Of a stretch of 64,000 nucleotides of DNA, positions 1-64,000 are shown piece after piece; position 1 is the first letter of the stretch; each line of letters begins with the position of its first letter. Under the pieces are notes generated by a model. That model did not search any database. It was given only the letters and a program-made list of their open reading frames with translations, and was not told the origin of the DNA. The position numbers were made by a program, and so were the translations under genes. Location of the stretch: assembly GCA_016839705.1 (NCBI GenBank), contig JAEOTR010000035.1, forward strand, positions 1 to 64,000. The letters run 5' to 3'. The DNA comes from Promethearchaeota archaeon (GTDB lineage: Archaea > Asgardarchaeota > Lokiarchaeia > Sigyniarchaeales > SOKP01).

Positions 1-1
1 T

Positions 2-145
2 GCGGCGTTTTCATTCTTTTTTGGCACTCGGACCCTTGATATTATGATAAGCTGGATAACTGCTTTCCTTTTTTGGGCTTTTATAGGTGCTCTGGTTTAC
101 TATATAATCATAAAAAAGAAAAGAAACAATAATTCAAGAAACTGA
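2..145 (+). CDS. 3' end of a membrane protein gene (partial, runs off window)
   Basis: Frame 2 is open from base 2: AAFSFFFGTRTLDIMISWITAFLFWAFIGALVYYIIIKKKRNNNSRN*, a TM helix plus basic tail; TGA at 143-145. Confidence 0.75.
   Translation, partial: AAFSFFFGTRTLDIMISWITAFLFWAFIGALVYYIIIKKKRNNNSRN
104..145 (+). repeat. imperfect direct repeat, copy 1 (gene 3' end)
   Basis: ATAATCATAAAAAAGAAAAGAAACAATAATTCAAGAAACTGA; matches 2132-2180. Confidence 0.75.
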
Positions 146-154
146 ATTACTTTT

Positions 155-2047
155 TTATTTTGCTTCTTTAGAATATGTATACAACTTAACTAATGGGATA
201 TAATCTTTTTCAAGCTCATTATCAATTATTTGTTGAATAAACTTGTATTTTGGTATAAGGCCTGCGTTTTTCATTACTTCTTGAGCTTCAATGGGCCAAT
301 CTTCACTTTCCTTAGAATGATAATAGTTATTATAAAGTTTATTTGTTGGCGAAGGTTCTGTTCGATTATCTGGAATTGAAAAATCAACCATCACTTTACT
401 ATCTGTCCAATTCTCAAATATTTCGTTGTTTTCGGATATAATTAGTCCTAACCATCCACCAATTCCTAATTCTGATTTTTGGGGCATATTTTTACAGACA
501 TTATTGTAGATTTTTACACCGTTAGTATACACATCTAAATAGATACCATTATTTCTATTTGATAATCCTGCTCCATTAAGATAATTATGATGAATACTTG
601 ATTTCCCTACATTACAACAAGAGATATATAATCCCCCATAATCCCCCATATTTGCTTGACCTACATCAGAAACCTTGTTCCATGCATATTCAATGTTAGC
701 AGTATGTTTTTTCCATGCAAGGAACCGCCAACCATTACGAACTGCAAGGGTAGGTACTTCCCGAATTTCATTATGGAATACTTTTACATTTCGTGAGAAT
801 TCTGAATATACAATAGCAGCCCCGATATCGTCAATTCCAGTATAACGCATATAATTATTGGTGATTTCGATTCCATCAAAAAATTTATCAGCGTTTTCCG
901 GAAGCACCCTACTTTTATTTTCATTACTCACAATAGTATTTGTTTGATTGAGAGAAATTGCTGCTCGTGAAATATCACAGAATCCGTTACCGACAATTTT
1001 AAGATCATTCCCTTTAAGATCAAAGTGAATTGCATCGGATCCAATATGCATAAAAATATTTGAATTAACCATAATAGAAAATCCAGCGTTAATCTGAAGA
1101 GCATTCTCTGGTTTTGGTGGATTTGCTTTTGTAGGCTCTGTAGGTGACCCGGCAGTAATACCCATTTTCGTACCACCACTATATTCAAAGGTTATACCTT
1201 TTATTTCTATGTTACTTATTGGATTATGTTCTGTTCCGTTTAGAAGTATAAATGTTCTTAAAGTTGAATATATCATCTCTGAATTTGCTTTAAATCCATC
1301 ACTTTCAAATGGTTTATAATAAATTATCGATTCCATACTATCAAGATACCACTCACCCTCATCTGTTAAAAACTCATATACATTTTCAAGAGCAATATCT
1401 GCATTAGAGATTACAAGACTATTCATCCAAATTAAGACAGCTTGATTCAGGACTCCTAAAGAACTCTGAGGGACTTTATAAGATTCGACACATTTAGGAT
1501 TCAATATTAGTCTTCGACCTTTAATCTGGTCTACTTTACATGGTATATGTCTCCATATGAATTTTTTACTAACTACAATATCATTGATATTTTCCCATTT
1601 AGAAATATCAATATTTGGATCTACGACATTGACACCTTTTCTAGTATTTTTAAATCCATTCGGGTTCCAACCAGACCAAGCCCTCCTTAATCGTTTTCCT
1701 TTATACCAAAGATGTTCAAAATACAATCCTGTAGGTATAGATGCTTTCCAAATGTTTTGGTCAACATCATGCAGGGACCAGTTGGTTATAATTTGAGCAC
1801 CTGAAAAAATAGGGGTTGAACCAGATTTATTTCCCCATCGAATTTTAAATCCATTAGAACCTGAATCTTCATTTGATAGCACAAAAGGAGTACTTAAAAA
1901 ATAGGTACCTTCATCTAGATACACATTAATATCAGACGACATGTCCTGATTAATCTTCCTAACCAATTCTTTCGCTTTTTCAAGGGTACAGGGGGAACTT
2001 TCACTTCCATCCCCACCACCATTTGGAGTCACATAGATATCTTTCAT
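155..2047 (-). CDS. right-handed parallel beta-helix protein (GH141-like / pectin-lyase fold), no signal peptide
   Basis: N-terminal IYVTPNGGGDGSESSPCTLEKA, LDEGTYFL, FLTDEGEWYLD, DYGGLY and GIYLD motifs; repeated IxNNxF-type PbH1 units. Confidence 0.75.
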   Translation of the reverse strand: MKDIYVTPNGGGDGSESSPCTLEKAKELVRKINQDMSSDINVYLDEGTYFLSTPFVLSNEDSGSNGFKIRWGNKSGSTPIFSGAQIITNWSLHDVDQNIWKASIPTGLYFEHLWYKGKRLRRAWSGWNPNGFKNTRKGVNVVDPNIDISKWENINDIVVSKKFIWRHIPCKVDQIKGRRLILNPKCVESYKVPQSSLGVLNQAVLIWMNSLVISNADIALENVYEFLTDEGEWYLDSMESIIYYKPFESDGFKANSEMIYSTLRTFILLNGTEHNPISNIEIKGITFEYSGGTKMGITAGSPTEPTKANPPKPENALQINAGFSIMVNSNIFMHIGSDAIHFDLKGNDLKIVGNGFCDISRAAISLNQTNTIVSNENKSRVLPENADKFFDGIEITNNYMRYTGIDDIGAAIVYSEFSRNVKVFHNEIREVPTLAVRNGWRFLAWKKHTANIEYAWNKVSDVGQANMGDYGGLYISCCNVGKSSIHHNYLNGAGLSNRNNGIYLDVYTNGVKIYNNVCKNMPQKSELGIGGWLGLIISENNEIFENWTDSKVMVDFSIPDNRTEPSPTNKLYNNYYHSKESEDWPIEAQEVMKNAGLIPKYKFIQQIIDNELEKDYIPLVKLYTYSKEAK

Positions 2048-2131
2048 TTTTCAAACTAATTTATTTTAGCGATAAAATTAACTATATTTATTGTTATTTT
2101 AATATTATTAGAAATCGTATAATTTAACAGG

Positions 2132-2180
2132 ATAACCATAAAAAAGAAAAAAGAAAAGAAACTATAATTCAAGAAATTGA
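2132..2180 (+). repeat. imperfect direct repeat, copy 2
   Basis: ATAACCATAAAAAAG-AAAAAAG-AAAAGAAACTATAATTCAAGAAATTGA = copy 1 with 3 substitutions and a 7-nt insertion. Confidence 0.75.
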
Positions 2181-2207
2181 TACCAAAAATTTTTAAAAAC
2201 TAAAATA

Positions 2208-3632
2208 ATGAATGAAGAAGCAGAAAAAGTACTTACATTGGTAGCTGAAAGAGCTCAGTTAGCAGAAAGTGTTGAAGGAGTTCGTTCTATTTTGTTTCAT
2301 ATGTATCGTTTTCCTTCTCTTAAGAATAAAATATTATCTCAAAAAACAGGTATTGCTATTCCCACTCTTGCTGCTGTCAGAAATGAATTGGTTAAAGCCG
2401 GTATTATTGAAAGAAGGAATTTTCTTGGGGAAAAAGGAAGAGAGTGGGTAAAGATAAATTTGAATCTACACTTTGAATATGATCCCCTCCCTGAAAACTT
2501 TAATAATCTTATAAAAGAGTTACCAGAAGAATTCTCGTATTTAAATAATATTAAAGATTATCTTGATAAACGACCTGCTCCAGAGTTCGCACTTGATCAA
2601 TCCCATGCAGACATCTCGACAGTAATAAAAAAAACTCTCTTTTTAATAAAGCGTGGAGATATTGAGGGTAGAAACATCATTTTCTTGGGAGATGATGATC
2701 TCATATCTTTAGCAGTAGGTTTAACTAAATTAGCAAAAAATATTACTGTATTAGATATAGACAACAGAATTTTAAATTATATTTCCAAATCAGTAGAGGA
2801 ACTCTCATTAAATGATTTCAAGGTTATATCACATGATTTAAGAGAGCCATGTCCTGATGATATAGTAAACAAATTTGATGTTGTGATAATGGATCCCCCT
2901 TATACTAATGAAGGGCTAAGATTGTTTCTAAAAAGAGCTAGTCAAATCTTAAAATCGAATATTAATATTAACGGTAAGAATTACTCTTTAATTGGTAAGA
3001 AATGTCTTCTCAGCTTTGGGAACAAACCTCCAGAACAAATGCAGAGATTGCAATTTTCGATATTAGATCATGGTTTTATCATTAATGAAATGATTCCTGA
3101 TTTTAATCATTATAAGGGGGCTAGTATTATTGGAAAGTTTAGCCATCTCTATTACTTACAATCAATTAATAATCCCAGCAGTAAGTATAATCTCAGTCTT
3201 ACTACAGGTCCAATTTATACATCTGAAGTAAAATCAAAAACCAAGTCTCAATTTATTCCTATTGGGTACCACTTTCTGGGAGAAATGCGTTTTACCGACC
3301 AAGAAATTTTATTAGACAATGAAAGAATACATAACATATTTATAAATTCTCTTATATCTGCAGATTTAACTATTCTCGATATATACCAACATAATTACCA
3401 CCCTTATGGATACAGTTCTGTTACAATATTAAAAACAAGTCATGCTGCGATACATACATGGCCAGAACATGGATATCTTAGTATTGATATTTTCATCTGT
3501 GAAGAAAAATCTAAAGGATTGAAAGTATTAAAAATCCTGAAGAATAAATTTGATCCTGAAAAATCCGAATTTTTCTATATAGAAAGAGGAAATGAATCTA
3601 TGATGAATTATGAACCAATCAAATTAGAATAG
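2208..3632 (+). CDS. N4-bis(aminopropyl)spermidine synthase (BpsA-like) fused to a C-terminal pyruvoyl-dependent S-adenosylmethionine decarboxylase (SpeD/SpeH-like)
   Basis: N-terminal wHTH; RP...DQ, FLGDDDLISLA, DID, HDLR and MDPPY of BpsA; C-terminal GYHFLGE..YGYS..ILKTSHAAIHTWPEHGYLSIDIFIC of the AdoMetDC proenzyme. Confidence 0.85.
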   Translation: MNEEAEKVLTLVAERAQLAESVEGVRSILFHMYRFPSLKNKILSQKTGIAIPTLAAVRNELVKAGIIERRNFLGEKGREWVKINLNLHFEYDPLPENFNNLIKELPEEFSYLNNIKDYLDKRPAPEFALDQSHADISTVIKKTLFLIKRGDIEGRNIIFLGDDDLISLAVGLTKLAKNITVLDIDNRILNYISKSVEELSLNDFKVISHDLREPCPDDIVNKFDVVIMDPPYTNEGLRLFLKRASQILKSNININGKNYSLIGKKCLLSFGNKPPEQMQRLQFSILDHGFIINEMIPDFNHYKGASIIGKFSHLYYLQSINNPSSKYNLSLTTGPIYTSEVKSKTKSQFIPIGYHFLGEMRFTDQEILLDNERIHNIFINSLISADLTILDIYQHNYHPYGYSSVTILKTSHAAIHTWPEHGYLSIDIFICEEKSKGLKVLKILKNKFDPEKSEFFYIERGNESMMNYEPIKLE

Positions 3633-3674
3633 AAGTACCTCAAGAAATTCTTGATTTAATAGTTCTTTTCTGGT

Positions 3675-4295
3675 CTAAATTTTATGTCTTAACATAAACC
3701 ATTCTTTCACTTGAGTTTCAGGGATTACCAACTCTTTAACTGTTTCAAATCCCAATTTTTCATAAAATTTCACATTTTTCAAGGTTGATGTTTCAAGAAA
3801 TACAGGAAGTCCTTGTATATCAATCTTCTTAAGCATATTTCTCATTAAAGCATTTCCATATCCTTTTCCTTGATGAATAGGTTCTACCCCCAAACATTGT
3901 AAATACCAATGCTCCCCCGAAGCAAATTGTTTATGAGCGGCTTCATTGCATTTATTGACAGGATTAAACCTTTTTTGTACACCCATTCCCAATTTATACC
4001 CTTTTCCTTTAATAGCACATCTGAGTAGTCTCAACATCTTTGTATGATATTTTTCAAAAGGAATCCAGATAGCTACTCCTTCTAGGTTTGGTGAAATTGC
4101 ATACACTTCACCCCATCTTACTCCATAACACATTGTCATCTGAAATATATATTTAATTTTAGCTTTCCTTTCATCATCATCAGGAAGAACATGAACAGAA
4201 ACAGGATCATTATACAACGCTCGACCTAGAACCTCACCAACTTTAGATATATGACTTTTATTCAGTCTAACGATCTTATTTTCCATTGTACTCAC
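3675..4295 (-). CDS. GNAT family N-acetyltransferase
   Basis: WYLQCLGVEPIHQGKGYG motif A; LETS..NVKFYEKLGF motif B. Confidence 0.9.
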   Translation of the reverse strand: MSTMENKIVRLNKSHISKVGEVLGRALYNDPVSVHVLPDDDERKAKIKYIFQMTMCYGVRWGEVYAISPNLEGVAIWIPFEKYHTKMLRLLRCAIKGKGYKLGMGVQKRFNPVNKCNEAAHKQFASGEHWYLQCLGVEPIHQGKGYGNALMRNMLKKIDIQGLPVFLETSTLKNVKFYEKLGFETVKELVIPETQVKEWFMLRHKI

Positions 4296-4412
4296 TCCTT
4301 TAAATGATTCTTAATTTTAAAATATCTTTCAAAGTCACTTGGTTTTATAAAAATTTTAAAAACAGAGGGGAATATTAAAGATTTAACTAAAAAATAAAGT
4401 AATTAGATTCCA

Positions 4413-4865
4413 ATGAAAAATGAGGATTATGTAACCTATTGCGGTTTATATTGTAAACTATGCGGAAAACATCAAGATATTCCTAAAAAAGCAAGTGATT
4501 TGAAAAAGCTATTAATTAAAGAGGATTTTGATGAATGGGGAAATCAGTTTAAGGAATATAATGATTTTTGGATAATGCTTAACAGATTAATCGATGTCGG
4601 AGATGATGAATGTTGTAAAACCGATAAATGTGGAGCCCCCTTCTGTGGAATAAGAAAATGTGCCAAAGCAAAGAAAATAGTAGCATGTCCTTTTTGTAAT
4701 GAATATCCCTGTGAAATAATAAAACCCCTTGCAAAACGTGAAGGAACACTATTATTTGATGGCTATAGATTGAGAGATCTCGGATTAGAAGAATGGATTA
4801 AAGAACAAGAAATCCGAAGGGAAGAAGGATTTTGTTATGCGGATGTTAGAAGTGGGAAAGAATAA
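4413..4865 (+). CDS. DUF3795-type Cys-rich protein
   Basis: YCGLYCKLC ... CGIRKCAKAK..ACPFCNEYPC. Confidence 0.8.
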   Translation: MKNEDYVTYCGLYCKLCGKHQDIPKKASDLKKLLIKEDFDEWGNQFKEYNDFWIMLNRLIDVGDDECCKTDKCGAPFCGIRKCAKAKKIVACPFCNEYPCEIIKPLAKREGTLLFDGYRLRDLGLEEWIKEQEIRREEGFCYADVRSGKE

Positions 4866-4897
4866 ATCCCTAGATAAATTATAGTAGAAAAGAGGTA

Positions 4898-5590
4898 ATT
4901 TATATTATTGGGATTTACTTTGATTTTTTCGGTACCCTAATCGATTCACGTTATGCAATTACGAAGGTTTGGTCACGAATTGCTAAAAGATTAGGAATGG
5001 AGATCGATTCTGATGATCCAAGAATATGGACGGGACTGCAAAAACAGCGGAAGGAGATGGACAAGATGGATAAACTTTCCATCAATTTATCAGAAGAGGA
5101 ATGGAATTCCATAAATGTTATTTTCCTTGATAGTATTGGTGTTAAAAGCAAAGGGTCGAAGGAAATCATAAGTGAAGAATTTCAACTGAAGAATTTCTTT
5201 AAGACTTATCGCTTGTATCCTGGATGTAGAGAAACCTTAGAACAACTTAAAACTAAAAATATTAAGATTGGGCTGCACACACATGCTCCTCGTGACCCTT
5301 GCCAGTTAAAATTGAAAGAATTGAAAATTTTTGAATTTTTTGATATTTTTATTCACACTCAGGATTTCGGTTTTAATAAATCACATATAGAGATTTACCA
5401 GATTGCTTTAGATGCTATGAAAACTAGAAATCCTGATAAAATCTTTCATGTAGGAGACGATCTAGAATTGGATGTTAAAATGGCTCAGAAAGTAGGAATG
5501 ACTCCCATTCTCTTTGATCCTGACAAGAAATATTCACTAAAAGACATTAGAGTTATTAGTGAACTACCCGAAGTATTGAAGTTTCTATAA
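4898..5590 (+). CDS. HAD-superfamily hydrolase (starts upstream of the ORF-track ATG; ATT start inferred)
   Basis: HAD motif I (IYFDFFGTL) lies at 4913-4939, in frame upstream of ATG 4997; motif IV HVGDDLELDV. Confidence 0.8.
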   Translation: MYIIGIYFDFFGTLIDSRYAITKVWSRIAKRLGMEIDSDDPRIWTGLQKQRKEMDKMDKLSINLSEEEWNSINVIFLDSIGVKSKGSKEIISEEFQLKNFFKTYRLYPGCRETLEQLKTKNIKIGLHTHAPRDPCQLKLKELKIFEFFDIFIHTQDFGFNKSHIEIYQIALDAMKTRNPDKIFHVGDDLELDVKMAQKVGMTPILFDPDKKYSLKDIRVISELPEVLKFL

Positions 5591-5712
5591 TATAACCTTC
5601 AAGATAGAACGAATGGAAGTTATAATAATTCAATAATCTCTCAATATTATTGTCTTTTTTAATATAAATTGTGAGTTTTTTACTTAATTTTCAATAATTA
5701 AAAAGGAAAAAT

Positions 5713-6390
5713 ATGTCTAATTCTATAGGAATCTTAAGAGAAAGTTCGTTTCACTCCGCTTTAAAGCAATGGTATAAAGAACCAGGAGACAAAATTGAAG
5801 AGCCTATTGATAATTATATAATAGATATTGTTCGAGACAACCTCCTTATTGAAATTCAAACAGGAAATTTTTCATCAATTAGGAAAAAGCTTGAAAAACT
5901 TACCGAAAGTTATGAAGTTAGGTTAGTTTATCCCATAGTGCGAGATAAAAAAATAGTTAAAATGGATGCAGGAGGGAATAAAGTAATTAACGTGAGAACT
6001 TCTCCAAACCATGGTACTTACTATGATATATTTGAGGAACTAATCAGAATTCCTCATCTTGTTCCTAAAATGAATTTTACTATTGAAGTGGTACTAGTTC
6101 AAATAAAAGAATTTCGTAAGAATGATGGAAAGGAGAGTTGGAGAAGAAAGGGTTGGAGAATCTATGACAGAAAATTAGTTAATATATTAGAAAGAAAGCT
6201 GTTTTACACACCTATTGATTTTCTAATGTTAAAACCTGCAAGCCTGAAAACTCCATTTACTAATGCTGAACTTGCATACTCACTTGAAAAGTCTGTAAGA
6301 TTGGCCCAAAAGATGAGCTACTGTCTAAGAAAAATGGGAATACTAAAAGTTATTGGAAAACAAGGAAAAAGTTTTCTGTATAGCTTTTAA
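5713..6390 (+). CDS. hypothetical protein, PD-(D/E)XK nuclease-like
   Basis: ESSFHSALK...IIDIV..LLIEIQT resembles a D..EIQ nuclease centre; C-terminal wHTH-like segment. Confidence 0.6.
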   Translation: MSNSIGILRESSFHSALKQWYKEPGDKIEEPIDNYIIDIVRDNLLIEIQTGNFSSIRKKLEKLTESYEVRLVYPIVRDKKIVKMDAGGNKVINVRTSPNHGTYYDIFEELIRIPHLVPKMNFTIEVVLVQIKEFRKNDGKESWRRKGWRIYDRKLVNILERKLFYTPIDFLMLKPASLKTPFTNAELAYSLEKSVRLAQKMSYCLRKMGILKVIGKQGKSFLYSF

Positions 6391-6619
6391 TTGAAAGTCA
6401 AGAATACCTAATTTTAATAAATAACAGATTTTTGGGTTTTTCACTATAAATCGTATCTAATTACCTTATTATCTGGAATTAAGTACTTCTTAAAGTATAA
6501 AATTTATATTTGACTTCACATTAAAAAAAAGTACGGTTTATCCAATTTTGTAAACTAAAATCAAATTCAAAATTTCCTCAAAATTAAAAATTGAGTAAAA
6601 GACCATTGGTGCTAAAAAT

Positions 6620-7591
6620 ATGGTTCAAGAAAAATCTTTTATACCAGAAATTTGGACTCAAGAATTAACAAAAATTTACGATAGAGGTGAAAATCGCGTA
6701 AAAGCGGTGGATAAAATTAATATTACAATGGAACCCGGAGTACACGGCTTTTTAGGTCCAAATGGTGCGGGAAAAACTTCAACAATTAATATGTTGATAG
6801 GAGCAATTTCAATTACAGAAGGAAAAGCAAAAGTTAAAGGTGAATACGCAGGTTCTGTAAGAGCGCGAAGATTAATAGGTTTTCTACCTCAAAATCCCTC
6901 CTTTTATGACAGAATGACTGGAGAACAATATTTGAAATTTGTTGGGGAATTAAGTGGTTTGAAGAGAAAATATGCAAAAGAAAAAGCTCTTGAACTACTT
7001 GGAAATCTGGAGTTATTAGAGGCTCGATGCAGAAAAATCGAAAAATATTCAGAGGGAATGAAACAGCGAATTGGCATTGCTGCAGCTCTAATACACGATC
7101 CTGAATTATTAATAATGGATGAACCAACATCGAATTTAGATCCCATAGGGCGAGCTAACATTATTAAAGATATTAAAGAATTGTCAAAAAAAATGAGTGT
7201 ATTCGTTTCTAGTCATATTTTATCTGAAGTAGAACAAATGTGTGAAAAAGTTACAATTATTAACAAGGGTAAAATTGTTCTAACAGACACGATTAAGAAT
7301 ATTAAAAAGTTATATTCAATCAAGGGGAGTCAGAACATTGTTATTCTTGATACTAGTTCAAATGAAAAAATAATACAACAATTAAAGGAAAGGGATTATA
7401 TCACCAATGCTTGGATAGATGACACAGATAATAAGATACATATGATATCAAAGGATCTTGAAATGCTTCAGAAGTCTATTCCTAAAATGATTATCGAAAA
7501 TGATATAATATTAAGAGAATTTCATCAACTTGAATCCTCATTGCAGGATATATTTATTGAAATAATAGAAGATGGGGTGAAGAATGAATGA
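6620..7591 (+). CDS. ABC-2 type transporter ATP-binding protein
   Basis: GPNGAGKT Walker A; YSEGMKQR signature; LIMDEPTSNLDP; SSH switch. Confidence 0.95.
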   Translation: MVQEKSFIPEIWTQELTKIYDRGENRVKAVDKINITMEPGVHGFLGPNGAGKTSTINMLIGAISITEGKAKVKGEYAGSVRARRLIGFLPQNPSFYDRMTGEQYLKFVGELSGLKRKYAKEKALELLGNLELLEARCRKIEKYSEGMKQRIGIAAALIHDPELLIMDEPTSNLDPIGRANIIKDIKELSKKMSVFVSSHILSEVEQMCEKVTIINKGKIVLTDTIKNIKKLYSIKGSQNIVILDTSSNEKIIQQLKERDYITNAWIDDTDNKIHMISKDLEMLQKSIPKMIIENDIILREFHQLESSLQDIFIEIIEDGVKNE

Positions 7592-8541
7592 ATGCTCAAA
7601 TATCCAATCCAGTAAATAAAAATCTTAGAGAAATAAAACCTTATACTACAGCTAGCTTTACACCTTCTTTCGCATTGATTAGAAAAACTTTAATTTTTGA
7701 TTTGTTGACATTAAAAAGAATAATTATCTCTGTTTTCTTTATGGTGTTCATTCCTGCATTAATCTTGGCTTTTACACCACAGTATGTGCTTTCTGGAGAA
7801 CAACATGTAGTACAATTATTAGGATTTGCTACATGGTATTATAATTTTGCTATAATGTTTCCAATTATTGTTATAGGTTCTACAGGACCCTTAATTTCTG
7901 AGGAATTACGATCGGGAACACTGTTATTTTTAGTAAGTAAACCTATTAGTCGAACAAAAATAATTCTTAGTAAATTTATCGCACTATTTGTATTTGGAAC
8001 TACAATAAGCTTCCTAAGTTTATCTATCATTTGCATAATCGCAATAATGAAATATTCTTTTGTTGATATTGGTTCTTATTTGGGAATATTTTTTCTCTAT
8101 GGGTTAATAATTACATTGTTTTTTGGGGGTATCACGATGGGCTTTTCATCAATTTTTAGTAGACCAAGAAATGTTTTACTTCTCCCTTTGGCATTAGTAA
8201 TTTTTTCATTTCTTGTTATGATGATGTTTAAACCACTCCTACTATTCGCTATCGATAACTGGTATGAAGATTTATTTTTGTATAATTTCGACATAGGATA
8301 TCATTTTAGCAACATTTTTTTGTGGATAGGAGAATCTTTTGATCCTGAAATCTTGAATTACTTTGCAATGATTTTTTGGATGTTTGGGATTACTAAAATG
8401 GAATTTACAGGTTATGAAATGAATTATGTAAAAACCAACTATTATCATCCTGTGGTTTCATTTTTAATTTTGATTGGGATTGCTGGAATGCTTATAATCA
8501 TCGGAGTAATCTCCCTAAAAAAGCGTGATATTTCCGGATAA
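7588..8541 (+). CDS. ABC-2 type transporter permease
   Basis: 6 TM; ISEELRSGTLLFLVSKPISRTKIILSKF motif; overlaps the ATPase stop. Confidence 0.9.
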   Translation: MNAQISNPVNKNLREIKPYTTASFTPSFALIRKTLIFDLLTLKRIIISVFFMVFIPALILAFTPQYVLSGEQHVVQLLGFATWYYNFAIMFPIIVIGSTGPLISEELRSGTLLFLVSKPISRTKIILSKFIALFVFGTTISFLSLSIICIIAIMKYSFVDIGSYLGIFFLYGLIITLFFGGITMGFSSIFSRPRNVLLLPLALVIFSFLVMMMFKPLLLFAIDNWYEDLFLYNFDIGYHFSNIFLWIGESFDPEILNYFAMIFWMFGITKMEFTGYEMNYVKTNYYHPVVSFLILIGIAGMLIIIGVISLKKRDISG

Positions 8542-8764
8542 TCTTCATATTTTAAATTTTTAAAAGATGAGGAAAAGCTTTCCCATTTAATTTATTATGA
8601 AATAAATGCTCCTATATTGATTCATCGAAGAAATCAGCAATCATTTTGTATAATTCTTCTTGATTTTTAGTTTAAGAATAAAATTGTATATCTGATACCT
8701 CTCTTTTAACGTCAGATTGAGCATTTATAATAAAAGTTTTAAAATAACCTACATAAGATAAAAT

Positions 8765-9313
8765 ATGCAAGTTTTAGGAATCATTGGCAGTCCACGTCTC
8801 GGTGGAAACACCGATAGTTTAGTTGATGAAGTATTAGCTGGTGCAGAAGAAGCAGGTGCATCTACGGAGAAAATTATATTAAATAAATTAAACATCAAAC
8901 CATGTCAAGCCTGTAACACTTGTCATAAAACAGGTCAATGTGCACAAAAAGATGATATGGCTGATTTGCTGGATAAAATGCTACAGAGTGATCTTTGGAT
9001 ATTAGGTACTCCTATCTATTGGTGGGGTCCAACAGCACAGTTTAAAGCATTTTTAGATAGATGGTATCACCCAAAACACGAAGGATTCAAAGGAAAGCGT
9101 GTTATTCTTGTTATTCCTTTAGGAGGGGGAAATGAAAAATATGCTAGGCATACAGTTGGTCTACTTGAAGATGTATTTAATTACTTAGGTATTCAATTAG
9201 TTGAGAGTGTAATTGCTCCTGGTTTTAATCGTTATGGTGAGGTTAAAAATGATTCTGGTTTGTTAAAAAAAGCTCGTAAAGCTGGAAAAGAAGCAGCAGA
9301 AAATTTCGGGTGA
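8765..9313 (+). CDS. flavodoxin-family / iron-sulfur flavoprotein (NADPH-dependent FMN reductase)
   Basis: GSPRLGGNT; CQACNTCHKTGQC; GTPIYW. Confidence 0.9.
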   Translation: MQVLGIIGSPRLGGNTDSLVDEVLAGAEEAGASTEKIILNKLNIKPCQACNTCHKTGQCAQKDDMADLLDKMLQSDLWILGTPIYWWGPTAQFKAFLDRWYHPKHEGFKGKRVILVIPLGGGNEKYARHTVGLLEDVFNYLGIQLVESVIAPGFNRYGEVKNDSGLLKKARKAGKEAAENFG

Positions 9314-9324
9314 TTATTTAGTTA

Positions 9325-10089
9325 TTATTGGTTGATAATAGCTTGAATCTCTTTCCTAGTTGCATGTTTATATAATGAAATTCTTCCATTACAAATAATG
9401 CAATAAGTTCCATAAGAATAAATTCCGTTCTGCTGAGCTTCTTTACAATCATTTAGTTTAATTGACTTAATTTTATTAACATTAGGTTCATTTCTCAATT
9501 CATCAACTAGATCAACCACATAAGGACATTGATCAGAGTATAATATTGTAACTCCCTCTTTATGGTCCTTTTTCTTATCTTCTGATATAGGATAGAACTT
9601 TGGTAACGGGATATTATCAGAGAATTTTTTAACATATAATTCAAAGTAAGGATCAATCTCATCCACTTTTTCAAATCCATGATTTAAAAATATTTTTGTA
9701 TTCGGTAACCACCCTCCTTTAAGTGCAGACATCCCTACGACGCCAAGCATTCCTTCCTCTTTTGCATCTTTAATCACTAATTCTAAAAGTTGGGAACCAT
9801 AACCATGCTTCTTTGCTTTTCCCACAACCCATAAACAATGGATCACCATCCATCCATCTGCCTTTATTCCTCGCCAATTATAATCACCAGGGATATATTC
9901 AACCATCCCACGCGAGGTTTCTCTATTTCCTTCCTTTACTATTAGTAATTTATATTTTAAACCTTCCTTAAAACGTTCTTTAATCCATTTCAGCTTGCTT
10001 TGATAACCATTTTGTTTTTTCTTGGTTTTTTTACAAAACATTTCCTGTTCATCAATATTCTGCTCGTTAATGTCAATAATTTTTGCCAT
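9325..10089 (-). CDS. GNAT acetyltransferase with YoaP-like C-terminal domain
   Basis: GMVEYIPG, IHCLWVVGKAKKHGYG, YSDQCPY, CKEAQ. Confidence 0.85.
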   Translation of the reverse strand: MAKIIDINEQNIDEQEMFCKKTKKKQNGYQSKLKWIKERFKEGLKYKLLIVKEGNRETSRGMVEYIPGDYNWRGIKADGWMVIHCLWVVGKAKKHGYGSQLLELVIKDAKEEGMLGVVGMSALKGGWLPNTKIFLNHGFEKVDEIDPYFELYVKKFSDNIPLPKFYPISEDKKKDHKEGVTILYSDQCPYVVDLVDELRNEPNVNKIKSIKLNDCKEAQQNGIYSYGTYCIICNGRISLYKHATRKEIQAIINQ

Positions 10090-10132
10090 TTTTCTTACCT
10101 CGATTCAAATATTATTAATAATAATAAAAAAA

Positions 10133-10681
10133 TTAGAATTTAATTTTAAATTTGCAGGTGTCTCCACCTGTCATTACGGTTTCGATTATTTTGACTTCTA
10201 CTGGTTTCCCTAAAGCTGACTCGTAAAATTCCTTATTGTGTCCCACACAACAGTAACAATAGGTTTGAGAATCAATTGGTTTAGTGGCAGATTTGATTAT
10301 GTTGTAACATCTACGATGTCCTCCAATGATAGTCTTATTGTTTGATAATTCAAAAAACGAACTCCGTTTATATTTTTCTTGTAATTTATTTACAAAGCTT
10401 TTTATAGAATCGGATTCATTTTTTAGCTTCTTTACTGTGTTTTTAAAATGAATACTGCAACTTTGACGTCCACTTTGTTCTAAAATATTGATTGTGGATT
10501 CATGACCAATTTCCCGTTCAAGTCTTTGAATCATTCTCAAGACCCATTGAGCCCTATTAGCCCCACTCAAAGAAGGAGAATAATCTTGAAACATAGCATT
10601 TAACATCTCTTCATTAATCTCTTCTGCAATATTTTTTGCTATTCTTCCTAAATTTCCAACACTGGGGATCGTCGGACTCAA
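10133..10681 (-). CDS. DUF6144 / V4R-like Cys-containing protein
   Basis: GRQSC, RCY, TYCYCCVGH, ETVMTGGDTCKF; TTG start after GGAGG. Confidence 0.7.
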   Translation of the reverse strand: MSPTIPSVGNLGRIAKNIAEEINEEMLNAMFQDYSPSLSGANRAQWVLRMIQRLEREIGHESTINILEQSGRQSCSIHFKNTVKKLKNESDSIKSFVNKLQEKYKRSSFFELSNNKTIIGGHRRCYNIIKSATKPIDSQTYCYCCVGHNKEFYESALGKPVEVKIIETVMTGGDTCKFKIKF

Positions 10682-10696
10682 TTGGTCAACCTCCTT

Positions 10697-11212
10697 TTAC
10701 TCTGAGATTTCTTCGAAAAATCCTTGTTCTTGCCACCATACCATCCCATCTTCCATCCAATCTGGCCAATCTTTTAACCATGGAGCAATATGACAGTCCC
10801 TTATTCTATCACAAATCGGAAAATAGGCCTTTAAATCTACGATGGGTGTACCGTTAAAAGCATCCAACCCGTCCACTTTTACCACACCATTTTTCTGATC
10901 TACATTTATTATGTTTGTTGCCGTTATTGCAATTGGATTGGGACGATATTCCGCTCGTGTAGCAAAAATTCCCGTCTCTTTCGGATTTTCACCATAAGGT
11001 GGAATTATCGACCACTTATGTTGATCTCGTATCTCTTCAGTATCATTTTCATGTGCCCACCATAAAACAATTACGTGACTGAATTTATCTAGTGATTTTA
11101 AAGCCGATCGGTACTGCTTATGAATATCAAGATAAAAATCCGTGTTTGATGGATCATCACCTTCAACTCGAACAAAACCAATCGGTTTCATTTTTATTTC
11201 TTTTCCTATCAT
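10697..11212 (-). CDS. TsaA/TrmO-like SAM-binding protein
   Basis: PIGFV, FSHVIVLWWAH, GIFATRAEYRPNPI, LDAFNGTPIVDLKAY. Confidence 0.9.
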   Translation of the reverse strand: MIGKEIKMKPIGFVRVEGDDPSNTDFYLDIHKQYRSALKSLDKFSHVIVLWWAHENDTEEIRDQHKWSIIPPYGENPKETGIFATRAEYRPNPIAITATNIINVDQKNGVVKVDGLDAFNGTPIVDLKAYFPICDRIRDCHIAPWLKDWPDWMEDGMVWWQEQGFFEEISE

Positions 11213-11236
11213 TTAAAAAACCCCTCGTTGGTAAAT

Positions 11237-11250
11237 TCTAGGTATCTAGA
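11237..11250. promoter_or_regulatory. palindrome TCTAG-GTAT-CTAGA in a divergent promoter (putative ArsR operator)
   Basis: Adjacent to TTTATATTTAAA between the tsaA-like and gyrI-like genes. Confidence 0.4.
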
Positions 11251-11361
11251 TTTATATTTAAATCTTCCGATCTTTCTAGGATTCATTCATTTTAAATAGG
11301 AAACTTTTAAATATATTGAAGTTTATTCTATAATTAAAGAAACAAAACTTTTAGGATCAGT

Positions 11362-11874
11362 TTGATTGAACCATCTATTCTTGAGGATAAAACGTTTAAG
11401 CTGTTAGGTTGTGTATTTTTTGGAGATCCTTTCCATTCAGCTAAGGAATGGTCTTCTGAAAATGAAATTGGAAAACTATGGCAAAGATTTGGTGCCCTTT
11501 CTTATAAGTATAACCTATTGTTGAATAAGATTTGTAGCGATAATGATATCGCATTGGAATTGCACTTAGAACCAGATGAATTTAAGGAAACTAAGAACTA
11601 TTATGTAATGGTTGGAATGGAGGTTAGTAATATTGATGAAATTCCATTGGAATTGTTTTTAAAAATTTTACCAAAGACAAGTTATTTAGTCTTCACTACG
11701 TCTATGGCAAATAAATTTGAATTGGGTGCTTTCATATACAAAGAATGGATGCCAAAAAATAATTTTAATCAAGCATTTCCTTACGTTCTTCAATTGTATG
11801 ATCGTCGTCGTTATAAAGGTCTTGAAGATCCTGAAAGCGAGATAGATTGGTATATCCCCATTAAAAAATTGTGA
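11362..11874 (+). CDS. GyrI-like small-molecule-binding protein
   Basis: EIGKLWQRF, YMVG-like YVMVG, IYKEWMP, LYD.R, EIDWYIPI. Confidence 0.85.
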   Translation: MIEPSILEDKTFKLLGCVFFGDPFHSAKEWSSENEIGKLWQRFGALSYKYNLLLNKICSDNDIALELHLEPDEFKETKNYYVMVGMEVSNIDEIPLELFLKILPKTSYLVFTTSMANKFELGAFIYKEWMPKNNFNQAFPYVLQLYDRRRYKGLEDPESEIDWYIPIKKL

Positions 11875-12267
11875 TTGAATTTGGAAGAAAGAAAAACAAT
11901 ATACGAATTGATAAATGCGTTCGAAGTGTCATTTGACGAAATTTTAATGCTATTAAAAGCAATAAGCAATAGTAAAAGACTTACAATTCTTATATCATTA
12001 TTAACTGGGCAAAAATCTTTTGCTGATTTAAAAGAGTATACAAAATTACAGAAAACAGCCTTATCCAACCACCTAACAAGGTTAATTAACTCATCACTTA
12101 TATTTCGACCAGACTATAATAAATATCAATTAACTTCTGATGGAGAATTATTCCTTCGAGCATTAGAAGCAACATTTAAAAAGTCTGAGATAAGAGAGAA
12201 AATACAAACAGAAGGTTTACAGCGAAGACAGTTTTCAGAGACATTTATTAAGTCATTTTTTGGTTAA
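11875..12267 (+). CDS. ArsR/winged-helix transcriptional regulator
   Basis: LKAISNSKRLTILISL..SFADL..KTALSNHLTRL..YQLT. Confidence 0.85.
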   Translation: MNLEERKTIYELINAFEVSFDEILMLLKAISNSKRLTILISLLTGQKSFADLKEYTKLQKTALSNHLTRLINSSLIFRPDYNKYQLTSDGELFLRALEATFKKSEIREKIQTEGLQRRQFSETFIKSFFG

Positions 12268-12339
12268 TATTTTAAATTTTTAAATATCAACCCACTATGC
12301 TAATATAAGGAAAAAATAACATTTCTTAGTGAGGAATCA

Positions 12340-12858
12340 ATGTCAGAACTAAAAAAAGTTGCTCTATGGATGTTTGGTGATTTTAAGACACCGGAAGGTT
12401 TTTGGTATTCACATTATATACATATAATTGATGGTTTAACTGAAGAACAATTATTTTGTGTCCCCGATCCTAAGAAACTACCAATTATATGGCACATAGG
12501 ACATATAGCTCATCGCGAACGAAGTCATATCGGAGCTATTATTCAAAAACTTAAAGGTAATATTATTCCCCAGGGATATGAAATTTTTGGCACAGATTGG
12601 TGGCCGATTGGTGAGATTCGCAAATCTATCGATTCAGTTAAAAATGTAATAAGCTGGGCTACTGAAGTTCGTATTCAAAGTCAACAATTTATCTCTTCAC
12701 TTAGTAATGAAGATTTTTATTCTGCAGTTGAAACAGGAGAAGGTGAATTGAGTGTAGCGCATTGGCTTTTCATAACTACATCTCATACAGCACTGCATTT
12801 TGGAAAAATCCAACTTTTAAGAGCATTACTTGAAGATAAACTCGATTCTCCTTGTTAA
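12340..12858 (+). CDS. DinB-family protein
   Basis: GLTEEQL, IIWHIGHIA, HTALHFGKI. Confidence 0.85.
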   Translation: MSELKKVALWMFGDFKTPEGFWYSHYIHIIDGLTEEQLFCVPDPKKLPIIWHIGHIAHRERSHIGAIIQKLKGNIIPQGYEIFGTDWWPIGEIRKSIDSVKNVISWATEVRIQSQQFISSLSNEDFYSAVETGEGELSVAHWLFITTSHTALHFGKIQLLRALLEDKLDSPC

Positions 12859-12869
12859 AAAAAATTGTT

Positions 12870-13685
12870 TTATTCTAAACCTTCTACATCTAATGGTGCA
12901 CGTGGTGGACTCCTGCTGTATTTGACTGCGGGATATCCTAATGTCATAGCTCCTAGTACGAGACCTTTAATTCCTATTATCTCCAATATCTCTTCCTTTT
13001 TGATAGAAATGGCTCCTAAAAGAACGTTCATCCAACAAGTTCCTAGACCAAGACTTTCCGCCGCAAGTTGACCATATGTAATAGCAACACCAGTATCAGC
13101 ACCCCATACCGCATACATAGTATTATTTGGGGCTTTTGCTTCATAATAGAGAATTATAACAATTGGAGCTTTATTAAATATATTTTGTCTATCCATCGAT
13201 TCAAAATATTTCTTTGCTTGTTCATATGAATTAAATCCCCAATATCTATACATTGTTCTTGATATTATATCACCTAATTCTTCGATTTTTTTTGGATCTG
13301 AAAGAACTTTATATTTCCATAACCTTGCGTTACCACCACTTGGAGCATACCTCATTGCATTAAATACCTTATCAATTAACTCTTTTGGAACCATCTTCTG
13401 TTTATAATTCCTGGTTGAGCGGTTCATTCTTAATAACTGCAATGTTTTTTCATAAGAAACAATAGGTTCTGAATAGGTCTCTACATCATCTTCCCAGTTA
13501 AAACTGCGTATTATTGCATCTTCTGGACAAGCTGCAATACAATGTCCGCAAAAAATACAATTATTTGTGATGTTTTCATATACAATATTCCCAGATGAAT
13601 CTTCGTGAAAATACCTTCTATCACATACTTTTAAGCAGATTTTACACTTAGAACACAGTTCTTGATCGATACCTTGTATTGACAT
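12870..13685 (-). CDS. nitroreductase with N-terminal ferredoxin domain
   Basis: CSKCKICLKVC and CIFCGHCIAACP; RSTRNY, APSGGN, LGLGTCW. Confidence 0.9.
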   Translation of the reverse strand: MSIQGIDQELCSKCKICLKVCDRRYFHEDSSGNIVYENITNNCIFCGHCIAACPEDAIIRSFNWEDDVETYSEPIVSYEKTLQLLRMNRSTRNYKQKMVPKELIDKVFNAMRYAPSGGNARLWKYKVLSDPKKIEELGDIISRTMYRYWGFNSYEQAKKYFESMDRQNIFNKAPIVIILYYEAKAPNNTMYAVWGADTGVAITYGQLAAESLGLGTCWMNVLLGAISIKKEEILEIIGIKGLVLGAMTLGYPAVKYSRSPPRAPLDVEGLE

Positions 13686-13835
13686 AGATATTAAAGATTT
13701 GGTAAGAATATAAAATTTTTTTCAAAATCTCTAATTTTTGATATCAAGATTTATTCTAACTTAACTTCAATTTATATCAGAATATCTTTGTTAGAATCCT
13801 AGACATTTCTATTCTTGTTGAAATATAAAAGAGAA

Positions 13836-14678
13836 TTATTCTGCTTGACAAAGAGGACAATAATAAACTTGTCCTCCTCCTACACTAAGTTTCTCTATGC
13901 CTGAACCACAATCAGAACATATTTTTCCCTTCATATTAGGGCCCATAGCAGGTAAATATTGACCTTTCTTACCAAACAAATCAATAAACTGAAATTTCCC
14001 ACCTAATCTTATTCTATCATCAACAACATTTTTGATAGCCCTAAAAAGTGCTCCCTTTTGTTGTTCGCTTAATTTCGAACCCTTTATTTTGGGAAAAAGC
14101 TTGGCCCTATATATAATATCTTGAAATGCACTATTAGATAAACCAACAAGTATGGCTTCCTTTCCAACAAGAATGGATTTTATTCCCCTATTCGAGTTTT
14201 TTAGTAATTCTGAAAAGTGATTAGAAGTAAATCTATCTTCGAGTGGAGATAAAACATCGGAGAAATCGCGTTTATATAGATAAGAATGTTCTAAATCGCT
14301 ACTTTTAACAGTGTATATAAGTCCCATCCCTTTAAGCCTTATTGTGAATATGGTTTCATCAGTAAAAATGATTTTCATATGTAATTTCTCTGATAGGTTT
14401 TTGTTATCTTCATGATATAATACTATCCCCCCATATTCAGGTCCAATCAAAAGATTAACGTCCTTATTTAATATTACACGAATCAAATTTCCTCTCGAAA
14501 TAACAGATATAATTTTACAATCAACAAGGAGATCAAATTCGTCTATATTCTTATTTAGAAACCCAATTTTCTGTAACCTTTCATAATCATAAAGATCATA
14601 AGACTTAATCTGTTTTCCTATCAATACCTTGTTCATCTGTTCAGCAAGGATGTATGCTTCTGGTAGCTCAATACTCAT
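13836..14678 (-). CDS. Fpg/Nei family DNA glycosylase-like protein (divergent catalytic residues)
   Basis: IELPE N-terminus, H2TH GLSNSAFQDIIYRAKL, C-terminal CSDCG...YYCPLCQ zinc finger. Confidence 0.85.
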   Translation of the reverse strand: MSIELPEAYILAEQMNKVLIGKQIKSYDLYDYERLQKIGFLNKNIDEFDLLVDCKIISVISRGNLIRVILNKDVNLLIGPEYGGIVLYHEDNKNLSEKLHMKIIFTDETIFTIRLKGMGLIYTVKSSDLEHSYLYKRDFSDVLSPLEDRFTSNHFSELLKNSNRGIKSILVGKEAILVGLSNSAFQDIIYRAKLFPKIKGSKLSEQQKGALFRAIKNVVDDRIRLGGKFQFIDLFGKKGQYLPAMGPNMKGKICSDCGSGIEKLSVGGGQVYYCPLCQAE

Positions 14679-14865
14679 TTGAAATACCTCTTTTCAATTT
14701 TTTTTAGGTATTAACAATTTTAAAGTAAAATTTATAAGATTCTAATATTTCAGATTACTTTTTTATATTTAATAATTTCATGTCATAGCAATTACTAAAT
14801 TATAATCCATTAACTCTTAAGTCATCCCACTATTATTTTTATAATAACTATATAACGTGAAGTAT

Positions 14866-15405
14866 ATGTCAGTAAAAAAAGGAGAATGGATTAAAGTCGA
14901 ATACACTGGAACTCTTGACGATGGGACAATCTTTGATGGCACAGGAGTAAATGGTGGCAACCCTCTTAAATTCCAAGTAGGAGCGGGGCAGTTAATTAAG
15001 GGTTTCGATGAATCTGTTCTAGGTAAAGCTCTTGGTGAAGAATATTCAATCAGACTCGAACCTTCCGAAGCATATGGTGAACTCAAGGAAGGAATGACTC
15101 AAAAAGTTCCAAGAGCACAATTTCCCAAAGGTATCGAACTCCAACCAGGTTTGATGTTGATGGTTATGGGACCACAAGGTCAGATGCCTGCTTCAATAAA
15201 ATTAATTGAGGAAGACAGTGTGATTATTGATTTAAACCATCCGATGGCAGGAAAGGTTTTGAATTTTAAAATTAAAATCGTCGAGACTAATTCTGAACCG
15301 GAACTACCAAGTGCATGTGGTTGTGGGTGCGAAGATCAGGCGAACAATCAAGATAGTTGTGGATGCGGACACGATCATGCAAACAATCAAGATGGTTGTT
15401 GTTAA
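14866..15405 (+). CDS. slyD: FKBP-type peptidyl-prolyl isomerase, SlyD-like
   Basis: VEYTGTLDDGTIFD, GQLIKGFD, PSEAYG, IDLNHPMAGKVLNF; Cys/His-rich tail; ATG 14866 preferred over GTG 14857. Confidence 0.9.
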   Translation: MSVKKGEWIKVEYTGTLDDGTIFDGTGVNGGNPLKFQVGAGQLIKGFDESVLGKALGEEYSIRLEPSEAYGELKEGMTQKVPRAQFPKGIELQPGLMLMVMGPQGQMPASIKLIEEDSVIIDLNHPMAGKVLNFKIKIVETNSEPELPSACGCGCEDQANNQDSCGCGHDHANNQDGCC

Positions 15406-15470
15406 ACCATAAATTGAATTTAGATATAGAGTTTATTTTTTTTCTATTTATTATTCTTATGCCTTCAGTT

Positions 15471-15803
15471 CTATTTCGGTAGATCTTTTAGAAAATTATC
15501 CATTTTCTGTCTATATTCTCGGAATGCTTTTCGCCCTTCGTCTGTAAGGTTGATTCTTGTGTTTGTCTTCTTACCCTTCAATTCTTTCTTAACATTGACG
15601 TAACCGGCATCTTCGAGTTTACTAAGATGTGATGAGAGATTACCCCAAGTCATTCCAATTCGATTTTTTAAGAAAATAAAATCTACCTCCTTGACGACAT
15701 AAAGATTAGCTATTATCATTAATCGAGCGGGTTCATGTATTAATTTGTCAATAGGAGGGAGTGTGGGAATGTCTTGATCTTTTTTCTCTGCTTCTTTAGC
15801 CAT
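15471..15803 (-). CDS. winged-helix transcriptional regulator (HTH_34-like)
   Basis: DKLIHEPARLMI, DFIFLK, TWGNLSSHLSKLEDAGYV, LTDEGRKAF. Confidence 0.9.
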   Translation of the reverse strand: MAKEAEKKDQDIPTLPPIDKLIHEPARLMIIANLYVVKEVDFIFLKNRIGMTWGNLSSHLSKLEDAGYVNVKKELKGKKTNTRINLTDEGRKAFREYRQKMDNFLKDLPK

Positions 15804-15813
15804 TAGTACCCTC

Positions 15814-16452
15814 CTATGCTTGGTCTTTTTTCGGGGAAGGATATTCTTTTAAAAACCGAACGAAAAGAACAATACCCCATGCTGTTATTATCCCTCCGAG
15901 TGTGCAAAAAGTAATAATAGAATGAAGAGGAGAACCTACTATCGGACGAAGTAATTCTGCTAAGGATAATCCTAATCCACCCATAATTGCGATAATATAC
16001 AATCTTTCAAACTGCAGAAAGTAGGCTACCACACATATCGGGAGCATAATGAAAAGTGTTCCGATAATTAACATCGTTGTAAATGCATTAAGTCTTATGT
16101 TTAAACCGCTAAATGGGAGAAATAAAAAGATTACATTTAAACCAACCATAAAGAACAAAAAGATTGCCAATTTTACCTTTTTTATTATTCTCTTTTTACC
16201 AAATCGAACAAACCCAATCCGTGGGATAGTTATCAATTTCTTACCAATGAAAAACAAACCAAATGCCGAGAAGTTCCATATCATTAATATTAGTATAAGA
16301 CTAAACGTGTCTTCAAGCCCAAAAAGCTGGGGAATTGTATAAATTCCCATTCCCATGAATAACAAACCAAAGTATATATCCCATAACCCATCTTGAAAAG
16401 TCGATCTCCATGCTTTTTTCTCAAGGTCTTTTAAATCGATATTTTGTGTCAT
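15814..16452 (-). CDS. 6-TM membrane protein, paralog A
   Basis: IDLKDLEKKAW.ST.QDG..DIYFG, KK.IT.PRIG.V.FG, F++FLK.YP; paralog of 16455-17081. Confidence 0.85.
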   Translation of the reverse strand: MTQNIDLKDLEKKAWRSTFQDGLWDIYFGLLFMGMGIYTIPQLFGLEDTFSLILILMIWNFSAFGLFFIGKKLITIPRIGFVRFGKKRIIKKVKLAIFLFFMVGLNVIFLFLPFSGLNIRLNAFTTMLIIGTLFIMLPICVVAYFLQFERLYIIAIMGGLGLSLAELLRPIVGSPLHSIITFCTLGGIITAWGIVLFVRFLKEYPSPKKDQA

Positions 16453-16454
16453 TT

Positions 16455-17081
16455 TTAAAGTACCTCTTCTTTTGGTAATGGATATTTCTTTAAAAATCGG
16501 ATAAAAACTACTATACCTATACTTAAAATCATAATGCTTACGATTCCAAACGCTAGAAGTGAATCAAATGGTTCTGGGATAAGAAAAAGTGCAAATAACT
16601 CATCAAGGAAGAAACTTAATCCTAGCAAAAATGCGATAGCATATAATCTGTTAAATTGAAGAAAATAGGCAACAAAACATAATGGAAGTGTGAAAAATAA
16701 TAACCCAACGATTAAACCATATAAATATCCAGGTAAATTAAAATTAATACCTATTAAATAAATGATTAATAAAAGAAAAAAGTTGACCGTTAAGACCGCA
16801 ATTGTTTTAAACTTCCGCTTTATTCGCGAAAGACCGAATTTGACTTTCCCTAATCGGGGTTGACTTACATATTTTTTGGCGATAAAGAAAAATATTAGAC
16901 CTAAACCAATAATTGAAAATGCTATAATTGAGTTATATGGAAAGGGTAAAACCTCATCAAGAACCACACCAATAGTAAGACTTAAATGTAAAATCCCAAA
17001 ATATATCTCAAAAATTCCATCTTCAAGTGTAGACTTCCAGGCTTTTTTCTCTAGTTCTTTTAAATCAATATTATCTGACAT
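16455..17081 (-). CDS. 6-TM membrane protein, paralog B
   Basis: Same motifs as 15814-16452; tandem duplicate. Confidence 0.85.
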   Translation of the reverse strand: MSDNIDLKELEKKAWKSTLEDGIFEIYFGILHLSLTIGVVLDEVLPFPYNSIIAFSIIGLGLIFFFIAKKYVSQPRLGKVKFGLSRIKRKFKTIAVLTVNFFLLLIIYLIGINFNLPGYLYGLIVGLLFFTLPLCFVAYFLQFNRLYAIAFLLGLSFFLDELFALFLIPEPFDSLLAFGIVSIMILSIGIVVFIRFLKKYPLPKEEVL

Positions 17082-17218
17082 TTTTTCGTTTTTTTATAAT
17101 TTATTAAAAATATTAAAGAGGTTTAGTTATGATTATTTAATCTTATATTCATCTACAATCCATTATATCTTTTTATTTTAGAGTTGATAAAAAAAAAGAT
17201 TTCAAAGTAGATATACAT

Positions 17219-18898
17219 CTACTCGATTTTATTCAATTTCTTTAAACCAAAGTATAGCAATGGAAGACTGACTCCAGTGTTGTAAAGAAATATCACCCCA
17301 TGCATTAATGATATCATTATTTCCAACGTTCCCGATTCAAGGAAAAAAATTAATATAATCGGTAAAAATAATATCGGTTGTAATAGGATCATTGAAAACA
17401 TAGCATTTCCTTTCATGTTTGAATCTTTTTCTCCATATGCCGGAGAAAGACATTGAATACCCATAGCTTGGCACATAGAGATCTGGGAAAATAATAAATA
17501 TTCACTAAAGAAGATCACAGCACTGATGATATCGAGGTTTGCGAAGATTGAAAAGAGGGTTGTGATAAAGATCGCTATGAAAGTGTTTAATACAACCATT
17601 GCTAACAAGTAAGAATATACTAGTCCCTTTAATCCTCTTGGAGATCTCTTGTAAACCCATAATATATCCTTCGAATCAACGAAGGCTAGATGACCTAGCA
17701 TCATACTTGCTACACCACCTCCAAGAGCAATAGTCATTGTTGTAGCTAAAGTCAAACCAAGCACATCATTTCCCATTCTTGAGATAAACCATGATATAAA
17801 TCCTACAAGACCGACTACGTATGCAATTCGTGCAAAGTTCGCTTTTTTTCTCAAAAACCTCTTTAATTGCATAATTATTAAGCCTCCCCATTTACGACCT
17901 GAAGCTTTTCTCACCATAATATAAAAGATGTTATCATGCTCAATTATGGTCACACTACTTTTTTCTGTTCCACTTTCTAAAGTATAGAATGATTCAGCTT
18001 TCTTATAAGAAATATATAAGATTGAAACTGGGACAATAACAACTAGAAGAAGACTTATCCATATATTTAGAATAAATGCATCTAATAAGATGGGATCAAT
18101 GCTATATAAGATTAAATTAGAAAACCAGAAAGATGGATAAAATGCGAGCCAGTTTTTTAATTCGGGATGAGCCAAAAGAAAGTTAAGGAAAAACATTACT
18201 GCATACATTATGACCACTAAAAGAATCGTAAAAACCCAGATCAACGCCTTCCCTAGATCTCTAGCTTTTTCACTTTTAGAAATTTTATGTTCAAACCAAC
18301 TGGCAATAATTGTACCAATTAGACTTGCAAAATAAACAAGACCAAATCCAGATCCATATATTGTAATGTATTGGATGAACGTTAAATCTATTAGAGGATT
18401 AATTAAGCCTACCACAACTGGGGCAAAAATTAAGACTGCCATAGTGTAAATTGGGGATTTACCTAAAAACTCTCCCAGAAATATATCATTTGCCTTCACA
18501 GGTGTCGATATCAATGTTTCCTTGAACCCGATTTCACCTTCTCTATAAACATTATTTAGGGGATACATCACGAGCATTAAAAACAACATCATCATAACAG
18601 ATTCAATAATCAGTGCTACAACAGGTTTGAAAACACTAGAAAATTGGATGGCTAAAGTTGGGATAAACAAATCAAATAGAAATGGTGCTGCAATAAATGC
18701 CCACAGGAATAACAGCGAGTATAATATTATAAAGAATAGTTTACGGTGGTTTCTGAACTTGCTTGTTCTAAGTTTTATCTCATTCTTTGCAATTATCCTC
18801 CATAAACTTTTAGTTTTGAGCTGAATATTAAGAGAAATTTTTTGGGTACTCTCATCAAAAGGCTCACCAAGCTTTTTTTCAGTCGTTATAACTGTCAT
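17219..18898 (-). CDS. putative ABC transporter permease (double-length)
   Basis: About 12 TM; LISTPVKANDIFLGEF motif; directly downstream of an ABC ATPase. Confidence 0.75.
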   Translation of the reverse strand: MTVITTEKKLGEPFDESTQKISLNIQLKTKSLWRIIAKNEIKLRTSKFRNHRKLFFIILYSLLFLWAFIAAPFLFDLFIPTLAIQFSSVFKPVVALIIESVMMMLFLMLVMYPLNNVYREGEIGFKETLISTPVKANDIFLGEFLGKSPIYTMAVLIFAPVVVGLINPLIDLTFIQYITIYGSGFGLVYFASLIGTIIASWFEHKISKSEKARDLGKALIWVFTILLVVIMYAVMFFLNFLLAHPELKNWLAFYPSFWFSNLILYSIDPILLDAFILNIWISLLLVVIVPVSILYISYKKAESFYTLESGTEKSSVTIIEHDNIFYIMVRKASGRKWGGLIIMQLKRFLRKKANFARIAYVVGLVGFISWFISRMGNDVLGLTLATTMTIALGGGVASMMLGHLAFVDSKDILWVYKRSPRGLKGLVYSYLLAMVVLNTFIAIFITTLFSIFANLDIISAVIFFSEYLLFSQISMCQAMGIQCLSPAYGEKDSNMKGNAMFSMILLQPILFLPIILIFFLESGTLEIMISLMHGVIFLYNTGVSLPLLYFGLKKLNKIE

Positions 18899-18905
18899 TT
18901 TTGAT

Positions 18906-19745
18906 CTACCTCGACTTCTTATTTCTTTTCTTTCGATTTCTTTGCTTTTTATTTTTGGTTTCGTGATTGTTTAAGTTTTCGTCTCTCCAAGCTAATAAAT
19001 CATTGATATGAGATGCACCTGTAATTTTTAGATATGCATCTTCCAAGTCTTTAGCACCAACAGATTCAATTATCTCTTTTGGAGTACCTTCAATTTTTAA
19101 CTCACCATCAACAATGATACCAATGATGTCGCATAATTCCTCAGCGGCATCAAGAAGGTGGGTACAAATGAATACCGTTTTATCTGCTTTCCTTGCGAGT
19201 TCAGAAATTAGATCTTTAACCATTCTGGCTGCAGCTGGATCTAAATTAGATGTGGGCTCATCTAAGAATAAGATTTTTGGATCTTGGATCAAGGCCGCAC
19301 ATAAACAAACTTTCTGTTTCATTCCTCTAGAATATCCTTCTAGAAGATCATTTCCTCGACCAACTAAATTGAACATCTCTAACAATTCCTCAATGCGAGC
19401 AGAAATTACATCTCTTGGTAAGTAATATAACTCACCGATAAACTCTAAGAACTCTCTAGCAGTGAGTTTTGAATATAAACCAGGAGATTCTGGTAAAAAC
19501 CCACATATCATCTTCACTTTTTCACTTTCAGCTATAATATCATATCCTCCTACTAAGGCATCTCCTGAAGTTTTAGATATAATAGCATTAAGAACTCTGA
19601 CAGTTGTAGTCTTACCAGCTCCATTTGGACCAAGTAATCCATATGTTTTCCCATAGGGAATCTGTAAACTCAATTTGTTAACTGCAAGAACTTTACCAAA
19701 ATTTTTAGTAAGATCTTGAGTCTTAATAGCGTATGCTTTACTCAA
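18906..19745 (-). CDS. ABC transporter ATP-binding protein
   Basis: GPNGAGKTT, YSRGMKQK, FLDEPTSNLDP, CTH. Confidence 0.95.
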   Translation of the reverse strand: MSKAYAIKTQDLTKNFGKVLAVNKLSLQIPYGKTYGLLGPNGAGKTTTVRVLNAIISKTSGDALVGGYDIIAESEKVKMICGFLPESPGLYSKLTAREFLEFIGELYYLPRDVISARIEELLEMFNLVGRGNDLLEGYSRGMKQKVCLCAALIQDPKILFLDEPTSNLDPAAARMVKDLISELARKADKTVFICTHLLDAAEELCDIIGIIVDGELKIEGTPKEIIESVGAKDLEDAYLKITGASHINDLLAWRDENLNNHETKNKKQRNRKKRNKKSR

Positions 19746-19800
19746 TTTTTTTACCTCCTTTTATTTTTTTAATTTTATATTTTTCATTTTAAATTAGAAA

Positions 19801-20085
19801 TCATAATATAATAGATAGAATTAAATTCATGCTCTCAGTGATGATTAAGCATGAGATTAATACCCATAATACTTTTCTATATCGAAAGGTTCTGTTTTCT
19901 TCTACTGCTAAACGCCTTTTAGTTTCCACATAAATTGCAGGTAAAATTATGAGAAATAGCGGTATCATATCTCTCCCACCAGGTGGAAAATAAAAAATGT
20001 TATAAATGAGTAATACAGCACTCACAATATCTGAAATAATCAATGCTGCTGTTAAGCCCCGTTCAGAAGTGTTCAAATTCAACAT
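19801..20085 (-). CDS. small 3-TM membrane protein
   Basis: Hydrophobic segments; lies within the operon. Confidence 0.65.
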   Translation of the reverse strand: MLNLNTSERGLTAALIISDIVSAVLLIYNIFYFPPGGRDMIPLFLIILPAIYVETKRRLAVEENRTFRYRKVLWVLISCLIITESMNLILSIIL

Positions 20086-20100
20086 CTTTGATTTATTTTT

Positions 20101-21246
20101 TTAATTTTGAATTAAGTTATTTTTTGATTCGTACCTTGTTCTAGTTCCTAACCATAAAAAGAGAATAACAGCTACACCATAACTCATTATTAAAGTAATG
20201 AAATACAGAAATACATTGTAAACTGCTATCTCCAAGCTCACAATTATAAGCTGTATACCTAAAGGAATGAAAATACTAACTAAACCTATAATTATAAAAC
20301 CTGAAAAGCCATATAATATCGGTTTTGTGTTTTTTTTTCGTACAAGAACAACCCACTCCACATCCCGTTTCCTAAAGATTTGCCATAACGCATAAAATAG
20401 TACCCCAAAGCCTACGATGAAGATCGTCCAATAAATAAAATCATAGGTTAGAGTTAGTTTACTATTAGCTATTATGGTAACTAAAGGTCCTGAAAAAGAA
20501 ATGAAATTTAAGATTCCATGAATTATGATTGAATAAAATACGTTGCGAGTTAGAATATAAATTAAACCTGAGGAAAACCCAATCAAAAATACAGCAGTTA
20601 TATGCATTATAGTCCCTGTAAGATTTCCACTTATTAAATCATCTGGTAGGTGTGCGAGAGCAAACAAAAGACTTGAAGATAATATCGCGGTTAAGGGATT
20701 CATTCCCCGTTGTTCCAATAAAGGAACTAATAACCTACGGTAGACTAACTCCTCATATATAGGGGCTCCAATTGTAAGTGGAAGATAATAGATCAAGATA
20801 TTTAAAGGGTTGGTCAAATGCTCTGGACTTAATAAAATATTAGTATACCCACTCTGAGGACTTAAATTGAATACTCTAAAGATAAAAAATAAAATAAAAT
20901 TTATACTGACTATGAGCGTAAAAGTCCCACTTATAAGAAGTACTGTTCTTACTGAATTTAAAATAGTTATAGGATGAAATTCCGAATTTTTTGCTTTAAA
21001 TAAAGGAATAAATACATAATAAACTATGAAAATCCCTATAAATTGAGAAAGAAACAAAATTAAAAGGTTGGTTACTGCATAGTCAAAGAGTAAGTAAAAA
21101 TCTGTGAGTACCATAATAAATGAGATTAGAGTGGGTAGAAAACTTAATAACAATCCTCCAACTCCAACCACCATCGATGCTGTGAAGAAATTTAAAAACT
21201 TTCCGTTTCTCTCTTTAATAAGTATCAATCTAAAATCCCTCCACAT
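20101..21246 (-). CDS. CPBP (CAAX/Abi) intramembrane glutamic endopeptidase
   Basis: APIYEELVYRR (EExxxR), FALAH (FxxxH), HGILN (HxxxN). Confidence 0.9.
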   Translation of the reverse strand: MWRDFRLILIKERNGKFLNFFTASMVVGVGGLLLSFLPTLISFIMVLTDFYLLFDYAVTNLLILFLSQFIGIFIVYYVFIPLFKAKNSEFHPITILNSVRTVLLISGTFTLIVSINFILFFIFRVFNLSPQSGYTNILLSPEHLTNPLNILIYYLPLTIGAPIYEELVYRRLLVPLLEQRGMNPLTAILSSSLLFALAHLPDDLISGNLTGTIMHITAVFLIGFSSGLIYILTRNVFYSIIIHGILNFISFSGPLVTIIANSKLTLTYDFIYWTIFIVGFGVLFYALWQIFRKRDVEWVVLVRKKNTKPILYGFSGFIIIGLVSIFIPLGIQLIIVSLEIAVYNVFLYFITLIMSYGVAVILFLWLGTRTRYESKNNLIQN

Positions 21247-21445
21247 TATTATTTATTGATTTATTCCTTTCATGTCTAAATCTTATTAAAAAACCAAGAT
21301 TCATCGTTATAGATAACCCTGTGAATAATCCACTGAAAAAATCTATGATTGGTTTCTGACCTCTAAAGAGATCTAATAAAAGAGAAATAATCAAAGACAC
21401 AATGCCAATCACGAGCAGAATTTCTTCATTTTTATTGTAAAGCAT
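21230..21445 (-). CDS. small 2-TM membrane protein
   Basis: Two TM; DFFSGLFTGLSI; overlaps the CPBP start. Confidence 0.7.
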   Translation of the reverse strand: MLYNKNEEILLVIGIVSLIISLLLDLFRGQKPIIDFFSGLFTGLSITMNLGFLIRFRHERNKSINNNVEGF

Positions 21446-21454
21446 AATAACATC

Positions 21455-21673
21455 TCACTCCTTCATTTGTTCGGTCTTTTCTTCTCGTTTCATTAGTTCT
21501 TCCTCTCTTTTTCGAGCGATTATTGGAATCCAGATAACAACAGAACCCGGGAAAAATATAAAAAATGGAAAATATGTATCAACGTCTCCTAAAATAATAA
21601 ACATCAAATATGCAACACTCGAAACAATGATGATAATAACAATTGCTAAAATAGCTCTTTGGTATTTATCCAT
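21455..21673 (-). CDS. small 2-TM membrane protein
   Basis: Two TM plus charged tail; first gene of the operon. Confidence 0.7.
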   Translation of the reverse strand: MDKYQRAILAIVIIIIVSSVAYLMFIILGDVDTYFPFFIFFPGSVVIWIPIIARKREEELMKREEKTEQMKE

Positions 21674-21766
21674 ATTTTATCCCTTGTTTTTTCTTTTTGA
21701 ACCTAACCTAAATTGAATTAATATATAAATTAACTAGATCTACTTTTGATCTCTTATCCTAGCGAA

Positions 21767-21848
21767 CTTTGTATTACAAAGCTCCCAAGTAAAATAAATC
21801 AAATTTTATATTTAAACTTTGCGGTACAAAGCACTTTCTGTGACAAAA
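21767..21848. promoter_or_regulatory. three CTTTG-N5-CAAAG operator palindromes flanking a minus-strand TATA box
   Basis: CTTTGTATTACAAAG 21767-21781; CTTTGCGGTACAAAG 21817-21831; degenerate CTTTCTGTGACAAAA 21834-21848; TTTAAATA on minus strand at 21809-21816. Confidence 0.7.
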
Positions 21849-22019
21849 TTAAAAAAAATTTAGTAACAGATAGTCTCCTTATATCTTAAAAATTAAGATT
21901 CAATTGAACTCTTCAACGTAACAAAAATTTTTCTTTTCCCCAATCACAAGTTTTACGTGTGATTTTGTGGATAAGGTATAGCACTTTTTATTCTTATTAG
22001 TAATATTATTATTTTATCG

Positions 22020-23324
22020 ATGATTTTTGACATTATGGCCAATAATAACAATATTTATGTCATCGGTGTCGGGATGATACGGTTTGCCAAATTACCCGGA
22101 AGGACCATGAAAAGCATGACCGGAGAATCGGTAGAAAATGCGCTGAAGGATTGCAATCTGGAAAAGGGCGACCTTGAAGCTGCTTGGTTTAGTAATTCTG
22201 GTTGGGGTCAGTCGGAATATCAGCACTGTATCCGCGGTCAAGTCGCTCTTAGTGCTAATGGTATTGATAAGATCCCCATGACTAATGTAGAAAATGCTTG
22301 CGCTGGGGGAAGTACAGCATTTCATAATGCGTGGCTTTCTGTGAAGGCGGGTGTGTATAATGTTGCTTTAGCTGTCGGGACGGAAAAAATGTATTTTGAT
22401 AAACCTCCTGTTGTTAGGAGTGGAGGTATCCCAGGAATGGGAGCGATGAGCGGTTTTATTTCAGGGACTGATGTGGAGGAGACATTAAAGATGATGAATC
22501 AATTCAAAAAACAGTTAGCAGAGGGCGAAAAGAAGCCTGAAAAAGAAGAAAACAAGGAAGGAGAGCCAAAAAAAAAGAAAGACCATTCAATTTTTATGGA
22601 TTTTTATGCACTCGGCGCCCGCGCTCATATGAAAGCCTATGGTACTACTCAACGTCAACTTGCTGCAATTGCTGCAAAAAATCATAATAACTCGACAATG
22701 AATCCCTTAGCTCAATACACTTTCCCTCAAACTATTGAACAAGTTATGGAAGATTATGTAGTTTCCTATCCATTAACAAGAGCCATGTGCGCACCCACTG
22801 GAGATGGTTCAGCAGCAGCCATCCTTTGTTCCGAACAATATTTAAAGGATAATCCAAGCCTTAGAGATCGAGCAATTTTAATTCGAGCTTCAATTTTACA
22901 ATCTGGTGCACGACAACGGTTTAATCAAATAGAAATAGCTTCTTCTGCTGCCTATAAAATGGCGGGTCTCGGTCCAGAGGATATCGATGTATCAGAAGTT
23001 CACGACGCAACAGCATTTGGAGAACTTCACGCAGTTGAAGCTTTAGGTTTCTGTCCTGTTGGTCAAGGTGGTCCGTTTGCTGAAAGTGGTGCTACGGATC
23101 TTGATGGAAAAGTTGCTGTTAATCCTAGCGGAGGATTACTAGCTCGTGGACATCCTATAGGAGCTTCTGGGGTTGCACAAATGTATGAACTGATAACACA
23201 ATTGCGTGGAGAAGCAGGTGAAAGACAGGTTAAAAACGCTAAAAGAGCTCTAGCTCATAATGGAGGAGGAGACCTGGGGCCAACGGCAGCTGCTCTGTGC
23301 ATACACATTTTCGAGAAAAATTAA
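22020..23324 (+). CDS. thiolase family protein (SCP2/lipid-transfer type)
   Basis: NVENACAGGSTAF, DGSAAAIL, EVHDATAF, VNPSGGLLARGHPIGASG. Confidence 0.92.
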   Translation: MIFDIMANNNNIYVIGVGMIRFAKLPGRTMKSMTGESVENALKDCNLEKGDLEAAWFSNSGWGQSEYQHCIRGQVALSANGIDKIPMTNVENACAGGSTAFHNAWLSVKAGVYNVALAVGTEKMYFDKPPVVRSGGIPGMGAMSGFISGTDVEETLKMMNQFKKQLAEGEKKPEKEENKEGEPKKKKDHSIFMDFYALGARAHMKAYGTTQRQLAAIAAKNHNNSTMNPLAQYTFPQTIEQVMEDYVVSYPLTRAMCAPTGDGSAAAILCSEQYLKDNPSLRDRAILIRASILQSGARQRFNQIEIASSAAYKMAGLGPEDIDVSEVHDATAFGELHAVEALGFCPVGQGGPFAESGATDLDGKVAVNPSGGLLARGHPIGASGVAQMYELITQLRGEAGERQVKNAKRALAHNGGGDLGPTAAALCIHIFEKN

Positions 23325-23432
23325 TTTCTTCTTATTTTTTTATAAAACTCTTTGTATTAGAATTGCATACTAAAATGAATTACTGAATAGTAGTTTAAAT
23401 ATAAAATTTAAAAATAGAGTAAAAAAAAGATA

Positions 23433-23576
23433 TTACATATAGCCTTTGATTTCCCTTCTTATCTTGTATGCTTCTTTCTCTTCAAGATATCGAGGGTTTA
23501 GTCTAAGGACAATCTCGAGCATACTAAGTTTTTGCTCGTTTATTTCAGTTTTATTTAATTTTTTAAATATTGACAT
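23433..23576 (-). CDS. 47-aa LNPRY-motif micropeptide (not in ORF track)
   Basis: MSIFKKLNKTEINEQKLSMLEIVLRLNPRYLEEKEAYKIRREIKGYM*; AAGTGATA RBS and A-rich leader; shares its motif with 43186-43407 and 43668-43847. Confidence 0.75.
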   Translation of the reverse strand: MSIFKKLNKTEINEQKLSMLEIVLRLNPRYLEEKEAYKIRREIKGYM

Positions 23577-23794
23577 TTTTTTATTATCACTTTATTTTTC
23601 TTTGTTACTATAAATATACAAAAAAACCTATTTTAATGCACTCTATAATAAGTTTAAAGTATCCTTAAGAACCTTAAACTTTCTTCCCTTTGAATTCTAG
23701 GATTTCCAGGATTTTTAGTGCGGTTTAAATAATTACCCAAAATTCATTTAAATTTTTTAAGGATTTAAATATAAATGCTAAATTATTACTTATT

Positions 23795-24685
23795 ATGGAT
23801 CTAATTTACAGGAAACTACAAAATTTAGGCGGCTCACTATATGTCAGTTTGCCTAAGATATGGACTAATAAATATCAATTGAAAGAAAAATCACCAGTTG
23901 CGCTTGAAATTCGAGATGATGGAACAATAAAAATCAAACCTAAAATTGAGCAACCGATTGAAGCATTAAAGGAGGATGTTGTGTTAGAAGCAGATCAATA
24001 TGTTATATGGGAATTGTTAAAAAAGAGTCTTGCTGGTGAAACTAATATCCTAATAACTTCTGATAAAGAAATTAACAGGGCTTTAAGAAAGAATATTAGG
24101 AGATATGTGAATAGGCTCCCCAATACAGAAGTTATTGAGGAGACAAAACATAAAATGGCGATTCAAAATTTTGGGTATAAGGAAATTCCTACGAAAAAAT
24201 TAATTAAACGTTTATTAGATATCGTGGCTAATATGTTCGAAGATTTACGAAACGACTCCTTAGATGATTTGCATGGTAATTTCGAACAATTGAGGAAATT
24301 TTACTTCATTTTAGTCATTCATATTAGAACTTATCTTAGGACAGGAATTTATATTTCATCAACTAGTGATTTTACCCCTCTTGAAGCTATGGATTACCGA
24401 ATGCTTTGTGAAAAGAATCAAGAGATAGGTGAAATTTTAGAAAGATTTAATCCTTCTAAAGGAACTTTTGATTTTTATAAGGAAACTGAACAATATTTTA
24501 ATGAAATAAGAAAAGCATTTCTTAATAAAGATGATAAACTAGCGTATTTTAGTTGGTTGAAAAAGGATATATTATTCAAAAAAGCTCAAGATATAATGGA
24601 AAAATTAGACCATGATGATAAAGACAATATTAACATTCTACTTCGAATTGTTCAGAATTGTAAAGACATGGCGGCATTGATATAA
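23795..24685 (+). CDS. AbrB/MazE-domain + PhoU-like phosphate uptake regulator
   Basis: RKLQNLGGSLYVSLPKIW N-terminal AbrB motif; helical PhoU-like remainder. Confidence 0.8.
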   Translation: MDLIYRKLQNLGGSLYVSLPKIWTNKYQLKEKSPVALEIRDDGTIKIKPKIEQPIEALKEDVVLEADQYVIWELLKKSLAGETNILITSDKEINRALRKNIRRYVNRLPNTEVIEETKHKMAIQNFGYKEIPTKKLIKRLLDIVANMFEDLRNDSLDDLHGNFEQLRKFYFILVIHIRTYLRTGIYISSTSDFTPLEAMDYRMLCEKNQEIGEILERFNPSKGTFDFYKETEQYFNEIRKAFLNKDDKLAYFSWLKKDILFKKAQDIMEKLDHDDKDNINILLRIVQNCKDMAALI

Positions 24686-24800
24686 AATCTTAAAGTTTTA
24701 GACGCTTCTAAAATAACTTTAAATATATTCAAAATATTTTTCTCTCCAACCACTGAAGAGGAAAGAATTTTAAATTTTATTTTCTTTTTTTCTATTAACT

Positions 24801-25582
24801 ATGATCACTTGGATTTTGGGCGGAATATTACTTATTTGGATTCTAGCAAACCGTTTTTCACAAAATGGAAAAATAGATGGAGAACCTCTTGGCATGCCAC
24901 GAGGTACGGTTAGAGCCTTTATTACCCTAATGATCGTCTCATTTCCCTTTGGATATTTACTCAGGGGAGAACCAATTCCACCATTAATCATTAACGCTAT
25001 TTTTATTGTGGTTGCTTTTTATTTCGAAGCAAGGAGAAGTAGTCACGAAAGGTTAATGCAAATTGTTAATGAAGTCAAAAATTCAGAACAGGTATCTATT
25101 GATCTGAGAGAAAAAAAAAACCTTTGTATTTACCGAAATATACCGTAAGAATCTCATTATTAATTATATTGGTACTTGTCCAAATTATGATATTTTTTCA
25201 ACCCAGTCTTATTTTTGAGACAACAAACACCCTCGCGGATATTTTACTCATTGTAATTTTCTTTATTATTGGGGCTTTTTTTAGATCAATTATTAACTAT
25301 CGAGAAAAGAAAACAATAAAACAACAAATAGGAGATATGGATGCCTCCTTTTCAGATGTTCAAATCATAGAGAAACTCGCGTTAAAAGAAGTTAGTTGGT
25401 GGAACTCCACGGGAAAAAGTATCTTTTCTATTATAATGTTACTGTTAATTACCACTGCGCTTTTCTTTTATACCTTTAATATTGACTATGTTTTTCTTGA
25501 TTTCCCCCAGTATGGAATATTATTAACTCTACAAGGAACTCTTTTACTTCTTGTTAACGTCTATTATGGCTTTAGAGATTGA
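24801..25582 (+). pseudogene. membrane protein split by a frameshift in an A10 run (or slippage-decoded gene)
   Basis: Repeated motif PLGMPRGTVRAF / PLYLPKYTVRIS; the two frames join at A10 (25111-25120). Confidence 0.75.
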
Positions 25583-25626
25583 ATTATTTAATAATTAATT
25601 CCCTTTTTTTTGCATATAATTTGGCT

Positions 25627-26625
25627 CTAAAGATGAAATTCTGTTCCGGTAACTCCAATAGTATGAGATGGATGACGAGACATTATTTTATTAAAGTTAA
25701 ATCCCGTACAGTGCATACCACATATAATTTCCGGGTTTAATTTTTCGATAAAATCTACTTTTTTTTCAATGGTTTCCTCTGAGTTCCATTCTTCATGAAA
25801 ACCTCCAATTACAGCATAGATTTTATTTATTCCTGTTATTTTCTGAGCATGTTTAATTGTATTTATTACACCACAATGACCGCACCCCGTAATAATTGCT
25901 AATCCCTTATCTTTTATGTTAATGTATATTGAAGTTTCATCTCTGAAGGTATGTTCTGTGAATTCCTCTCTGTTCTTCATTATATAGATCCCTGGTGTCG
26001 ATTCACTTTGATCAGTTAACTCAATTTCCCCACTTGTGATGATTCCATTATATAACTTAACAGGTTCGTTAGTTTCAATTAATTTTACTCCCTTTTCATT
26101 CACTAAATTAGTAATCATATTTTTATTTAATGGACGTAATTTTCTACTAATGGCAAATTTATCTTTTTCCTCTTTCAAAGCTACTGCTAATTTATCAGCA
26201 GGAACTACTTCTCCTGATCTCTTTACAGCTATAAAGAACTGTTCATAGCAGAGGGGGTTCAAATAAAATTCGCAATCTTCTTTTAACAATGGAATCACTT
26301 TTTTTAAGCCACCAAAATGATCAAAATGTCCATGGCTTAGTATCATTTTATCAACTTCACTTAATTTAATATCAAACTGCTTACAATTCTCTATAACAGT
26401 CCCAGCAAAGCCTCCCGTGTCAACTAAAATATTTTTATTCTGTTCTCCATCAATGATTTTAATCAGTATAGATAAACCATGTTCGCCTTTAGCTCTACTT
26501 GCCGCACCACCTGGATATTTAACTTTACCTATTAAATTCATCTTGGGTAAAATAGTAAGACTTACTTCATTGGTAGTCAAAACTTTCAACATAACTTTAC
26601 CCGATTCAATACTTCCAATATCCAT
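25627..26625 (-). CDS. metallo-beta-lactamase fold hydrolase
   Basis: EHGLS, LVDTG, SHGHFDHFGG, GCGHCG, GGFH, GMHCTG. Confidence 0.9.
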   Translation of the reverse strand: MDIGSIESGKVMLKVLTTNEVSLTILPKMNLIGKVKYPGGAASRAKGEHGLSILIKIIDGEQNKNILVDTGGFAGTVIENCKQFDIKLSEVDKMILSHGHFDHFGGLKKVIPLLKEDCEFYLNPLCYEQFFIAVKRSGEVVPADKLAVALKEEKDKFAISRKLRPLNKNMITNLVNEKGVKLIETNEPVKLYNGIITSGEIELTDQSESTPGIYIMKNREEFTEHTFRDETSIYINIKDKGLAIITGCGHCGVINTIKHAQKITGINKIYAVIGGFHEEWNSEETIEKKVDFIEKLNPEIICGMHCTGFNFNKIMSRHPSHTIGVTGTEFHL

Positions 26626-26789
26626 TTTAAATTCTTACCTCTTTAAAATAATTGAATTAATATTAGGTTTAATATATTATTGTATGATTCTTAGTTAAAA
26701 TTATTAATAGAAAACAAATAGATCTTTATATAAAATAAGACTAATCAATATTATTTCGAATTAATATCTAAACTTTCGAGGTTATAATA

Positions 26790-27429
26790 ATGGAAAATGA
26801 AGAATTAGAAGAATTAAAACTACTTTCTATAACGAAAATAAAAGTAGCCTACAATCGCTCTATTGACGTAGAAGCAACTCATTTGATTCTTTGGAATAAA
26901 TCTGAAACATTAATGAAATTAAAATTGATATTAACGTTGATTTTAAGTGTAGTTGCTACCAGTTCTATAGTTTTCACAGTAAACTCTACGATTTTTACAG
27001 ATTTTGGATTATTCATCTTTATCGCAGATATTTTCACCCTTTTGATCATGGTTTTGATAGGGTGGGAAGTTCTTCTGATGTTTACAGGAAAATCTTTAGA
27101 TCACGGGCATATTGTTAATGAAGCATATCAACTACGTGAACAGAGTATGAATTTTCTTCAATACAAATTGGATAACTTAAATAAGCAAGGATATAGACGA
27201 ACTTAAATCTCTTGAAATAAAAGATTCCACGCTTAAGGAAAAAAGTGCTAAATATACCAAACGACTTTCAAATAATACAAAAAGCGCGATTAAAGAGAAA
27301 ATTGAAGATTTAGAAAAACAGGGAATAAAATTGTATATAATGACGCAAGAAGAAATAGATTTTGCTACTGAAAAGCTCCAAAAATATACAGCACTCCGAA
27401 CTTGTGAAGCATGGATAAAATTTAAATAA
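26790..27429 (+). pseudogene. SLATT-like 2-TM protein with a frameshift near 27190
   Basis: Two TM followed by H...A..LR; the frame continues as IDELKSLEIK...WIKFK* if 2 nt (AT) are restored in GGATATAGAC. Confidence 0.65.
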
Positions 27430-27561
27430 AAAGCATCTGTGAAGTTCAAAATTCTAATCAATTTTTCAAAAAATTTCGACTAATATTTTCCTCTATTAAA
27501 GTTAAAAAGTAAAAGATGATAAACTAATTTAATTTAAAATCATTTTTTAGCTGATTATAAG

Positions 27562-28689
27562 ATGAGCTATGTTGAAGAAGAAATAGAAATTTATCGAAAT
27601 TTGCAGAAACACCTCAACCAAATGCCAATTGGTTTCCCTGCAGTAAAATCTGGAGCCGATATACGTCTATTGAAACACCTTTTTACTCCTGAAGAGGCAA
27701 AAATTGCCACATTTTTAAAGTTTGGATGGGATCGAGACTTAGAGCCCTTAGAAACTATTTATGAACGGGCAAAAAGCACGGGAATTTCACACGAAGAATT
27801 AGAAAAGATATTAGACAGGTTGGCATCAAAAGGATCAATAATGTCCAAGCGAGAAAGTGGAAGAAAATTGTATGGAAACGCAGAATTAATGGTAGGGATG
27901 TTTGAATTTCAAGTTAATAAACTAACAGAAGGATTTGTAGATGATTATCTCGAATACGCGGATCAAGGTTGGTGGCCTGAAGCTCTTAAAGTAAAGGGAG
28001 CACAATTACGAACTATTCCTGTGGAACAAAGTGTTAAACCTAAACATAATGTAAGTACTTATGATGACCTAATAAAACTCCTTGATACAACAGAGGGACC
28101 TTATGTAGCAATAAATTGTGTATGTAGACAAGTGAAAGATGTGATGAAAGATCCTTGTAAGGTAACTTCCCGAAGAGAGTTATGTCTTGGTTTCGGAGAA
28201 CCTGCTCAATTGTATATTGATCAAGGTTGGGGTCGTTCGATTAGTAAAAAAGAAGTTCTTGAAATCTTACGAAAAAATGAGGATGATGGATTAGTGATTC
28301 AACCAGATGACTCTCAACATTTAAATTTTATATGCAGTTGTTGTGGATGTTGTTGTGAATTTCTATCAACGCTGAAAAAGCTAGCATCTCCAGGCAATTT
28401 CTCAATAACTAATTATTACGCAGAAGTGGATTCTGAATTGTGTACTGGTTGTGGTACTTGCGTAGACATCTGTCAGATGAATGCGATATCTCTTAAAAAT
28501 GAATTGTCTTCGATAAAACGGAGGAAATGCCTGGGTTGTGGAAATTGTGTAGCTAAATGTCCGTCAGAGGCAATAATACTTAATAAAAGGGAAAGAGAAT
28601 TTACCCCTTATCCTACAATGGATGATTTATTCGATAGGATTAGGTATCGAAAGCATAAAATACAGGAAATCGCATCGAGAAAAGTTTAA
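27562..28689 (+). CDS. 4Fe-4S dicluster protein with N-terminal wHTH
   Basis: CVCR, ICSCCGCCC, CTGCGTCVDIC, CLGCGNCVAKCP. Confidence 0.9.
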   Translation: MSYVEEEIEIYRNLQKHLNQMPIGFPAVKSGADIRLLKHLFTPEEAKIATFLKFGWDRDLEPLETIYERAKSTGISHEELEKILDRLASKGSIMSKRESGRKLYGNAELMVGMFEFQVNKLTEGFVDDYLEYADQGWWPEALKVKGAQLRTIPVEQSVKPKHNVSTYDDLIKLLDTTEGPYVAINCVCRQVKDVMKDPCKVTSRRELCLGFGEPAQLYIDQGWGRSISKKEVLEILRKNEDDGLVIQPDDSQHLNFICSCCGCCCEFLSTLKKLASPGNFSITNYYAEVDSELCTGCGTCVDICQMNAISLKNELSSIKRRKCLGCGNCVAKCPSEAIILNKREREFTPYPTMDDLFDRIRYRKHKIQEIASRKV

Positions 28690-28725
28690 ATTTAATCAAA
28701 ACAAAAATCCTTTCTAATTTTTATC

Positions 28726-28854
28726 ATGGAAAAATGTAATACTTGCGGAATGCTTCGTGCTACAAAGGATCTAGTTCTATTAGAAAACGGGAATTTCATG
28801 TGCTTCTCATGTTGGAATAAAGAGCTTAAAAAAAATGAAAAATCTCAAAAATAA
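28726..28854 (+). CDS. 42-aa CxxC..CxxC zinc-finger microprotein (not in ORF track)
   Basis: MEKCNTCGMLRATKDLVLLENGNFMCFSCWNKELKKNEKSQK*. Confidence 0.7.
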   Translation: MEKCNTCGMLRATKDLVLLENGNFMCFSCWNKELKKNEKSQK

Positions 28855-29108
28855 GCTAGAATTAATTGGCTAACGTCTGAACCTAATAACTTAAAAGAAA
28901 AGTATATTTTAAAAGATCAAATTTCTTTATTTTACTGTCCTCTTCTGATCCCTCTAAAGGAATTAGGGGCATCTTTATAATGATTTTTTGGTTTTCTTGA
29001 AAAAAAAAATACCACTTTAGAAGAGAGAACTACTAAATGTCCTGTTTTGTATGTATTTTTCAAGCCCTCAAAGAAATAAGAAAAAAATCTAATAAAAAAG
29101 ATTAAAGC

Positions 29109-29321
29109 TCAATAAGAGCACAAATATGTGTACTTCCCTAAATCAAATTTTTTAATTTTAATGTCCTCTTCCAAATTCTCTTTAGGAATAAGGTTCATCT
29201 TTATTACAAATTTACAGTTTTCCAAGTAGATGTTATTATAGAAAATATTCGTACATTTATCCCAATCAATAAACCGCCTTATAGTTATCTCTTTTTTTTC
29301 TTCTGGTAGGAGAACTGACAT
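29109..29321 (-). CDS. hypothetical protein
   Basis: 70-aa ORF with no recognisable motif. Confidence 0.4.
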   Translation of the reverse strand: MSVLLPEEKKEITIRRFIDWDKCTNIFYNNIYLENCKFVIKMNLIPKENLEEDIKIKKFDLGKYTYLCSY

Positions 29322-29761
29322 GTTTTTAATCTAATATTTAAGTTAGTTTTTCTGTACGGTGATCTAAATGAAACCCTTAATTATAGATGCTATTCCAACG
29401 CTTTAACTTACTCTGAATTTCCCATTAGAGAATTTTTATTAAGTGTCGGTGATAGCGTGTATCACCAATATTAATATTAAAAGAGGTATTTAAATCTTTC
29501 TCAAGGAGTATTTAAGTAATCAATTTCTGTGTCCAAAAACTTAAATGATATAACCTATTTTATTAAAAAGAATTTTTAATTAATAAAACGAAGTTTTAAT
29601 CTATTTAAGGTTTTTAAAGGATTTTATCGTGAAATAAGGTAGATCTCCTTTAAAGGAAACTCTTAAAGAACTTGATTTAGCATTTATTATAAAAGTTATA
29701 TATTAAACCTGCATTTTTTCTAATAACTTAAAGAACTCAAATTATAGTCAGATTCTTAAAA

Positions 29762-30232
29762 ATGCCTAATTCGAAGGTAAAGGATTTTGAATCGTTTATT
29801 AGAAGTGATATTATAGATAAAATTAAAAAGATAAAAGGAAAACATCCACCAATTGCTGAATTTATTGAAAATGAATCTCGATCATTGTCAGTAAAATCAA
29901 TTTATAACTTGAATAATAAATTAAAGAATTTCTATCTTATTACATTAAAGAATTATTCAAAACAGCCCAGGTTGAGATATTTCTTAACCGTCTCAATTGC
30001 CAATAACAGTTCTGATTTACTAGTGCAACTAGCAAGAGAAATGGTGTTAAAACATGATTTAAAATTAATCCAGTATTCGATATTTCCTAGAACATTAAGG
30101 ATTCAATTGTTATGTATGAAAGAAATCCAATTAATCGAAGACTATAATCATTCTGTAAAAGTTTTAGAATCAATTCGTAAAGAATTTCGAGAAAAATTAG
30201 GTAGAATAAAGAACCTTATAGAAAATGAATAA
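29762..30232 (+). CDS. hypothetical protein
   Basis: 156-aa ORF with typical codon use, upstream of pyk. Confidence 0.7.
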   Translation: MPNSKVKDFESFIRSDIIDKIKKIKGKHPPIAEFIENESRSLSVKSIYNLNNKLKNFYLITLKNYSKQPRLRYFLTVSIANNSSDLLVQLAREMVLKHDLKLIQYSIFPRTLRIQLLCMKEIQLIEDYNHSVKVLESIRKEFREKLGRIKNLIENE

Positions 30233-30313
30233 TTTTAAAAATTATTAATAAATTCCATTACCTTAAGAAAAAATTATTTTACTGAGTTTCTTAGGAAAAA
30301 AAGGTTTCTTATA

Positions 30314-31774
30314 ATGTCTCTACGAGAAAATACAGTGAAGATAGTGAGTACCCTCGGTCCTGCATCTAGTTCAAAGGAAATGCTTAAGAAATTGATTGAT
30401 GCGGGAGTTGATATATTCCGTTTAAATTTCTCTCATGGAACTCATGCTGAGAAAAGGGAGTTAGTGGACAAAGTTAGAGCAGTTGATGATGAGGTAGGAA
30501 TAATAGCGGATATACAAGGTCCAAAGATAAGAGTTGGAAATTTCAAAGATAAGATTGCTTATAGTTTAAATATCGGCCAAGAGGTCATGGTCTTTGAAAA
30601 AGAGATTGAAGGAAATCAAGACCAATTTTCAATACCGCTAGATGGCTTTTTAAAATCTATGAAGACGGGAGATGTATTTTTTGTGAATGACGGAATTATT
30701 AAAATTCGGGTGAAAAGTAAGGCAGAAGATCATTTAATAGGCGAGATTTTGGCAGGTGGAATGATAAGTGATAGAAAAGGGGTGAATATACCCTCCGGTG
30801 AATTAAAGCAAAGAGTTCCCACAGAAAAAGATATTCAAGATTTGGAATTAATTGCAGAATTGGATCCCGAATTTGTGGCAATATCGTTTGTATCTGATGG
30901 GAGTGATGTCCTCCATGTGAAAAAAATCCTTGAGAATTCTGGTAATGATAATATTAAATTAATTTCTAAGATCGAAAGACCAGTTGCTTTAGATAATTTT
31001 GATGCCATTTTAGAGGTAAGCGATGGTATTATGGTGGCACGTGGAGATTTAGGTGTTGAGATTGATCCAGATAAAGTACCCTTAAAGCAAAAGAATATGA
31101 TTTACAAGTGCAATAAGGAAGGGAAACCAGTAATAGTTGCAACTCAAATGCTTGAGTCAATGGTAAATGCTCCTATTCCTACTCGGGCTGAAGCTAATGA
31201 TGTATTTAACGCTGTGTTTGATGGCAGCGATGCTGTTATGCTTTCTGGTGAAACTGCTGTTGGTAAGTATCCTATTAATGCTGTTCGTTCAATGAACCAG
31301 ATTGCGAAAACGGCAACCGAGAATATGCCACGACGCAAACCAGATGAATACGATTCTGATAGACTAACACATACCCAAACTTTAGGACATGCTATTTATT
31401 CCCTGGCAGCAGAAATGCAAGATTTAAATTTTAGAGGGAAAATTCTCGTAATTACTCGGGGAGGTTATGGAGCAAGAATGATAGCCAAATATCGACCCCC
31501 ATTACCCATTATCGCAATAACTCCCTCTAAAAGGACTGCGAGAGAAATGAATCTTCTTTGGGGAGTACAACCAGTACATATAGAAAATATTGATTTCTTC
31601 AATATGGATGCTGAAGAGATAATAGAACAAGCTGTAAAAAATGCCGTTGAGATAAAATTACTAGATGAAAACGAACATGTGATAATCTTACTAGTTTCAA
31701 GAAAATTTGAGAAAAGGGGAAATTTGGTTGGTTTCTATTATGTGGGTGAAATTCTTGAACATGAAACAGAATAG
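30314..31774 (+). CDS. pyk: pyruvate kinase
   Basis: KIVSTLGPAS, RLNFSHG, DIQGPKIR, IMVARGDLGVE, ATQMLESM, DAVMLSGETAVG. Confidence 0.98.
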   Translation: MSLRENTVKIVSTLGPASSSKEMLKKLIDAGVDIFRLNFSHGTHAEKRELVDKVRAVDDEVGIIADIQGPKIRVGNFKDKIAYSLNIGQEVMVFEKEIEGNQDQFSIPLDGFLKSMKTGDVFFVNDGIIKIRVKSKAEDHLIGEILAGGMISDRKGVNIPSGELKQRVPTEKDIQDLELIAELDPEFVAISFVSDGSDVLHVKKILENSGNDNIKLISKIERPVALDNFDAILEVSDGIMVARGDLGVEIDPDKVPLKQKNMIYKCNKEGKPVIVATQMLESMVNAPIPTRAEANDVFNAVFDGSDAVMLSGETAVGKYPINAVRSMNQIAKTATENMPRRKPDEYDSDRLTHTQTLGHAIYSLAAEMQDLNFRGKILVITRGGYGARMIAKYRPPLPIIAITPSKRTAREMNLLWGVQPVHIENIDFFNMDAEEIIEQAVKNAVEIKLLDENEHVIILLVSRKFEKRGNLVGFYYVGEILEHETE

Positions 31775-31949
31775 AAGATTACTCTAAACAGCTTTCAAGA
31801 TTTAGATTATTATCTAACTAATAAGATTAAGCAGTTTCACTTGAATATTATTTAAATGTCTCTATATATTAATTAGTCATAGACCTTTACATATAAAACT
31901 ACAAACCAATAATAAACTAAGATAATTAAAAGGCTTAAGGTAAAAAAAA

Positions 31950-32372
31950 ATGAGTGAAGAATGGAAACATGCATCATGGGTATCATTTTTAGGGATGATA
32001 GCGTGGATAATAGGAATCATAAGTGGAGTTATTAATCTTATATGGGGATTTGTTGGAATAATTCCACTTGCTGCAATACCTATTTTTGGAGCAGCATTAA
32101 TGGGTCCATTTATTTGGCTAATAATAAGTGGAATAATAGCAATTCTGGTATCCTTTTTTATAATCTTACCTAAATTTTCACTAAAATGTTCTAAAAAAGA
32201 TTGGGAATATCTACTTAATTGGAGAATGTCTCTGGGAACAACAAAATTCCCTTGGATGCTTTTTTGGGGAATAATTTTAGAAATATTTAGCTATGGTTGG
32301 GGTGGCTTTGCAGTTTTTATTCCCGCATTAGTGTTAATATTTGCCGGTCCAAGAAAATATGAGTGGAAATAA
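31950..32372 (+). CDS. membrane protein
   Basis: Hydrophobic helices; FPWMLFWG motif. Confidence 0.75.
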   Translation: MSEEWKHASWVSFLGMIAWIIGIISGVINLIWGFVGIIPLAAIPIFGAALMGPFIWLIISGIIAILVSFFIILPKFSLKCSKKDWEYLLNWRMSLGTTKFPWMLFWGIILEIFSYGWGGFAVFIPALVLIFAGPRKYEWK

Positions 32373-32502
32373 AAAAAAATCTACTTTAACTTTTTTTTTT
32401 CTATTTTTTTCTTCTTATTCAAAAAATTGTGAGCCCTTTATAGTATTTATATTATCTTGATTTTTTAACTCATATTATTTTACTAACTTCCTTATTATTG
32501 AA

Positions 32503-32913
32503 ATGGAGATGTACAATAAATATAAGGTCTATGGTAAGAAATTTTATACAGGCATGAGTGTAGGGGGTTCTCACCATTGGAATTATAATAACGGGAAGTG
32601 GTTTGAAACAAAAGAAGCCCCGGATAAATGGAGCTTTACATTTGATAGTTTGAAAACACGAATAAATCCTGCCCCAAAAAATACAGGAGCGAGTAATAAA
32701 ACAAAATTTCATTGGTATATAATAGCTAATCAAATAGCGACCAAGATTGATGAGAATTCTTACATGACTTCCATGAAGGGAGTTAAGTTTAAAATTGGCC
32801 ATAAACGTCCACATTGGCGTACTTTCAGCTATAACTACTCTAATCAACTTACATATAAAGAACGAGTAATTCATGCTTTACAAGAAACACTTAAAGAACT
32901 GAAGAAAAATTAG
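32503..32913 (+). CDS. conserved hypothetical beta-rich protein
   Basis: YTGMSVGGSHHWNY, FHWYIIANQ, KIGHKRPHW. Confidence 0.7.
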   Translation: MEMYNKYKVYGKKFYTGMSVGGSHHWNYNNGKWFETKEAPDKWSFTFDSLKTRINPAPKNTGASNKTKFHWYIIANQIATKIDENSYMTSMKGVKFKIGHKRPHWRTFSYNYSNQLTYKERVIHALQETLKELKKN

Positions 32914-32937
32914 GTACCATTTAACATAAACAAAATA

Positions 32938-33135
32938 CTAATAATAAGAAAAATCATCGATATCGATGTTAGGTTGGTATTTAATTTTAAAGTTGTAACA
33001 ACGACAGCAAAAGAATTCAATGTATTCACTTTCCCAGAGATATGTTAGCTCTTCTTTTTCATCTGAACTAATATTTTTAATAAAACTTTCAAAGTCCAGT
33101 ATTTTCCCACATCTAAAACATTGTCGCTCTCTCAA
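32938..33135 (-). CDS. small zinc-finger protein (CxxC...LWE...CxxC family)
   Basis: CFRCG...F..F...LWES..IEFFCCRC. Confidence 0.75.
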   Translation of the reverse strand: MRERQCFRCGKILDFESFIKNISSDEKEELTYLWESEYIEFFCCRCYNFKIKYQPNIDIDDFSYY

Positions 33136-33176
33136 ATTTATTCTTCCTTAAAAATAAATAAAAGATAAGATATTTA

Positions 33177-33692
33177 TTAGAATTTCTCGTAATGAACTAT
33201 TTCTTCTAATGGTTTACGTTCTGTTATTTCACCTTTCGGTTTTACTGGGTAGCCTAATGGAGTTATTCCCATAACTTTATAATCTTCAGGAATACCTAAT
33301 ATTGATTTAATTTTACCTTCATTGAACCATCCAATCCAGCATGTAGCTAACCCTTCAGCTGTAGCCGCTAATAACAAATGTTCAAAACATATACCAAAAT
33401 CTACTCCGTAATATTTTTGACCATTTGAATTTGTTCCTGAAGCTTCCTCTGAAACAATCCCAACTATAAACATAGGAGCTTGAGCAAATTTTGGTGCCTG
33501 TCCTACAGCTTCCCAGACGGCCTTTACATTTTCTGGCTTTTTAACTACAATATACGAGCAAGGTTGCCCATTTGCCCAAGTTGGAGCGATTCTTGCAACA
33601 TTTAAAATCCGTTCAACTTTTTCTTCCTCCGGGACATCCTCTGTAAATACCCTATAACTTCTTCTAGTTTTAACTACTTCATAAAAATCCAT
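33177..33692 (-). CDS. nitroreductase family protein
   Basis: RRSYRVF, APTWANGQP, EGLATCWIG, PLGYP. Confidence 0.92.
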   Translation of the reverse strand: MDFYEVVKTRRSYRVFTEDVPEEEKVERILNVARIAPTWANGQPCSYIVVKKPENVKAVWEAVGQAPKFAQAPMFIVGIVSEEASGTNSNGQKYYGVDFGICFEHLLLAATAEGLATCWIGWFNEGKIKSILGIPEDYKVMGITPLGYPVKPKGEITERKPLEEIVHYEKF

Positions 33693-33775
33693 AATGTAAT
33701 CTCTCAGTTTTATTTTAAAATCTTGATAAGGTTAGGTAATACCAAAATTTTAACTTTGTTATTAGGTTCTATTAT

Positions 33776-34594
33776 TTAATCATCAATCATTCTTTTATGA
33801 CCCTTTGGGCATTCCCCATAAGTACAATCATAAAAACCATCATCATATTCTTCCCATGCATTGTAATGCTCCCAACAATAGATCTTATCACATTCAGGAC
33901 AGTAAGCATCTACACCTTCAGGTGAATGATATTTTTTCATAAAATTATGAGCACCTAAAAGGTCATCTTCCTCCAAAATCTTAAATAATATATTTACCAA
34001 TTCAATTCTTAAGGATGTTTCAAGAGTAATACCTCTGAAAACTAGAGATTCCTTTTCATCTAATCTTCCATATCCAATTTTAAATTTAACTGCAGTTTTA
34101 CTACACACAGAACACGGTAGATTATATTCTAAATCAGATATTTTGATAATTCTCTCAATAGGTTTCACAAATTCTTCTTTTGGTAATAAATCATTAAAAT
34201 TACTCCAAAAGGCATCCCAACATTCTTTGAAAGATACCCCAACTTTTTCAATAAGTAATGATGATTTGCGACTCTGGAAAATTTTAAGTTGACTTATTAT
34301 TTGAGATAAACGATTTCTTGCGGCATATAGGAAACTTTTTGAATCATCTATCTTTTTCAAATTAGGTTTTCCTTCTGTTATTGTTGTTAACACTTCCCAA
34401 GCAGAAACAGTACTATAAAAAAACTCCTTAACATTTGAAGTCCATATTTTTCTCGTCGAATCATCCAAATCCTTGAGGTTTTTGAAGTGATTTATTATCT
34501 CCTCTTTTATATCTTCAAGATTTTGAACATAATCACGAAGATTCAATATTTTTTCTAATATAATGTTATTTTCCCTATTCATAACTCTCCCCAA
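33776..34594 (-). CDS. hypothetical protein with C-terminal Cys/His zinc cluster
   Basis: CSVC ... YCPECDKIYCWEHY ... CPKGHKRMIDD. Confidence 0.7.
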   Translation of the reverse strand: MGRVMNRENNIILEKILNLRDYVQNLEDIKEEIINHFKNLKDLDDSTRKIWTSNVKEFFYSTVSAWEVLTTITEGKPNLKKIDDSKSFLYAARNRLSQIISQLKIFQSRKSSLLIEKVGVSFKECWDAFWSNFNDLLPKEEFVKPIERIIKISDLEYNLPCSVCSKTAVKFKIGYGRLDEKESLVFRGITLETSLRIELVNILFKILEEDDLLGAHNFMKKYHSPEGVDAYCPECDKIYCWEHYNAWEEYDDGFYDCTYGECPKGHKRMIDD

Positions 34595-34794
34595 CTACAC
34601 AAGATAATTTGTATATTAATTTTTTGTCCTAATGTGGAAATTCTGTTTGGATGAGAAAAATTTATTTTCTTATCTCAATGATATATCATAATCATTGCTG
34701 CTAACATTATTTATAAACAAACAAAAGAGAATAGAATTGGAAATGTTACCTCCCTATTAAATATTAAAACTAAAGGAGTTTAGTAGGTGTAAAA

Positions 34795-35757
34795 ATGAGT
34801 AGTTTACATTTAGATGCAATAAAAGAAGCCTATCAAAAGATTAAAGGATTTGTTAGGAAGACACCTCTCATTCACTCAGCCTATTTTAGTGAATTATGCG
34901 GCAATAACGTTTATTTGAAATTGGAAAACCAACAACTCACAAATGCCTTTAAAATTCGTGGAGCCCTAAACCGAATGTTAAAATTGAGTTCAGATGAAAA
35001 AACTCGTGGAGTTATTACTGCCTCATCAGGAAATCATGCTCAAGCAATAGCTCTAGCAGCAAAACACTTAGGTATCTCTGCCAAAATCGTAGTTCCTAAG
35101 AATATTTCTGAAGCGAAATTAAAAAAAATAAAGCAATATGATGTAACCATTGTTCAAGAAGGAGATTTTGATGAAATTGAGACGAAAGCAAGAGATTTAT
35201 CTGCTCAAGAGAAAATAACATATATCAGTCCCTATAATGACATTGATATTATTATAGGCCAGGGAACTATTGCTCTTGAAATCTATAAGGATCTTGAACA
35301 TGTGGATGTGATTATTGTTCCCATTGGAGGGGGTGGTTTAATCTCAGGGATAGCATTCGCCTCTAAATTACTAAATCCAAAAGTTAAAATAATTGGTGTT
35401 CAAACTAAGGGCGCCTCTACTATGTTTGAATCTTGGAAAGCTGGTAAAATCATACAAGTCGAAGAATTTAATACCATAGCAGAGGGTTTATTAGGTGGAA
35501 TTGAATCTGATGCTATTACTTTTGAAATAATACAAAATTATGTTGATGAAATTGTGTTGGTAGACGAAGAGAGTGTTGAAAAAGCTATCAATCTCCTGTG
35601 GAATATAGAGGGTCAAATCGTTGAAGGAGCAGGAGCTACAGTTGTTGCTTTCTTAATTGAGAAAAAACAAAAATTCCTCAATAAAAATGTGGTAGCGGTA
35701 ATAAGCGGAGGAAATATCAATGAATCACTATTCAAAGAAATTTTGAGTAAACGCTAG
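34795..35757 (+). CDS. threonine/serine dehydratase (PLP, catabolic type)
   Basis: LKLENQQLTNAFKIRGA, ASSGNHAQ, PIGGGGLISG, ISGGNI. Confidence 0.93.
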   Translation: MSSLHLDAIKEAYQKIKGFVRKTPLIHSAYFSELCGNNVYLKLENQQLTNAFKIRGALNRMLKLSSDEKTRGVITASSGNHAQAIALAAKHLGISAKIVVPKNISEAKLKKIKQYDVTIVQEGDFDEIETKARDLSAQEKITYISPYNDIDIIIGQGTIALEIYKDLEHVDVIIVPIGGGGLISGIAFASKLLNPKVKIIGVQTKGASTMFESWKAGKIIQVEEFNTIAEGLLGGIESDAITFEIIQNYVDEIVLVDEESVEKAINLLWNIEGQIVEGAGATVVAFLIEKKQKFLNKNVVAVISGGNINESLFKEILSKR

Positions 35758-35794
35758 CTTGTATGTTTTAAAAAAAAAAGATAGAATTTAGTAA

Positions 35795-36316
35795 CTATTC
35801 AATATATTTAACAATTTCATCTAATGATTTTCGAGGTCTTGGTTCAGGTATCTCTCCCTTTGGGTATCCTAATGGGAGAACTGTGAGTAAATGATCAGTT
35901 TCTTTTAGGTTTAGCAATTTCTTTACATTTTCTCTGTTTATTCTTCCAACCCAACAAGTTCCGATTCCTAATGACCATGCTGCTAATGCTAGCTGTAATG
36001 AAGCAAAACAAGTATCGTGAAGGTACCAGTTAGGTGATAATTCCATATCTCCAACGATCGCGACCAATACAGGGGCTCCAGCAGTGAAAGGACCTGTGGT
36101 ACATTCTTTCGCAATTTTTTTGATAAGCTCTTTATTTCTAATGACATAAAAAGTCCAGGGCTGTCTGTTTCTTGCACTCATACACCACCTAGTTGCCTCA
36201 AGGATTTGATTCAAAATTTCCGCTTCTATATCCCTTGAATCATAACTCCTAATACTTCTTCTTTCTTTTAATAATTTCAGTTGCTCAGATTCACTCATAT
36301 GAATATCACTTTTCAA
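35795..36316 (-). CDS. nitroreductase family protein
   Basis: RRSIRSY, SARNRQPW, LGIGTCWVG, LPLGYP. Confidence 0.92.
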   Translation of the reverse strand: MKSDIHMSESEQLKLLKERRSIRSYDSRDIEAEILNQILEATRWCMSARNRQPWTFYVIRNKELIKKIAKECTTGPFTAGAPVLVAIVGDMELSPNWYLHDTCFASLQLALAAWSLGIGTCWVGRINRENVKKLLNLKETDHLLTVLPLGYPKGEIPEPRPRKSLDEIVKYIE

Positions 36317-36388
36317 ATCTATATGTTATAACTAGAAAAAGAAAGAATTACTTAAATATTCAGTTTGATTAAATGTAGCTGTATCACT

Positions 36389-36520
36389 CTATTCTTCAGT
36401 AATAATTAATTCTTTTTCTTCGATTTCCTCTGCTTCATCCTCAATTGGGATTTTATGAAGATGACCGTGATATATAATAAATCTAAACTTTTGCACCTTA
36501 CTAACTGCCTCATGTGGCAT
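36389..36520 (-). CDS. 43-aa microprotein with acidic tail
   Basis: MPHEAVSKVQKFRFIIYHGHLHKIPIEDEAEEIEEKELIITEE*; ATG at 36520 preferred. Confidence 0.5.
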   Translation of the reverse strand: MPHEAVSKVQKFRFIIYHGHLHKIPIEDEAEEIEEKELIITEE

Positions 36521-36570
36521 GTGTTGTTTGATGATCCCAAATAATAAAAATAACGATACTCCACAAATTT

Positions 36571-37749
36571 TCAAAATAATTTCAGCTTAATGCGGTCTAT
36601 TGCATTCTTTAAGGTTTCTAGTTTTTGTGAAAATGAAAATCGGACGTACTTTGATCCTCGATTTTTATCAAGAGTTTTACCATTGAAAAAACTCGAACCT
36701 GGAACAACCGCAATACCACCGTCTTTTACTAGGAAGTTAGCAAACTCTATATCATTCATACCGAATTGGGAAATATCGGCAAAAATGTAATAAGCTCCTT
36801 GAGGCTTAAAAATGCGCATTCCTAACTTTGTCAATTGATTGTAGAGGAAATCTCTATTCGTTTGATACCGATTAATTAGATCCTTAAAATATGAAGGTCC
36901 TAAGTTAAATGATTTTAACGCAGCAAATTGTAATAAAGAAGGTGCTGCAACTGTTAAATAATCATGAACTTTCCGAATTCCATTCATTAATTCTGTGGTT
37001 GCTGAAACATAGCCAATTCTCCATCCTGTTATTGAAAAAGTTTTACTAAATCCACTGATTGTAATGGTTTTTTCACGCATTGAATCAAAACTTCCAATAC
37101 TTTGATGCTTTAGATCATCATAAATAATATATTCATAAATCTCATCAGTAATTACTATTATATCATTATCAATGCATAAGTCTGATATAGTTTTCAAATC
37201 TTTTGGAGAAAAAACCTTACCAGTAGGATTGTGGGGTGAATTAAGCATAATTGCTTTCGTTTTTGCATTAATATTGGATTTTAGCAGTTCTTCATCAATC
37301 TGATAGGTTTCTTCAGATAAGGATACAAAAACAGGAGTTGCTTGAGCGAGATATGTAATCGGGACATAATTCTCATACCAAGGCTCAAAAATTATAATTT
37401 GGTCACCTGGATTTGTTACCGCAAATAAACTTGCCGCTATCGCTTCACTCGCACCACAAGTTATTGTTAGTTCTTCATATGGATCGACGTCTATTTTATT
37501 ATACTTTTTCAATTTTTCTGCAATTTTTTCCCTTAAATCAGGCCGTCCATATGTTACAGTATATTGATGTACATCTTTATTAACTCCTTCCTTAATACCT
37601 GTAATTAGCTCATCGGGAGGAGAAAAATCAGGCATTCCCTGTGAAAGGTTAATAGCGTTATTTTCAATGGCCATCCGTGTCATTTCTCTTATTACTGATT
37701 CTTGAAAATAGTTTAAACTTTCAGCCAATTTTATCATTTTTTTTATCAC
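36571..37749 (-). CDS. class I/II PLP aminotransferase (YbdL/MtnE-like)
   Basis: INLSQGMPDF, NSPHNPTGKV, TDEIYE, SGFSKTFSITGWRIGY. Confidence 0.93.
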   Translation of the reverse strand: MIKKMIKLAESLNYFQESVIREMTRMAIENNAINLSQGMPDFSPPDELITGIKEGVNKDVHQYTVTYGRPDLREKIAEKLKKYNKIDVDPYEELTITCGASEAIAASLFAVTNPGDQIIIFEPWYENYVPITYLAQATPVFVSLSEETYQIDEELLKSNINAKTKAIMLNSPHNPTGKVFSPKDLKTISDLCIDNDIIVITDEIYEYIIYDDLKHQSIGSFDSMREKTITISGFSKTFSITGWRIGYVSATTELMNGIRKVHDYLTVAAPSLLQFAALKSFNLGPSYFKDLINRYQTNRDFLYNQLTKLGMRIFKPQGAYYIFADISQFGMNDIEFANFLVKDGGIAVVPGSSFFNGKTLDKNRGSKYVRFSFSQKLETLKNAIDRIKLKLF

Positions 37750-37975
37750 CCTACTTAATTCAAGTGTTAAACTTATTAAAGTTTTGAAATCAGCTTTAAT
37801 TCGCTTATTATTTCTTTTAGTTTAACATACTACTTATTTTAATTATGACCAACGTTAAAAATCTTAAGTTTACAAAGAGTTAAGAATAAACTTTTTTACT
37901 AAAGTGTGAGAAAATTCTCTCGGATAAGCAAAATAAAAAATTCTAAAATAAATCAAGGTTTCAAATAAATATAGC

Positions 37976-39253
37976 ATGAAAATACAGAATAAACTAATTA
38001 AATCCGAAAATCAGAACTTGCTAGTCAGTAAAATTTCTCTGATTATCGCTATATTTTTTGCGAGTATAGCAGGGTATGCGTATTTTGCTTTTATACCACG
38101 ATTTTTATACGAAAAAGGTTTCTCAGAAGGACAAGTAATTTTTACGATGACTTGGATGGGGATTGGCTTAGCTTTATTTTCCTGGCTTTTTGGAAAAATA
38201 AGCGATAAATCAGGACGAAGAAAATTATTTCTCATTTTAGCCCTTTTTTTACAACTTATCGTCCTTTCTTTATTAAATTTAAGTAACCACATTGTTTTTC
38301 ATTGTGTTTTAAACTTTTTCAGGGGAGTTATATTAGGGATGCGAATGCCAGCATCTGATGCTCTATTTGCAGATATTGTTGAGAATTCAAGTAAGAAGGT
38401 TAAAATGGTACCTAAATTAGAAACAACCGAGGTTAGTGGAACACAATTATCACTTAGTAGTGCCACTAAAAGCACAGGATGGGCCATTGGAGTCTTGCTG
38501 TCAAGCTCTTTAATTGGTATTTTTGGGGTGGATTCGTTAGTTCTCTTCTTAATAATCACAACTGCTATTTCCTTAATTTTCGCAATTCCAATACAAGATA
38601 TTAAGAAGAATAACTTAGTAGATCAAGGTGGTGGTATCGATATCACGGAAGAGAAGATCCAATCCCGCAATACATCATCCCGTAAAGGTTTAATCCCACG
38701 AAAAAAGATGAAAGTTAAACTCATTCTTTATATTAGCGTCTTTTTTCGTCAGTTTGGAGTAATACCATTTATTCAGATTATCAGTCTCTTGCTTTTTACC
38801 GCTGGAATCCCTGATGAGCTATCGGGAATAGTTATTGCTTTAAATCCAATATTGCAGGTGGTAGCAATGGTCATTTGTGGCAGAATTGTCGATAATCCGA
38901 AGATTTCAGAAAAATTGATGCTTGCCATCGGATTTGTATTATCTACTCTGGCATTAGGTTGTTATGGATTGGGAACATCGACGGGTTTAATAGCATATTT
39001 CATCCTTGGGCAAGTATCACTTGGTTTTTCATGGGGCTTTATTTCCACAGGTGCAGTAAAGTATATCGTAAACCATGCTCCAATGGATAGAGCATTTTAT
39101 ATGGGTATTTGGATGACTGATCTTCAGATAGCAAAAATCACCTCTTACCAAATTTTTACTTTTATTTGGATTAGTCTATTTACTCCTACAATGACTTTGC
39201 CATTTGTTGCTTTAATTCCTCTTATTGGATTAATATTTGTGTATTGGTTATAA
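37976..39253 (+). CDS. MFS transporter
   Basis: GKISDKSGRRK motif A; about 12 TM. Confidence 0.9.
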   Translation: MKIQNKLIKSENQNLLVSKISLIIAIFFASIAGYAYFAFIPRFLYEKGFSEGQVIFTMTWMGIGLALFSWLFGKISDKSGRRKLFLILALFLQLIVLSLLNLSNHIVFHCVLNFFRGVILGMRMPASDALFADIVENSSKKVKMVPKLETTEVSGTQLSLSSATKSTGWAIGVLLSSSLIGIFGVDSLVLFLIITTAISLIFAIPIQDIKKNNLVDQGGGIDITEEKIQSRNTSSRKGLIPRKKMKVKLILYISVFFRQFGVIPFIQIISLLLFTAGIPDELSGIVIALNPILQVVAMVICGRIVDNPKISEKLMLAIGFVLSTLALGCYGLGTSTGLIAYFILGQVSLGFSWGFISTGAVKYIVNHAPMDRAFYMGIWMTDLQIAKITSYQIFTFIWISLFTPTMTLPFVALIPLIGLIFVYWL

Positions 39254-39344
39254 AAATATAAATCTTCATATCAACTCATTTTAAGATTACATTAACGAAA
39301 AATCAAAGTATTAAGGAATAATATATTAATTTAGTAGAGAAACC

Positions 39345-40508
39345 ATGGATATTAGTGAACTTAAAAAAAATATTAAGCAACTTATATTCAATAAAGGAGC
39401 AAAATTAGTTGGTATTGGAAGCCGAGAACGACTTAAGGATGCCCCTGCTTCTGCGGATATGGAATATTGCTTGCCAGGAGCTCAAAGTTGTATTATATGG
39501 GCATACACAAACCCTATAGAAGCACTGGAGAATTATTTCTCTAAAAAAGAAAGGATGAGTATTAAGAAAGCTCAACAAATTGGATATGCGGGTTCATGGA
39601 GAACCGCACTAATTCTTGCAGAGTTCAACAAAAAAAACACAAATTATCAAGCATTTCCGGTTATACCAAATGCAAAGTACAGACCTCGAAAAGATTTACC
39701 CAATGATATTGGAGGAGATATACGTTACCCTGACTTTTCATTAAGATATGGGGCAGTAGCAGCTGGTTTGGGACACCTTGGATGGTCAGGTAACTTGGTG
39801 ACTAAAGAATATGGTGGTTCATTATATTTAGGAGGTGTGTTGACCACAGCACCTCTTGTACCTGATCCTATGGCTGAAGAAAATAATTGTAACAAATGTA
39901 AACTTTGTACAAAGGTATGCACTACTGGTTATTTTTCTGAAAATGAAGAAGAAGATATGCAACCAGTTATTATTGGTGGACAAACAGAGACATATGCCAA
40001 GAGGGGAACATTTTCACAATGCGGGATTGGATGTGCCGGGTGGTATGGGTTATCAGAAGATGGCACTTGGAGTACGTGGACACCAGGTCATGTGTGTTTG
40101 AAAGAAATACCCGAAGAAAGATGGCAAGATAGCGACTTTCGAAGAGATTTATATAGCAAAATCCTTATTAATAAAACTCTCCCCGAAAATATGAGGAAAT
40201 TTAATCAATCCATAGCTAGATCCTTTGGCAACGCAGCAAGACTTGAAAATGTAGGACTCCGCCAATTTGTAGATACAAATCCTCGATGTGGCAACTGCAA
40301 TTTTATATGCGTTGCTGAACCAAAGAAGAGAAAAGAACTCTATTCAATGCTTATTAATTCGGGAAAAGTCTATATTGATGATAATGGATTAGAGTATGTC
40401 AAAAAGTGTGATGAAAATGGAAAAGAAATTATCTATTATCCCCCAACCCAAGAGGAATTTTTCACAAAAGAGGAATTAACTGAATTAGATAATATTAGAA
40501 ATGTCTAA
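39345..40508 (+). CDS. epoxyqueuosine reductase / reductive dehalogenase-like Fe-S protein
   Basis: GAKLVGIG, AVAAGLGHLGWSGNLVTKEYG..LGGVLTTAPL, CNKCKLCTKVC, CGNCNFIC. Confidence 0.8.
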   Translation: MDISELKKNIKQLIFNKGAKLVGIGSRERLKDAPASADMEYCLPGAQSCIIWAYTNPIEALENYFSKKERMSIKKAQQIGYAGSWRTALILAEFNKKNTNYQAFPVIPNAKYRPRKDLPNDIGGDIRYPDFSLRYGAVAAGLGHLGWSGNLVTKEYGGSLYLGGVLTTAPLVPDPMAEENNCNKCKLCTKVCTTGYFSENEEEDMQPVIIGGQTETYAKRGTFSQCGIGCAGWYGLSEDGTWSTWTPGHVCLKEIPEERWQDSDFRRDLYSKILINKTLPENMRKFNQSIARSFGNAARLENVGLRQFVDTNPRCGNCNFICVAEPKKRKELYSMLINSGKVYIDDNGLEYVKKCDENGKEIIYYPPTQEEFFTKEELTELDNIRNV

Positions 40509-40544
40509 AATAAGAAAAAAACGAAGAGAAAGATTTCCGGCTTT

Positions 40545-41831
40545 TTACTTATTCCTTGGTGGTTTAATGAGATACGCCAATGCAGCTGATCCTAATGACA
40601 TAATCCCCATTACTATAAAAAGTACTAAATAGCTACCAAAAATCGTGACAAGCAAATTCACTCCAACCGCACCAATAAAACCGGCGATCCCATAAGCAGT
40701 AAACACGATCCCGTAGTTAGGACCTAAATTTTTAGAACCGAATAAATCAGAAGTAGCTGTAGGAAATAGACTAAAATTGCCTCCAAAGCAGAAAAATATC
40801 GCACAAGTAATGATTAAGAAATATATCTCATTAAAATTCGTTGTAAAATAAATGAATAACAAAACAGCTTGAGTTAGAAACATTAGTAACATTGCTTTTT
40901 TATAAGTTATTATATCTGCCATCTTTCCCCATACAATTCTTCCTAATCCGTTAAATAATGCTGCCAAACTTCCAATTAATACAAAGTCACTTGTGCCAAT
41001 CACATATGAAAACACACTAGGTGCAACTTCAGTTTTGGCAAACGCGGAGTAGGACCCGATCACCATGAGACCGGATATCGCACTTAACGCGAAAGCTGCC
41101 CAGAACATCCAAAATTGGGGTAGTTTGACAGTTTGACTTCGCTCGAATTCCAAACCTGAGATTCCACTCTCTTCAGAGGGTACGGGAGACTCCCAACCAG
41201 CAGGTGTCCAACCAGTAGGAGGGTTACTTAGCGCCATTGCTCCACCAATAACAAGAATAATATAAATTATTCCTAAAACAATAAACATTATAGGAATATT
41301 CGGAGAAATTACATTAACAAAATTTGGAGCTTTATCAGATAGACCAGTAGGATTAGCAAGTGCTTTAATTACAAAGTTAAAAATGAACGCTCCGGCACCA
41401 AATCCTGCCACAGCAATTCCATTGATAAACCCCTTTTTATCTGGAAACCATTTCCCCGCAGCTGCAATTGGACATACATACCCAAAACCAATTCCTACTC
41501 CAAATATAATACCATATGTTATTAATAATCCAATAAAGGTTGTCATAAATGCTGAGGATATTAACCCAATACCAATTAGAATTCCTCCAAGTATGGCAAC
41601 ATTTCTTGGCCCGTATTTTTGTTGCAATGATCCAGCAAAGATCATTGTCACAGCAAAAGAAAGCAAGCCCACACCAAACACGTATACGGTTAATTCCTTA
41701 GCTGCATTCAAATAGGGACTTACGAACACTGTAACTGTTCCCCAAGAATAGATCGTACCTAAAGCTAACTGAATCATAATAGCCCCAATTACCACAATCC
41801 AGCGATTTCGAATTTTTTGATCTTCAGACAT
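40545..41831 (-). CDS. OFA-family (oxalate:formate antiporter-like) MFS transporter
   Basis: LGTIYSW, KWFPDKKG..G..VAGFGAG, NGLGRIVWG, FGSKNLGPNYG. Confidence 0.9.
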   Translation of the reverse strand: MSEDQKIRNRWIVVIGAIMIQLALGTIYSWGTVTVFVSPYLNAAKELTVYVFGVGLLSFAVTMIFAGSLQQKYGPRNVAILGGILIGIGLISSAFMTTFIGLLITYGIIFGVGIGFGYVCPIAAAGKWFPDKKGFINGIAVAGFGAGAFIFNFVIKALANPTGLSDKAPNFVNVISPNIPIMFIVLGIIYIILVIGGAMALSNPPTGWTPAGWESPVPSEESGISGLEFERSQTVKLPQFWMFWAAFALSAISGLMVIGSYSAFAKTEVAPSVFSYVIGTSDFVLIGSLAALFNGLGRIVWGKMADIITYKKAMLLMFLTQAVLLFIYFTTNFNEIYFLIITCAIFFCFGGNFSLFPTATSDLFGSKNLGPNYGIVFTAYGIAGFIGAVGVNLLVTIFGSYLVLFIVMGIMSLGSAALAYLIKPPRNK

Positions 41832-41987
41832 ATTAACTTCACTTAATAAATTCTTCTATTTTCTAAGAATTGCTTGAAAGATAAATATTTTGTATTAATA
41901 TTTTAAAAAGATTCGAGGAGTTTTAATTGAATAACAGAGCTTAAAAAAATTAATCGTATATGAATTATAAAGATTTAAAGGTTAGAT

Positions 41988-42983
41988 TTATTTATTTCCT
42001 TTCAAAATTTCTTGTCTTTTTTCAGCCATTCTTTGCATTCTTTTCATAATTCGTTCTCGTATTTCTGGCTTGATATCTTTTAGTTGTTCCATTGATTTTT
42101 GAGCACCTTCTTGGATTTGTTTAATCATCATTTTTTGGTCTTCTGGATCTAATTTTTGGAGTGCTTTATAAAATTGTTCTTGCCCTTCCTGTGGATCATG
42201 GGGTATTCTTCCGGATAACAGCCCACCATCTACTAAAAGCGTCTCACCTGTTATAAAACTACTAGAATCACTTGCTAGAAATAAGGCAGCATTAGCGATA
42301 TCTTCTGGTATTCCTGCACGCCTTATTGCTTGACCATCCCTCATAAATTCCTTTCTTAAATCCCCCCATTTTTCAGCAGTTTCACGTGAAAATCCAATAC
42401 CCTGACCAAATATTCCTGTGGCTATACCGCCAGGTGCTATTGTATTTGCTCTAATCCCAAATATTCCTAATTCAACTGCTGCAATTCGAGCTAGGTGAAT
42501 TAATGCTGCTTTAGAGAGAGAATATGCTAAACCGCCCATCCCTTGCTGAAATCCTGCCACAGAACCTGTAAATATAAAACATCCGGATCCTTGCTTCTTC
42601 ATTAAGGGTATCGAATGCTTCATGCACAGGACTGCTCCTCGAAGGTGAATCGCCATAGTATGGTCGAAATCTTCGGTTTCGGTATTTTCAATTCCCCCTC
42701 CAGAACCAGGATTCCCCGCGTTTGAAAACACAATATCGAGTTGACCAAATTTCTCTATTGCGAGATCAATGGCTCTTTTTATATCAGATTCTTGAGATAC
42801 ATCAGTGTGAATATACATTGCGTTTTTTCCAAGCTCTTCAGCAAATTTTTCTCCCATCTCATCCCAAATATCTGCTAAAATAACCCCTTTAGCCCCTTCT
42901 TCTATGAAAAGCTTTGATGTTGCTCTTCCTATCCCACCAGCAGCTCCTGTAATAAGAGCTACTTTTCCATCTAACTGTTTCAT
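41988..42983 (-). CDS. SDR oxidoreductase with Q/E/K/M-rich helical C-terminal extension
   Basis: TGAAGGIG, NAG, YSLSK, SSFITGETLLVDGG. Confidence 0.92.
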   Translation of the reverse strand: MKQLDGKVALITGAAGGIGRATSKLFIEEGAKGVILADIWDEMGEKFAEELGKNAMYIHTDVSQESDIKRAIDLAIEKFGQLDIVFSNAGNPGSGGGIENTETEDFDHTMAIHLRGAVLCMKHSIPLMKKQGSGCFIFTGSVAGFQQGMGGLAYSLSKAALIHLARIAAVELGIFGIRANTIAPGGIATGIFGQGIGFSRETAEKWGDLRKEFMRDGQAIRRAGIPEDIANAALFLASDSSSFITGETLLVDGGLLSGRIPHDPQEGQEQFYKALQKLDPEDQKMMIKQIQEGAQKSMEQLKDIKPEIRERIMKRMQRMAEKRQEILKGNK

Positions 42984-43185
42984 AATTATTTATTAAATAT
43001 TATATTTTTTAATACTTTAACGATCAAGGGTTTAAAAATAAAGCTTCTTACTGTTATTGTCACTAAAAAATTCTTTCCTAAATATAGAAAGTTAAAAAAT
43101 GCAGAAAATTAGATATGAAATCATTATTTATAACTTCAAATAAGGTATACAAATTGTATTTAAAAATAAGAGATAAAAAAATTAA

Positions 43186-43407
43186 TTAAAAACCATAGGT
43201 ATTGAAGCTCGTATTAGAATAAGCTTTCGCTGAATGAATTCGATCGTGAGCTTCACTCATAGAAATTACTTCTTCAAAATATCGTGGATTTAAATCTCCA
43301 AGGAGTTCATCAACTTCACTTTCTTTTGTTTCTTGAACTTTAGGATATTCAACCTCTTCAATTTCAACACTTATCATTTCCATTACTTTTTCATAAGCTT
43401 GGGTCAT
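43186..43407 (-). CDS. 73-aa LNPRY-motif micropeptide
   Basis: ...LLGDLNPRYFEEVISMSEAHDRIHSAKAYSNTSFNTYGF; tandem paralog of the next gene. Confidence 0.8.
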   Translation of the reverse strand: MTQAYEKVMEMISVEIEEVEYPKVQETKESEVDELLGDLNPRYFEEVISMSEAHDRIHSAKAYSNTSFNTYGF

Positions 43408-43667
43408 TTTTTTTTCACGTTTTTTGTTTTTTCTTATAATTATTATATTGACAGGAGTTAATATATAGTTTAATAATAGGAACTCTTGATGGACTCTTAG
43501 ACTGTTTTTAGATTCTCACTTAAAAACCGTTCAAAAATTACCTCAATATCCATACTATTAGAAGATTTAATTTTAGTTTCTTTTGAAGAACTATAATTTG
43601 ATCTTGAATCATATAACATAAAATCAGGAGGAATTAAAACAATTAAAAATAGGAAAAATAATATTAA

Positions 43668-43847
43668 TTAAAATCCATAAGGATTGATGATATTATCTGA
43701 ATAAGCTTTCCTTGAATAAATTCGATTGTGGGCTTCATTCATAGAAATACCTTCTTCAAAATATCTTGGATTTAAATCTCCAAGAGATTCAGCTTCATCA
43801 ATCTTTTCAACTTTTTCAACCAATACTTCTTCATATATTTGGACCAT
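43668..43847 (-). CDS. 59-aa LNPRY-motif micropeptide
   Basis: MVQIYEE...SLGDLNPRYFEEGISMNEAHNRIYSRKAYSDNIINPYGF; ATG 43847 follows the AGTGATA RBS. Confidence 0.8.
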   Translation of the reverse strand: MVQIYEEVLVEKVEKIDEAESLGDLNPRYFEEGISMNEAHNRIYSRKAYSDNIINPYGF

Positions 43848-44171
43848 TTTTTTTATCACTTTTTTTTGTTTTTTTTATAATTATCGTATTGATAGGGTTA
43901 TATTTAAAGTTTAGGACCAGAAACTCTTTATGGACTCTTAGACTTTTGTTTAGATTCCAACCCTAATACCATTTAAAAGTAACTTCAATACCCTTACTAT
44001 TACAAGATTTAATACTAGTTCAAACTGAAGAACTATAAAGGGATTTTGAATTTTAAATTTTACTGCTAAAAATGATGATGTGAAATGATGGTATATCACA
44101 GAGTCTAATTTTTATGGAGATAGTAAAAAACTTTTAACTATGAAAAGGTTATTTATTCAAAGGTTTTAATT

Positions 44172-45341
44172 ATGTATGATGTAGTAATCTCTGGTGCTGG
44201 ACCTTCAGGCTCTCAATGTGCTGAAAAATTGGCTAAATCAGGATATAATGTTGCATTAATAGAAAAAGATACAAATTGGCGTAAACCTTGTGGAGGGGGT
44301 GTTCATTCTAGCGTGATAAATTTATATCCACAGTTAAAAAACTTAAAGAAGCCAAAGATTAAAGATATAGTAATGCATTCTGCCGATTTTCATAAATTAG
44401 AATTTAAAGGAGCAGGTAAGGAATATTTAATTATTGTGGATCGCCTAGAGCTCGATAACTTAATGAGAAAGGCAGCTATTGATGCAGGAGCACATTTATT
44501 TGATAAAAACTTGTCATATGATTTTATCATACAAGAGCAACAAAAACAGGGGATAATAACAAAATCTCCAACGGGGATTAAAGAGTATCAGGGTAAGATA
44601 GTTATAATTGCTGATGGTATGGGTTCTAAATTAGCTCTGAAATCAGGAATGCGATCGAAATGGAAAATTAATGAATTAGCAATAGGTAAATGCTCAATAT
44701 TAGAAGGGAATACTCGCTTAGATAAAGAATCTGTATATATATTCTTTCAACCATTTAAAGGATATGGATGGATTTTTCCTTTAAGTAATGAAAGATTTAA
44801 TGTGGGTATTTTTACATTTGGTGAGGATAATCTTAAGTTTAACATACATAAAATTTATCAAAATTTTCTTGATAATCCAAATATTAAGAACTATATCCCT
44901 GACTCTAATTACAAAACGATCTGGTCTAGTTCATATTTGTTTCCGGCGGAAGGTGTATTGGAGAAAAGCTTATATGATGATAACTTAATGCTTATCGGTG
45001 ATGTGGGTGGTTTTGTTTCACCTATTAGTGGTGAAGGAATCCAAACAGCAGTAACTTCTGGTAAAGTTGCAGCTGAAACAGCTATAGAAGCTTTAGAAAA
45101 AGAAGATTATTCTAAAAGAACATTAAAAAAATACAAAACAGATAAAGAAATCAAGAAGATCATTCGGAATTTCAAATTAAAACGATCGATGATTGAATTC
45201 TTTTATGAGAATGAAGGTAAAAATCTCAATAAAATGCTAATCCTTTCTGAAGAAGATGCCGAGGTCAAAAAACAAGTTATTAACATGTTTGCGTTTGGTG
45301 ATATTCCCTCAAAGGATTTAGTATCTAGAATTATCAACTAA
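44172..45341 (+). CDS. geranylgeranyl reductase family FAD oxidoreductase
   Basis: YDVVISGAGPSG, KPCGGG, IADG, GYGWIFP, IGDVGGFVSPISGEGI. Confidence 0.9.
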   Translation: MYDVVISGAGPSGSQCAEKLAKSGYNVALIEKDTNWRKPCGGGVHSSVINLYPQLKNLKKPKIKDIVMHSADFHKLEFKGAGKEYLIIVDRLELDNLMRKAAIDAGAHLFDKNLSYDFIIQEQQKQGIITKSPTGIKEYQGKIVIIADGMGSKLALKSGMRSKWKINELAIGKCSILEGNTRLDKESVYIFFQPFKGYGWIFPLSNERFNVGIFTFGEDNLKFNIHKIYQNFLDNPNIKNYIPDSNYKTIWSSSYLFPAEGVLEKSLYDDNLMLIGDVGGFVSPISGEGIQTAVTSGKVAAETAIEALEKEDYSKRTLKKYKTDKEIKKIIRNFKLKRSMIEFFYENEGKNLNKMLILSEEDAEVKKQVINMFAFGDIPSKDLVSRIIN

Positions 45342-45350
45342 ATTGTTAAT

Positions 45351-45926
45351 TTAGTCTATAATTTTCGTAAGATCCTTGATTAAATCTTCAATTTCTTTTT
45401 GTTCTAACTTTATTGTAACCTTTCCTCCACCGGGATGTGCAAAAGTAAGAAGATATTTCTCACCGCTTTTATTGACAAACCATTTTTCACCTTTGGGCAT
45501 CCCCCATGAAGGATCAAGCCAATCTTTTGCCTTGAATTCTGCTATCTGGAGTAAAACTCCAAATGCGTCTTTTGGATGGATAAACAGTTCTTTCCACTTA
45601 TCACCATAATCATTGTAACCAAAATAGGGAATATTATTGTTTTCAAGAATATCCTTCGCCTTTTTGATATCAGGAGTCTGCAAAACAAGATGGTGTATTC
45701 CATTACCCCTCCGTTTAAAAAAGTTTTCCAAAAAACTCCCCCTTCCTGTAGATTTTATTATCTCAAATCTTGAAAGATCTCCTAATGCAAACGTCTCCCA
45801 GTAATACTTTAAATCATAATCTGTGCCATTGTATTGAGATATCGCACCGAGGATTTTTGTATAGAATTCGACAGCTCCCTCATAATCTTTTACTGCTAAT
45901 GACACGTGATCAATGCGAGTTATCAT
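45351..45926 (-). CDS. VOC family protein, methylmalonyl-CoA epimerase-like
   Basis: IDHVSLAV, RGNGIHHL, FIHPKDAFGVLLQI. Confidence 0.85.
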   Translation of the reverse strand: MITRIDHVSLAVKDYEGAVEFYTKILGAISQYNGTDYDLKYYWETFALGDLSRFEIIKSTGRGSFLENFFKRRGNGIHHLVLQTPDIKKAKDILENNNIPYFGYNDYGDKWKELFIHPKDAFGVLLQIAEFKAKDWLDPSWGMPKGEKWFVNKSGEKYLLTFAHPGGGKVTIKLEQKEIEDLIKDLTKIID

Positions 45927-46069
45927 AAATGATTCATTATTGAAAATGTTTTAATTTTTACTATTTGTCTTTTGATTGAAAATTTATATATCATCTTATC
46001 TAATATTATTTCACTCAGGTAATTATTGACATCTTACAATAATAAATAAAAAAGGGAACGTTTCTACTA

Positions 46070-47848
46070 GTGGAAATACCATCAGAAGTTCAATTAACCT
46101 CTAAGGAAGCAGATTATTATGCTCGCCTTAATAAGGTAATTGAAGAAAGAACAGAAAATCCGAATTTAAGCTTCGGAATCATCATTGAACAACATGCTGA
46201 AAAAAATCCAAACGAATTCTCTCTGCTTTTTAAAGATATTTCATGGACTTGGCAGATTTTAAACCAAGAGAGTAATAAAATAGCTAATTATTTTCTCAGA
46301 ATAGGATATAAATCCGGAGATACCATAGCAGTTATGATGGAAAACTCTCCTGAATTCATTTCAATTATAACTGGTATTAATAAAATACAGGGTATTAGTT
46401 CATTAATTAATGTAAATCAAAGAAAGCAAGCACTTATCCATTCCTTTAAAATTAGTGAACCGTTCTGGATAATAGTTGACGGTGATAGCTTAGCTGCTTT
46501 TACTGAAGTTTTTTCGGATCTTAATTTTGATAAGAATAAAGTGTTTGTTATAAATAATCATATGAAATACCACCATGATTTTATTGATTTTCATACAGAA
46601 TTAAAGAGCGTTTCAATCGACAATCCCGCAACGACCTTTAGATCATATTTGACTGATATGTCCGTGTATATTTTCACTTCTGGCACCACAGGACTCCCTA
46701 AAGCAGCTTTACAAGATAATACACGAATACTGAATCCATTTGGATGGTTGGCATTCGAGTCAACCCATAATGATGTTGTGTATAGCCCATTACCGTTATA
46801 TCACTCTCTTGCGCTGGTGGTAGGATGGGCTGGTGCTATACAAGTAGGTGCTGCTTATGCATTTAGAAAACGGTTTTCCGCGTCAGAATTCTGGAAAGAT
46901 ATCAAAAAATTTGGGGCAACCTGTTTTATGTATATTGGAGAGTTACCAAGATACCTTATAAATCGACCTGAATCGGAGTATGTAGAAAACACGACGCTAA
47001 AGAAAATGCTGGGAGTGGGTTTTCGTAAGGACATATGGGAAGAATTTAAATCTCGGTTTCATATTGAACATATTCTTGAGTTTTATGGGGCTACAGAAGG
47101 TGCAGCGGGTCTCTTTAATATTGAAGAAGTACCTGGTATGATTGGTAGAAGGACCATACCTGGATTGATTATTGCTGTGAAAGTTAATGAGGAAACTGGA
47201 GAATTTTACAAGGATGAAAACGGTTTTCTAATTGAATGTACTTCAGGGGAAACAGGGATGATGTTGGCACAAATTCTAGAAACATCAGCATTTTTGGGCT
47301 ATAAGGATAAAAATAAAACGAACCAAAGAGTTTTAAGAAATGTACTTAAAGAGAATGATGCCTATTTTAATACTGGTGACCTTGTACATCTTCACGATGA
47401 TAACTGGGTCTCTTTTGCTGATCGATATGGAGATACTTTCCGGTGGAAAGGAGAAAATGTATCCACAATGGAAGTTGAGTCCATTTTAAATACATTTGGT
47501 GGCTTTGAAATGTGTAACGTATATGGTGTGGAAGTTCCAAATTCAGATGGAAAGGCGGGGATGATTTGTATTAAAATAGATGATACAAAATCTTTTAAAC
47601 CCGAATTATTCTCTCAGTTTGTATCAAAAAACCTCCCAAAATACGCAATTCCGCTCTTTATTCGTATTAAAGATGAACTTGAATTTACAGGAACACATAA
47701 ATTAAGAAAAGTGAATCTCAGAACACAAGGGTATGATATTAATGCAATAAAAGATCAACTCTACTTTTGGGAATCTATGTCTAATAGATACAAAATTTTT
47801 GAGAGAGAACATTATCAAAATGTAATAAACGGAAAATTAAAATTTTGA
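46070..47848 (+). CDS. long-chain acyl-CoA synthetase, FATP/SLC27 type
   Basis: YIFTSGTTGLPKAA, YIGELPRYL, EFYGATEG, FNTGD, DTFRWKGENVST. Confidence 0.93.
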   Translation: MEIPSEVQLTSKEADYYARLNKVIEERTENPNLSFGIIIEQHAEKNPNEFSLLFKDISWTWQILNQESNKIANYFLRIGYKSGDTIAVMMENSPEFISIITGINKIQGISSLINVNQRKQALIHSFKISEPFWIIVDGDSLAAFTEVFSDLNFDKNKVFVINNHMKYHHDFIDFHTELKSVSIDNPATTFRSYLTDMSVYIFTSGTTGLPKAALQDNTRILNPFGWLAFESTHNDVVYSPLPLYHSLALVVGWAGAIQVGAAYAFRKRFSASEFWKDIKKFGATCFMYIGELPRYLINRPESEYVENTTLKKMLGVGFRKDIWEEFKSRFHIEHILEFYGATEGAAGLFNIEEVPGMIGRRTIPGLIIAVKVNEETGEFYKDENGFLIECTSGETGMMLAQILETSAFLGYKDKNKTNQRVLRNVLKENDAYFNTGDLVHLHDDNWVSFADRYGDTFRWKGENVSTMEVESILNTFGGFEMCNVYGVEVPNSDGKAGMICIKIDDTKSFKPELFSQFVSKNLPKYAIPLFIRIKDELEFTGTHKLRKVNLRTQGYDINAIKDQLYFWESMSNRYKIFEREHYQNVINGKLKF

Positions 47849-47879
47849 AATATTTCATAAATAAAACATAAAAATAGAT

Positions 47880-48506
47880 GTGATTAATATGAACATTTCT
47901 AATGATATCGCAATTGAGAATTTGAAAAAAGAGGATTTAAAAGAACTTGGGTATAATAAGCTCATGGAATTATATAAGTCCTTACCATCTGCCGATTTTG
48001 AAGAAATGGATGGGGATTATGATAGTTGTATGGTGGGATTCATTTCAGAAATAAAGGAAAAGGGAAGTATATGGTGGCTCCATAAAACTGAGAAAGGTGA
48101 TTGGTTAGGAAAATCTTTTACACCGAAATCTAAGTCAGAACGCCGAGGAGAGGGATATAATCGATGGAAGATTGAAGGTAAAGAAGTTCACCATATGCGT
48201 TTCCTTACAGATATGGTTGAATCTCTTATCGATGGGAAAATCACATTTCGATTGAAGTATGCATCCTTCAAAAATGATGGTGGAATAGTAGATATGACTG
48301 ATGAAGTAAGAAGGATTAGAAAGGGACTCTATCTCTGTTTAGGAATGGCTGGTCCTGAAAAACTTCCGCCCGACTTTTTCTACTTAACAGGCCCCGTACA
48401 TGACTATGATCATAGTTCAGAATGGATATATGGCGATGAGGTTGAGAAACACACTAATATAACAGTTACATATAAGAACTTTCCCTTTCCAGATGAAATT
48501 AAATAA
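47880..48506 (+). CDS. hypothetical protein linked to the acyl-CoA synthetase
   Basis: GDWLGKSF, DEVRRIRKGLYLC; 31 bp downstream of the synthetase. Confidence 0.7.
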   Translation: MINMNISNDIAIENLKKEDLKELGYNKLMELYKSLPSADFEEMDGDYDSCMVGFISEIKEKGSIWWLHKTEKGDWLGKSFTPKSKSERRGEGYNRWKIEGKEVHHMRFLTDMVESLIDGKITFRLKYASFKNDGGIVDMTDEVRRIRKGLYLCLGMAGPEKLPPDFFYLTGPVHDYDHSSEWIYGDEVEKHTNITVTYKNFPFPDEIK

Positions 48507-48526
48507 TATTTAAAATATCTGAAATT

Positions 48527-48751
48527 TTATTTTCTTATTTTTAGACGATCATTGTAGTAATATCTTCTACGACGTCTATATGGTCTTTCTGGTCGGTTTA
48601 AAAAACATTCGGGACAATAAGTGATAATTAATGGATCTTCCCATAGATCCTGTGCTCGTTCAGCTGTAATCGTAGGATTATCTCTTAAAAATATTTGAAA
48701 CGGGATTATTCGACCACAATCTCCACACTCTTTAGGTTGTAATTGCTGCAT
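48527..48751 (-). CDS. small zinc-finger protein (CxxC...LWE...CxxC family) with Arg-rich tail
   Basis: CGDCG..F..FL..N....LWEDP.I..YCPEC; RRRRRYYY. Confidence 0.75.
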   Translation of the reverse strand: MQQLQPKECGDCGRIIPFQIFLRDNPTITAERAQDLWEDPLIITYCPECFLNRPERPYRRRRRYYYNDRLKIRK

Positions 48752-49096
48752 TGATAAAAACCTATTTTAATTATAACATATCTCTTAGGAAATGAGATAA
48801 TTAAAAGGCAAGAGAGTCACCAATTACTATAAATGATACCAATAATTATAACGATTTTTATTAAATTGCCCACTTTTGTCAAGTAATTATCCTTATTTTC
48901 GGTAATTTCATTTATCTCCATAACTTTAGGCATTTAGATAAATATTTATAAAAGTAGATTGATGAAATATGTTTTTTCAAAGTTTACTCCTTCCTTTTAA
49001 TTAAAACAATGCAGTACCAAAGTTTTTCTATTGGATGTTAAATCAGTGATTAATAAAGCAATTACAAATTATAAAAAAAATAAAGAATTTTTTTAA

Positions 49097-49651
49097 TTAT
49101 TGAGTAGTCACATCTTTCGCTTTTGCTTCTGCTTTTGCTGCCTTTTTTTGCTTCTTTGCTAATTTTGGATCTCCAAAAGAAGGGTTGATTTTTGAACCTT
49201 TTACCGGGAGGATGCATGTAGCATCTTTTTTTTCCGAACCTCTAGAAGCAACCATGCCTGTTTTTTGATTGAAGTGTAGCTCCAATCGCCATTGATTAAA
49301 TTTATCATCTTCCTTCCCTTTTCCCTTTTTTTTTTGCCAGTTAGGTAATTTGATTGAAAAGGGAAATTCTTTCTTTTCTCCTGACTTTAACTTATCATCC
49401 GATGCAATATCCCATTGTTTTAATTCCTTTTTTTGTGGCACCCAAGATTCAGTTTCCTCACCAGATTCGGGGTCTCTTCGGGTTATAAATGCTTGATACA
49501 TATCATACAGTTCAATAAACAGTTTTTTTAATTTTTTATCCTTCTTTTCTCCGTTTGTTACTATAATTTTCCCTTCAATTTCGTCATCAGGTTTGACAAT
49601 TAACGGAGGATTCTTAATCTCATATGCCACATGAACTTTTGTTCCGACCAT
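49097..49651 (-). CDS. arrestin-N / SpoOM-like beta-sandwich protein
   Basis: PDDEIEGKIIV..., LKSGEKKEFPFSIKLP pattern. Confidence 0.55.
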   Translation of the reverse strand: MVGTKVHVAYEIKNPPLIVKPDDEIEGKIIVTNGEKKDKKLKKLFIELYDMYQAFITRRDPESGEETESWVPQKKELKQWDIASDDKLKSGEKKEFPFSIKLPNWQKKKGKGKEDDKFNQWRLELHFNQKTGMVASRGSEKKDATCILPVKGSKINPSFGDPKLAKKQKKAAKAEAKAKDVTTQ

Positions 49652-49779
49652 AATTTTTACACCTAGAAAAATAATAAATTTAGTATATTTAAAATAGGTG
49701 TATTCAGTGATGATATATCAATTTTGATTCCCTTCTCTCACTATCAAAAAAGTGAAAAAGAAAAAAGAAAAAGATGAAT

Positions 49780-50283
49780 TTATAATTTTGAACCGCAATA
49801 TGAGCAAAATACAGCAGATTCTTTAGCTTTTGCTGTTCCACAATTAGGACAATAGCTTACCTTTCCCGCTGGAGTAGCTGTTTGAGTTGTTGTGCTGACT
49901 TCAACATGAGTCATCTGACCCGTAGAAGAAGAAAACTTACCACGTAATGATCCATTTGCTTTTAAATCTAAAATAATTGCTCGTACGTCTCTTATAGTGA
50001 TGCTCGTATTTTTACTAATCTCTTCAATTGTAGCTTCAGGATGCTCTTCATACTCATATAATACAGCATTCCTTAGTTTACTTTTATTAGCCCAAGCTGC
50101 AATTTGACGCGCTATAATTGCCACCCCGAGAACAAGCCACGCAATTCCCCACCAACTAATCACCCAATTATACAAGATCGGTCGTATGAATAGATCATTT
50201 AATCCCCAGTAAATCAGTACACCAGCTATAATAAGAGAACAAACACTTAATCCTTCAGAATATTGGTTTCGTTTATATTTCAT
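49780..50283 (-). CDS. 2-TM + wHTH (PCI-like) + zinc-ribbon protein
   Basis: Two TM; TIEEISK..I...V..II.DL...G.LRG; YCPNCG...FCSYCGSKL. Confidence 0.75.
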   Translation of the reverse strand: MKYKRNQYSEGLSVCSLIIAGVLIYWGLNDLFIRPILYNWVISWWGIAWLVLGVAIIARQIAAWANKSKLRNAVLYEYEEHPEATIEEISKNTSITIRDVRAIILDLKANGSLRGKFSSSTGQMTHVEVSTTTQTATPAGKVSYCPNCGTAKAKESAVFCSYCGSKL

Positions 50284-50389
50284 TTTTTATCACTTTATTG
50301 ACTTATATTAAAGCAGATATTGGATTACAATTGTTGATTGAAATATAAAGTTTTATTCTATAATGAAAAAGAGAAATTCGAAAATTCTC

Positions 50390-50878
50390 TTAATATATTT
50401 CATCTACATAAGATCTTAACATATTTATATCATCGAAGTAAAACAAGCTTTCTCCTTCTCTAAAAAAAGGGGTTAACAAACCTCCTCTTTTTAATACCGC
50501 TGTGATATCAACATCTTTTAAAACAAAGACTCTAGTCTTTTCTGAAAATTCTTTGAATGAGAGGATAATTCCCATTTCAATCATATGGCCTCCTTTATCA
50601 TGTTCAATAACCATAATGATTTCATCTGAAAATTTTGCAATAAGATCAAATTTTAAAATTAAGTTTTCAAGGTGAGTACGTCTAAATTCCTTCTCAAAAA
50701 ATCCAAGATTATTTTCAATCCTATTTACGATTTTTTGTACTTCCTGAAGGTTCTTAAAAGTATCTTCGTCGTATGAACCACAAATAAAAATTTTCTTTTT
50801 GGTTAAATCATAAACCGAAAATATGTTGATAAATTCATCTAAAAATTCATCCCAGGCACTATCATGTGAAACTAGCAT
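50390..50878 (-). CDS. hypothetical protein, nucleoside 2-deoxyribosyltransferase-like fold
   Basis: KIFICGSY ... SDEIIMVIEHDKGGHMIEMG pattern. Confidence 0.55.
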   Translation of the reverse strand: MLVSHDSAWDEFLDEFINIFSVYDLTKKKIFICGSYDEDTFKNLQEVQKIVNRIENNLGFFEKEFRRTHLENLILKFDLIAKFSDEIIMVIEHDKGGHMIEMGIILSFKEFSEKTRVFVLKDVDITAVLKRGGLLTPFFREGESLFYFDDINMLRSYVDEIY

Positions 50879-50950
50879 TATTTTCCCCTAATCTATGTAA
50901 AATAAGTTAAAAATTCATATATACTATAAAATATTATATATCAATGATAA

Positions 50951-50974
50951 TTGACTCAATTGATTTTGAGTTAA
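50951..50974. promoter_or_regulatory. inverted repeat TTGACTCAA-N6-TTGAGTTAA (putative operator)
   Basis: 8/9 arm match, between divergent genes and next to TTTATATA. Confidence 0.55.
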
Positions 50975-51050
50975 ATTTATATATGTGATTATGCTTATCT
51001 AGCTTAGAACTAGATGAAAAAACAAATATAAATATGAGGAGGTTGTCAAT

Positions 51051-51392
51051 TTGGAGACTCCTAAAAAATTAGAAAATAAGAGGAAAGAACTGGAAATTAT
51101 CTCTGAGAAAACACGTTACAAAATATTACTTACTTTATTGGCAAGTGAAACTTCATTGTCTTTCAGTCGGTTAAAAGAATTATTACCATCCATCCCTGAG
51201 AATAATTTGAATTATCACCTAAAGATTCTGAAAGACAACGATTTTATCAAGAATGAGAAAAGAATGGAATATAAACGATCTGAACCTCGTTCTTTTTATT
51301 CTCTCAGTAAAAAATCAGTAGGTCTGCTTGGAAGTTTAGGATTGACATCAGTTAAAGAAGAATTTCAAGCACTATTCAAACAAATGACCTAA
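51051..51392 (+). CDS. ArsR/winged-helix transcriptional regulator
   Basis: TRYKILLTL..LSFSRL..NNLNYHLKIL..FYSLS; GGAGG RBS, TTG start. Confidence 0.85.
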   Translation: METPKKLENKRKELEIISEKTRYKILLTLLASETSLSFSRLKELLPSIPENNLNYHLKILKDNDFIKNEKRMEYKRSEPRSFYSLSKKSVGLLGSLGLTSVKEEFQALFKQMT

Positions 51393-51642
51393 TTTAATGT
51401 TTTTTAATTTTAATGAATATTCAAAAAGCTAAAAATAGTGTGAAGTATGAATCCAAACTATGCCAGAAAGTTTATGGCCACTCAGATTAAAAATGCTGTA
51501 GGAGCAACCATTAAGGAATTCCTTGATGATTTAAAAAGTGGAATGATAATTTCCAAGATCCAACATAAATGGGAAAAAAAGTGAATAAGGGCTAAAAAAA
51601 AACTTCCCTTTTTACACATTTTAGCATTTAAAGCAAAGAAAC

Positions 51643-52056
51643 ATGACTTTTTCAGTGTCAGTAAAAAATGACATTTATTCTCCAACCATTACTATTTATA
51701 CCCCTGAGATTGGTGATATATTCATTGATTTTCCCCCAATTTATAGCATAGCTGTTGAAGAACCGAATTTAAATATAATGTGGTTTACACTAGATAACGG
51801 TACTACTAAGGTTACAATTGCAGATTTGACAGGAGTAATTGATCAATCCGCTTGGGATGTTATCCCTGATGGGCATTTGACGCTTACCATTTATGCAATG
51901 GATAAACCGGGTAATATAGGTCAGAATTCAGTAATAATAACAAAAAGATCAACTCCCGAGCAAATCCCTCCTGCTATTCCCGGATACGATATAATCGCAC
52001 TTCTCGGAGTATTTTGCATTGTAACTATAATTATACTGAAAAAAAGAACTAACTAA
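51643..52056 (+). pseudogene. orphan C-terminal fragment of a surface protein (Ig-like repeat + Loki-CTERM-like tail)
   Basis: DIYSPTITI..WFTLDNG..YAMDKPGN Ig-like unit; PAIPGY-TM-KKR; no signal peptide. Confidence 0.7.
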
Positions 52057-52109
52057 CCTTTTTATTTTCCTTTAATATAACGTCATTGCTTGTTATTAAT
52101 CAAAATATA

Positions 52110-52433
52110 TTATTTTAATTTTTCTTCTAACGCTTCTTCTCCAACAAGAACCGCAGCAATAAAACAAAAACACGAAAATAGAATTAAAAATACAGAACTT
52201 AACTGATAACATTCGAGATTATTACTACTGAAACAAATACGACTAATCGTCATATATGATATTAAGAAAACAATAAATAAGATATAAGAGATGACCATTA
52301 GATATATCTTTACTAGCTTTATCTTTCCTTTCTTTGGCTTTGATTTCTTATCAGGATGTAAGCGTAGTTCACACCTTGGACATAAAACACCACTCCCTTC
52401 TATTTCTGAACCACACATCTCACAATGCAACAT
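52110..52433 (-). CDS. zinc-ribbon + 2-TM protein
   Basis: CEMCG...CPRC followed by two TM. Confidence 0.7.
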   Translation of the reverse strand: MLHCEMCGSEIEGSGVLCPRCELRLHPDKKSKPKKGKIKLVKIYLMVISYILFIVFLISYMTISRICFSSNNLECYQLSSVFLILFSCFCFIAAVLVGEEALEEKLK

Positions 52434-52517
52434 AATTCTAGAAAAGGTAAATACTAAGTTTTGTAATTATTTATTAAAGAATAGGATTTGTATCTCCCAC
52501 ACTAGTAGAATATCATA

Positions 52518-52919
52518 ATGAATAAACAGAATATTGTTTCAAGTATAGCTTATTGTGGATTAATCTGTAAATTATGTCATCTTTCGGATGAGTGTGATGG
52601 GTGTAAATCAAAAAATAATAGATGTAGTAAATATCTGAGTTCGACCGGATGCTACCAATTCAAATGTTGCGTTGAAAAGACAATTAATGGATGTTGGGAA
52701 TGTGCTGAATTTCCTTGTAATAAAGATATGTATAGTGACACTTATAGCCCTAAAATTAGAGCCTTTGCTAGATGTATTCGAGAAGATGGAATAGAAAAAT
52801 TTGCCAGTTATATTCTTGATGCTATAAAAAGAGGATTAGATATTAGGAAGGAAGGTGATTTGGATCTAAAAATAGAACGAGAAGTTTTAGATATTTTAAG
52901 AAAAGATCTCCACCACTAG
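52518..52919 (+). CDS. DUF3795-type Cys-rich protein
   Basis: YCGLICKLC...CDGC...CYQFKCC...GCWECAEFPC. Confidence 0.8.
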   Translation: MNKQNIVSSIAYCGLICKLCHLSDECDGCKSKNNRCSKYLSSTGCYQFKCCVEKTINGCWECAEFPCNKDMYSDTYSPKIRAFARCIREDGIEKFASYILDAIKRGLDIRKEGDLDLKIEREVLDILRKDLHH

Positions 52920-52957
52920 CATTTAAAATTACCAACCTTGCCTTAAGATTGAAAATT

Positions 52958-53356
52958 TTAGTCTACAAGGTTCTCAAGAAGTTCTGTCGCTTCTTCCATG
53001 ATTTTCTCGTTAGGCATGGATGTAAAAATAAATCCTCCTGAAAACCCTGAATAATATCCGTCATAACCTTCAACGAATTCTTTTAATTCAGAAAATTCAT
53101 CTTTCTCCAGCCAAATCTTACGTTTCAGCTTTAATACCCATATATCCACCTTGTCTTTAGTATGAAAATCTTTCACTATTACAAAAAACTGATTTTCGTA
53201 TAGATTCTCCTTAGATCCTCTTCTCTTGATCGGTTTTTTTTCAGGGCGGACTGGTTTCGTTTTCTTATTGTAATAGCTATTAACAATGTCTATTATAATA
53301 GAAATATGTTCTTCAAGATTCTTACTTGATAAATATTTCGTTAACTCCTCTTTCAT
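52958..53356 (-). CDS. hypothetical protein with GYYSxFxxGFxF domain
   Basis: HTKDKVDIWVLKL...EFSELK..V...DGYYSGFSGGFIF. Confidence 0.65.
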   Translation of the reverse strand: MKEELTKYLSSKNLEEHISIIIDIVNSYYNKKTKPVRPEKKPIKRRGSKENLYENQFFVIVKDFHTKDKVDIWVLKLKRKIWLEKDEFSELKEFVEGYDGYYSGFSGGFIFTSMPNEKIMEEATELLENLVD

Positions 53357-53658
53357 CTCTTGGAATACTGTTATATTATATCACACCTATTCATGTGTTC
53401 AATTTTAAAATAATTTTATTATGATATTGTGAGAATCATTCTAATAAATCTATGGGTGGAGCCATGATTTATTGATTTAGGAATACTTACCCGGAAGTAA
53501 TCTAATTCTGTATTAAAAATCTTTTGAAAAAGTCAAAACCTATTTACTTAGACACATTAAATAGCTATAAACCAATACCAAGAAAAGATTGATCACAGTC
53601 TTAAGGATATGCTTTAATGAACTAGAAAAAATTTATTTACCATTTTACACCATTTTGC

Positions 53659-54441
53659 TTAACAGAATTCAGTCTCTAATCTCTCAATAAAAATTCTATG
53701 TCTTTCGGCTGCGGTTCGAAAATCATCTTCAATCTCATTAAATCTTGAATAGAGTCTCCCCACTTGTTGCGTTGTTAAATTACGATCCATCCATGGGAAT
53801 AAGATCTCATCTTCCTTTTTGATATGTTCAGGCAAGATCTCAGCATATGCTGTTAAATTCGCAGCAAGAGCATCTTTATCTTTATTTTCAATAGCCTCAA
53901 GCATTGCTTTCACATGAGCCCGAACTCTTACATGATCCTTTCGAATAACCTGAATCATAGCTAAATTCTCATCAAAATATTTGAAAGCCTCGTCCTCCTC
54001 TTTAGCATGATGGAATTTGTCAGCATAATTACGAATGAAATCAATACCTTGATCAATGAGTTGTAAACCCTCCTCTGTTTCTAGGTCTAAATTTTCAATT
54101 ACTTTCGGAATAAGTGCTACCCATCTCTTTATCAAAACATGCTCACTCACCATTTTTTTCATAGGGGGTGAATACTTAAATAGCTTTTTCTCTTGATTCT
54201 CTCTTCTCCTTTTTGGAATCACAACACTCTTATCAGGATAGATAACCTTTGAAATTCTGAGCATTAATTCTGCTTCTAAATCCTCATCTACATCATGAAT
54301 CTCCACAATATCCTTCAATAGACATAATCCTTCACCGCAAGTACCACACCCAATCTCATACTCATCTAAAATCTGCTCAATTTCAGGAAATTCCGTTATA
54401 ATTTCTTTAACGCCTTTATTAAGATATTCTTCTATACTCAC
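53659..54441 (-). CDS. hemerythrin-domain protein with N-terminal DUF1858/ScdA-like Cys domain
   Basis: IGCGTCGEGLC; EH, YADKFHHAKEE, DH, EHIKKEDEILF. Confidence 0.88.
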   Translation of the reverse strand: MSIEEYLNKGVKEIITEFPEIEQILDEYEIGCGTCGEGLCLLKDIVEIHDVDEDLEAELMLRISKVIYPDKSVVIPKRRRENQEKKLFKYSPPMKKMVSEHVLIKRWVALIPKVIENLDLETEEGLQLIDQGIDFIRNYADKFHHAKEEDEAFKYFDENLAMIQVIRKDHVRVRAHVKAMLEAIENKDKDALAANLTAYAEILPEHIKKEDEILFPWMDRNLTTQQVGRLYSRFNEIEDDFRTAAERHRIFIERLETEFC

Positions 54442-55110
54442 TCAATTTTCACCTTAATTTATTAATTCAAATCATAATCTAATCAAAGCCTACAATCATT
54501 TAATCTTAGCTGCGAACATGTTCCAGAAGCCTTATGCTGAAATTAGTATTATAATATAATCACCACATTTCGAGGATAATTCATTTTTGTAGAATATGTG
54601 ATAATTTGAATTAAAAAAAAAAAGATAGTTTTATTAATAAATGGGGATATACGGCTTGTTTTTAATAATTATTAATTCTAGCCAATCCAATTGTTTTGTT
54701 TTCATTTTTTTAAACCACTTATTTTGTTTTTTTTGTTTAGTGTTAAGATTAATAGAGATTGAGACTCTAATAAGAGCATGTTCGTCAATATAGAAAAAAA
54801 TCAATAATGGGGATTTATAACCATTAAATAGAAAGAATGGTAATTTATCATCGAAATTATACAACCTAAAAATTAAGAAATGTCGATGAAATTCACTTTT
54901 GTATCCTGATATGAAAACAAATTGATAGAAAAAATACCAAAATTTATTCAAGTAAGTTGAAGTTTGGGAAGTAAATTTAAATTATTAGCTCATTGAATTC
55001 TTAATCTAAATCTTTAATTATTTATTAATAATAGTTTTAAATAAAAAGTAAATTAAATAATAATATACACTTTTAAGGTGTAAGTTAACAATTATAAGAT
55101 ATAAAAAAAG

Positions 55111-55353
55111 GTGATAAATGTGGGAAGATCAAATGGGGTCATTTCTCTACTAACGGGAATAATAGCAATCGTATTGGCACTAATATTAAATTTTATGTTC
55201 TCCTTTATGTATGGAGATATTATCTTTTACGTACTTGTCGCCCTTGCGATACTTTTCGGCATACTTGGAATCGCATATGATGATTCAAAAAGCTATGGTT
55301 TGGGGGGTTTGATTCTGGGAATTGTTGCATTAGTTATATGGTTCGTGATATAA
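55111..55353 (+). CDS. small 3-TM membrane protein
   Basis: AILFGILGI..GLGGLILGIV pattern. Confidence 0.7.
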   Translation: MINVGRSNGVISLLTGIIAIVLALILNFMFSFMYGDIIFYVLVALAILFGILGIAYDDSKSYGLGGLILGIVALVIWFVI

Positions 55354-55491
55354 TAATCACAATATAAAAATTTAATTCATATTTTTTTATTATTTTTTTA
55401 TTTTTGAACTACTGAGAATTAAAATTAAATATCACCTTATCTAAGAGACCTTGAGTATCGTGGAGATTTTACTTAATGGGCTTAATTTTTT

Positions 55492-55620
55492 TATTATAGT
55501 ACAATAATCATCGCAACAATAAATACAACAAGACAGCAAATAACCCAAGCATATCTCGTATTTGATGTTAACCTTATGCACATTTGGGACAAATTTTTTT
55601 GATGAATAAAGTTGAAAAAG
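55492..55620 (-). pseudogene. frameshifted, internally deleted copy of 56736-57232
   Basis: 55492-55600 is near-identical to 56736-56847; 55600-55620 is identical to 57212-57232. Confidence 0.85.
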
Positions 55621-55795
55621 TTGAAAAAGTGTCACGGGAAAAAAAAAGGGTTGCTGAATCCTTCGAACATAATTTCAAAATTTTTTAAGTTTTTTGCTTA
55701 TTAAGATTACTATGAGAGATAATGAAAGATTTTAAGGGTTACTGAACTTCATTAAAAAAAAAAGATTTGGGGTAGATATAATATCTAAAAATAAT

Positions 55796-56140
55796 TTAAG
55801 TAGGGGGACTCATTCCTATTATAGGAAGCGCTTCCATAACTGAAAGGTAGGTTCGAATCGTAAATGTTGATCCTTTTATGTTTTCTGATACCGCAAGATA
55901 AAGTTTAGTTACTTCTTGTGAAGCCTCAAGATAATCACCCGTAACCTTCCACACAGAAATAATTTCAAATCCCTCTTCGGCGCTGACTAAGCCAAGAACC
56001 TGCTTAGCTGGCTTCCCTTCTTGATATAAGTTGTCAAACTCTTTGCCAACTGCTGCGTCTGCTAAACTCGGGGGGTATTTCAATATTCCTGCTTCTGCTG
56101 AACTCGGGGGGTATTTCAATATTCCAATCATATAAACCAT
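55796..56140 (-). CDS. hypothetical protein with internal 12-aa duplication
   Basis: GILKYPPSSAEA-GILKYPPSLADA; ferredoxin-like beta/alpha pattern. Confidence 0.7.
   Translation of the reverse strand: MVYMIGILKYPPSSAEAGILKYPPSLADAAVGKEFDNLYQEGKPAKQVLGLVSAEEGFEIISVWKVTGDYLEASQEVTKLYLAVSENIKGSTFTIRTYLSVMEALPIIGMSPPT
56054..56125. repeat. 36-bp tandem duplication
   Basis: AACTCGGGGGGTATTTCAATATTCC at 56065 and 56101. Confidence 0.9.
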
Positions 56141-56367
56141 ATGTTCTCACCTTATTCATACTATATAAAATACACATTGAATTAATTCTAACAATGTGAA
56201 ATAATTCTATACGAATTAATATTTAAGCTTTGACACTTGTGTAGAAAAGACTCATAGTTTTATTATTTTCTCTCATCAAATCTTAGATAGGCTTTTTAAA
56301 GTATTATTAAAAGTTCATTTTTATTTCGAATGCAAAAAATTATCAAAAAGCTTTAATAAATTCTTTT

Positions 56368-56737
56368 TCAGTAGGCAATTAATTCAATCAAGGAAATGAC
56401 TGCTTTTTTCTTTAAAAGAATTGAGCCATTCAACGAAATCAAGCTTACTCAATCTATTAGAAATTCCTAAAAGATTTGAAGTGCCATCAGCGATGGAAGT
56501 CATTCTTTCGAGTTCGATTGTATATTGAGGATTGGTTTTATTATAAGTCTCTAAATGCTATGTTGCTTTTTCCTGATCGCCTGCTAGCTCGGAAATCTGC
56601 CCCAGAAACTCATGCATCTGTGCATCATCATTAAGATCCAAGAATTTTTCTAAGCATTGAATCCCTTCTTTTAGTTCTCCAAGGATGATATGATATCCTC
56701 CTAGTCGTTCCCATGACTCAAAAATCTTAAATCGATA
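56368..56737 (-). pseudogene. TPR-repeat gene remnant
   Basis: FESWERLGGYHIILGELKEGIQCLEKFLDL..MHEFLGQISELAGDQEKAT*; internal TAG at 56558-56560; no start codon. Confidence 0.6.
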
Positions 56738-56950
56738 TTATAGTACAACAATCATCGCAACAATAAATACAACAAGACAGCAAATAACCCAAGCATATCT
56801 CGTATTTGATGTTAACCTTATACCACATTTGGGACAAAATTTTTTTTTAATACTAAATCCACGCAACAGCCCCCATATATATTCCTTTCTGCTTTCTGGA
56901 ATCACATCTTTCTTACAAGAAACACAGTATTTTGTTTTTTCTTCACTCAA
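56738..56950 (-). CDS. zinc-ribbon protein with C-terminal TM anchor
   Basis: YCVSC...FCPKCG; terminal hydrophobic helix. Confidence 0.75.
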   Translation of the reverse strand: MSEEKTKYCVSCKKDVIPESRKEYIWGLLRGFSIKKKFCPKCGIRLTSNTRYAWVICCLVVFIVAMIVVL

Positions 56951-57210
56951 TCTTACATCACTAACGATATTTATGGATATATGTTCTCAAACCTTATTTC
57001 AGTTTAATATTAATTTAAAAGTTATCTCTTTCTCTATTCCATCCAGAAACCTTCTTCTCTTTTTTTGCTTTTTCTTAGGAATTCATTTTCACCATATAAT
57101 TGAATTTCATCAATGCTAATAATAACCAAAAATCGTATAAAAATATATTAGTTCCTGAGCTCTCAAACACTCATCCATTTTATAAAGAGATTATCAGAAT
57201 CTATATTGTT

Positions 57211-57366
57211 ATGATGAATAAAGTTGAAAAAGCAAGAAAATCCCTTATTGAACATGCGTTAAATGAAATTCGCAACATCCCGAGTTATAGTAATTATTAT
57301 ATTCATATATATTCCGTCATCGTTAAATTGGGACTACAAAGGAAAACCTACATAACCAATAAATAA
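57211..57366 (+). pseudogene. truncated N-terminal gene fragment
   Basis: MMNKVEKARKSLIEHALNEIRNIPSYSNYYIHIYSVIVKLGLQRK then degenerates. Confidence 0.4.
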
Positions 57367-57568
57367 CTAGATGTATTCATAGTATCAAACTGAAAATCCA
57401 CCACCCACTCGCCTACCAGATTATGCCCCATTTCACCCCATTTTTTGCCTTTAATCCAAAATAAAAAGTACACTTTTCCTTACTCTACATAACACTCTCC
57501 CCCCCACCTCTTTATTTCCAAAAATCGTAATATTTAAATAGGCAAATTCATACTTGTATATTAAAGTA

Positions 57569-57587
57569 TGTCAATTAATCATTGACA
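57569..57587. promoter_or_regulatory. perfect inverted repeat TGTCAAT-N5-ATTGACA upstream of grpE (putative heat-shock operator)
   Basis: Lies downstream of TTTAAATA (57533-57540), near the expected transcription start. Confidence 0.6.
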
Positions 57588-57631
57588 ATAAAAACTTTTA
57601 TGATACAAAACACACAAAAAAACCCAAAAAA

Positions 57632-58405
57632 ATGGTATTTATGCCAAGAAAAGAGAAAGGAGATATGAGATCTATGGTATTCGAGGATTTTTTTGACCAA
57701 CTATCAGGCGAGCGCGGGTATAATAGAGGACGCCGGTCCCCTGAAGCTGTTACGATTTCGAAGAATGAATTTCAGACTCTGAAGGCAAAGGCAGAGCAGT
57801 ATGAGGCCTTGGTTGAGGAGCATAAGCGGGTAAAAACGTGGAACGATCAATTATTAAAGGAGATGGATGATTTGAAAGAAGATGCCCGCGGTTTTAAGGA
57901 ACTTCAAGAGGAGAAGGAGAAGTTCTTGCGACAATTATTACAAGTTCGAGCAGATTTCGAGAATCACAAGAAGCGAGAGGCTCGAGAAGGAGCGCGATAT
58001 CGACAGTACGTTTTGGAAGGTTTGCTATTAAAGCTTCTTAATCATTACGATGATTTGGAGCGTGCGTTAAATTTGATGAAGATGCTTGAGGGGATGGAGG
58101 GTACATGGAAGGGATTCGAGATAATAGTGCGCAATTTTGAGAAGGTAATGGAAGCGGAGGGTATTAAGCCGATGGATTCAGAGGGCGAGAAATTCGATCC
58201 CTATAAGCACGAGGCGATGATGGTTGAAGAGGGTCGTGATGACATCCCTGAGAATACCATTGTTGAGGTTTTAGATAAAGGTTATTATTTACGAGATAAG
58301 GTTTTACGACCAGCGAAGGTGAAGATTTCGAAGCCTTCCAGCAAGTCAAACCAATCATCTCAATCAGGATTAAACAACTTTACAAAAAAAATAGAGGTTA
58401 ATTAG
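57632..58405 (+). CDS. grpE: nucleotide exchange factor GrpE (long N-terminal coiled coil)
   Basis: RADFENHKKR, DDLERAL, GEKFDPYKHEAM, KGYYLRDKVLRPAKVKI; start at 57632 or 57641. Confidence 0.95.
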   Translation: MVFMPRKEKGDMRSMVFEDFFDQLSGERGYNRGRRSPEAVTISKNEFQTLKAKAEQYEALVEEHKRVKTWNDQLLKEMDDLKEDARGFKELQEEKEKFLRQLLQVRADFENHKKREAREGARYRQYVLEGLLLKLLNHYDDLERALNLMKMLEGMEGTWKGFEIIVRNFEKVMEAEGIKPMDSEGEKFDPYKHEAMMVEEGRDDIPENTIVEVLDKGYYLRDKVLRPAKVKISKPSSKSNQSSQSGLNNFTKKIEVN

Positions 58406-58433
58406 TAATAATTAAGATTAAACTCAAAATGAG

Positions 58434-58528
58434 CAATCAAAAAATAAAAATCAAAATAAAAAATCAAAATAAAAATCAAAACAAAAAATCAAAAAAAACA
58501 TAAAATTAATCAAAATTAAAAAAAAAAA
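58434..58528 (+). repeat. G-free A-rich array of AATCAAAA units in the dnaK leader
   Basis: About 6 AATCAAAA units, mostly 12-14 nt apart; 95 nt without a G. Confidence 0.8.
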
Positions 58529-58540
58529 GAGGGAAAAAAT

Positions 58541-60448
58541 ATGGCAAAAATTATAGGAATAGACTTAGGGACTTCAAATTCAGCGGCAGCGGTATTAGTT
58601 GGTGGTAAGCCGACGATAATTCCGAGTGCTGAGGGATTAACGTTAGGAGGCAAGGCATTTCCATCGGTAGTGGCATTTACGAAGGATGGTCAGCGGTTAG
58701 TTGGCGAGCCAGCGCGAAGGCAGGCGATTTCAAATCCAGATCGAACGATCACAGCGATTAAGCGTAAGATGGGGACGTCTTATAAGGTGACGATTGACGG
58801 GAAGGATTATTCACCGCAGGAGATTTCGGCTATGATTTTGAGGAAAATCAAGGAAGACGCGAGTGCGTATTTAGGCGAAGAGGTTACAGATGTAATTATT
58901 ACAGTTCCAGCATACTTTAATGATAATCAGAGGCAAGCTACTAAGGATGCGGGTAAGATCGCGGGGTTAAATGTGAAGCGTTTAATTAACGAGCCGACGG
59001 CTGCAGCGGTGGCATATGGATTGGACAAGAAGAACGTAACTTTAAAAATTGCGGTGTTAGATCTTGGTGGTGGAACGTTCGACGTGACAATTATGGAACT
59101 TGATAATCAGGTATTTGAGGTAATCTCAACGGCGGGGGATACGCAATTAGGTGGTACAGATATGGATAAGTTATTGGTGGATTATATAGTATCGGAGTTT
59201 CAGAAGGATCAGGGAGTAAATTTACGTGGTGATTCAATGGCATTAGAACGAGTACGAGAAGCTGCGGAGAAGGCAAAAATCGAGTTATCAACATCAGTTA
59301 CGACAGATATTAACCTACCTTACGTAACAGCGACGAATGAAGGGCCAAAGCATCTTAACATGACACTTACAAGGGCAAAGCTGGAGCAAATAATTGATCC
59401 GGTTACGAAAAAATTAGATACATCAATTCTAAAGGCCTTAAGAGACGCGGGTATTGCGAGAGGAGACGTTGACAAAATTATCTTAGTAGGTGGTCCGACG
59501 AGGATGCCAGTGATTCAGAAGAAATTCGAGGATCTTTTAGGTCAGACTCCAGAGCGTAGTATCGATCCGATGGAGTGTGTTGCGATGGGTGCTTCAATAC
59601 AAGGAGGCGTGTTAACCGGCGAAGTTGAAGATTTACTATTACTTGATGTAACTCCATTATCCTTAGGAGTTGAGACATTAGGCGGGGTTTTCACTAAGCT
59701 AATTGAAAGGAATACGACAATACCAACACATAAGACCCAGATTTTCTCGACAGCAGCTGATAATCAACCTGCAGTAGAGATTCATGTATTACAAGGAGAG
59801 CGACCAAGGTCGGCAGATAACATTACTTTAGGCAAGTTTCATTTAACTGGTATTCCACCAGCGCCTAGAGGGGTACCACAGATAGAAGTGACATATGATA
59901 TCGATCAAAATGGTATTTTAAATGTTTCAGCGAAGGACATGGGTACTGGTAAGAGTCAGTCAATAACAATTACGGCATCAACAAAGATGGATGACAATGA
60001 GATCGAGCAGAAGATTCGTGAAGCTGAGAGGAATGCTGAGGAAGATAAGAAATTCAAAGATCTTACTGAAGCAAAAAATCATGGTGAGTCATTAATCTAT
60101 CAAACCGAGAAATTGTTAAATGAAAATGAAGCGGTAATTGGTGATTTAAAATCAAATATCCTTGATAAGATATCTGATTTGAGAAGCGCAATGGAATCTG
60201 ATGACGTACCAAGAATCAAGAGTGCGATGGAGACATTACAGAAATCTTTACATGAAGTTTCATCTCGAATGTATGGGCAGCAACAAGGGGCACAGCAAGG
60301 ATATCAAGGAGCTCCACCAGGAGGTATGGGAGATATGCCACCGGGTGGTAATTATGGACACGACGGCAGAACCAAAGATGAAGTTGAGCAAGATCAGTTC
60401 CGAAAGGCAACAGGCCAAGATGATGTAGTAGATGCTGAGTATGAGTAA
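58541..60448 (+). CDS. dnaK: molecular chaperone DnaK (Hsp70)
   Basis: [57 protein letters not shown]; lacks the Gram-negative insert. Confidence 0.99.
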
Positions 60449-60517
60449 TTCAGTTTTTTTTATTTTTTTTTATAATATTTTTTTTAAAAATTACGATAAT
60501 AGTGTTAAGTAAGGGGT

Positions 60518-61552
60518 ATGATCATGGCAAAGGATTATTATAAATTATTAGGAATCTCAAAGGGTGCATCAAAGGAAGAAATTAAACGAGCCTTCCGTAA
60601 GATGGCGCGAAAATATCATCCAGATGTCAATCCAGACGAGCCTAAATCGGGGGAAAAGTTTAAAGAAATTAATGAAGCGTATAGTATTTTAAATGATGAT
60701 AAAAAAAGGGAGATGTATGATAAGTTTGGAGTTGTAGAAGGAGATCCATCAACCTATCAACGGCATGGTGGTTCACCTGGAGATTTTGGACGTTCTAGAG
60801 GAGGAAGAGGTTACACAAGTCCGGATGGTACAACGTATTATTATTCTACATCTGGTTCACCGGGTGGATTTGACTTTAATGAGATATTTGGTAATAACAG
60901 AAGTTCAAGATCTAATTCTGGGGGATCTGACTTTTTTAATGATTTAGGAGACATATTTGATGTATTCAATAGGAGAGGAGGAGGCAGTTCAAGGGCTAGA
61001 TCACCCTATTCTCAAGATTTTCCAAGAGAGGGAGAAGATTTACGTTATGATATGGAAATTGATTTTATGGATGCCTTTATGGGAGGAAAGAAAAAAGTTC
61101 AGTATAAAGATCCCGCGACGGGACAAGTAAATAATATTAGTGTAAATATTCCAAGAGGAATAAAAGAAGACCAGAAATTGCGTTTGAAAGGGAAAGGGAT
61201 GCCCGGAGAGAATGGAGGGGGCCCTGGTGATTTATATATCGCAATCCATATTAAAAGACATCCAAAATTTGAAAGAAGGGATGATGATATTTACATTGAA
61301 TTAGACGTTCCCTTTACAACAGCAGCACTTGGCGGAAAAGTTCAAGTAGAAGGAATTGAAAAAACTTTAAATGTATCAATTCCGGCAGGAACAAATGATT
61401 CATCTCTATTAAGGTTAAAAAATCAAGGATTTTATAAGATTAATTCAGAACAGAGAGGTAATCTGTTAGTTAAAATAAAAATTAGTGTTCCTAAAAAATT
61501 GAATAAGGACCAAAAAGTATTGTTAGAAAAATTAAAAGCAGTAGGTGTGTAA
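60518..61552 (+). CDS. dnaJ: J-domain protein, class B (no zinc finger)
   Basis: DYY..LG, HPD, G/F-rich linker, GEDLRY directly followed by the CTD; no CxxCxGxG repeats. Confidence 0.9.
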
Positions 61553-61585
61553 AAAGGATGATAATTAAGGAGGTAAGAATATAGA

Positions 61586-62467
61586 ATGATGAAATCAAAA
61601 GGTAAAATATCAAATCTATGCCCCGAATGTGGGGGTTCAATTATGTTACTAGCAGAAAAAGGGGAGGACGTCTGCAGTCAATGTGGATTAATTATAAATG
61701 AACGACAAGTAGATTATTCACATAGTGGGAAAAGAGCTTATACTAACCAAGAACGGAATAATCGTGAGCAAACAGGTGCTCCAATTTCAATTTTACTACC
61801 CGATATGGGTTTAAGTACGGTAATTGATAAACAAAAAATAAATAATCCCGATTTAAAAAGAGCAGCAAAGTGGAATACTCGAATTACATGGCAAAAGCGA
61901 AACCTATTAATTGCTACTACGGAACTAAAAAGGATAGGAAGTAATTTAAACTTACCAAATCATGTTAAGGAAGAAGCTATGCGTCTTTATAAAGAGGCAT
62001 TTAAGAGAAAATTACTTCGAGGTAGATCTATTAATGCCATGGTGACAGCCAGTTTATACTTAGCCTGTAGAAAAAAGGGTATACCTAGAACACTTCAAGA
62101 GATTTTAGAAGAAGCATCAGTTTCACCAAAAGACGTAAGAAGAAGTGTAAGTATTTTAATGAAAGAATTTCAAATTAAAACTCAAACTACCGATCCTGTG
62201 GCACTTGTTCCAAGATACGTTACTGATTTGGGATTAGATTCAGAAATAATAACACTAACTAGCAAAATTTTATCAACTTATGTTTCTAATTTTCCTGTTA
62301 GCGGAATAGACCCAAAGGGATTATGTGCTGGGGCAATTTATATAGCCTGTAAACTTAGAAATATAGAGCTTACTCAATTACAAATTGCGAATTCAGTTGG
62401 AATTACTGAGGTTACACTTCGCTCGAGGTATAAAGAACTAAAGAAGAAACTAAAAATATCAATATAA
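61586..62467 (+). CDS. tfb: transcription initiation factor IIB (TFB)
   Basis: CPECG..CSQCG zinc ribbon; LRGRSI; GIDPKGLCAGAIYIA; GITEVTLRSRYKEL. Confidence 0.96.
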   Translation: MMKSKGKISNLCPECGGSIMLLAEKGEDVCSQCGLIINERQVDYSHSGKRAYTNQERNNREQTGAPISILLPDMGLSTVIDKQKINNPDLKRAAKWNTRITWQKRNLLIATTELKRIGSNLNLPNHVKEEAMRLYKEAFKRKLLRGRSINAMVTASLYLACRKKGIPRTLQEILEEASVSPKDVRRSVSILMKEFQIKTQTTDPVALVPRYVTDLGLDSEIITLTSKILSTYVSNFPVSGIDPKGLCAGAIYIACKLRNIELTQLQIANSVGITEVTLRSRYKELKKKLKISI

Positions 62468-62525
62468 TTTTTTTTTTGATCTTATCTTAAAAAATACAGA
62501 AATAAAAGAAAACAGAGGTAATTGA

Positions 62526-63278
62526 TTATCTATTACCGTATTTTTTATAGAGGAAAATACCGACAGCCACAATTACTATACTTATTATTATAATTAACAA
62601 TAAATCTAATAAAATATTAGAGCTCAAAATGGATGCGCCATTGAAAATTGATGTTAATGCATCTGTGACATAATAACTGGGTAAAAAGTAGGCAATCACT
62701 CGGGTAGTTGGAGTAATTGGAACAAAAGTTCCAAAGAACATTTGCGGTAGAATGAAGATAAATGATATCCCCGTTGCTGCTCCTGAGCTTTTAGCTATTG
62801 TGGCGGTAATTAATCCAAGTCCTACTGAACATATCGAGAGGAAGATGATGAAAACAAAAGCAAATATGAGCCCAAGAACAGTACCTTCTGGTGTGAAACC
62901 TAATAATACCGAACATATTACTACGATTATTACTTGGATGAGACCGATAATCGTGTTTGATATAAGATGGCTTCCTATAAATTCACTTGAGGATGTCGGG
63001 GTTGTATTTATTCTCTCTAGTAGTCCTTGTTCCCTGTCATCACTGAAAGATTGGGCTACAACCATGATAATGAATATACAAGCGTAAGCATATAAGCCAG
63101 GTGCCATGACTTCAAATTGACTCACTCCAGGTATACCACTTTCTATCTCTGCAAAAGCTAGTCCGAATACTAGTGTAAGTACAGCGGGGAATAATAACAT
63201 CAGAAATAGATAAGCAGGTTCCCGAATCACCTTTTTTAAATTAGTTTTAACTAACGCAAGAATCCTTTGTAAATTCAT
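62526..63278 (-). CDS. ABC-2 permease
   Basis: DREQGLLERINTTP; 6 TM; LPSYY..DAL. Confidence 0.9.
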   Translation of the reverse strand: MNLQRILALVKTNLKKVIREPAYLFLMLLFPAVLTLVFGLAFAEIESGIPGVSQFEVMAPGLYAYACIFIIMVVAQSFSDDREQGLLERINTTPTSSSEFIGSHLISNTIIGLIQVIIVVICSVLLGFTPEGTVLGLIFAFVFIIFLSICSVGLGLITATIAKSSGAATGISFIFILPQMFFGTFVPITPTTRVIAYFLPSYYVTDALTSIFNGASILSSNILLDLLLIIIISIVIVAVGIFLYKKYGNR

Positions 63279-64000
63279 TTATATCCCCTCCAAAATTCTT
63301 CTACCAGTAATTTTCATAAACACTTCCTCCAAATTTTTGGAATCATGCTTTTCCATCAACTCTTGAGGAGATCCTAAAGCTATTAACTCTCCATAATCAA
63401 TGATTGCGACGTTATCACTGAGGGCTTCTGCTTCCTCGATGTAATGGGTGGTGAGAATAACAGTCTTACCTTCTTCTTTCAGGGAACCGATGAAACTCCA
63501 GGTTGCTCTGCGTGCTCGAGGATCCATGCCCACGGTAGGTTCATCTAAGAATGCTATTTTTGGATTATTGATTATTGCGATTAACAGATTAATTTGACGA
63601 AGCATGCCACCACTATATCCTTTTGCCTTTCTTTTACTGGCTTCTGTAAAATTTACAGCTTCTAAAAGACTTTCAGTACGCTCTTTTAATTCCTTTTTAT
63701 TCATAGTATGAAGATTTCCGAATAATTCTATATTCTCTCGACCAGTAAGAAACTTAAATATCGCAGCTTGTTGAGGACACACACCGATTAGTTCTTTTAT
63801 TTTTCTAAGATTCTTTTTTACATCATAACCTCCAACAGTAGCAGTTCCACTAGTTGGATTTAATAATCCACTTAAGATTTTTATAGTCGTTGTTTTTCCT
63901 GCTCCATTTGGTCCCAAAAGACCAAAAATCTCTCCCTTCTTTACTTCAAAACTTAGGTCGTTAACAGCGGTAATATCATCAAACTTTTTTACGAGATTTT
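63279..64000 (-). CDS. ABC transporter ATP-binding protein (5' partial)
   Basis: Frame open to window edge: NLVKKFDDITAVNDLSFEVKKGEIFGLLGPNGAGKTT; YSGGM; FLDEPTVGMDP. Confidence 0.95.
   Translation of the reverse strand, partial: NLVKKFDDITAVNDLSFEVKKGEIFGLLGPNGAGKTTTIKILSGLLNPTSGTATVGGYDVKKNLRKIKELIGVCPQQAAIFKFLTGRENIELFGNLHTMNKKELKERTESLLEAVNFTEASKRKAKGYSGGMLRQINLLIAIINNPKIAFLDEPTVGMDPRARRATWSFIGSLKEEGKTVILTTHYIEEAEALSDNVAIIDYGELIALGSPQELMEKHDSKNLEEVFMKITGRRILEGI

What the first reader, a model, noticed from the sequence alone, without database searches (positions are those of the whole stretch)
2208..3632. Branched-chain polyamine synthase fused to a self-cleaving AdoMet decarboxylase
Seen: one 474-aa ORF carries the BpsA GDDD motif (aa 161-164) and DPP motif plus a complete SpeD-type C-terminal domain. 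Established: BpsA uses decarboxylated SAM to make N4-branched polyamines and is typical of (hyper)thermophiles; SpeD makes dcSAM and self-cleaves to form a pyruvoyl cofactor. Inference: the fusion would channel dcSAM directly, with cleavage at Ser411 leaving BpsA attached to the beta chain and releasing a 64-aa alpha chain. Branched polyamines in an AT-rich Lokiarchaeia-type organism would be unexpected. The SpeD fusions I know of involve linear spermidine synthase instead.
Basis: partly seen in the sequence, partly recalled or inferred. Interest (0 to 1): 0.8.

Follow-up and report, generated by a model that had tools for sequence, protein, structure and literature searches.

The report
Divergent polyamine enzyme fused to donor-maker
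An Asgard archaeon has one gene joining an aminopropyl-transferring enzyme to the self-cleaving enzyme that makes its donor; the transferase belongs to an untested branch of a family thought confined to heat-loving microbes and may stand in for the missing spermidine synthase rather than make branched polyamines.

Summary
The fusion is real: one 474-aa ORF with a winged helix, a BpsA-fold transferase (GDDD 161-164) and a class 1b AdoMetDC (Ser411, His416, Cys431). At least 119 full-length homologues exist; 42 of 251 Asgard genomes sampled carry it, as do Xenorhabdus, Enterococcus and Clostridia, by at least two separate fusions. The scan noted it before on other genomes.

'Branched-chain synthase' is not established. 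The transferase keeps the donor site but lacks BpsA's Glu259, a 25-residue lid loop and most of the C-terminal acidic carrier cluster. It falls in a separate, large, uncharacterised DPPY subfamily (AU p=1e-5) that includes many mesophiles. The genome has no spermidine synthase, and 38 of the 42 fusion genomes lack one. A sister lineage without SpeD swaps the donor Asp for Ser and pairs with a PLP decarboxylase, which supports aminopropyl chemistry over methylation.

Best reading: a self-supplying aminopropyltransferase (0.75), probably acting on putrescine, agmatine or homospermidine. Linear product about 0.4, branched about 0.25. Channelling is unsupported. The SpeD half has an odd Thr before Ser411. 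No paper found in the held library.

The parts
2208..3632 (+). Fusion ORF, 474 aa: winged helix + BpsA-fold transferase (DPPY subfamily) + class 1b AdoMetDC
2214..2462 (+). N-terminal winged-helix region (aa 3-85), homologous to the BpsA N-terminal domain
   Evidence: Pfam HTH_24 aa 26-68; HHalign to canonical BpsA covers it, probability 99.95; helices in the model
2541..3227 (+). BpsA-fold catalytic domain (aa 112-340)
   Evidence: PF01861 E 6.9e-49; 5xnc E 1.2e-28; Foldseek top hit 5xnf E 2.5e-21
2688..2699 (+). GDDD (aa 161-164), dcSAM aminopropyl-binding motif, equals Tk-BpsA G157-D160
   Evidence: invariant in 120/120 homologues; mapping; role from PMC12979288
2892..2903 (+). DPPY (aa 229-232): D229 equals Tk D225; Tyr replaces Tk E228; marks the subfamily
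   Evidence: Tyr in 146/150 subfamily representatives
3210..3227 (+). PIYTSE (aa 335-340): remnant of the BpsA C-terminal acidic cluster with one conserved acid (E340)
   Evidence: one acid in the 6 residues after YT in 115/120 homologues
3228..3263 (+). Variable interdomain linker (aa 341-352)
   Evidence: pLDDT under 50 at aa 344-349; low conservation
3264..3590 (+). Class 1b AdoMetDC (SpeD) domain, aa 353-461, with S403, S411, H416, W418-P419-E420, C431
   Evidence: TM 0.87 (by target length) to T. maritima 1tlu
3435..3440 (+). Thr410-Ser411: predicted self-cleavage bond; Ser411 becomes the pyruvoyl group; Thr replaces the usual Glu
   Evidence: cleavage inferred from homology, not shown

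Best explanation
A bifunctional, self-supplying aminopropyltransferase. (1) The C-terminal class 1b AdoMetDC cleaves itself at Thr410/Ser411, forms a pyruvoyl group and decarboxylates SAM (inferred from intact catalytic residues). (2) The tethered BpsA-fold domain binds dcSAM at GDDD and transfers the aminopropyl group to an amine (inferred). It belongs to an uncharacterised DPPY subfamily, not to BpsA proper (shown by tree and motifs). (3) In this organism the likeliest acceptor is a small amine the cell can make: agmatine, putrescine, or homospermidine from extra deoxyhypusine-synthase paralogues. The gene would then fill the slot of the missing spermidine synthase. A linear product (about 0.4) is somewhat more likely than an N4-branched one (about 0.25). 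The fusion ensures co-expression and proximity; true channelling is not implied.
For: AdoMetDC: the equivalents of Tm S63, H68 and C83, the residues PMC10407285 names as essential, and of S55, W70, P71 and E72 are present and 97-100% conserved. It is the only SpeD found in the genome. Arginine decarboxylase (PdaD) and agmatinase exist separately, and PdaD is in 25/29 family genomes, so the domain is not needed as an Arg or Orn decarboxylase.
Transferase: GDDD, D229 and Y302 (Tk D159/D160, D225, Y290) are invariant. Closest solved structures are BpsA, ten orders of magnitude ahead of methyltransferases.
Coupling to SpeD recurs: fused in at least 13 of 150 subfamily representatives, fused or adjacent in 30 of 80 further loci, nearly all bacterial, adjacent in three more Asgard families. 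A single origin of all fusions is rejected (p 2e-5).
Natural contrast: Heimdallarchaeaceae (26/26) have the same subfamily with GDSD, no SpeD, and a dedicated PLP decarboxylase, absent from 9/9 SpeD-bearing genomes tested.
SpeE slot: no SpeE in this genome or in 38 of 42 fusion genomes, while 11/11 Asgard genomes with strong canonical-type BpsA matches have SpeE. No carboxyspermidine decarboxylase above cut-off in 56 genomes or among this genome's two paralogues.
Against: No activity is shown. Thr before the catalytic Ser is one of four SpeDC (ornithine decarboxylase) diagnostics, and this lineage's SpeD sits on a long branch (0.85). More than half of the family's genomes (about 36 of 61) lack the fusion, SpeE and SpeD altogether, so the cell need not make spermidine. 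Relatives in the same Asgard fusion clade sit in lipid head-group operons. The genomes are related, so the profile counts are not independent. The genome is 93% complete with 6.8% contamination.
Confidence: 0.6

Rival explanations
1. One reading: a true branched-chain polyamine synthase making N4-aminopropylspermidine or N4-bis(aminopropyl)spermidine (or a branched homospermidine analogue), possibly building spermidine from putrescine itself.
For: The only characterised relatives are BpsA enzymes. GDDD, D225 and Y290 equivalents are kept; Y316 maps to F311 and one C-terminal acid (E340) remains. Tk-BpsA has weak activity on short diamines (PMC12979288), so a missing SpeE does not exclude it.
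Against: E259 and E228 equivalents are lost, the 25-residue loop after Y290 is deleted, and the five-acid carrier cluster that governs product specificity (PMC12979288) is cut to one acid. Grouping with canonical BpsA is rejected (p 1e-5). No SpeE. No reverse gyrase. The subfamily occurs in many mesophiles, while the review holds branched polyamines to be thermophile-specific.
Confidence: 0.25
2. The acceptor is not a free polyamine but a lipid head-group amine or another bound amine.
For: In the query's own clade, three proteins are followed directly by phosphatidylserine decarboxylase, two also by a CDP-alcohol transferase. In Hodarchaeales-type genomes the order is inositol-1-phosphate synthase, UbiA prenyltransferase, fusion, cytidylyltransferase-family gene. 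DPPY is the motif of amino-methyltransferases acting on macromolecules (own knowledge). Other subfamily members are fused to GNAT, MprF-type or carrier-protein domains, or follow NRPS-like genes.
Against: Phosphatidylserine decarboxylase was not found in this genome or in 25/25 genomes of its family. Here the gene has no conserved or lipid-related neighbours.
Confidence: 0.15
3. The C-terminal domain has changed substrate (ornithine or arginine decarboxylase, SpeDC/SpeDA type) or is inactive, and supplies the acceptor rather than the donor.
For: Thr at -1 in 119/119 homologues matches the SpeDC pattern. Long branch for this lineage. SpeD neofunctionalisation is common, typically in genomes lacking SpeE (PMC10407285).
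Against: Only one of four SpeDC diagnostics: no Gln, no His-Phe, no Tyr-x-Asp. HTWPE and both candidate prolines are kept. Sister fusions have Glu or Ser at -1, so Thr is a local change. E. coli SpeD has Lys at -1 and is active (own knowledge). PdaD and agmatinase already supply agmatine and putrescine. No other SpeD was found to feed an intact GDDD site.
Confidence: 0.12
4. The N-terminal domain is an amino-methyltransferase (DPPY type) and the fusion is incidental.
For: DPPY motif; weak Pfam hits to N6-adenine and RsmD-like methylases; METTL5 and PH1948 are the next fold matches.
Against: GDDD is invariant. BpsA is the far better match by sequence and fold. The subfamily has repeatedly joined a decarboxylase, either SpeD or a PLP enzyme, which makes no sense for methyl transfer.
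Confidence: 0.05

Closest known systems
[quoted passage not shown]
   Same: Winged helix plus class I SAM-binding fold; DQ, GDDD, DID, DLR, DPP and N-x-Y motifs; about 23-26% identity.
   Different: DPPY for DPPE; no E259; lid loop deleted; one acid in place of the acidic cluster; separate clade; fused to SpeD; found without SpeE and in mesophiles.
Class 1b AdoMetDC (SpeD/SpeH; T. maritima 1TLU)
   Same: Full domain, 32% identity, TM 0.87; S55, S63, H68, W70, P71, E72 and C83 equivalents present.
   Different: C-terminal fusion, so the beta chain carries a 350-residue transferase; Thr rather than Glu before the cleavage Ser.
Bacterial AdoMetDC-spermidine/spermine synthase fusions (Green et al. 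2011 as cited in PMC12803844; ancestor of animal spermine synthase)
   Same: Same logic: donor-making pyruvoyl enzyme and aminopropyltransferase in one chain.
   Different: Those use the SpeE-type transferase with AdoMetDC at the N-terminus. Here the transferase is BpsA-type and AdoMetDC is C-terminal: an independent, reversed solution.
SpeDC/SpeDA neofunctionalised SpeD homologues (PMC10407285)
   Same: Thr before the catalytic Ser; host genome lacks SpeE.
   Different: Three of four SpeDC diagnostics are absent; the domain is fused to a dcSAM-type transferase; the genome has its own arginine decarboxylase.

Membership tests
BpsA (EC 2.5.1.128) | BpsA fold (winged helix + class I SAM-binding domain), PF01861 above cut-off | tested here: met
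BpsA (EC 2.5.1.128) | GDDD motif (Tk D159, D160) for dcSAM | tested here: met
   aa 161-164, 120/120
BpsA (EC 2.5.1.128) | Acceptor-site residues D225, E259, Y290, Y316 | tested here: not met
   D229 and Y302 kept; E259 region is NKPP with no conserved acid; Y316 maps to F311 and is variable in the subfamily
BpsA (EC 2.5.1.128) | C-terminal acidic cluster (E339, D342, D343, E344, E345 in the review's numbering) carrying the aminopropyl ester | tested here: not met
   PIYTSE; one acid in 115/120 homologues
BpsA (EC 2.5.1.128) | Groups with canonical BpsA in a tree | tested here: not met
   AU p 1.2e-5, quick LG+G4 tree of 36 rows. Canonical rows are Asgard proteins with full-length matches to 5xnc, one shown at E 4e-116; Tk and Tt sequences themselves were not in the tree
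BpsA (EC 2.5.1.128) | Host is a (hyper)thermophile | tested here: inconclusive
   No reverse gyrase; charged-minus-polar bias 4.7 is mesophile-like, but IVYWREL gives 53 C (inflated in AT-rich genomes, own knowledge); marine sediment runs hold the gene
BpsA (EC 2.5.1.128) | Forms N4-branched polyamines | not testable with these tools
   needs an enzyme assay
Class 1b AdoMetDC | Domain above PF02675 and TIGR03330 cut-offs, matching fold | tested here: met
Class 1b AdoMetDC | Processing residues S63, H68, C83 (T. maritima) | tested here: met
   S411, H416, C431, 99-100% conserved
Class 1b AdoMetDC | Conserved Pro separating AdoMetDC from SpeDA | tested here: inconclusive
   The figure is not held, so the position is unknown; both candidates (P399, P419) are invariant
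Class 1b AdoMetDC | Self-cleavage and SAM decarboxylation | not testable with these tools
   needs expression
SpeDC (pyruvoyl ornithine decarboxylase) | Four diagnostics Gln, Thr, Phe, Tyr | tested here: not met
   1 of 4 (T410); positions read from the OCR of Fig. S5

The most novel reading that the evidence does not exclude
The DPPY subfamily is a separate, widespread class of aminopropyltransferase with a mechanism unlike BpsA's acidic relay. Fused to AdoMetDC it is the single-gene route to aminopropyl polyamines (or an aminopropylated lipid) in many Asgard archaea that lack SpeE. Its Heimdallarchaeaceae sister uses intact SAM followed by PLP decarboxylation, an undescribed route to the same kind of product.
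Probability: 0.35. Interest if true: 0.8.

Novelty: new variant of a known kind. Interest (0 to 1): 0.58.

Why it matters
Both likely outcomes change current statements. A branched product would overturn the 2026 review's view that BpsA orthologues and branched polyamines are confined to thermophiles (PMC12979288). A linear product would define a SpeE-independent spermidine-type synthase of BpsA fold. Either way it speaks to which polyamines Asgard archaea, the relatives of eukaryotes, can make when they lack SpeE but keep deoxyhypusine synthase (56/56 genomes). The question is directly testable with the E. coli delta-speD and delta-speE complementation and LC-MS assays already used in this field (PMC10407285, PMC9992855), and cultured bacteria carry a parallel fusion. 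Databases label these proteins 'adenosylmethionine decarboxylase' or 'bis-aminopropyl spermidine synthase family', which hides the architecture and over-calls the product.

Tried and rejected
Complex prediction of the transferase domain against a SpeD dimer: no verdict (score 0.01); not used for or against contact or channelling.
No RNA holder listed.
Class 2 AdoMetDC search (PF01536) found nothing, but no control rang, so it is uninformative.
The weak PF01564 hit in this genome looks by its sequence like a 3-hydroxyacyl-CoA dehydrogenase, not SpeE.
The two alanine-racemase-fold decarboxylases are LysA (beside a DapF-like gene) and a LysA-like paralogue, neither NspC. A saccharopine-dehydrogenase-family gene exists; it was not shown to be carboxyspermidine dehydrogenase.
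No PotA above cut-off; polyamine uptake is not excluded.
Deoxyhypusine-synthase copy number does not cleanly complement the fusion.
In the SpeD tree the pelagiphage HTVC109P protein falls inside the query's clade on a branch of 4.2; rejected as long-branch attraction. Monophyly of Asgard fused SpeD domains was not rejected (p 0.46) and not shown.
The careful 91-row tree did not finish; quick trees were used. Long rows were left out.
Promoter and terminator scan is at chance level.
Literature: eight searches found no description of the fusion or subfamily; most subscription papers, including the primary BpsA structure papers, are not held. PMC2847442 was not available.
A first genome scan with a broad alignment failed for lack of conserved words.

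Full report
OBSERVATION. The ORF at 2208-3632 encodes 474 aa. Pfam gives BpsA_C at 112-330 (E 6.9e-49), AdoMet_dc at 355-461 (E 1.9e-27) and a winged helix at 26-68; TIGR03330 passes its cut-off. GDDD is at 161-164, DPP at 229-231 and Ser411 would yield a 64-aa, 7.57-kDa alpha chain. AlphaFold gives mean pLDDT 90 and pTM 0.71, with a low-confidence linker at 344-349. Foldseek's best matches are BpsA (5xnf, E 2.5e-21) and T. maritima AdoMetDC (TM 0.87 by target length). The fusion is not an artefact: 119 of the top 120 homologues carry both domains at 64-85% identity, mostly labelled Promethearchaeota/Lokiarchaeota, and a contig from another study spans the junction. Earlier first-stage notes flagged the same fusion on other genomes.

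DISTRIBUTION. Among 251 Asgard genomes, the two domains lie in one frame in 42: 25 in the window's family, 16 in a Hodarchaeales-type family and one elsewhere. Three other Asgard families keep speD directly beside an unfused PF01861 gene. A profile of the transferase finds 835 clusters at E up to 1e-30. Of the top 150, 146 have DPPY and at least 13 carry a SpeD domain, among them Xenorhabdus, Enterococcus and Lachnospiraceae proteins. In 80 further loci, nearly all bacterial and mostly from mesophiles, SpeD is fused in 20 and adjacent in 10. Trees place the Asgard fusions in one clade (SH-aLRT 99) and the bacterial fusions in another (99); one origin for all is rejected (p 2e-5).

IS IT BpsA? 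I mapped T. kodakarensis residues through a canonical Asgard BpsA that aligns to 5xnc over its length, using the roles given in PMC12979288. Kept: GDDD (D159, D160), D225 (D229) and Y290 (Y302). Changed: E228 to Y232; E259 replaced by an NKPP segment with no conserved acid; Y316 to F311; the 25-residue loop after Y290 is deleted; the C-terminal acidic cluster, which carries the aminopropyl ester and sets product specificity, is reduced to PIYTSE with one acid in 115 of 120 homologues. Joining the Asgard fusions to canonical BpsA is rejected (p 1e-5). So the donor half of the site is BpsA-like and the acceptor half is not. It works like BpsA in chemistry but fails three membership tests.

AMINOPROPYL OR METHYL? 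DPPY is also an amino-methyltransferase motif (own knowledge), and METTL5-type folds are the next matches. Two things favour aminopropyl transfer. First, the repeated coupling to SpeD. Second, a natural contrast: all 26 Heimdallarchaeaceae genomes have the same subfamily, with GDSD in the nine loci read, no SpeD and no SpeE, and all 26 carry a particular PLP decarboxylase, next to the gene in 25. A sister genome with GDGD has that decarboxylase too; nine SpeD-bearing genomes do not. Losing the Asp that binds the dcSAM amine and gaining a downstream decarboxylase is what one expects if SAM is used intact and decarboxylated afterwards (inference). This is one evolutionary event, not 27.

THE SpeD HALF. 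S411, H416 and C431 match the three residues essential for processing in T. maritima (PMC10407285), and S403, W418, P419 and E420 are also kept. The residue before Ser411 is Thr in all 119 homologues, one of four SpeDC diagnostics; the other three are absent. Sister fusions have Glu or Ser there, and this lineage's SpeD is on a long branch, so a substrate shift cannot be excluded. Against it: the genome has PdaD and agmatinase, PdaD is in 25 of 29 family genomes, and no other SpeD was found.

WHAT IS THE ACCEPTOR? This genome (93% complete) has no SpeE and no NspC. It has arginine decarboxylase, agmatinase and three deoxyhypusine-synthase homologues, two of them in tandem beside PdaD, an arrangement like the SpeY homospermidine clusters of PMC13625781. 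SpeE is missing from 38 of 42 fusion genomes but present in all 11 with strong canonical-type BpsA matches. The simplest reading is that the fusion aminopropylates agmatine, putrescine or homospermidine in place of SpeE. Caveats: kin are not independent; many relatives lack all three genes; Tk-BpsA has weak activity on diamines, so one enzyme could go on to branch. A further lead points elsewhere: in the query's own clade three proteins precede phosphatidylserine decarboxylase, and the Hodarchaeales-type genes lie between a UbiA prenyltransferase and a cytidylyltransferase-family gene. That decarboxylase was not found in this genome or 25 relatives, so a lipid acceptor gets 0.15. Here the gene is flanked by oppositely oriented, unrelated genes.

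TEMPERATURE. No reverse gyrase; composition proxies disagree (charged-minus-polar 4.7, IVYWREL 53 C). The host is unlikely to be a hyperthermophile; moderate warmth is not excluded.

MECHANISM, shown versus inferred. Shown: domain order, residue conservation, clade placement, gene profiles. Inferred: self-cleavage, SAM decarboxylation, aminopropyl transfer, acceptor identity. After cleavage the transferase stays on the beta chain; alpha and beta normally remain associated in an (alpha-beta)2 dimer (own knowledge). Nothing here supports a tunnel between the sites.

VERDICT. A real, recurrent fusion not described in the papers I could search, built on an uncharacterised subfamily of the BpsA fold. 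Odds: AdoMetDC plus aminopropyltransferase of some kind about 0.75-0.8; linear polyamine product about 0.4, branched about 0.25, lipid or other bound amine about 0.15.

Noticed in passing
L092:4888-7412, L095:2007-4622, L031-L033, L035, L036, L039, L094 (Heimdallarchaeaceae); G025:C42: BpsA-like gene with GDSD, head-to-head with a PLP decarboxylase, in genomes without SpeD or SpeE (26/26 have the decarboxylase). Candidate for an undescribed route: aminocarboxypropyl transfer from intact SAM, then decarboxylation. Possibly more novel than the assigned finding.
   Followed up: partly
L024:746-1126, L025-L030; L175:5010-5516, L179:5210-5563: SpeD genes beside the unfused subfamily member have Thr in place of the catalytic Ser (7/7 in one Asgard family, 2 Bathyarchaeia). 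Would give a 2-oxobutyryl cofactor or an inactive protein.
   Followed up: no
L119:6001-9095, L121:3620-5795, L108:2084-5204, L098:4872-9065: Asgard fusion genes in lipid head-group operons (PS decarboxylase, CDP-alcohol transferase, inositol-1-phosphate synthase, UbiA).
   Followed up: partly
L152, L167, L171, L174 (Paenibacillus); L146, L182, L190: Recurrent order: (large NRPS-like gene), DPPY-subfamily gene, GNAT, FkbH-like, sometimes a carrier protein. Suggests aminopropylation in a natural-product pathway.
   Followed up: no
window 104-145 and 2132-2180: Imperfect direct repeat (with a 7-nt insertion) bracketing the opposite-strand 630-aa gene at 155-2047, just upstream of the fusion; fits insertion of that gene with duplication of the upstream gene's 3' end.
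   Followed up: partly
L042:5730-8633 (G000:C9:83729-86632): Two tandem deoxyhypusine-synthase paralogues head-to-head with pyruvoyl arginine decarboxylase; the tandem pair recurs in six relatives and single copies beside PdaD in many more. Possible archaeal SpeY-type homospermidine module.
   Followed up: partly
L096:3031-5456: In another Asgard family speD overlaps a 678-aa protein with a signal-like N-terminus and a C-terminal BpsA-like domain.
   Followed up: no
L042:1232-3166: 644-aa fusion of a class I methyltransferase and a D-Ala-D-Ala-ligase-like ATP-grasp domain near the polyamine genes.
   Followed up: no
L093:3977-4825: Heimdallarchaeaceae carry a second, short (about 285 aa) BpsA-like paralogue without the winged helix.
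   Followed up: no

Follow-up and report, generated by a model that had tools for sequence, protein, structure and literature searches.

Multi-copy LNPxY-core microproteins associated with two unrelated regulators in a Lokiarchaeial genome: candidate cytoplasmic effectors

The 64,000-nucleotide stretch of DNA analysed here (the window; contig JAEOTR010000035.1 of a Promethearchaeota archaeon) contains three minus-strand microprotein genes which, judging from their sequences, are real genes under purifying selection; this Loki genome encodes at least 13 such related proteins, where a sequence-only reading had counted three copies. With a probability of about 0.55, the microproteins act as effectors in the cytoplasm and are largely unfolded; they would be expressed as the output of transcriptional switches and would dock on a shared protein. 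The family is undescribed so far: neither it nor its module was found in the literature searched, no significant match was obtained in Pfam, NCBIfam, PHROGs, PDB sequences or the ESM Atlas, none was obtained in Rfam, and no viral relative was found.

The microprotein genes and their family

Re-inspection of the three genes confirmed their coordinates, strand, lengths and C-termini, as well as the A-rich leaders with GTGA that precede them (Table 1). The motif LNPRY[FL]EE is indeed present in all three and far above chance, with five occurrences against 0.0006 expected in the six frames of the genome; however, it is not a trait of the E type, where it is found in one of 11 sequences, namely the window's own copy, while the subfamily retains just L-N-P-x-Y-x-x-E. 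The second shared element that had been proposed, EA[HY]-x6-K[AG]Y with identical spacing, is a coincidence and does not characterise the family: among A-type sequences 3 of 32 have it, among E-type sequences 2 of 11, and it follows the first motif after 6 residues in one case versus 1 in another. By its sequence, the 23.4-kb copy belongs to a distinct basic subfamily (E), with orthologues known from 11 other genomes and without the operator of the A type. Since LNPRY[FL]EE is so rare among E sequences and only the shorter pattern is kept, homology of this copy to the two A copies, though probable, is marginal (in hhalign, 77% with E 2e-5 across 16 columns; reciprocal HMM searches, E 0.009-0.07 among 11,183 small ORFs).

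Table 1. Position of the microprotein genes and associated elements in the window
Feature	Position	Strand	Remarks
E-type microprotein gene	23433..23576	(-)	47 aa, basic (pI 9.6), LNPxY core
GTGAT before E-type gene	23586-23590		
AbrB/MazE-PhoU-type probable transcription regulator	23795..24685	(+)	divergent from the E-type gene
T-rich tract 3' of 73-aa gene	43160..43185	(-)	probable archaeal terminator
A-type microprotein gene	43186..43407	(-)	73 aa; acidic N-half, GDLNPRYFEE core, aromatic C-terminus
GTGA RBS-like site, 73-aa gene	43415-43418		
Operator and core promoter, 73-aa gene	43458..43515	(-)	three units ~11 bp apart; AAACTATATAT BRE/TATA-like core
Distal conserved block	43564..43604	(-)	partly palindromic, common to five dispersed copies
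T-rich tract 3' of 59-aa gene	43640..43667	(-)	probable terminator
A-type microprotein gene	43668..43847	(-)	59 aa, pI 4.5; tandem paralogue of the 73-aa gene, own promoter
GTGAT RBS-like site, 59-aa gene	near 43855-43859		
Operator and TATA-like core, 59-aa gene	43899..43956	(-)	weaker match
Distal conserved block	44006..44046	(-)	perfect TAGTTC-N8-GAACTA palindrome

Seven copies in this genome are of the A type, the pair at 43-44 kb being two stray members. The search for further copies in related genomes returned many, and the family proved lineage-specific, as had been supposed: microproteins were present in 73 of 400 Asgard genomes, all from one Loki family and a single neighbour. The triple-winged-helix/TPR regulator described below was found in 104 of 134 genomes of family f1, with peptides in 71-75 of the 134; both were found in the one genome of f3, and neither in the other families searched. 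Selection of the motif at the protein level was borne out by a core dN/dS of 0.12 in A and 0.23 in E; in the A type, this ratio is 0.81 for the N-terminal half and 0.55 for the C-terminal part.

Charge differs by type, A being acidic (median net charge -6), E and C basic. A-type sequences end mostly in G/A followed by F, while E-type sequences have a penultimate Tyr in 8 of 11, preceded mainly by A/G/P; neither A nor E thus conforms to the C-terminal hydrophobic-Tyr-any tripeptide of HbYX-type proteasome activators. The structure model of the peptide is of low confidence (pLDDT 59). Gln-3 is conserved near the N-terminus; as it is nearly always written with one codon, selection on it at the protein level cannot be demonstrated. 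A search for longer forms returned one 148-aa singleton for A and none for D, which is weak evidence, and sequences that seem fused with eIF6 or an ABC permease (P0067, P0090), each on a single short contig from one study, are probable assembly chimeras.

The operator and the two regulators

One operator-TATA promoter is common to all seven A-type copies, and the operator is kept where the spacers have diverged. A matrix trained on other genomes only identified eight clear sites in this genome, all of them ahead of peptide genes; with the TATA element included, it had no matches in shuffled DNA. In eight cassette loci of other genomes, the promoter of the regulator itself contains the operator half-site as a palindrome, and the operator heptamer, a pattern defined after the TPR-linked promoters had been viewed, occurs in 17 of 18 of these versus 1 of 24 AbrB-PhoU-linked ones. 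The distal block at 43564 is probably a second binding site. A 22-nt match between an A promoter and a TTL-like ligase locus falls within the ligase coding region and was attributed to chance; a sigma-70 promoter scan was set aside as irrelevant to an archaeon.

Likeness to the A promoter leads to a cassette elsewhere in the genome, which comprises the triple-winged-helix/TPR regulator, peptide genes and Rab-like GTPases. The three window genes had been described as standing alone, and no receptor gene adjoins them; however, the 43-44 kb pair carries the operator of this cassette, which lies on a different contig, and the 23.4-kb copy is linked with a divergent AbrB-PhoU gene. The regulator (830 aa, contig C30) has wHTH and TPR Pfam hits, and its structure model displays three wHTH units and a TPR solenoid; for the latter, Z was 23.7 against OGT (rmsd 10.2, 354 aligned), 18.9 against RapI (rmsd 7.8, 321 aligned) and 15.7 against PlcR (rmsd 4.5, 191 aligned), a ranking that suggests generic TPR likeness. 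A C- or A-type peptide gene is divergent to the regulator in 14 of 20 loci across genera, either adjacent or with a GTPase between, and for many paralogues of the regulator the first gene in divergent orientation encodes a GTPase. In three genomes, B-type copies directly precede GTPase genes, in 4-kb loci where a regulator was not seen; near the window's A and E loci there is no GTPase, as in many C-type loci.

The AbrB-PhoU protein of the window (296 aa) resembles the archaeal "phosphate uptake regulator" proteins in its AbrB N-terminus and in its match, by features, to AbrB+PhoU clusters; unlike them, it faces micro-peptide genes and not phosphate transport genes. Members of this family have small-peptide genes opposite in most loci examined, and these include E, B, D and C-like peptides; the D peptides found at both regulator types are the same family (hhalign 99.5%). 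Since peptide types of the TPR cassettes thus also occur opposite AbrB-PhoU genes, where the operator is lacking, the preferred reading of the peptides is that of cytoplasmic effectors common to two circuits.

Proposed mechanism and alternatives

In the proposed mechanism, the C30 regulator would bind the operator, a series of ~11-bp repeated units immediately ahead of BRE/TATA, and would most likely activate the A-type genes. Whole units of ~200 bp (promoter, ORF and T-tract) would have been duplicated to six distant sites, the window pair among them, and maintained across species, thus raising the peptide dose under one switch; dispersed A sites are in fact occupied in common between species. 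The second, unrelated AbrB-PhoU regulator would control the related peptides opposite to it, including the 23.4-kb copy, and a stress or phosphate trigger may be predicted from its PhoU-like domain. The activity of a shared cytoplasmic protein would then be altered by the peptide, which would dock on it through the helix-Asn-Pro-x-Tyr-helix core and the aromatic tail, a mode of action like that of stress-induced small inhibitors or anti-adaptors. Among the options first put forward for this family, short linear-motif regulators of a shared target fit best. The binding partner is a candidate only: the best single guess, a tentative one, is the co-regulated clade of Rab-like GTPases. Moreover, a single shared target may be too simple, since homology of D to A is not significant and that of E to A is marginal.

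Archaeal activators such as TFB-RF1 and Ptr2 bind just upstream of BRE/TATA (PMC5937170), and here too the operator is directly upstream of the core promoter and autoregulation is probable; unlike them, the candidate is an 830-aa multi-wHTH/TPR protein with a micro-gene regulon, for which we infer activation. The RssB anti-adaptor IraP is induced by phosphate starvation. In E. coli, the small anti-adaptor proteins of RssB answer to different regulators and act on a common target (PMC3877760), and the peptides may work in a similar way, although there is no sequence relationship and the effectors are here paralogous multi-copy genes. The likeness to eukaryotic NPxY sorting motifs, which are PTB/FERM ligands in membrane-protein tails, is textual only, the present sequences being soluble micro-ORFs.

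A possible, though less probable, alternative is that the peptide acts, by binding to the TPR solenoid, as a positive or negative modulator of its cognate regulator inside the cell, an RRNPP-like logic without export in which the dispersed copies would tune the loop. Across genera, a peptide gene is found back to back with that of the HTH-TPR protein, the solenoid of this protein resembles the peptide-binding solenoids of OGT, LGN, APC6 and RapI, and a TPR-short 461-aa paralogue has a large gene opposite, not a peptide; the tendency of each regulator clade to pair with its own peptide type is also predicted by cognate-ligand pairing. However, B, D and C-like peptides also face the TPR-less AbrB-PhoU genes, a weak C-like match was obtained in one 96%-complete genome where the regulator was not found, and the regulon would have nearly no output beyond its own ligands; effector output is favoured since a circuit with only its own ligands as clear targets would lack an output.

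Exported or processed pheromones for cell-to-cell signalling, that is, true RRNPP-like quorum sensing in an archaeon, are improbable: a hydrophobic signal stretch is absent (11-residue hydropathy maximum of 1.2 in A and E), conservation is highest inside the chain and not in a terminal 5-10-mer, and no conserved exporter or peptidase was seen at the loci, although the cassette layout and the aromatic C-terminal residue of 30 of 32 A sequences would suit such a role and leaderless RRNPP peptides may exist (PMC12700828). Known RRNPP(A) receptor-peptide systems (Rap/Phr, Rgg/SHP, NprR/NprX, PlcR/PapR, PrgX, AimR/AimP; PMC12700828) resemble the cassettes in that a DNA-binding protein carrying TPRs at its C-terminus is encoded next to the gene of a small peptide, and in the many paralogous pairs per genome. 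They differ in having one HTH instead of three winged helices; the modelled TPR superhelix appears generic here and scores closer to OGT than to Rap or PlcR, and the peptides are charged and 40-90 aa long. Furthermore, seven copies are dispersed, Rab-like GTPases are co-located, and the peptide types are not private to TPR receptors.

It is similarly unlikely that the dispersion of the A copies is due to passive duplication or to a small mobile element and adds nothing to function. Copies do carry promoter and T-tract between unrelated genes, and the N-terminal half is near neutral, but this reading is already largely refuted by the constrained core, by the operator retained among diverging spacers and by the identical sites occupied in different species; likeness of the unit fades ~120 bp upstream of the operator, with no bounding terminal inverted repeats, unlike a non-autonomous mobile element (MITE). 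Least likely of all are RiPP precursors whose modifying enzyme would be encoded at another site, as had also been suggested: dispersed multi-copy short ORFs do recall prochlorosin-type precursor sets, but a conserved modifying enzyme or transporter is absent near every locus, the C-terminal part is constrained and not hypervariable while the N-terminal half varies most, and searches with working controls, covering PqqD/RRE and YcaO, found neither in this 93%-complete genome.

Significance for Asgard archaea

Gene regulation and microproteins are almost undescribed in Asgard archaea, whose small GTPases are numerous and mostly without known partners or job; some of the peptide genes, with fewer than 50 codons, easily escape annotation. 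The family is restricted to one Loki family and a single neighbour, and we infer its function; nonetheless, the analysis defines an operator, proposes a regulator for it, lists the full regulon of this genome and identifies a short motif that is conserved, all of which can be tested with purified parts, without culture. The dispersed copies and the second regulator lead to a reading of the wHTH-TPR cassettes as effector output, against archaeal quorum sensing. On a more doubtful level, the multi-copy NPxY-core microproteins and their two unrelated regulators might constitute a Loki-specific signalling layer acting on a clade of Rab-like small GTPases; if true, the GTPase reading would provide a regulator class for the "eukaryote-like" GTPases of Asgard archaea, unrelated to roadblock or longin proteins.

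The peptide family, its range and its selection

Translation of the three minus-strand micro-ORFs agrees with the sequence-only reading, and each has the reported A-rich leader with GTGA, and a T-tract at its 3′ side. Profile searches of the genome raised the three copies claimed to 13, all sharing an N-[PA]-x-Y core: seven belong to type A (both window genes at 43-44 kb among them), types B and C have two each, and E (the 23.4-kb gene) and F have one each. LNPRY[FL]EE is indeed far above chance in the six frames of the genome (5 observed, 0.0006 expected), but in the E type the complete motif is found only in the window's copy; the second motif, EA[HY]-x6-K[AG]Y, does not hold as a family trait, since just 3/32 A and 2/11 E sequences have it. 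The E type is a separate basic subfamily of 46-47 aa, in 12 genomes of one genus; its link with A spans about ten residues (hhalign 77%), and in reciprocal HMM searches each was top-ranked with marginal scores, E being a probable distant homologue of A.

Pooled dN/dS, calculated on non-independent sequence pairs, was 0.57 for the A type as a whole, with 0.81 in its N-terminal half and 0.12 in its core; E gave 0.32 over its length and 0.23 in the core, and the core of C gave 0.04. These low core values indicate that the peptide genes are selected at the protein level with a focus on the motif, as had been proposed. Further copies, anticipated in relatives, were found: the joint profile matched 73 of 400 Asgard genomes, comprising 71 of the 134 others in the source family and one genome of a neighbouring family, with no match elsewhere among the Asgard genomes searched. 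Of 1.8 billion representatives, 86 matched, nearly all shorter than 125 aa; among named homologues the closest is a hypothetical protein from a Promethearchaeota archaeon, and Pfam, NCBIfam, PHROG, PDB and Atlas returned no family explaining the peptides, which had not been recognised at first reading either. No paper on the family was found in the literature. Records holding relatives mostly carry Promethearchaeota labels; a few (L222, L224, L227, L228) have depositor titles of Hodarchaeota or Thorarchaeota, yet contain A-type genes, and these labels look wrong, because the coordinates of a Hodarchaeota-titled record match a genome assigned to the genus of the source Loki genome.

Besides these, a G-type member (LYNPRY.EE; L309-L314), not found in the source genome, is flanked either by phosphoglucomutase and MFS genes or by RadA-like and acyl-CoA ligase genes; it probably starts at a non-ATG codon, giving about 70 aa. 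At loci related to that of the F gene, F is followed by genes for a bactofilin-like protein and for a helical protein whose C-terminal domain is wHTH-like, an arrangement recurring in a second genus. Since in two genomes a complete D-type tail closes a protein that has CxxC near its N-terminus and no Pfam match, the D motif may act as a portable C-terminal tail.

Coordinates of the genes and regions discussed (L-numbers are examined loci)
Location	Strand	Feature	Remarks
Window 20101-21246		CAAX/Rce1-like protease gene	2 kb from E gene; conserved link to peptides not seen
Window 23433-23576	-	E-type gene	47 aa
Window 23577-23794		E/AbrB-PhoU intergenic region	
Window 23795-24685	+	AbrB-PhoU regulator gene	296 aa
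Window 43186-43407	-	A-type gene	73 aa
Window 43668-43847	-	A-type gene	59 aa
L011:193-309 (G000, C18)		F-type gene	39 aa; overlaps next gene's start (ATGA)
L113:2917-3102		Micro-gene	Opposite wHTH-TPR paralogue, source genome
L203:763-981		Micro-gene	Opposite wHTH-TPR paralogue, source genome
L204:2317-2391 and 2677-2754		Micro-genes	Opposite wHTH-TPR paralogue, source genome
L307:2021-2908		CxxC protein gene	296 aa
L308:1828-2715		CxxC protein gene	296 aa

The A operator and the TPR-type regulator

Across many genomes, two dozen A promoters conserve TCTAA repeats and a core AAGA[GC]TCCA, followed after about 11 bp by a second unit, R-R-GTT; AAACTATATAT is kept 60-66 nt upstream of the start. 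An operator matrix trained solely on other genomes found eight sites well above background in the source genome, seven before A genes and the eighth before a B gene, and zero in shuffled DNA once the TATA part was included. The copied A unit, which lacks terminal repeats, consists of about 200 bp of promoter, the ORF and the T-tract; five dispersed copies, both window genes among them, also have a distal, partly palindromic block in common. The window pair falls within a well-supported clade of dispersed A copies, and its site adjoining a short-chain dehydrogenase gene is occupied in other species too.

The A promoter points to a cassette on another contig, C30. Here the gene for an 830-aa protein runs divergently from peptide genes of types A, B, D and C, after which come two Rab-like GTPases; the structure model of the protein has three winged-helix units and a generic TPR superhelix, nearest to OGT and BBS4 and not to Rap or PlcR. 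The operator half-site reappears as a palindrome at the promoter of this TPR-type regulator, whose family has the same genome range as the peptides and, in 14/20 loci across genera, has a C- or A-type gene on its divergent side. Four of the five paralogues in the source genome face micro-genes, while those of other genomes lie opposite peptides, GTPases or large proteins that have hydrophobic segments at the N-terminus. Archaeal activators usually sit just upstream of BRE/TATA, the same position as the A operator (PMC5937170); by analogy, we infer that the TPR-type regulator would activate the A genes.

The micro-genes at L204, L113 and L203, which comprise genes of 25-27 aa with GYNP/GQNP, a 27-aa D tail and a 73-aa gene whose product begins MVQVYE, have palindromic operators of GAACTTC-N4-GAAGT type. 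Opposite some regulators, at L130, L133 and L146, stands a gene of 79 aa; it begins with a family-like MxQVxVEK, carries a hydrophobic anchor at its C-terminus and precedes a Zn-finger gene that begins similarly.

The AbrB-PhoU circuit

The 23.4-kb E gene is divergent from that of the AbrB/PhoU-type protein, E-bearing genomes are those with the closest clade of this protein, and the E gene belongs to a second circuit. More distant AbrB-PhoU genes are opposite D type in nine loci and C-like peptides in two, and B type is found opposite the second paralogue of the source genome and in one further genome. D peptides next to either regulator type form one family (hhalign 99.5%), the C-like ones being more weakly linked; thus, the same peptide types are wired to two unrelated regulators. 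The TPR-type operator heptamer, a pattern picked after the fact, occurs in 17/18 TPR-linked versus 1/24 AbrB-PhoU-linked promoters.

The intergenic region between E and AbrB-PhoU exceeds that of most orthologues by about 95 bp and, as in one other genome, is devoid of their TATAC-N11-GTATA box, which is retained at the second paralogue (contig C32), opposite the B-type peptide. Two more undescribed micro-families are divergent from AbrB-PhoU (L258-L274), one of about 56 aa ending YLYLY..KKNNGG and one of about 41 aa with YIPKTYR.

Proposed role of the peptides

The regulon consists almost only of peptide genes, so the peptides would have to be its output. This, together with the failure to find a signal region in the peptide sequences, the internal position of their conserved part and their sharing with a regulator devoid of TPR, favours, at a probability of roughly 0.55, induced cytoplasmic effectors: switched on by the regulators, the peptides would dock through an Asn-Pro-x-Tyr helix junction and an aromatic tail, and dispersed copies would increase their dose. 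The main rival, intracellular feedback of the peptides on the TPR domain, is favoured by the matching of peptide type to regulator clade; given the sharing with the TPR-less regulator, we consider it rather unlikely. The pheromone and RiPP readings are weak, as is that of the dispersed copies as passive duplicates.

As target of such effectors we favour the co-regulated Rab-like GTPases, because they stand last in the cassettes, come first on the divergent side of many TPR-type paralogues and, in three genomes, lie immediately downstream of B-type copies. The GTPase clade occurs also in genomes without peptide matches, which would be expected of a pre-existing target and is not proof of a link.

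The cassette layout resembles that of RRNPP systems (PMC12700828); two features that define RRNPP systems were looked for and not found, and the module is therefore kept apart from them. The peptides would act more like the RssB anti-adaptors, convergent small effectors without homology to them (PMC3877760). While its biochemical role is putative, the microprotein regulon is real, undescribed and lineage-restricted, and its wiring is clear.
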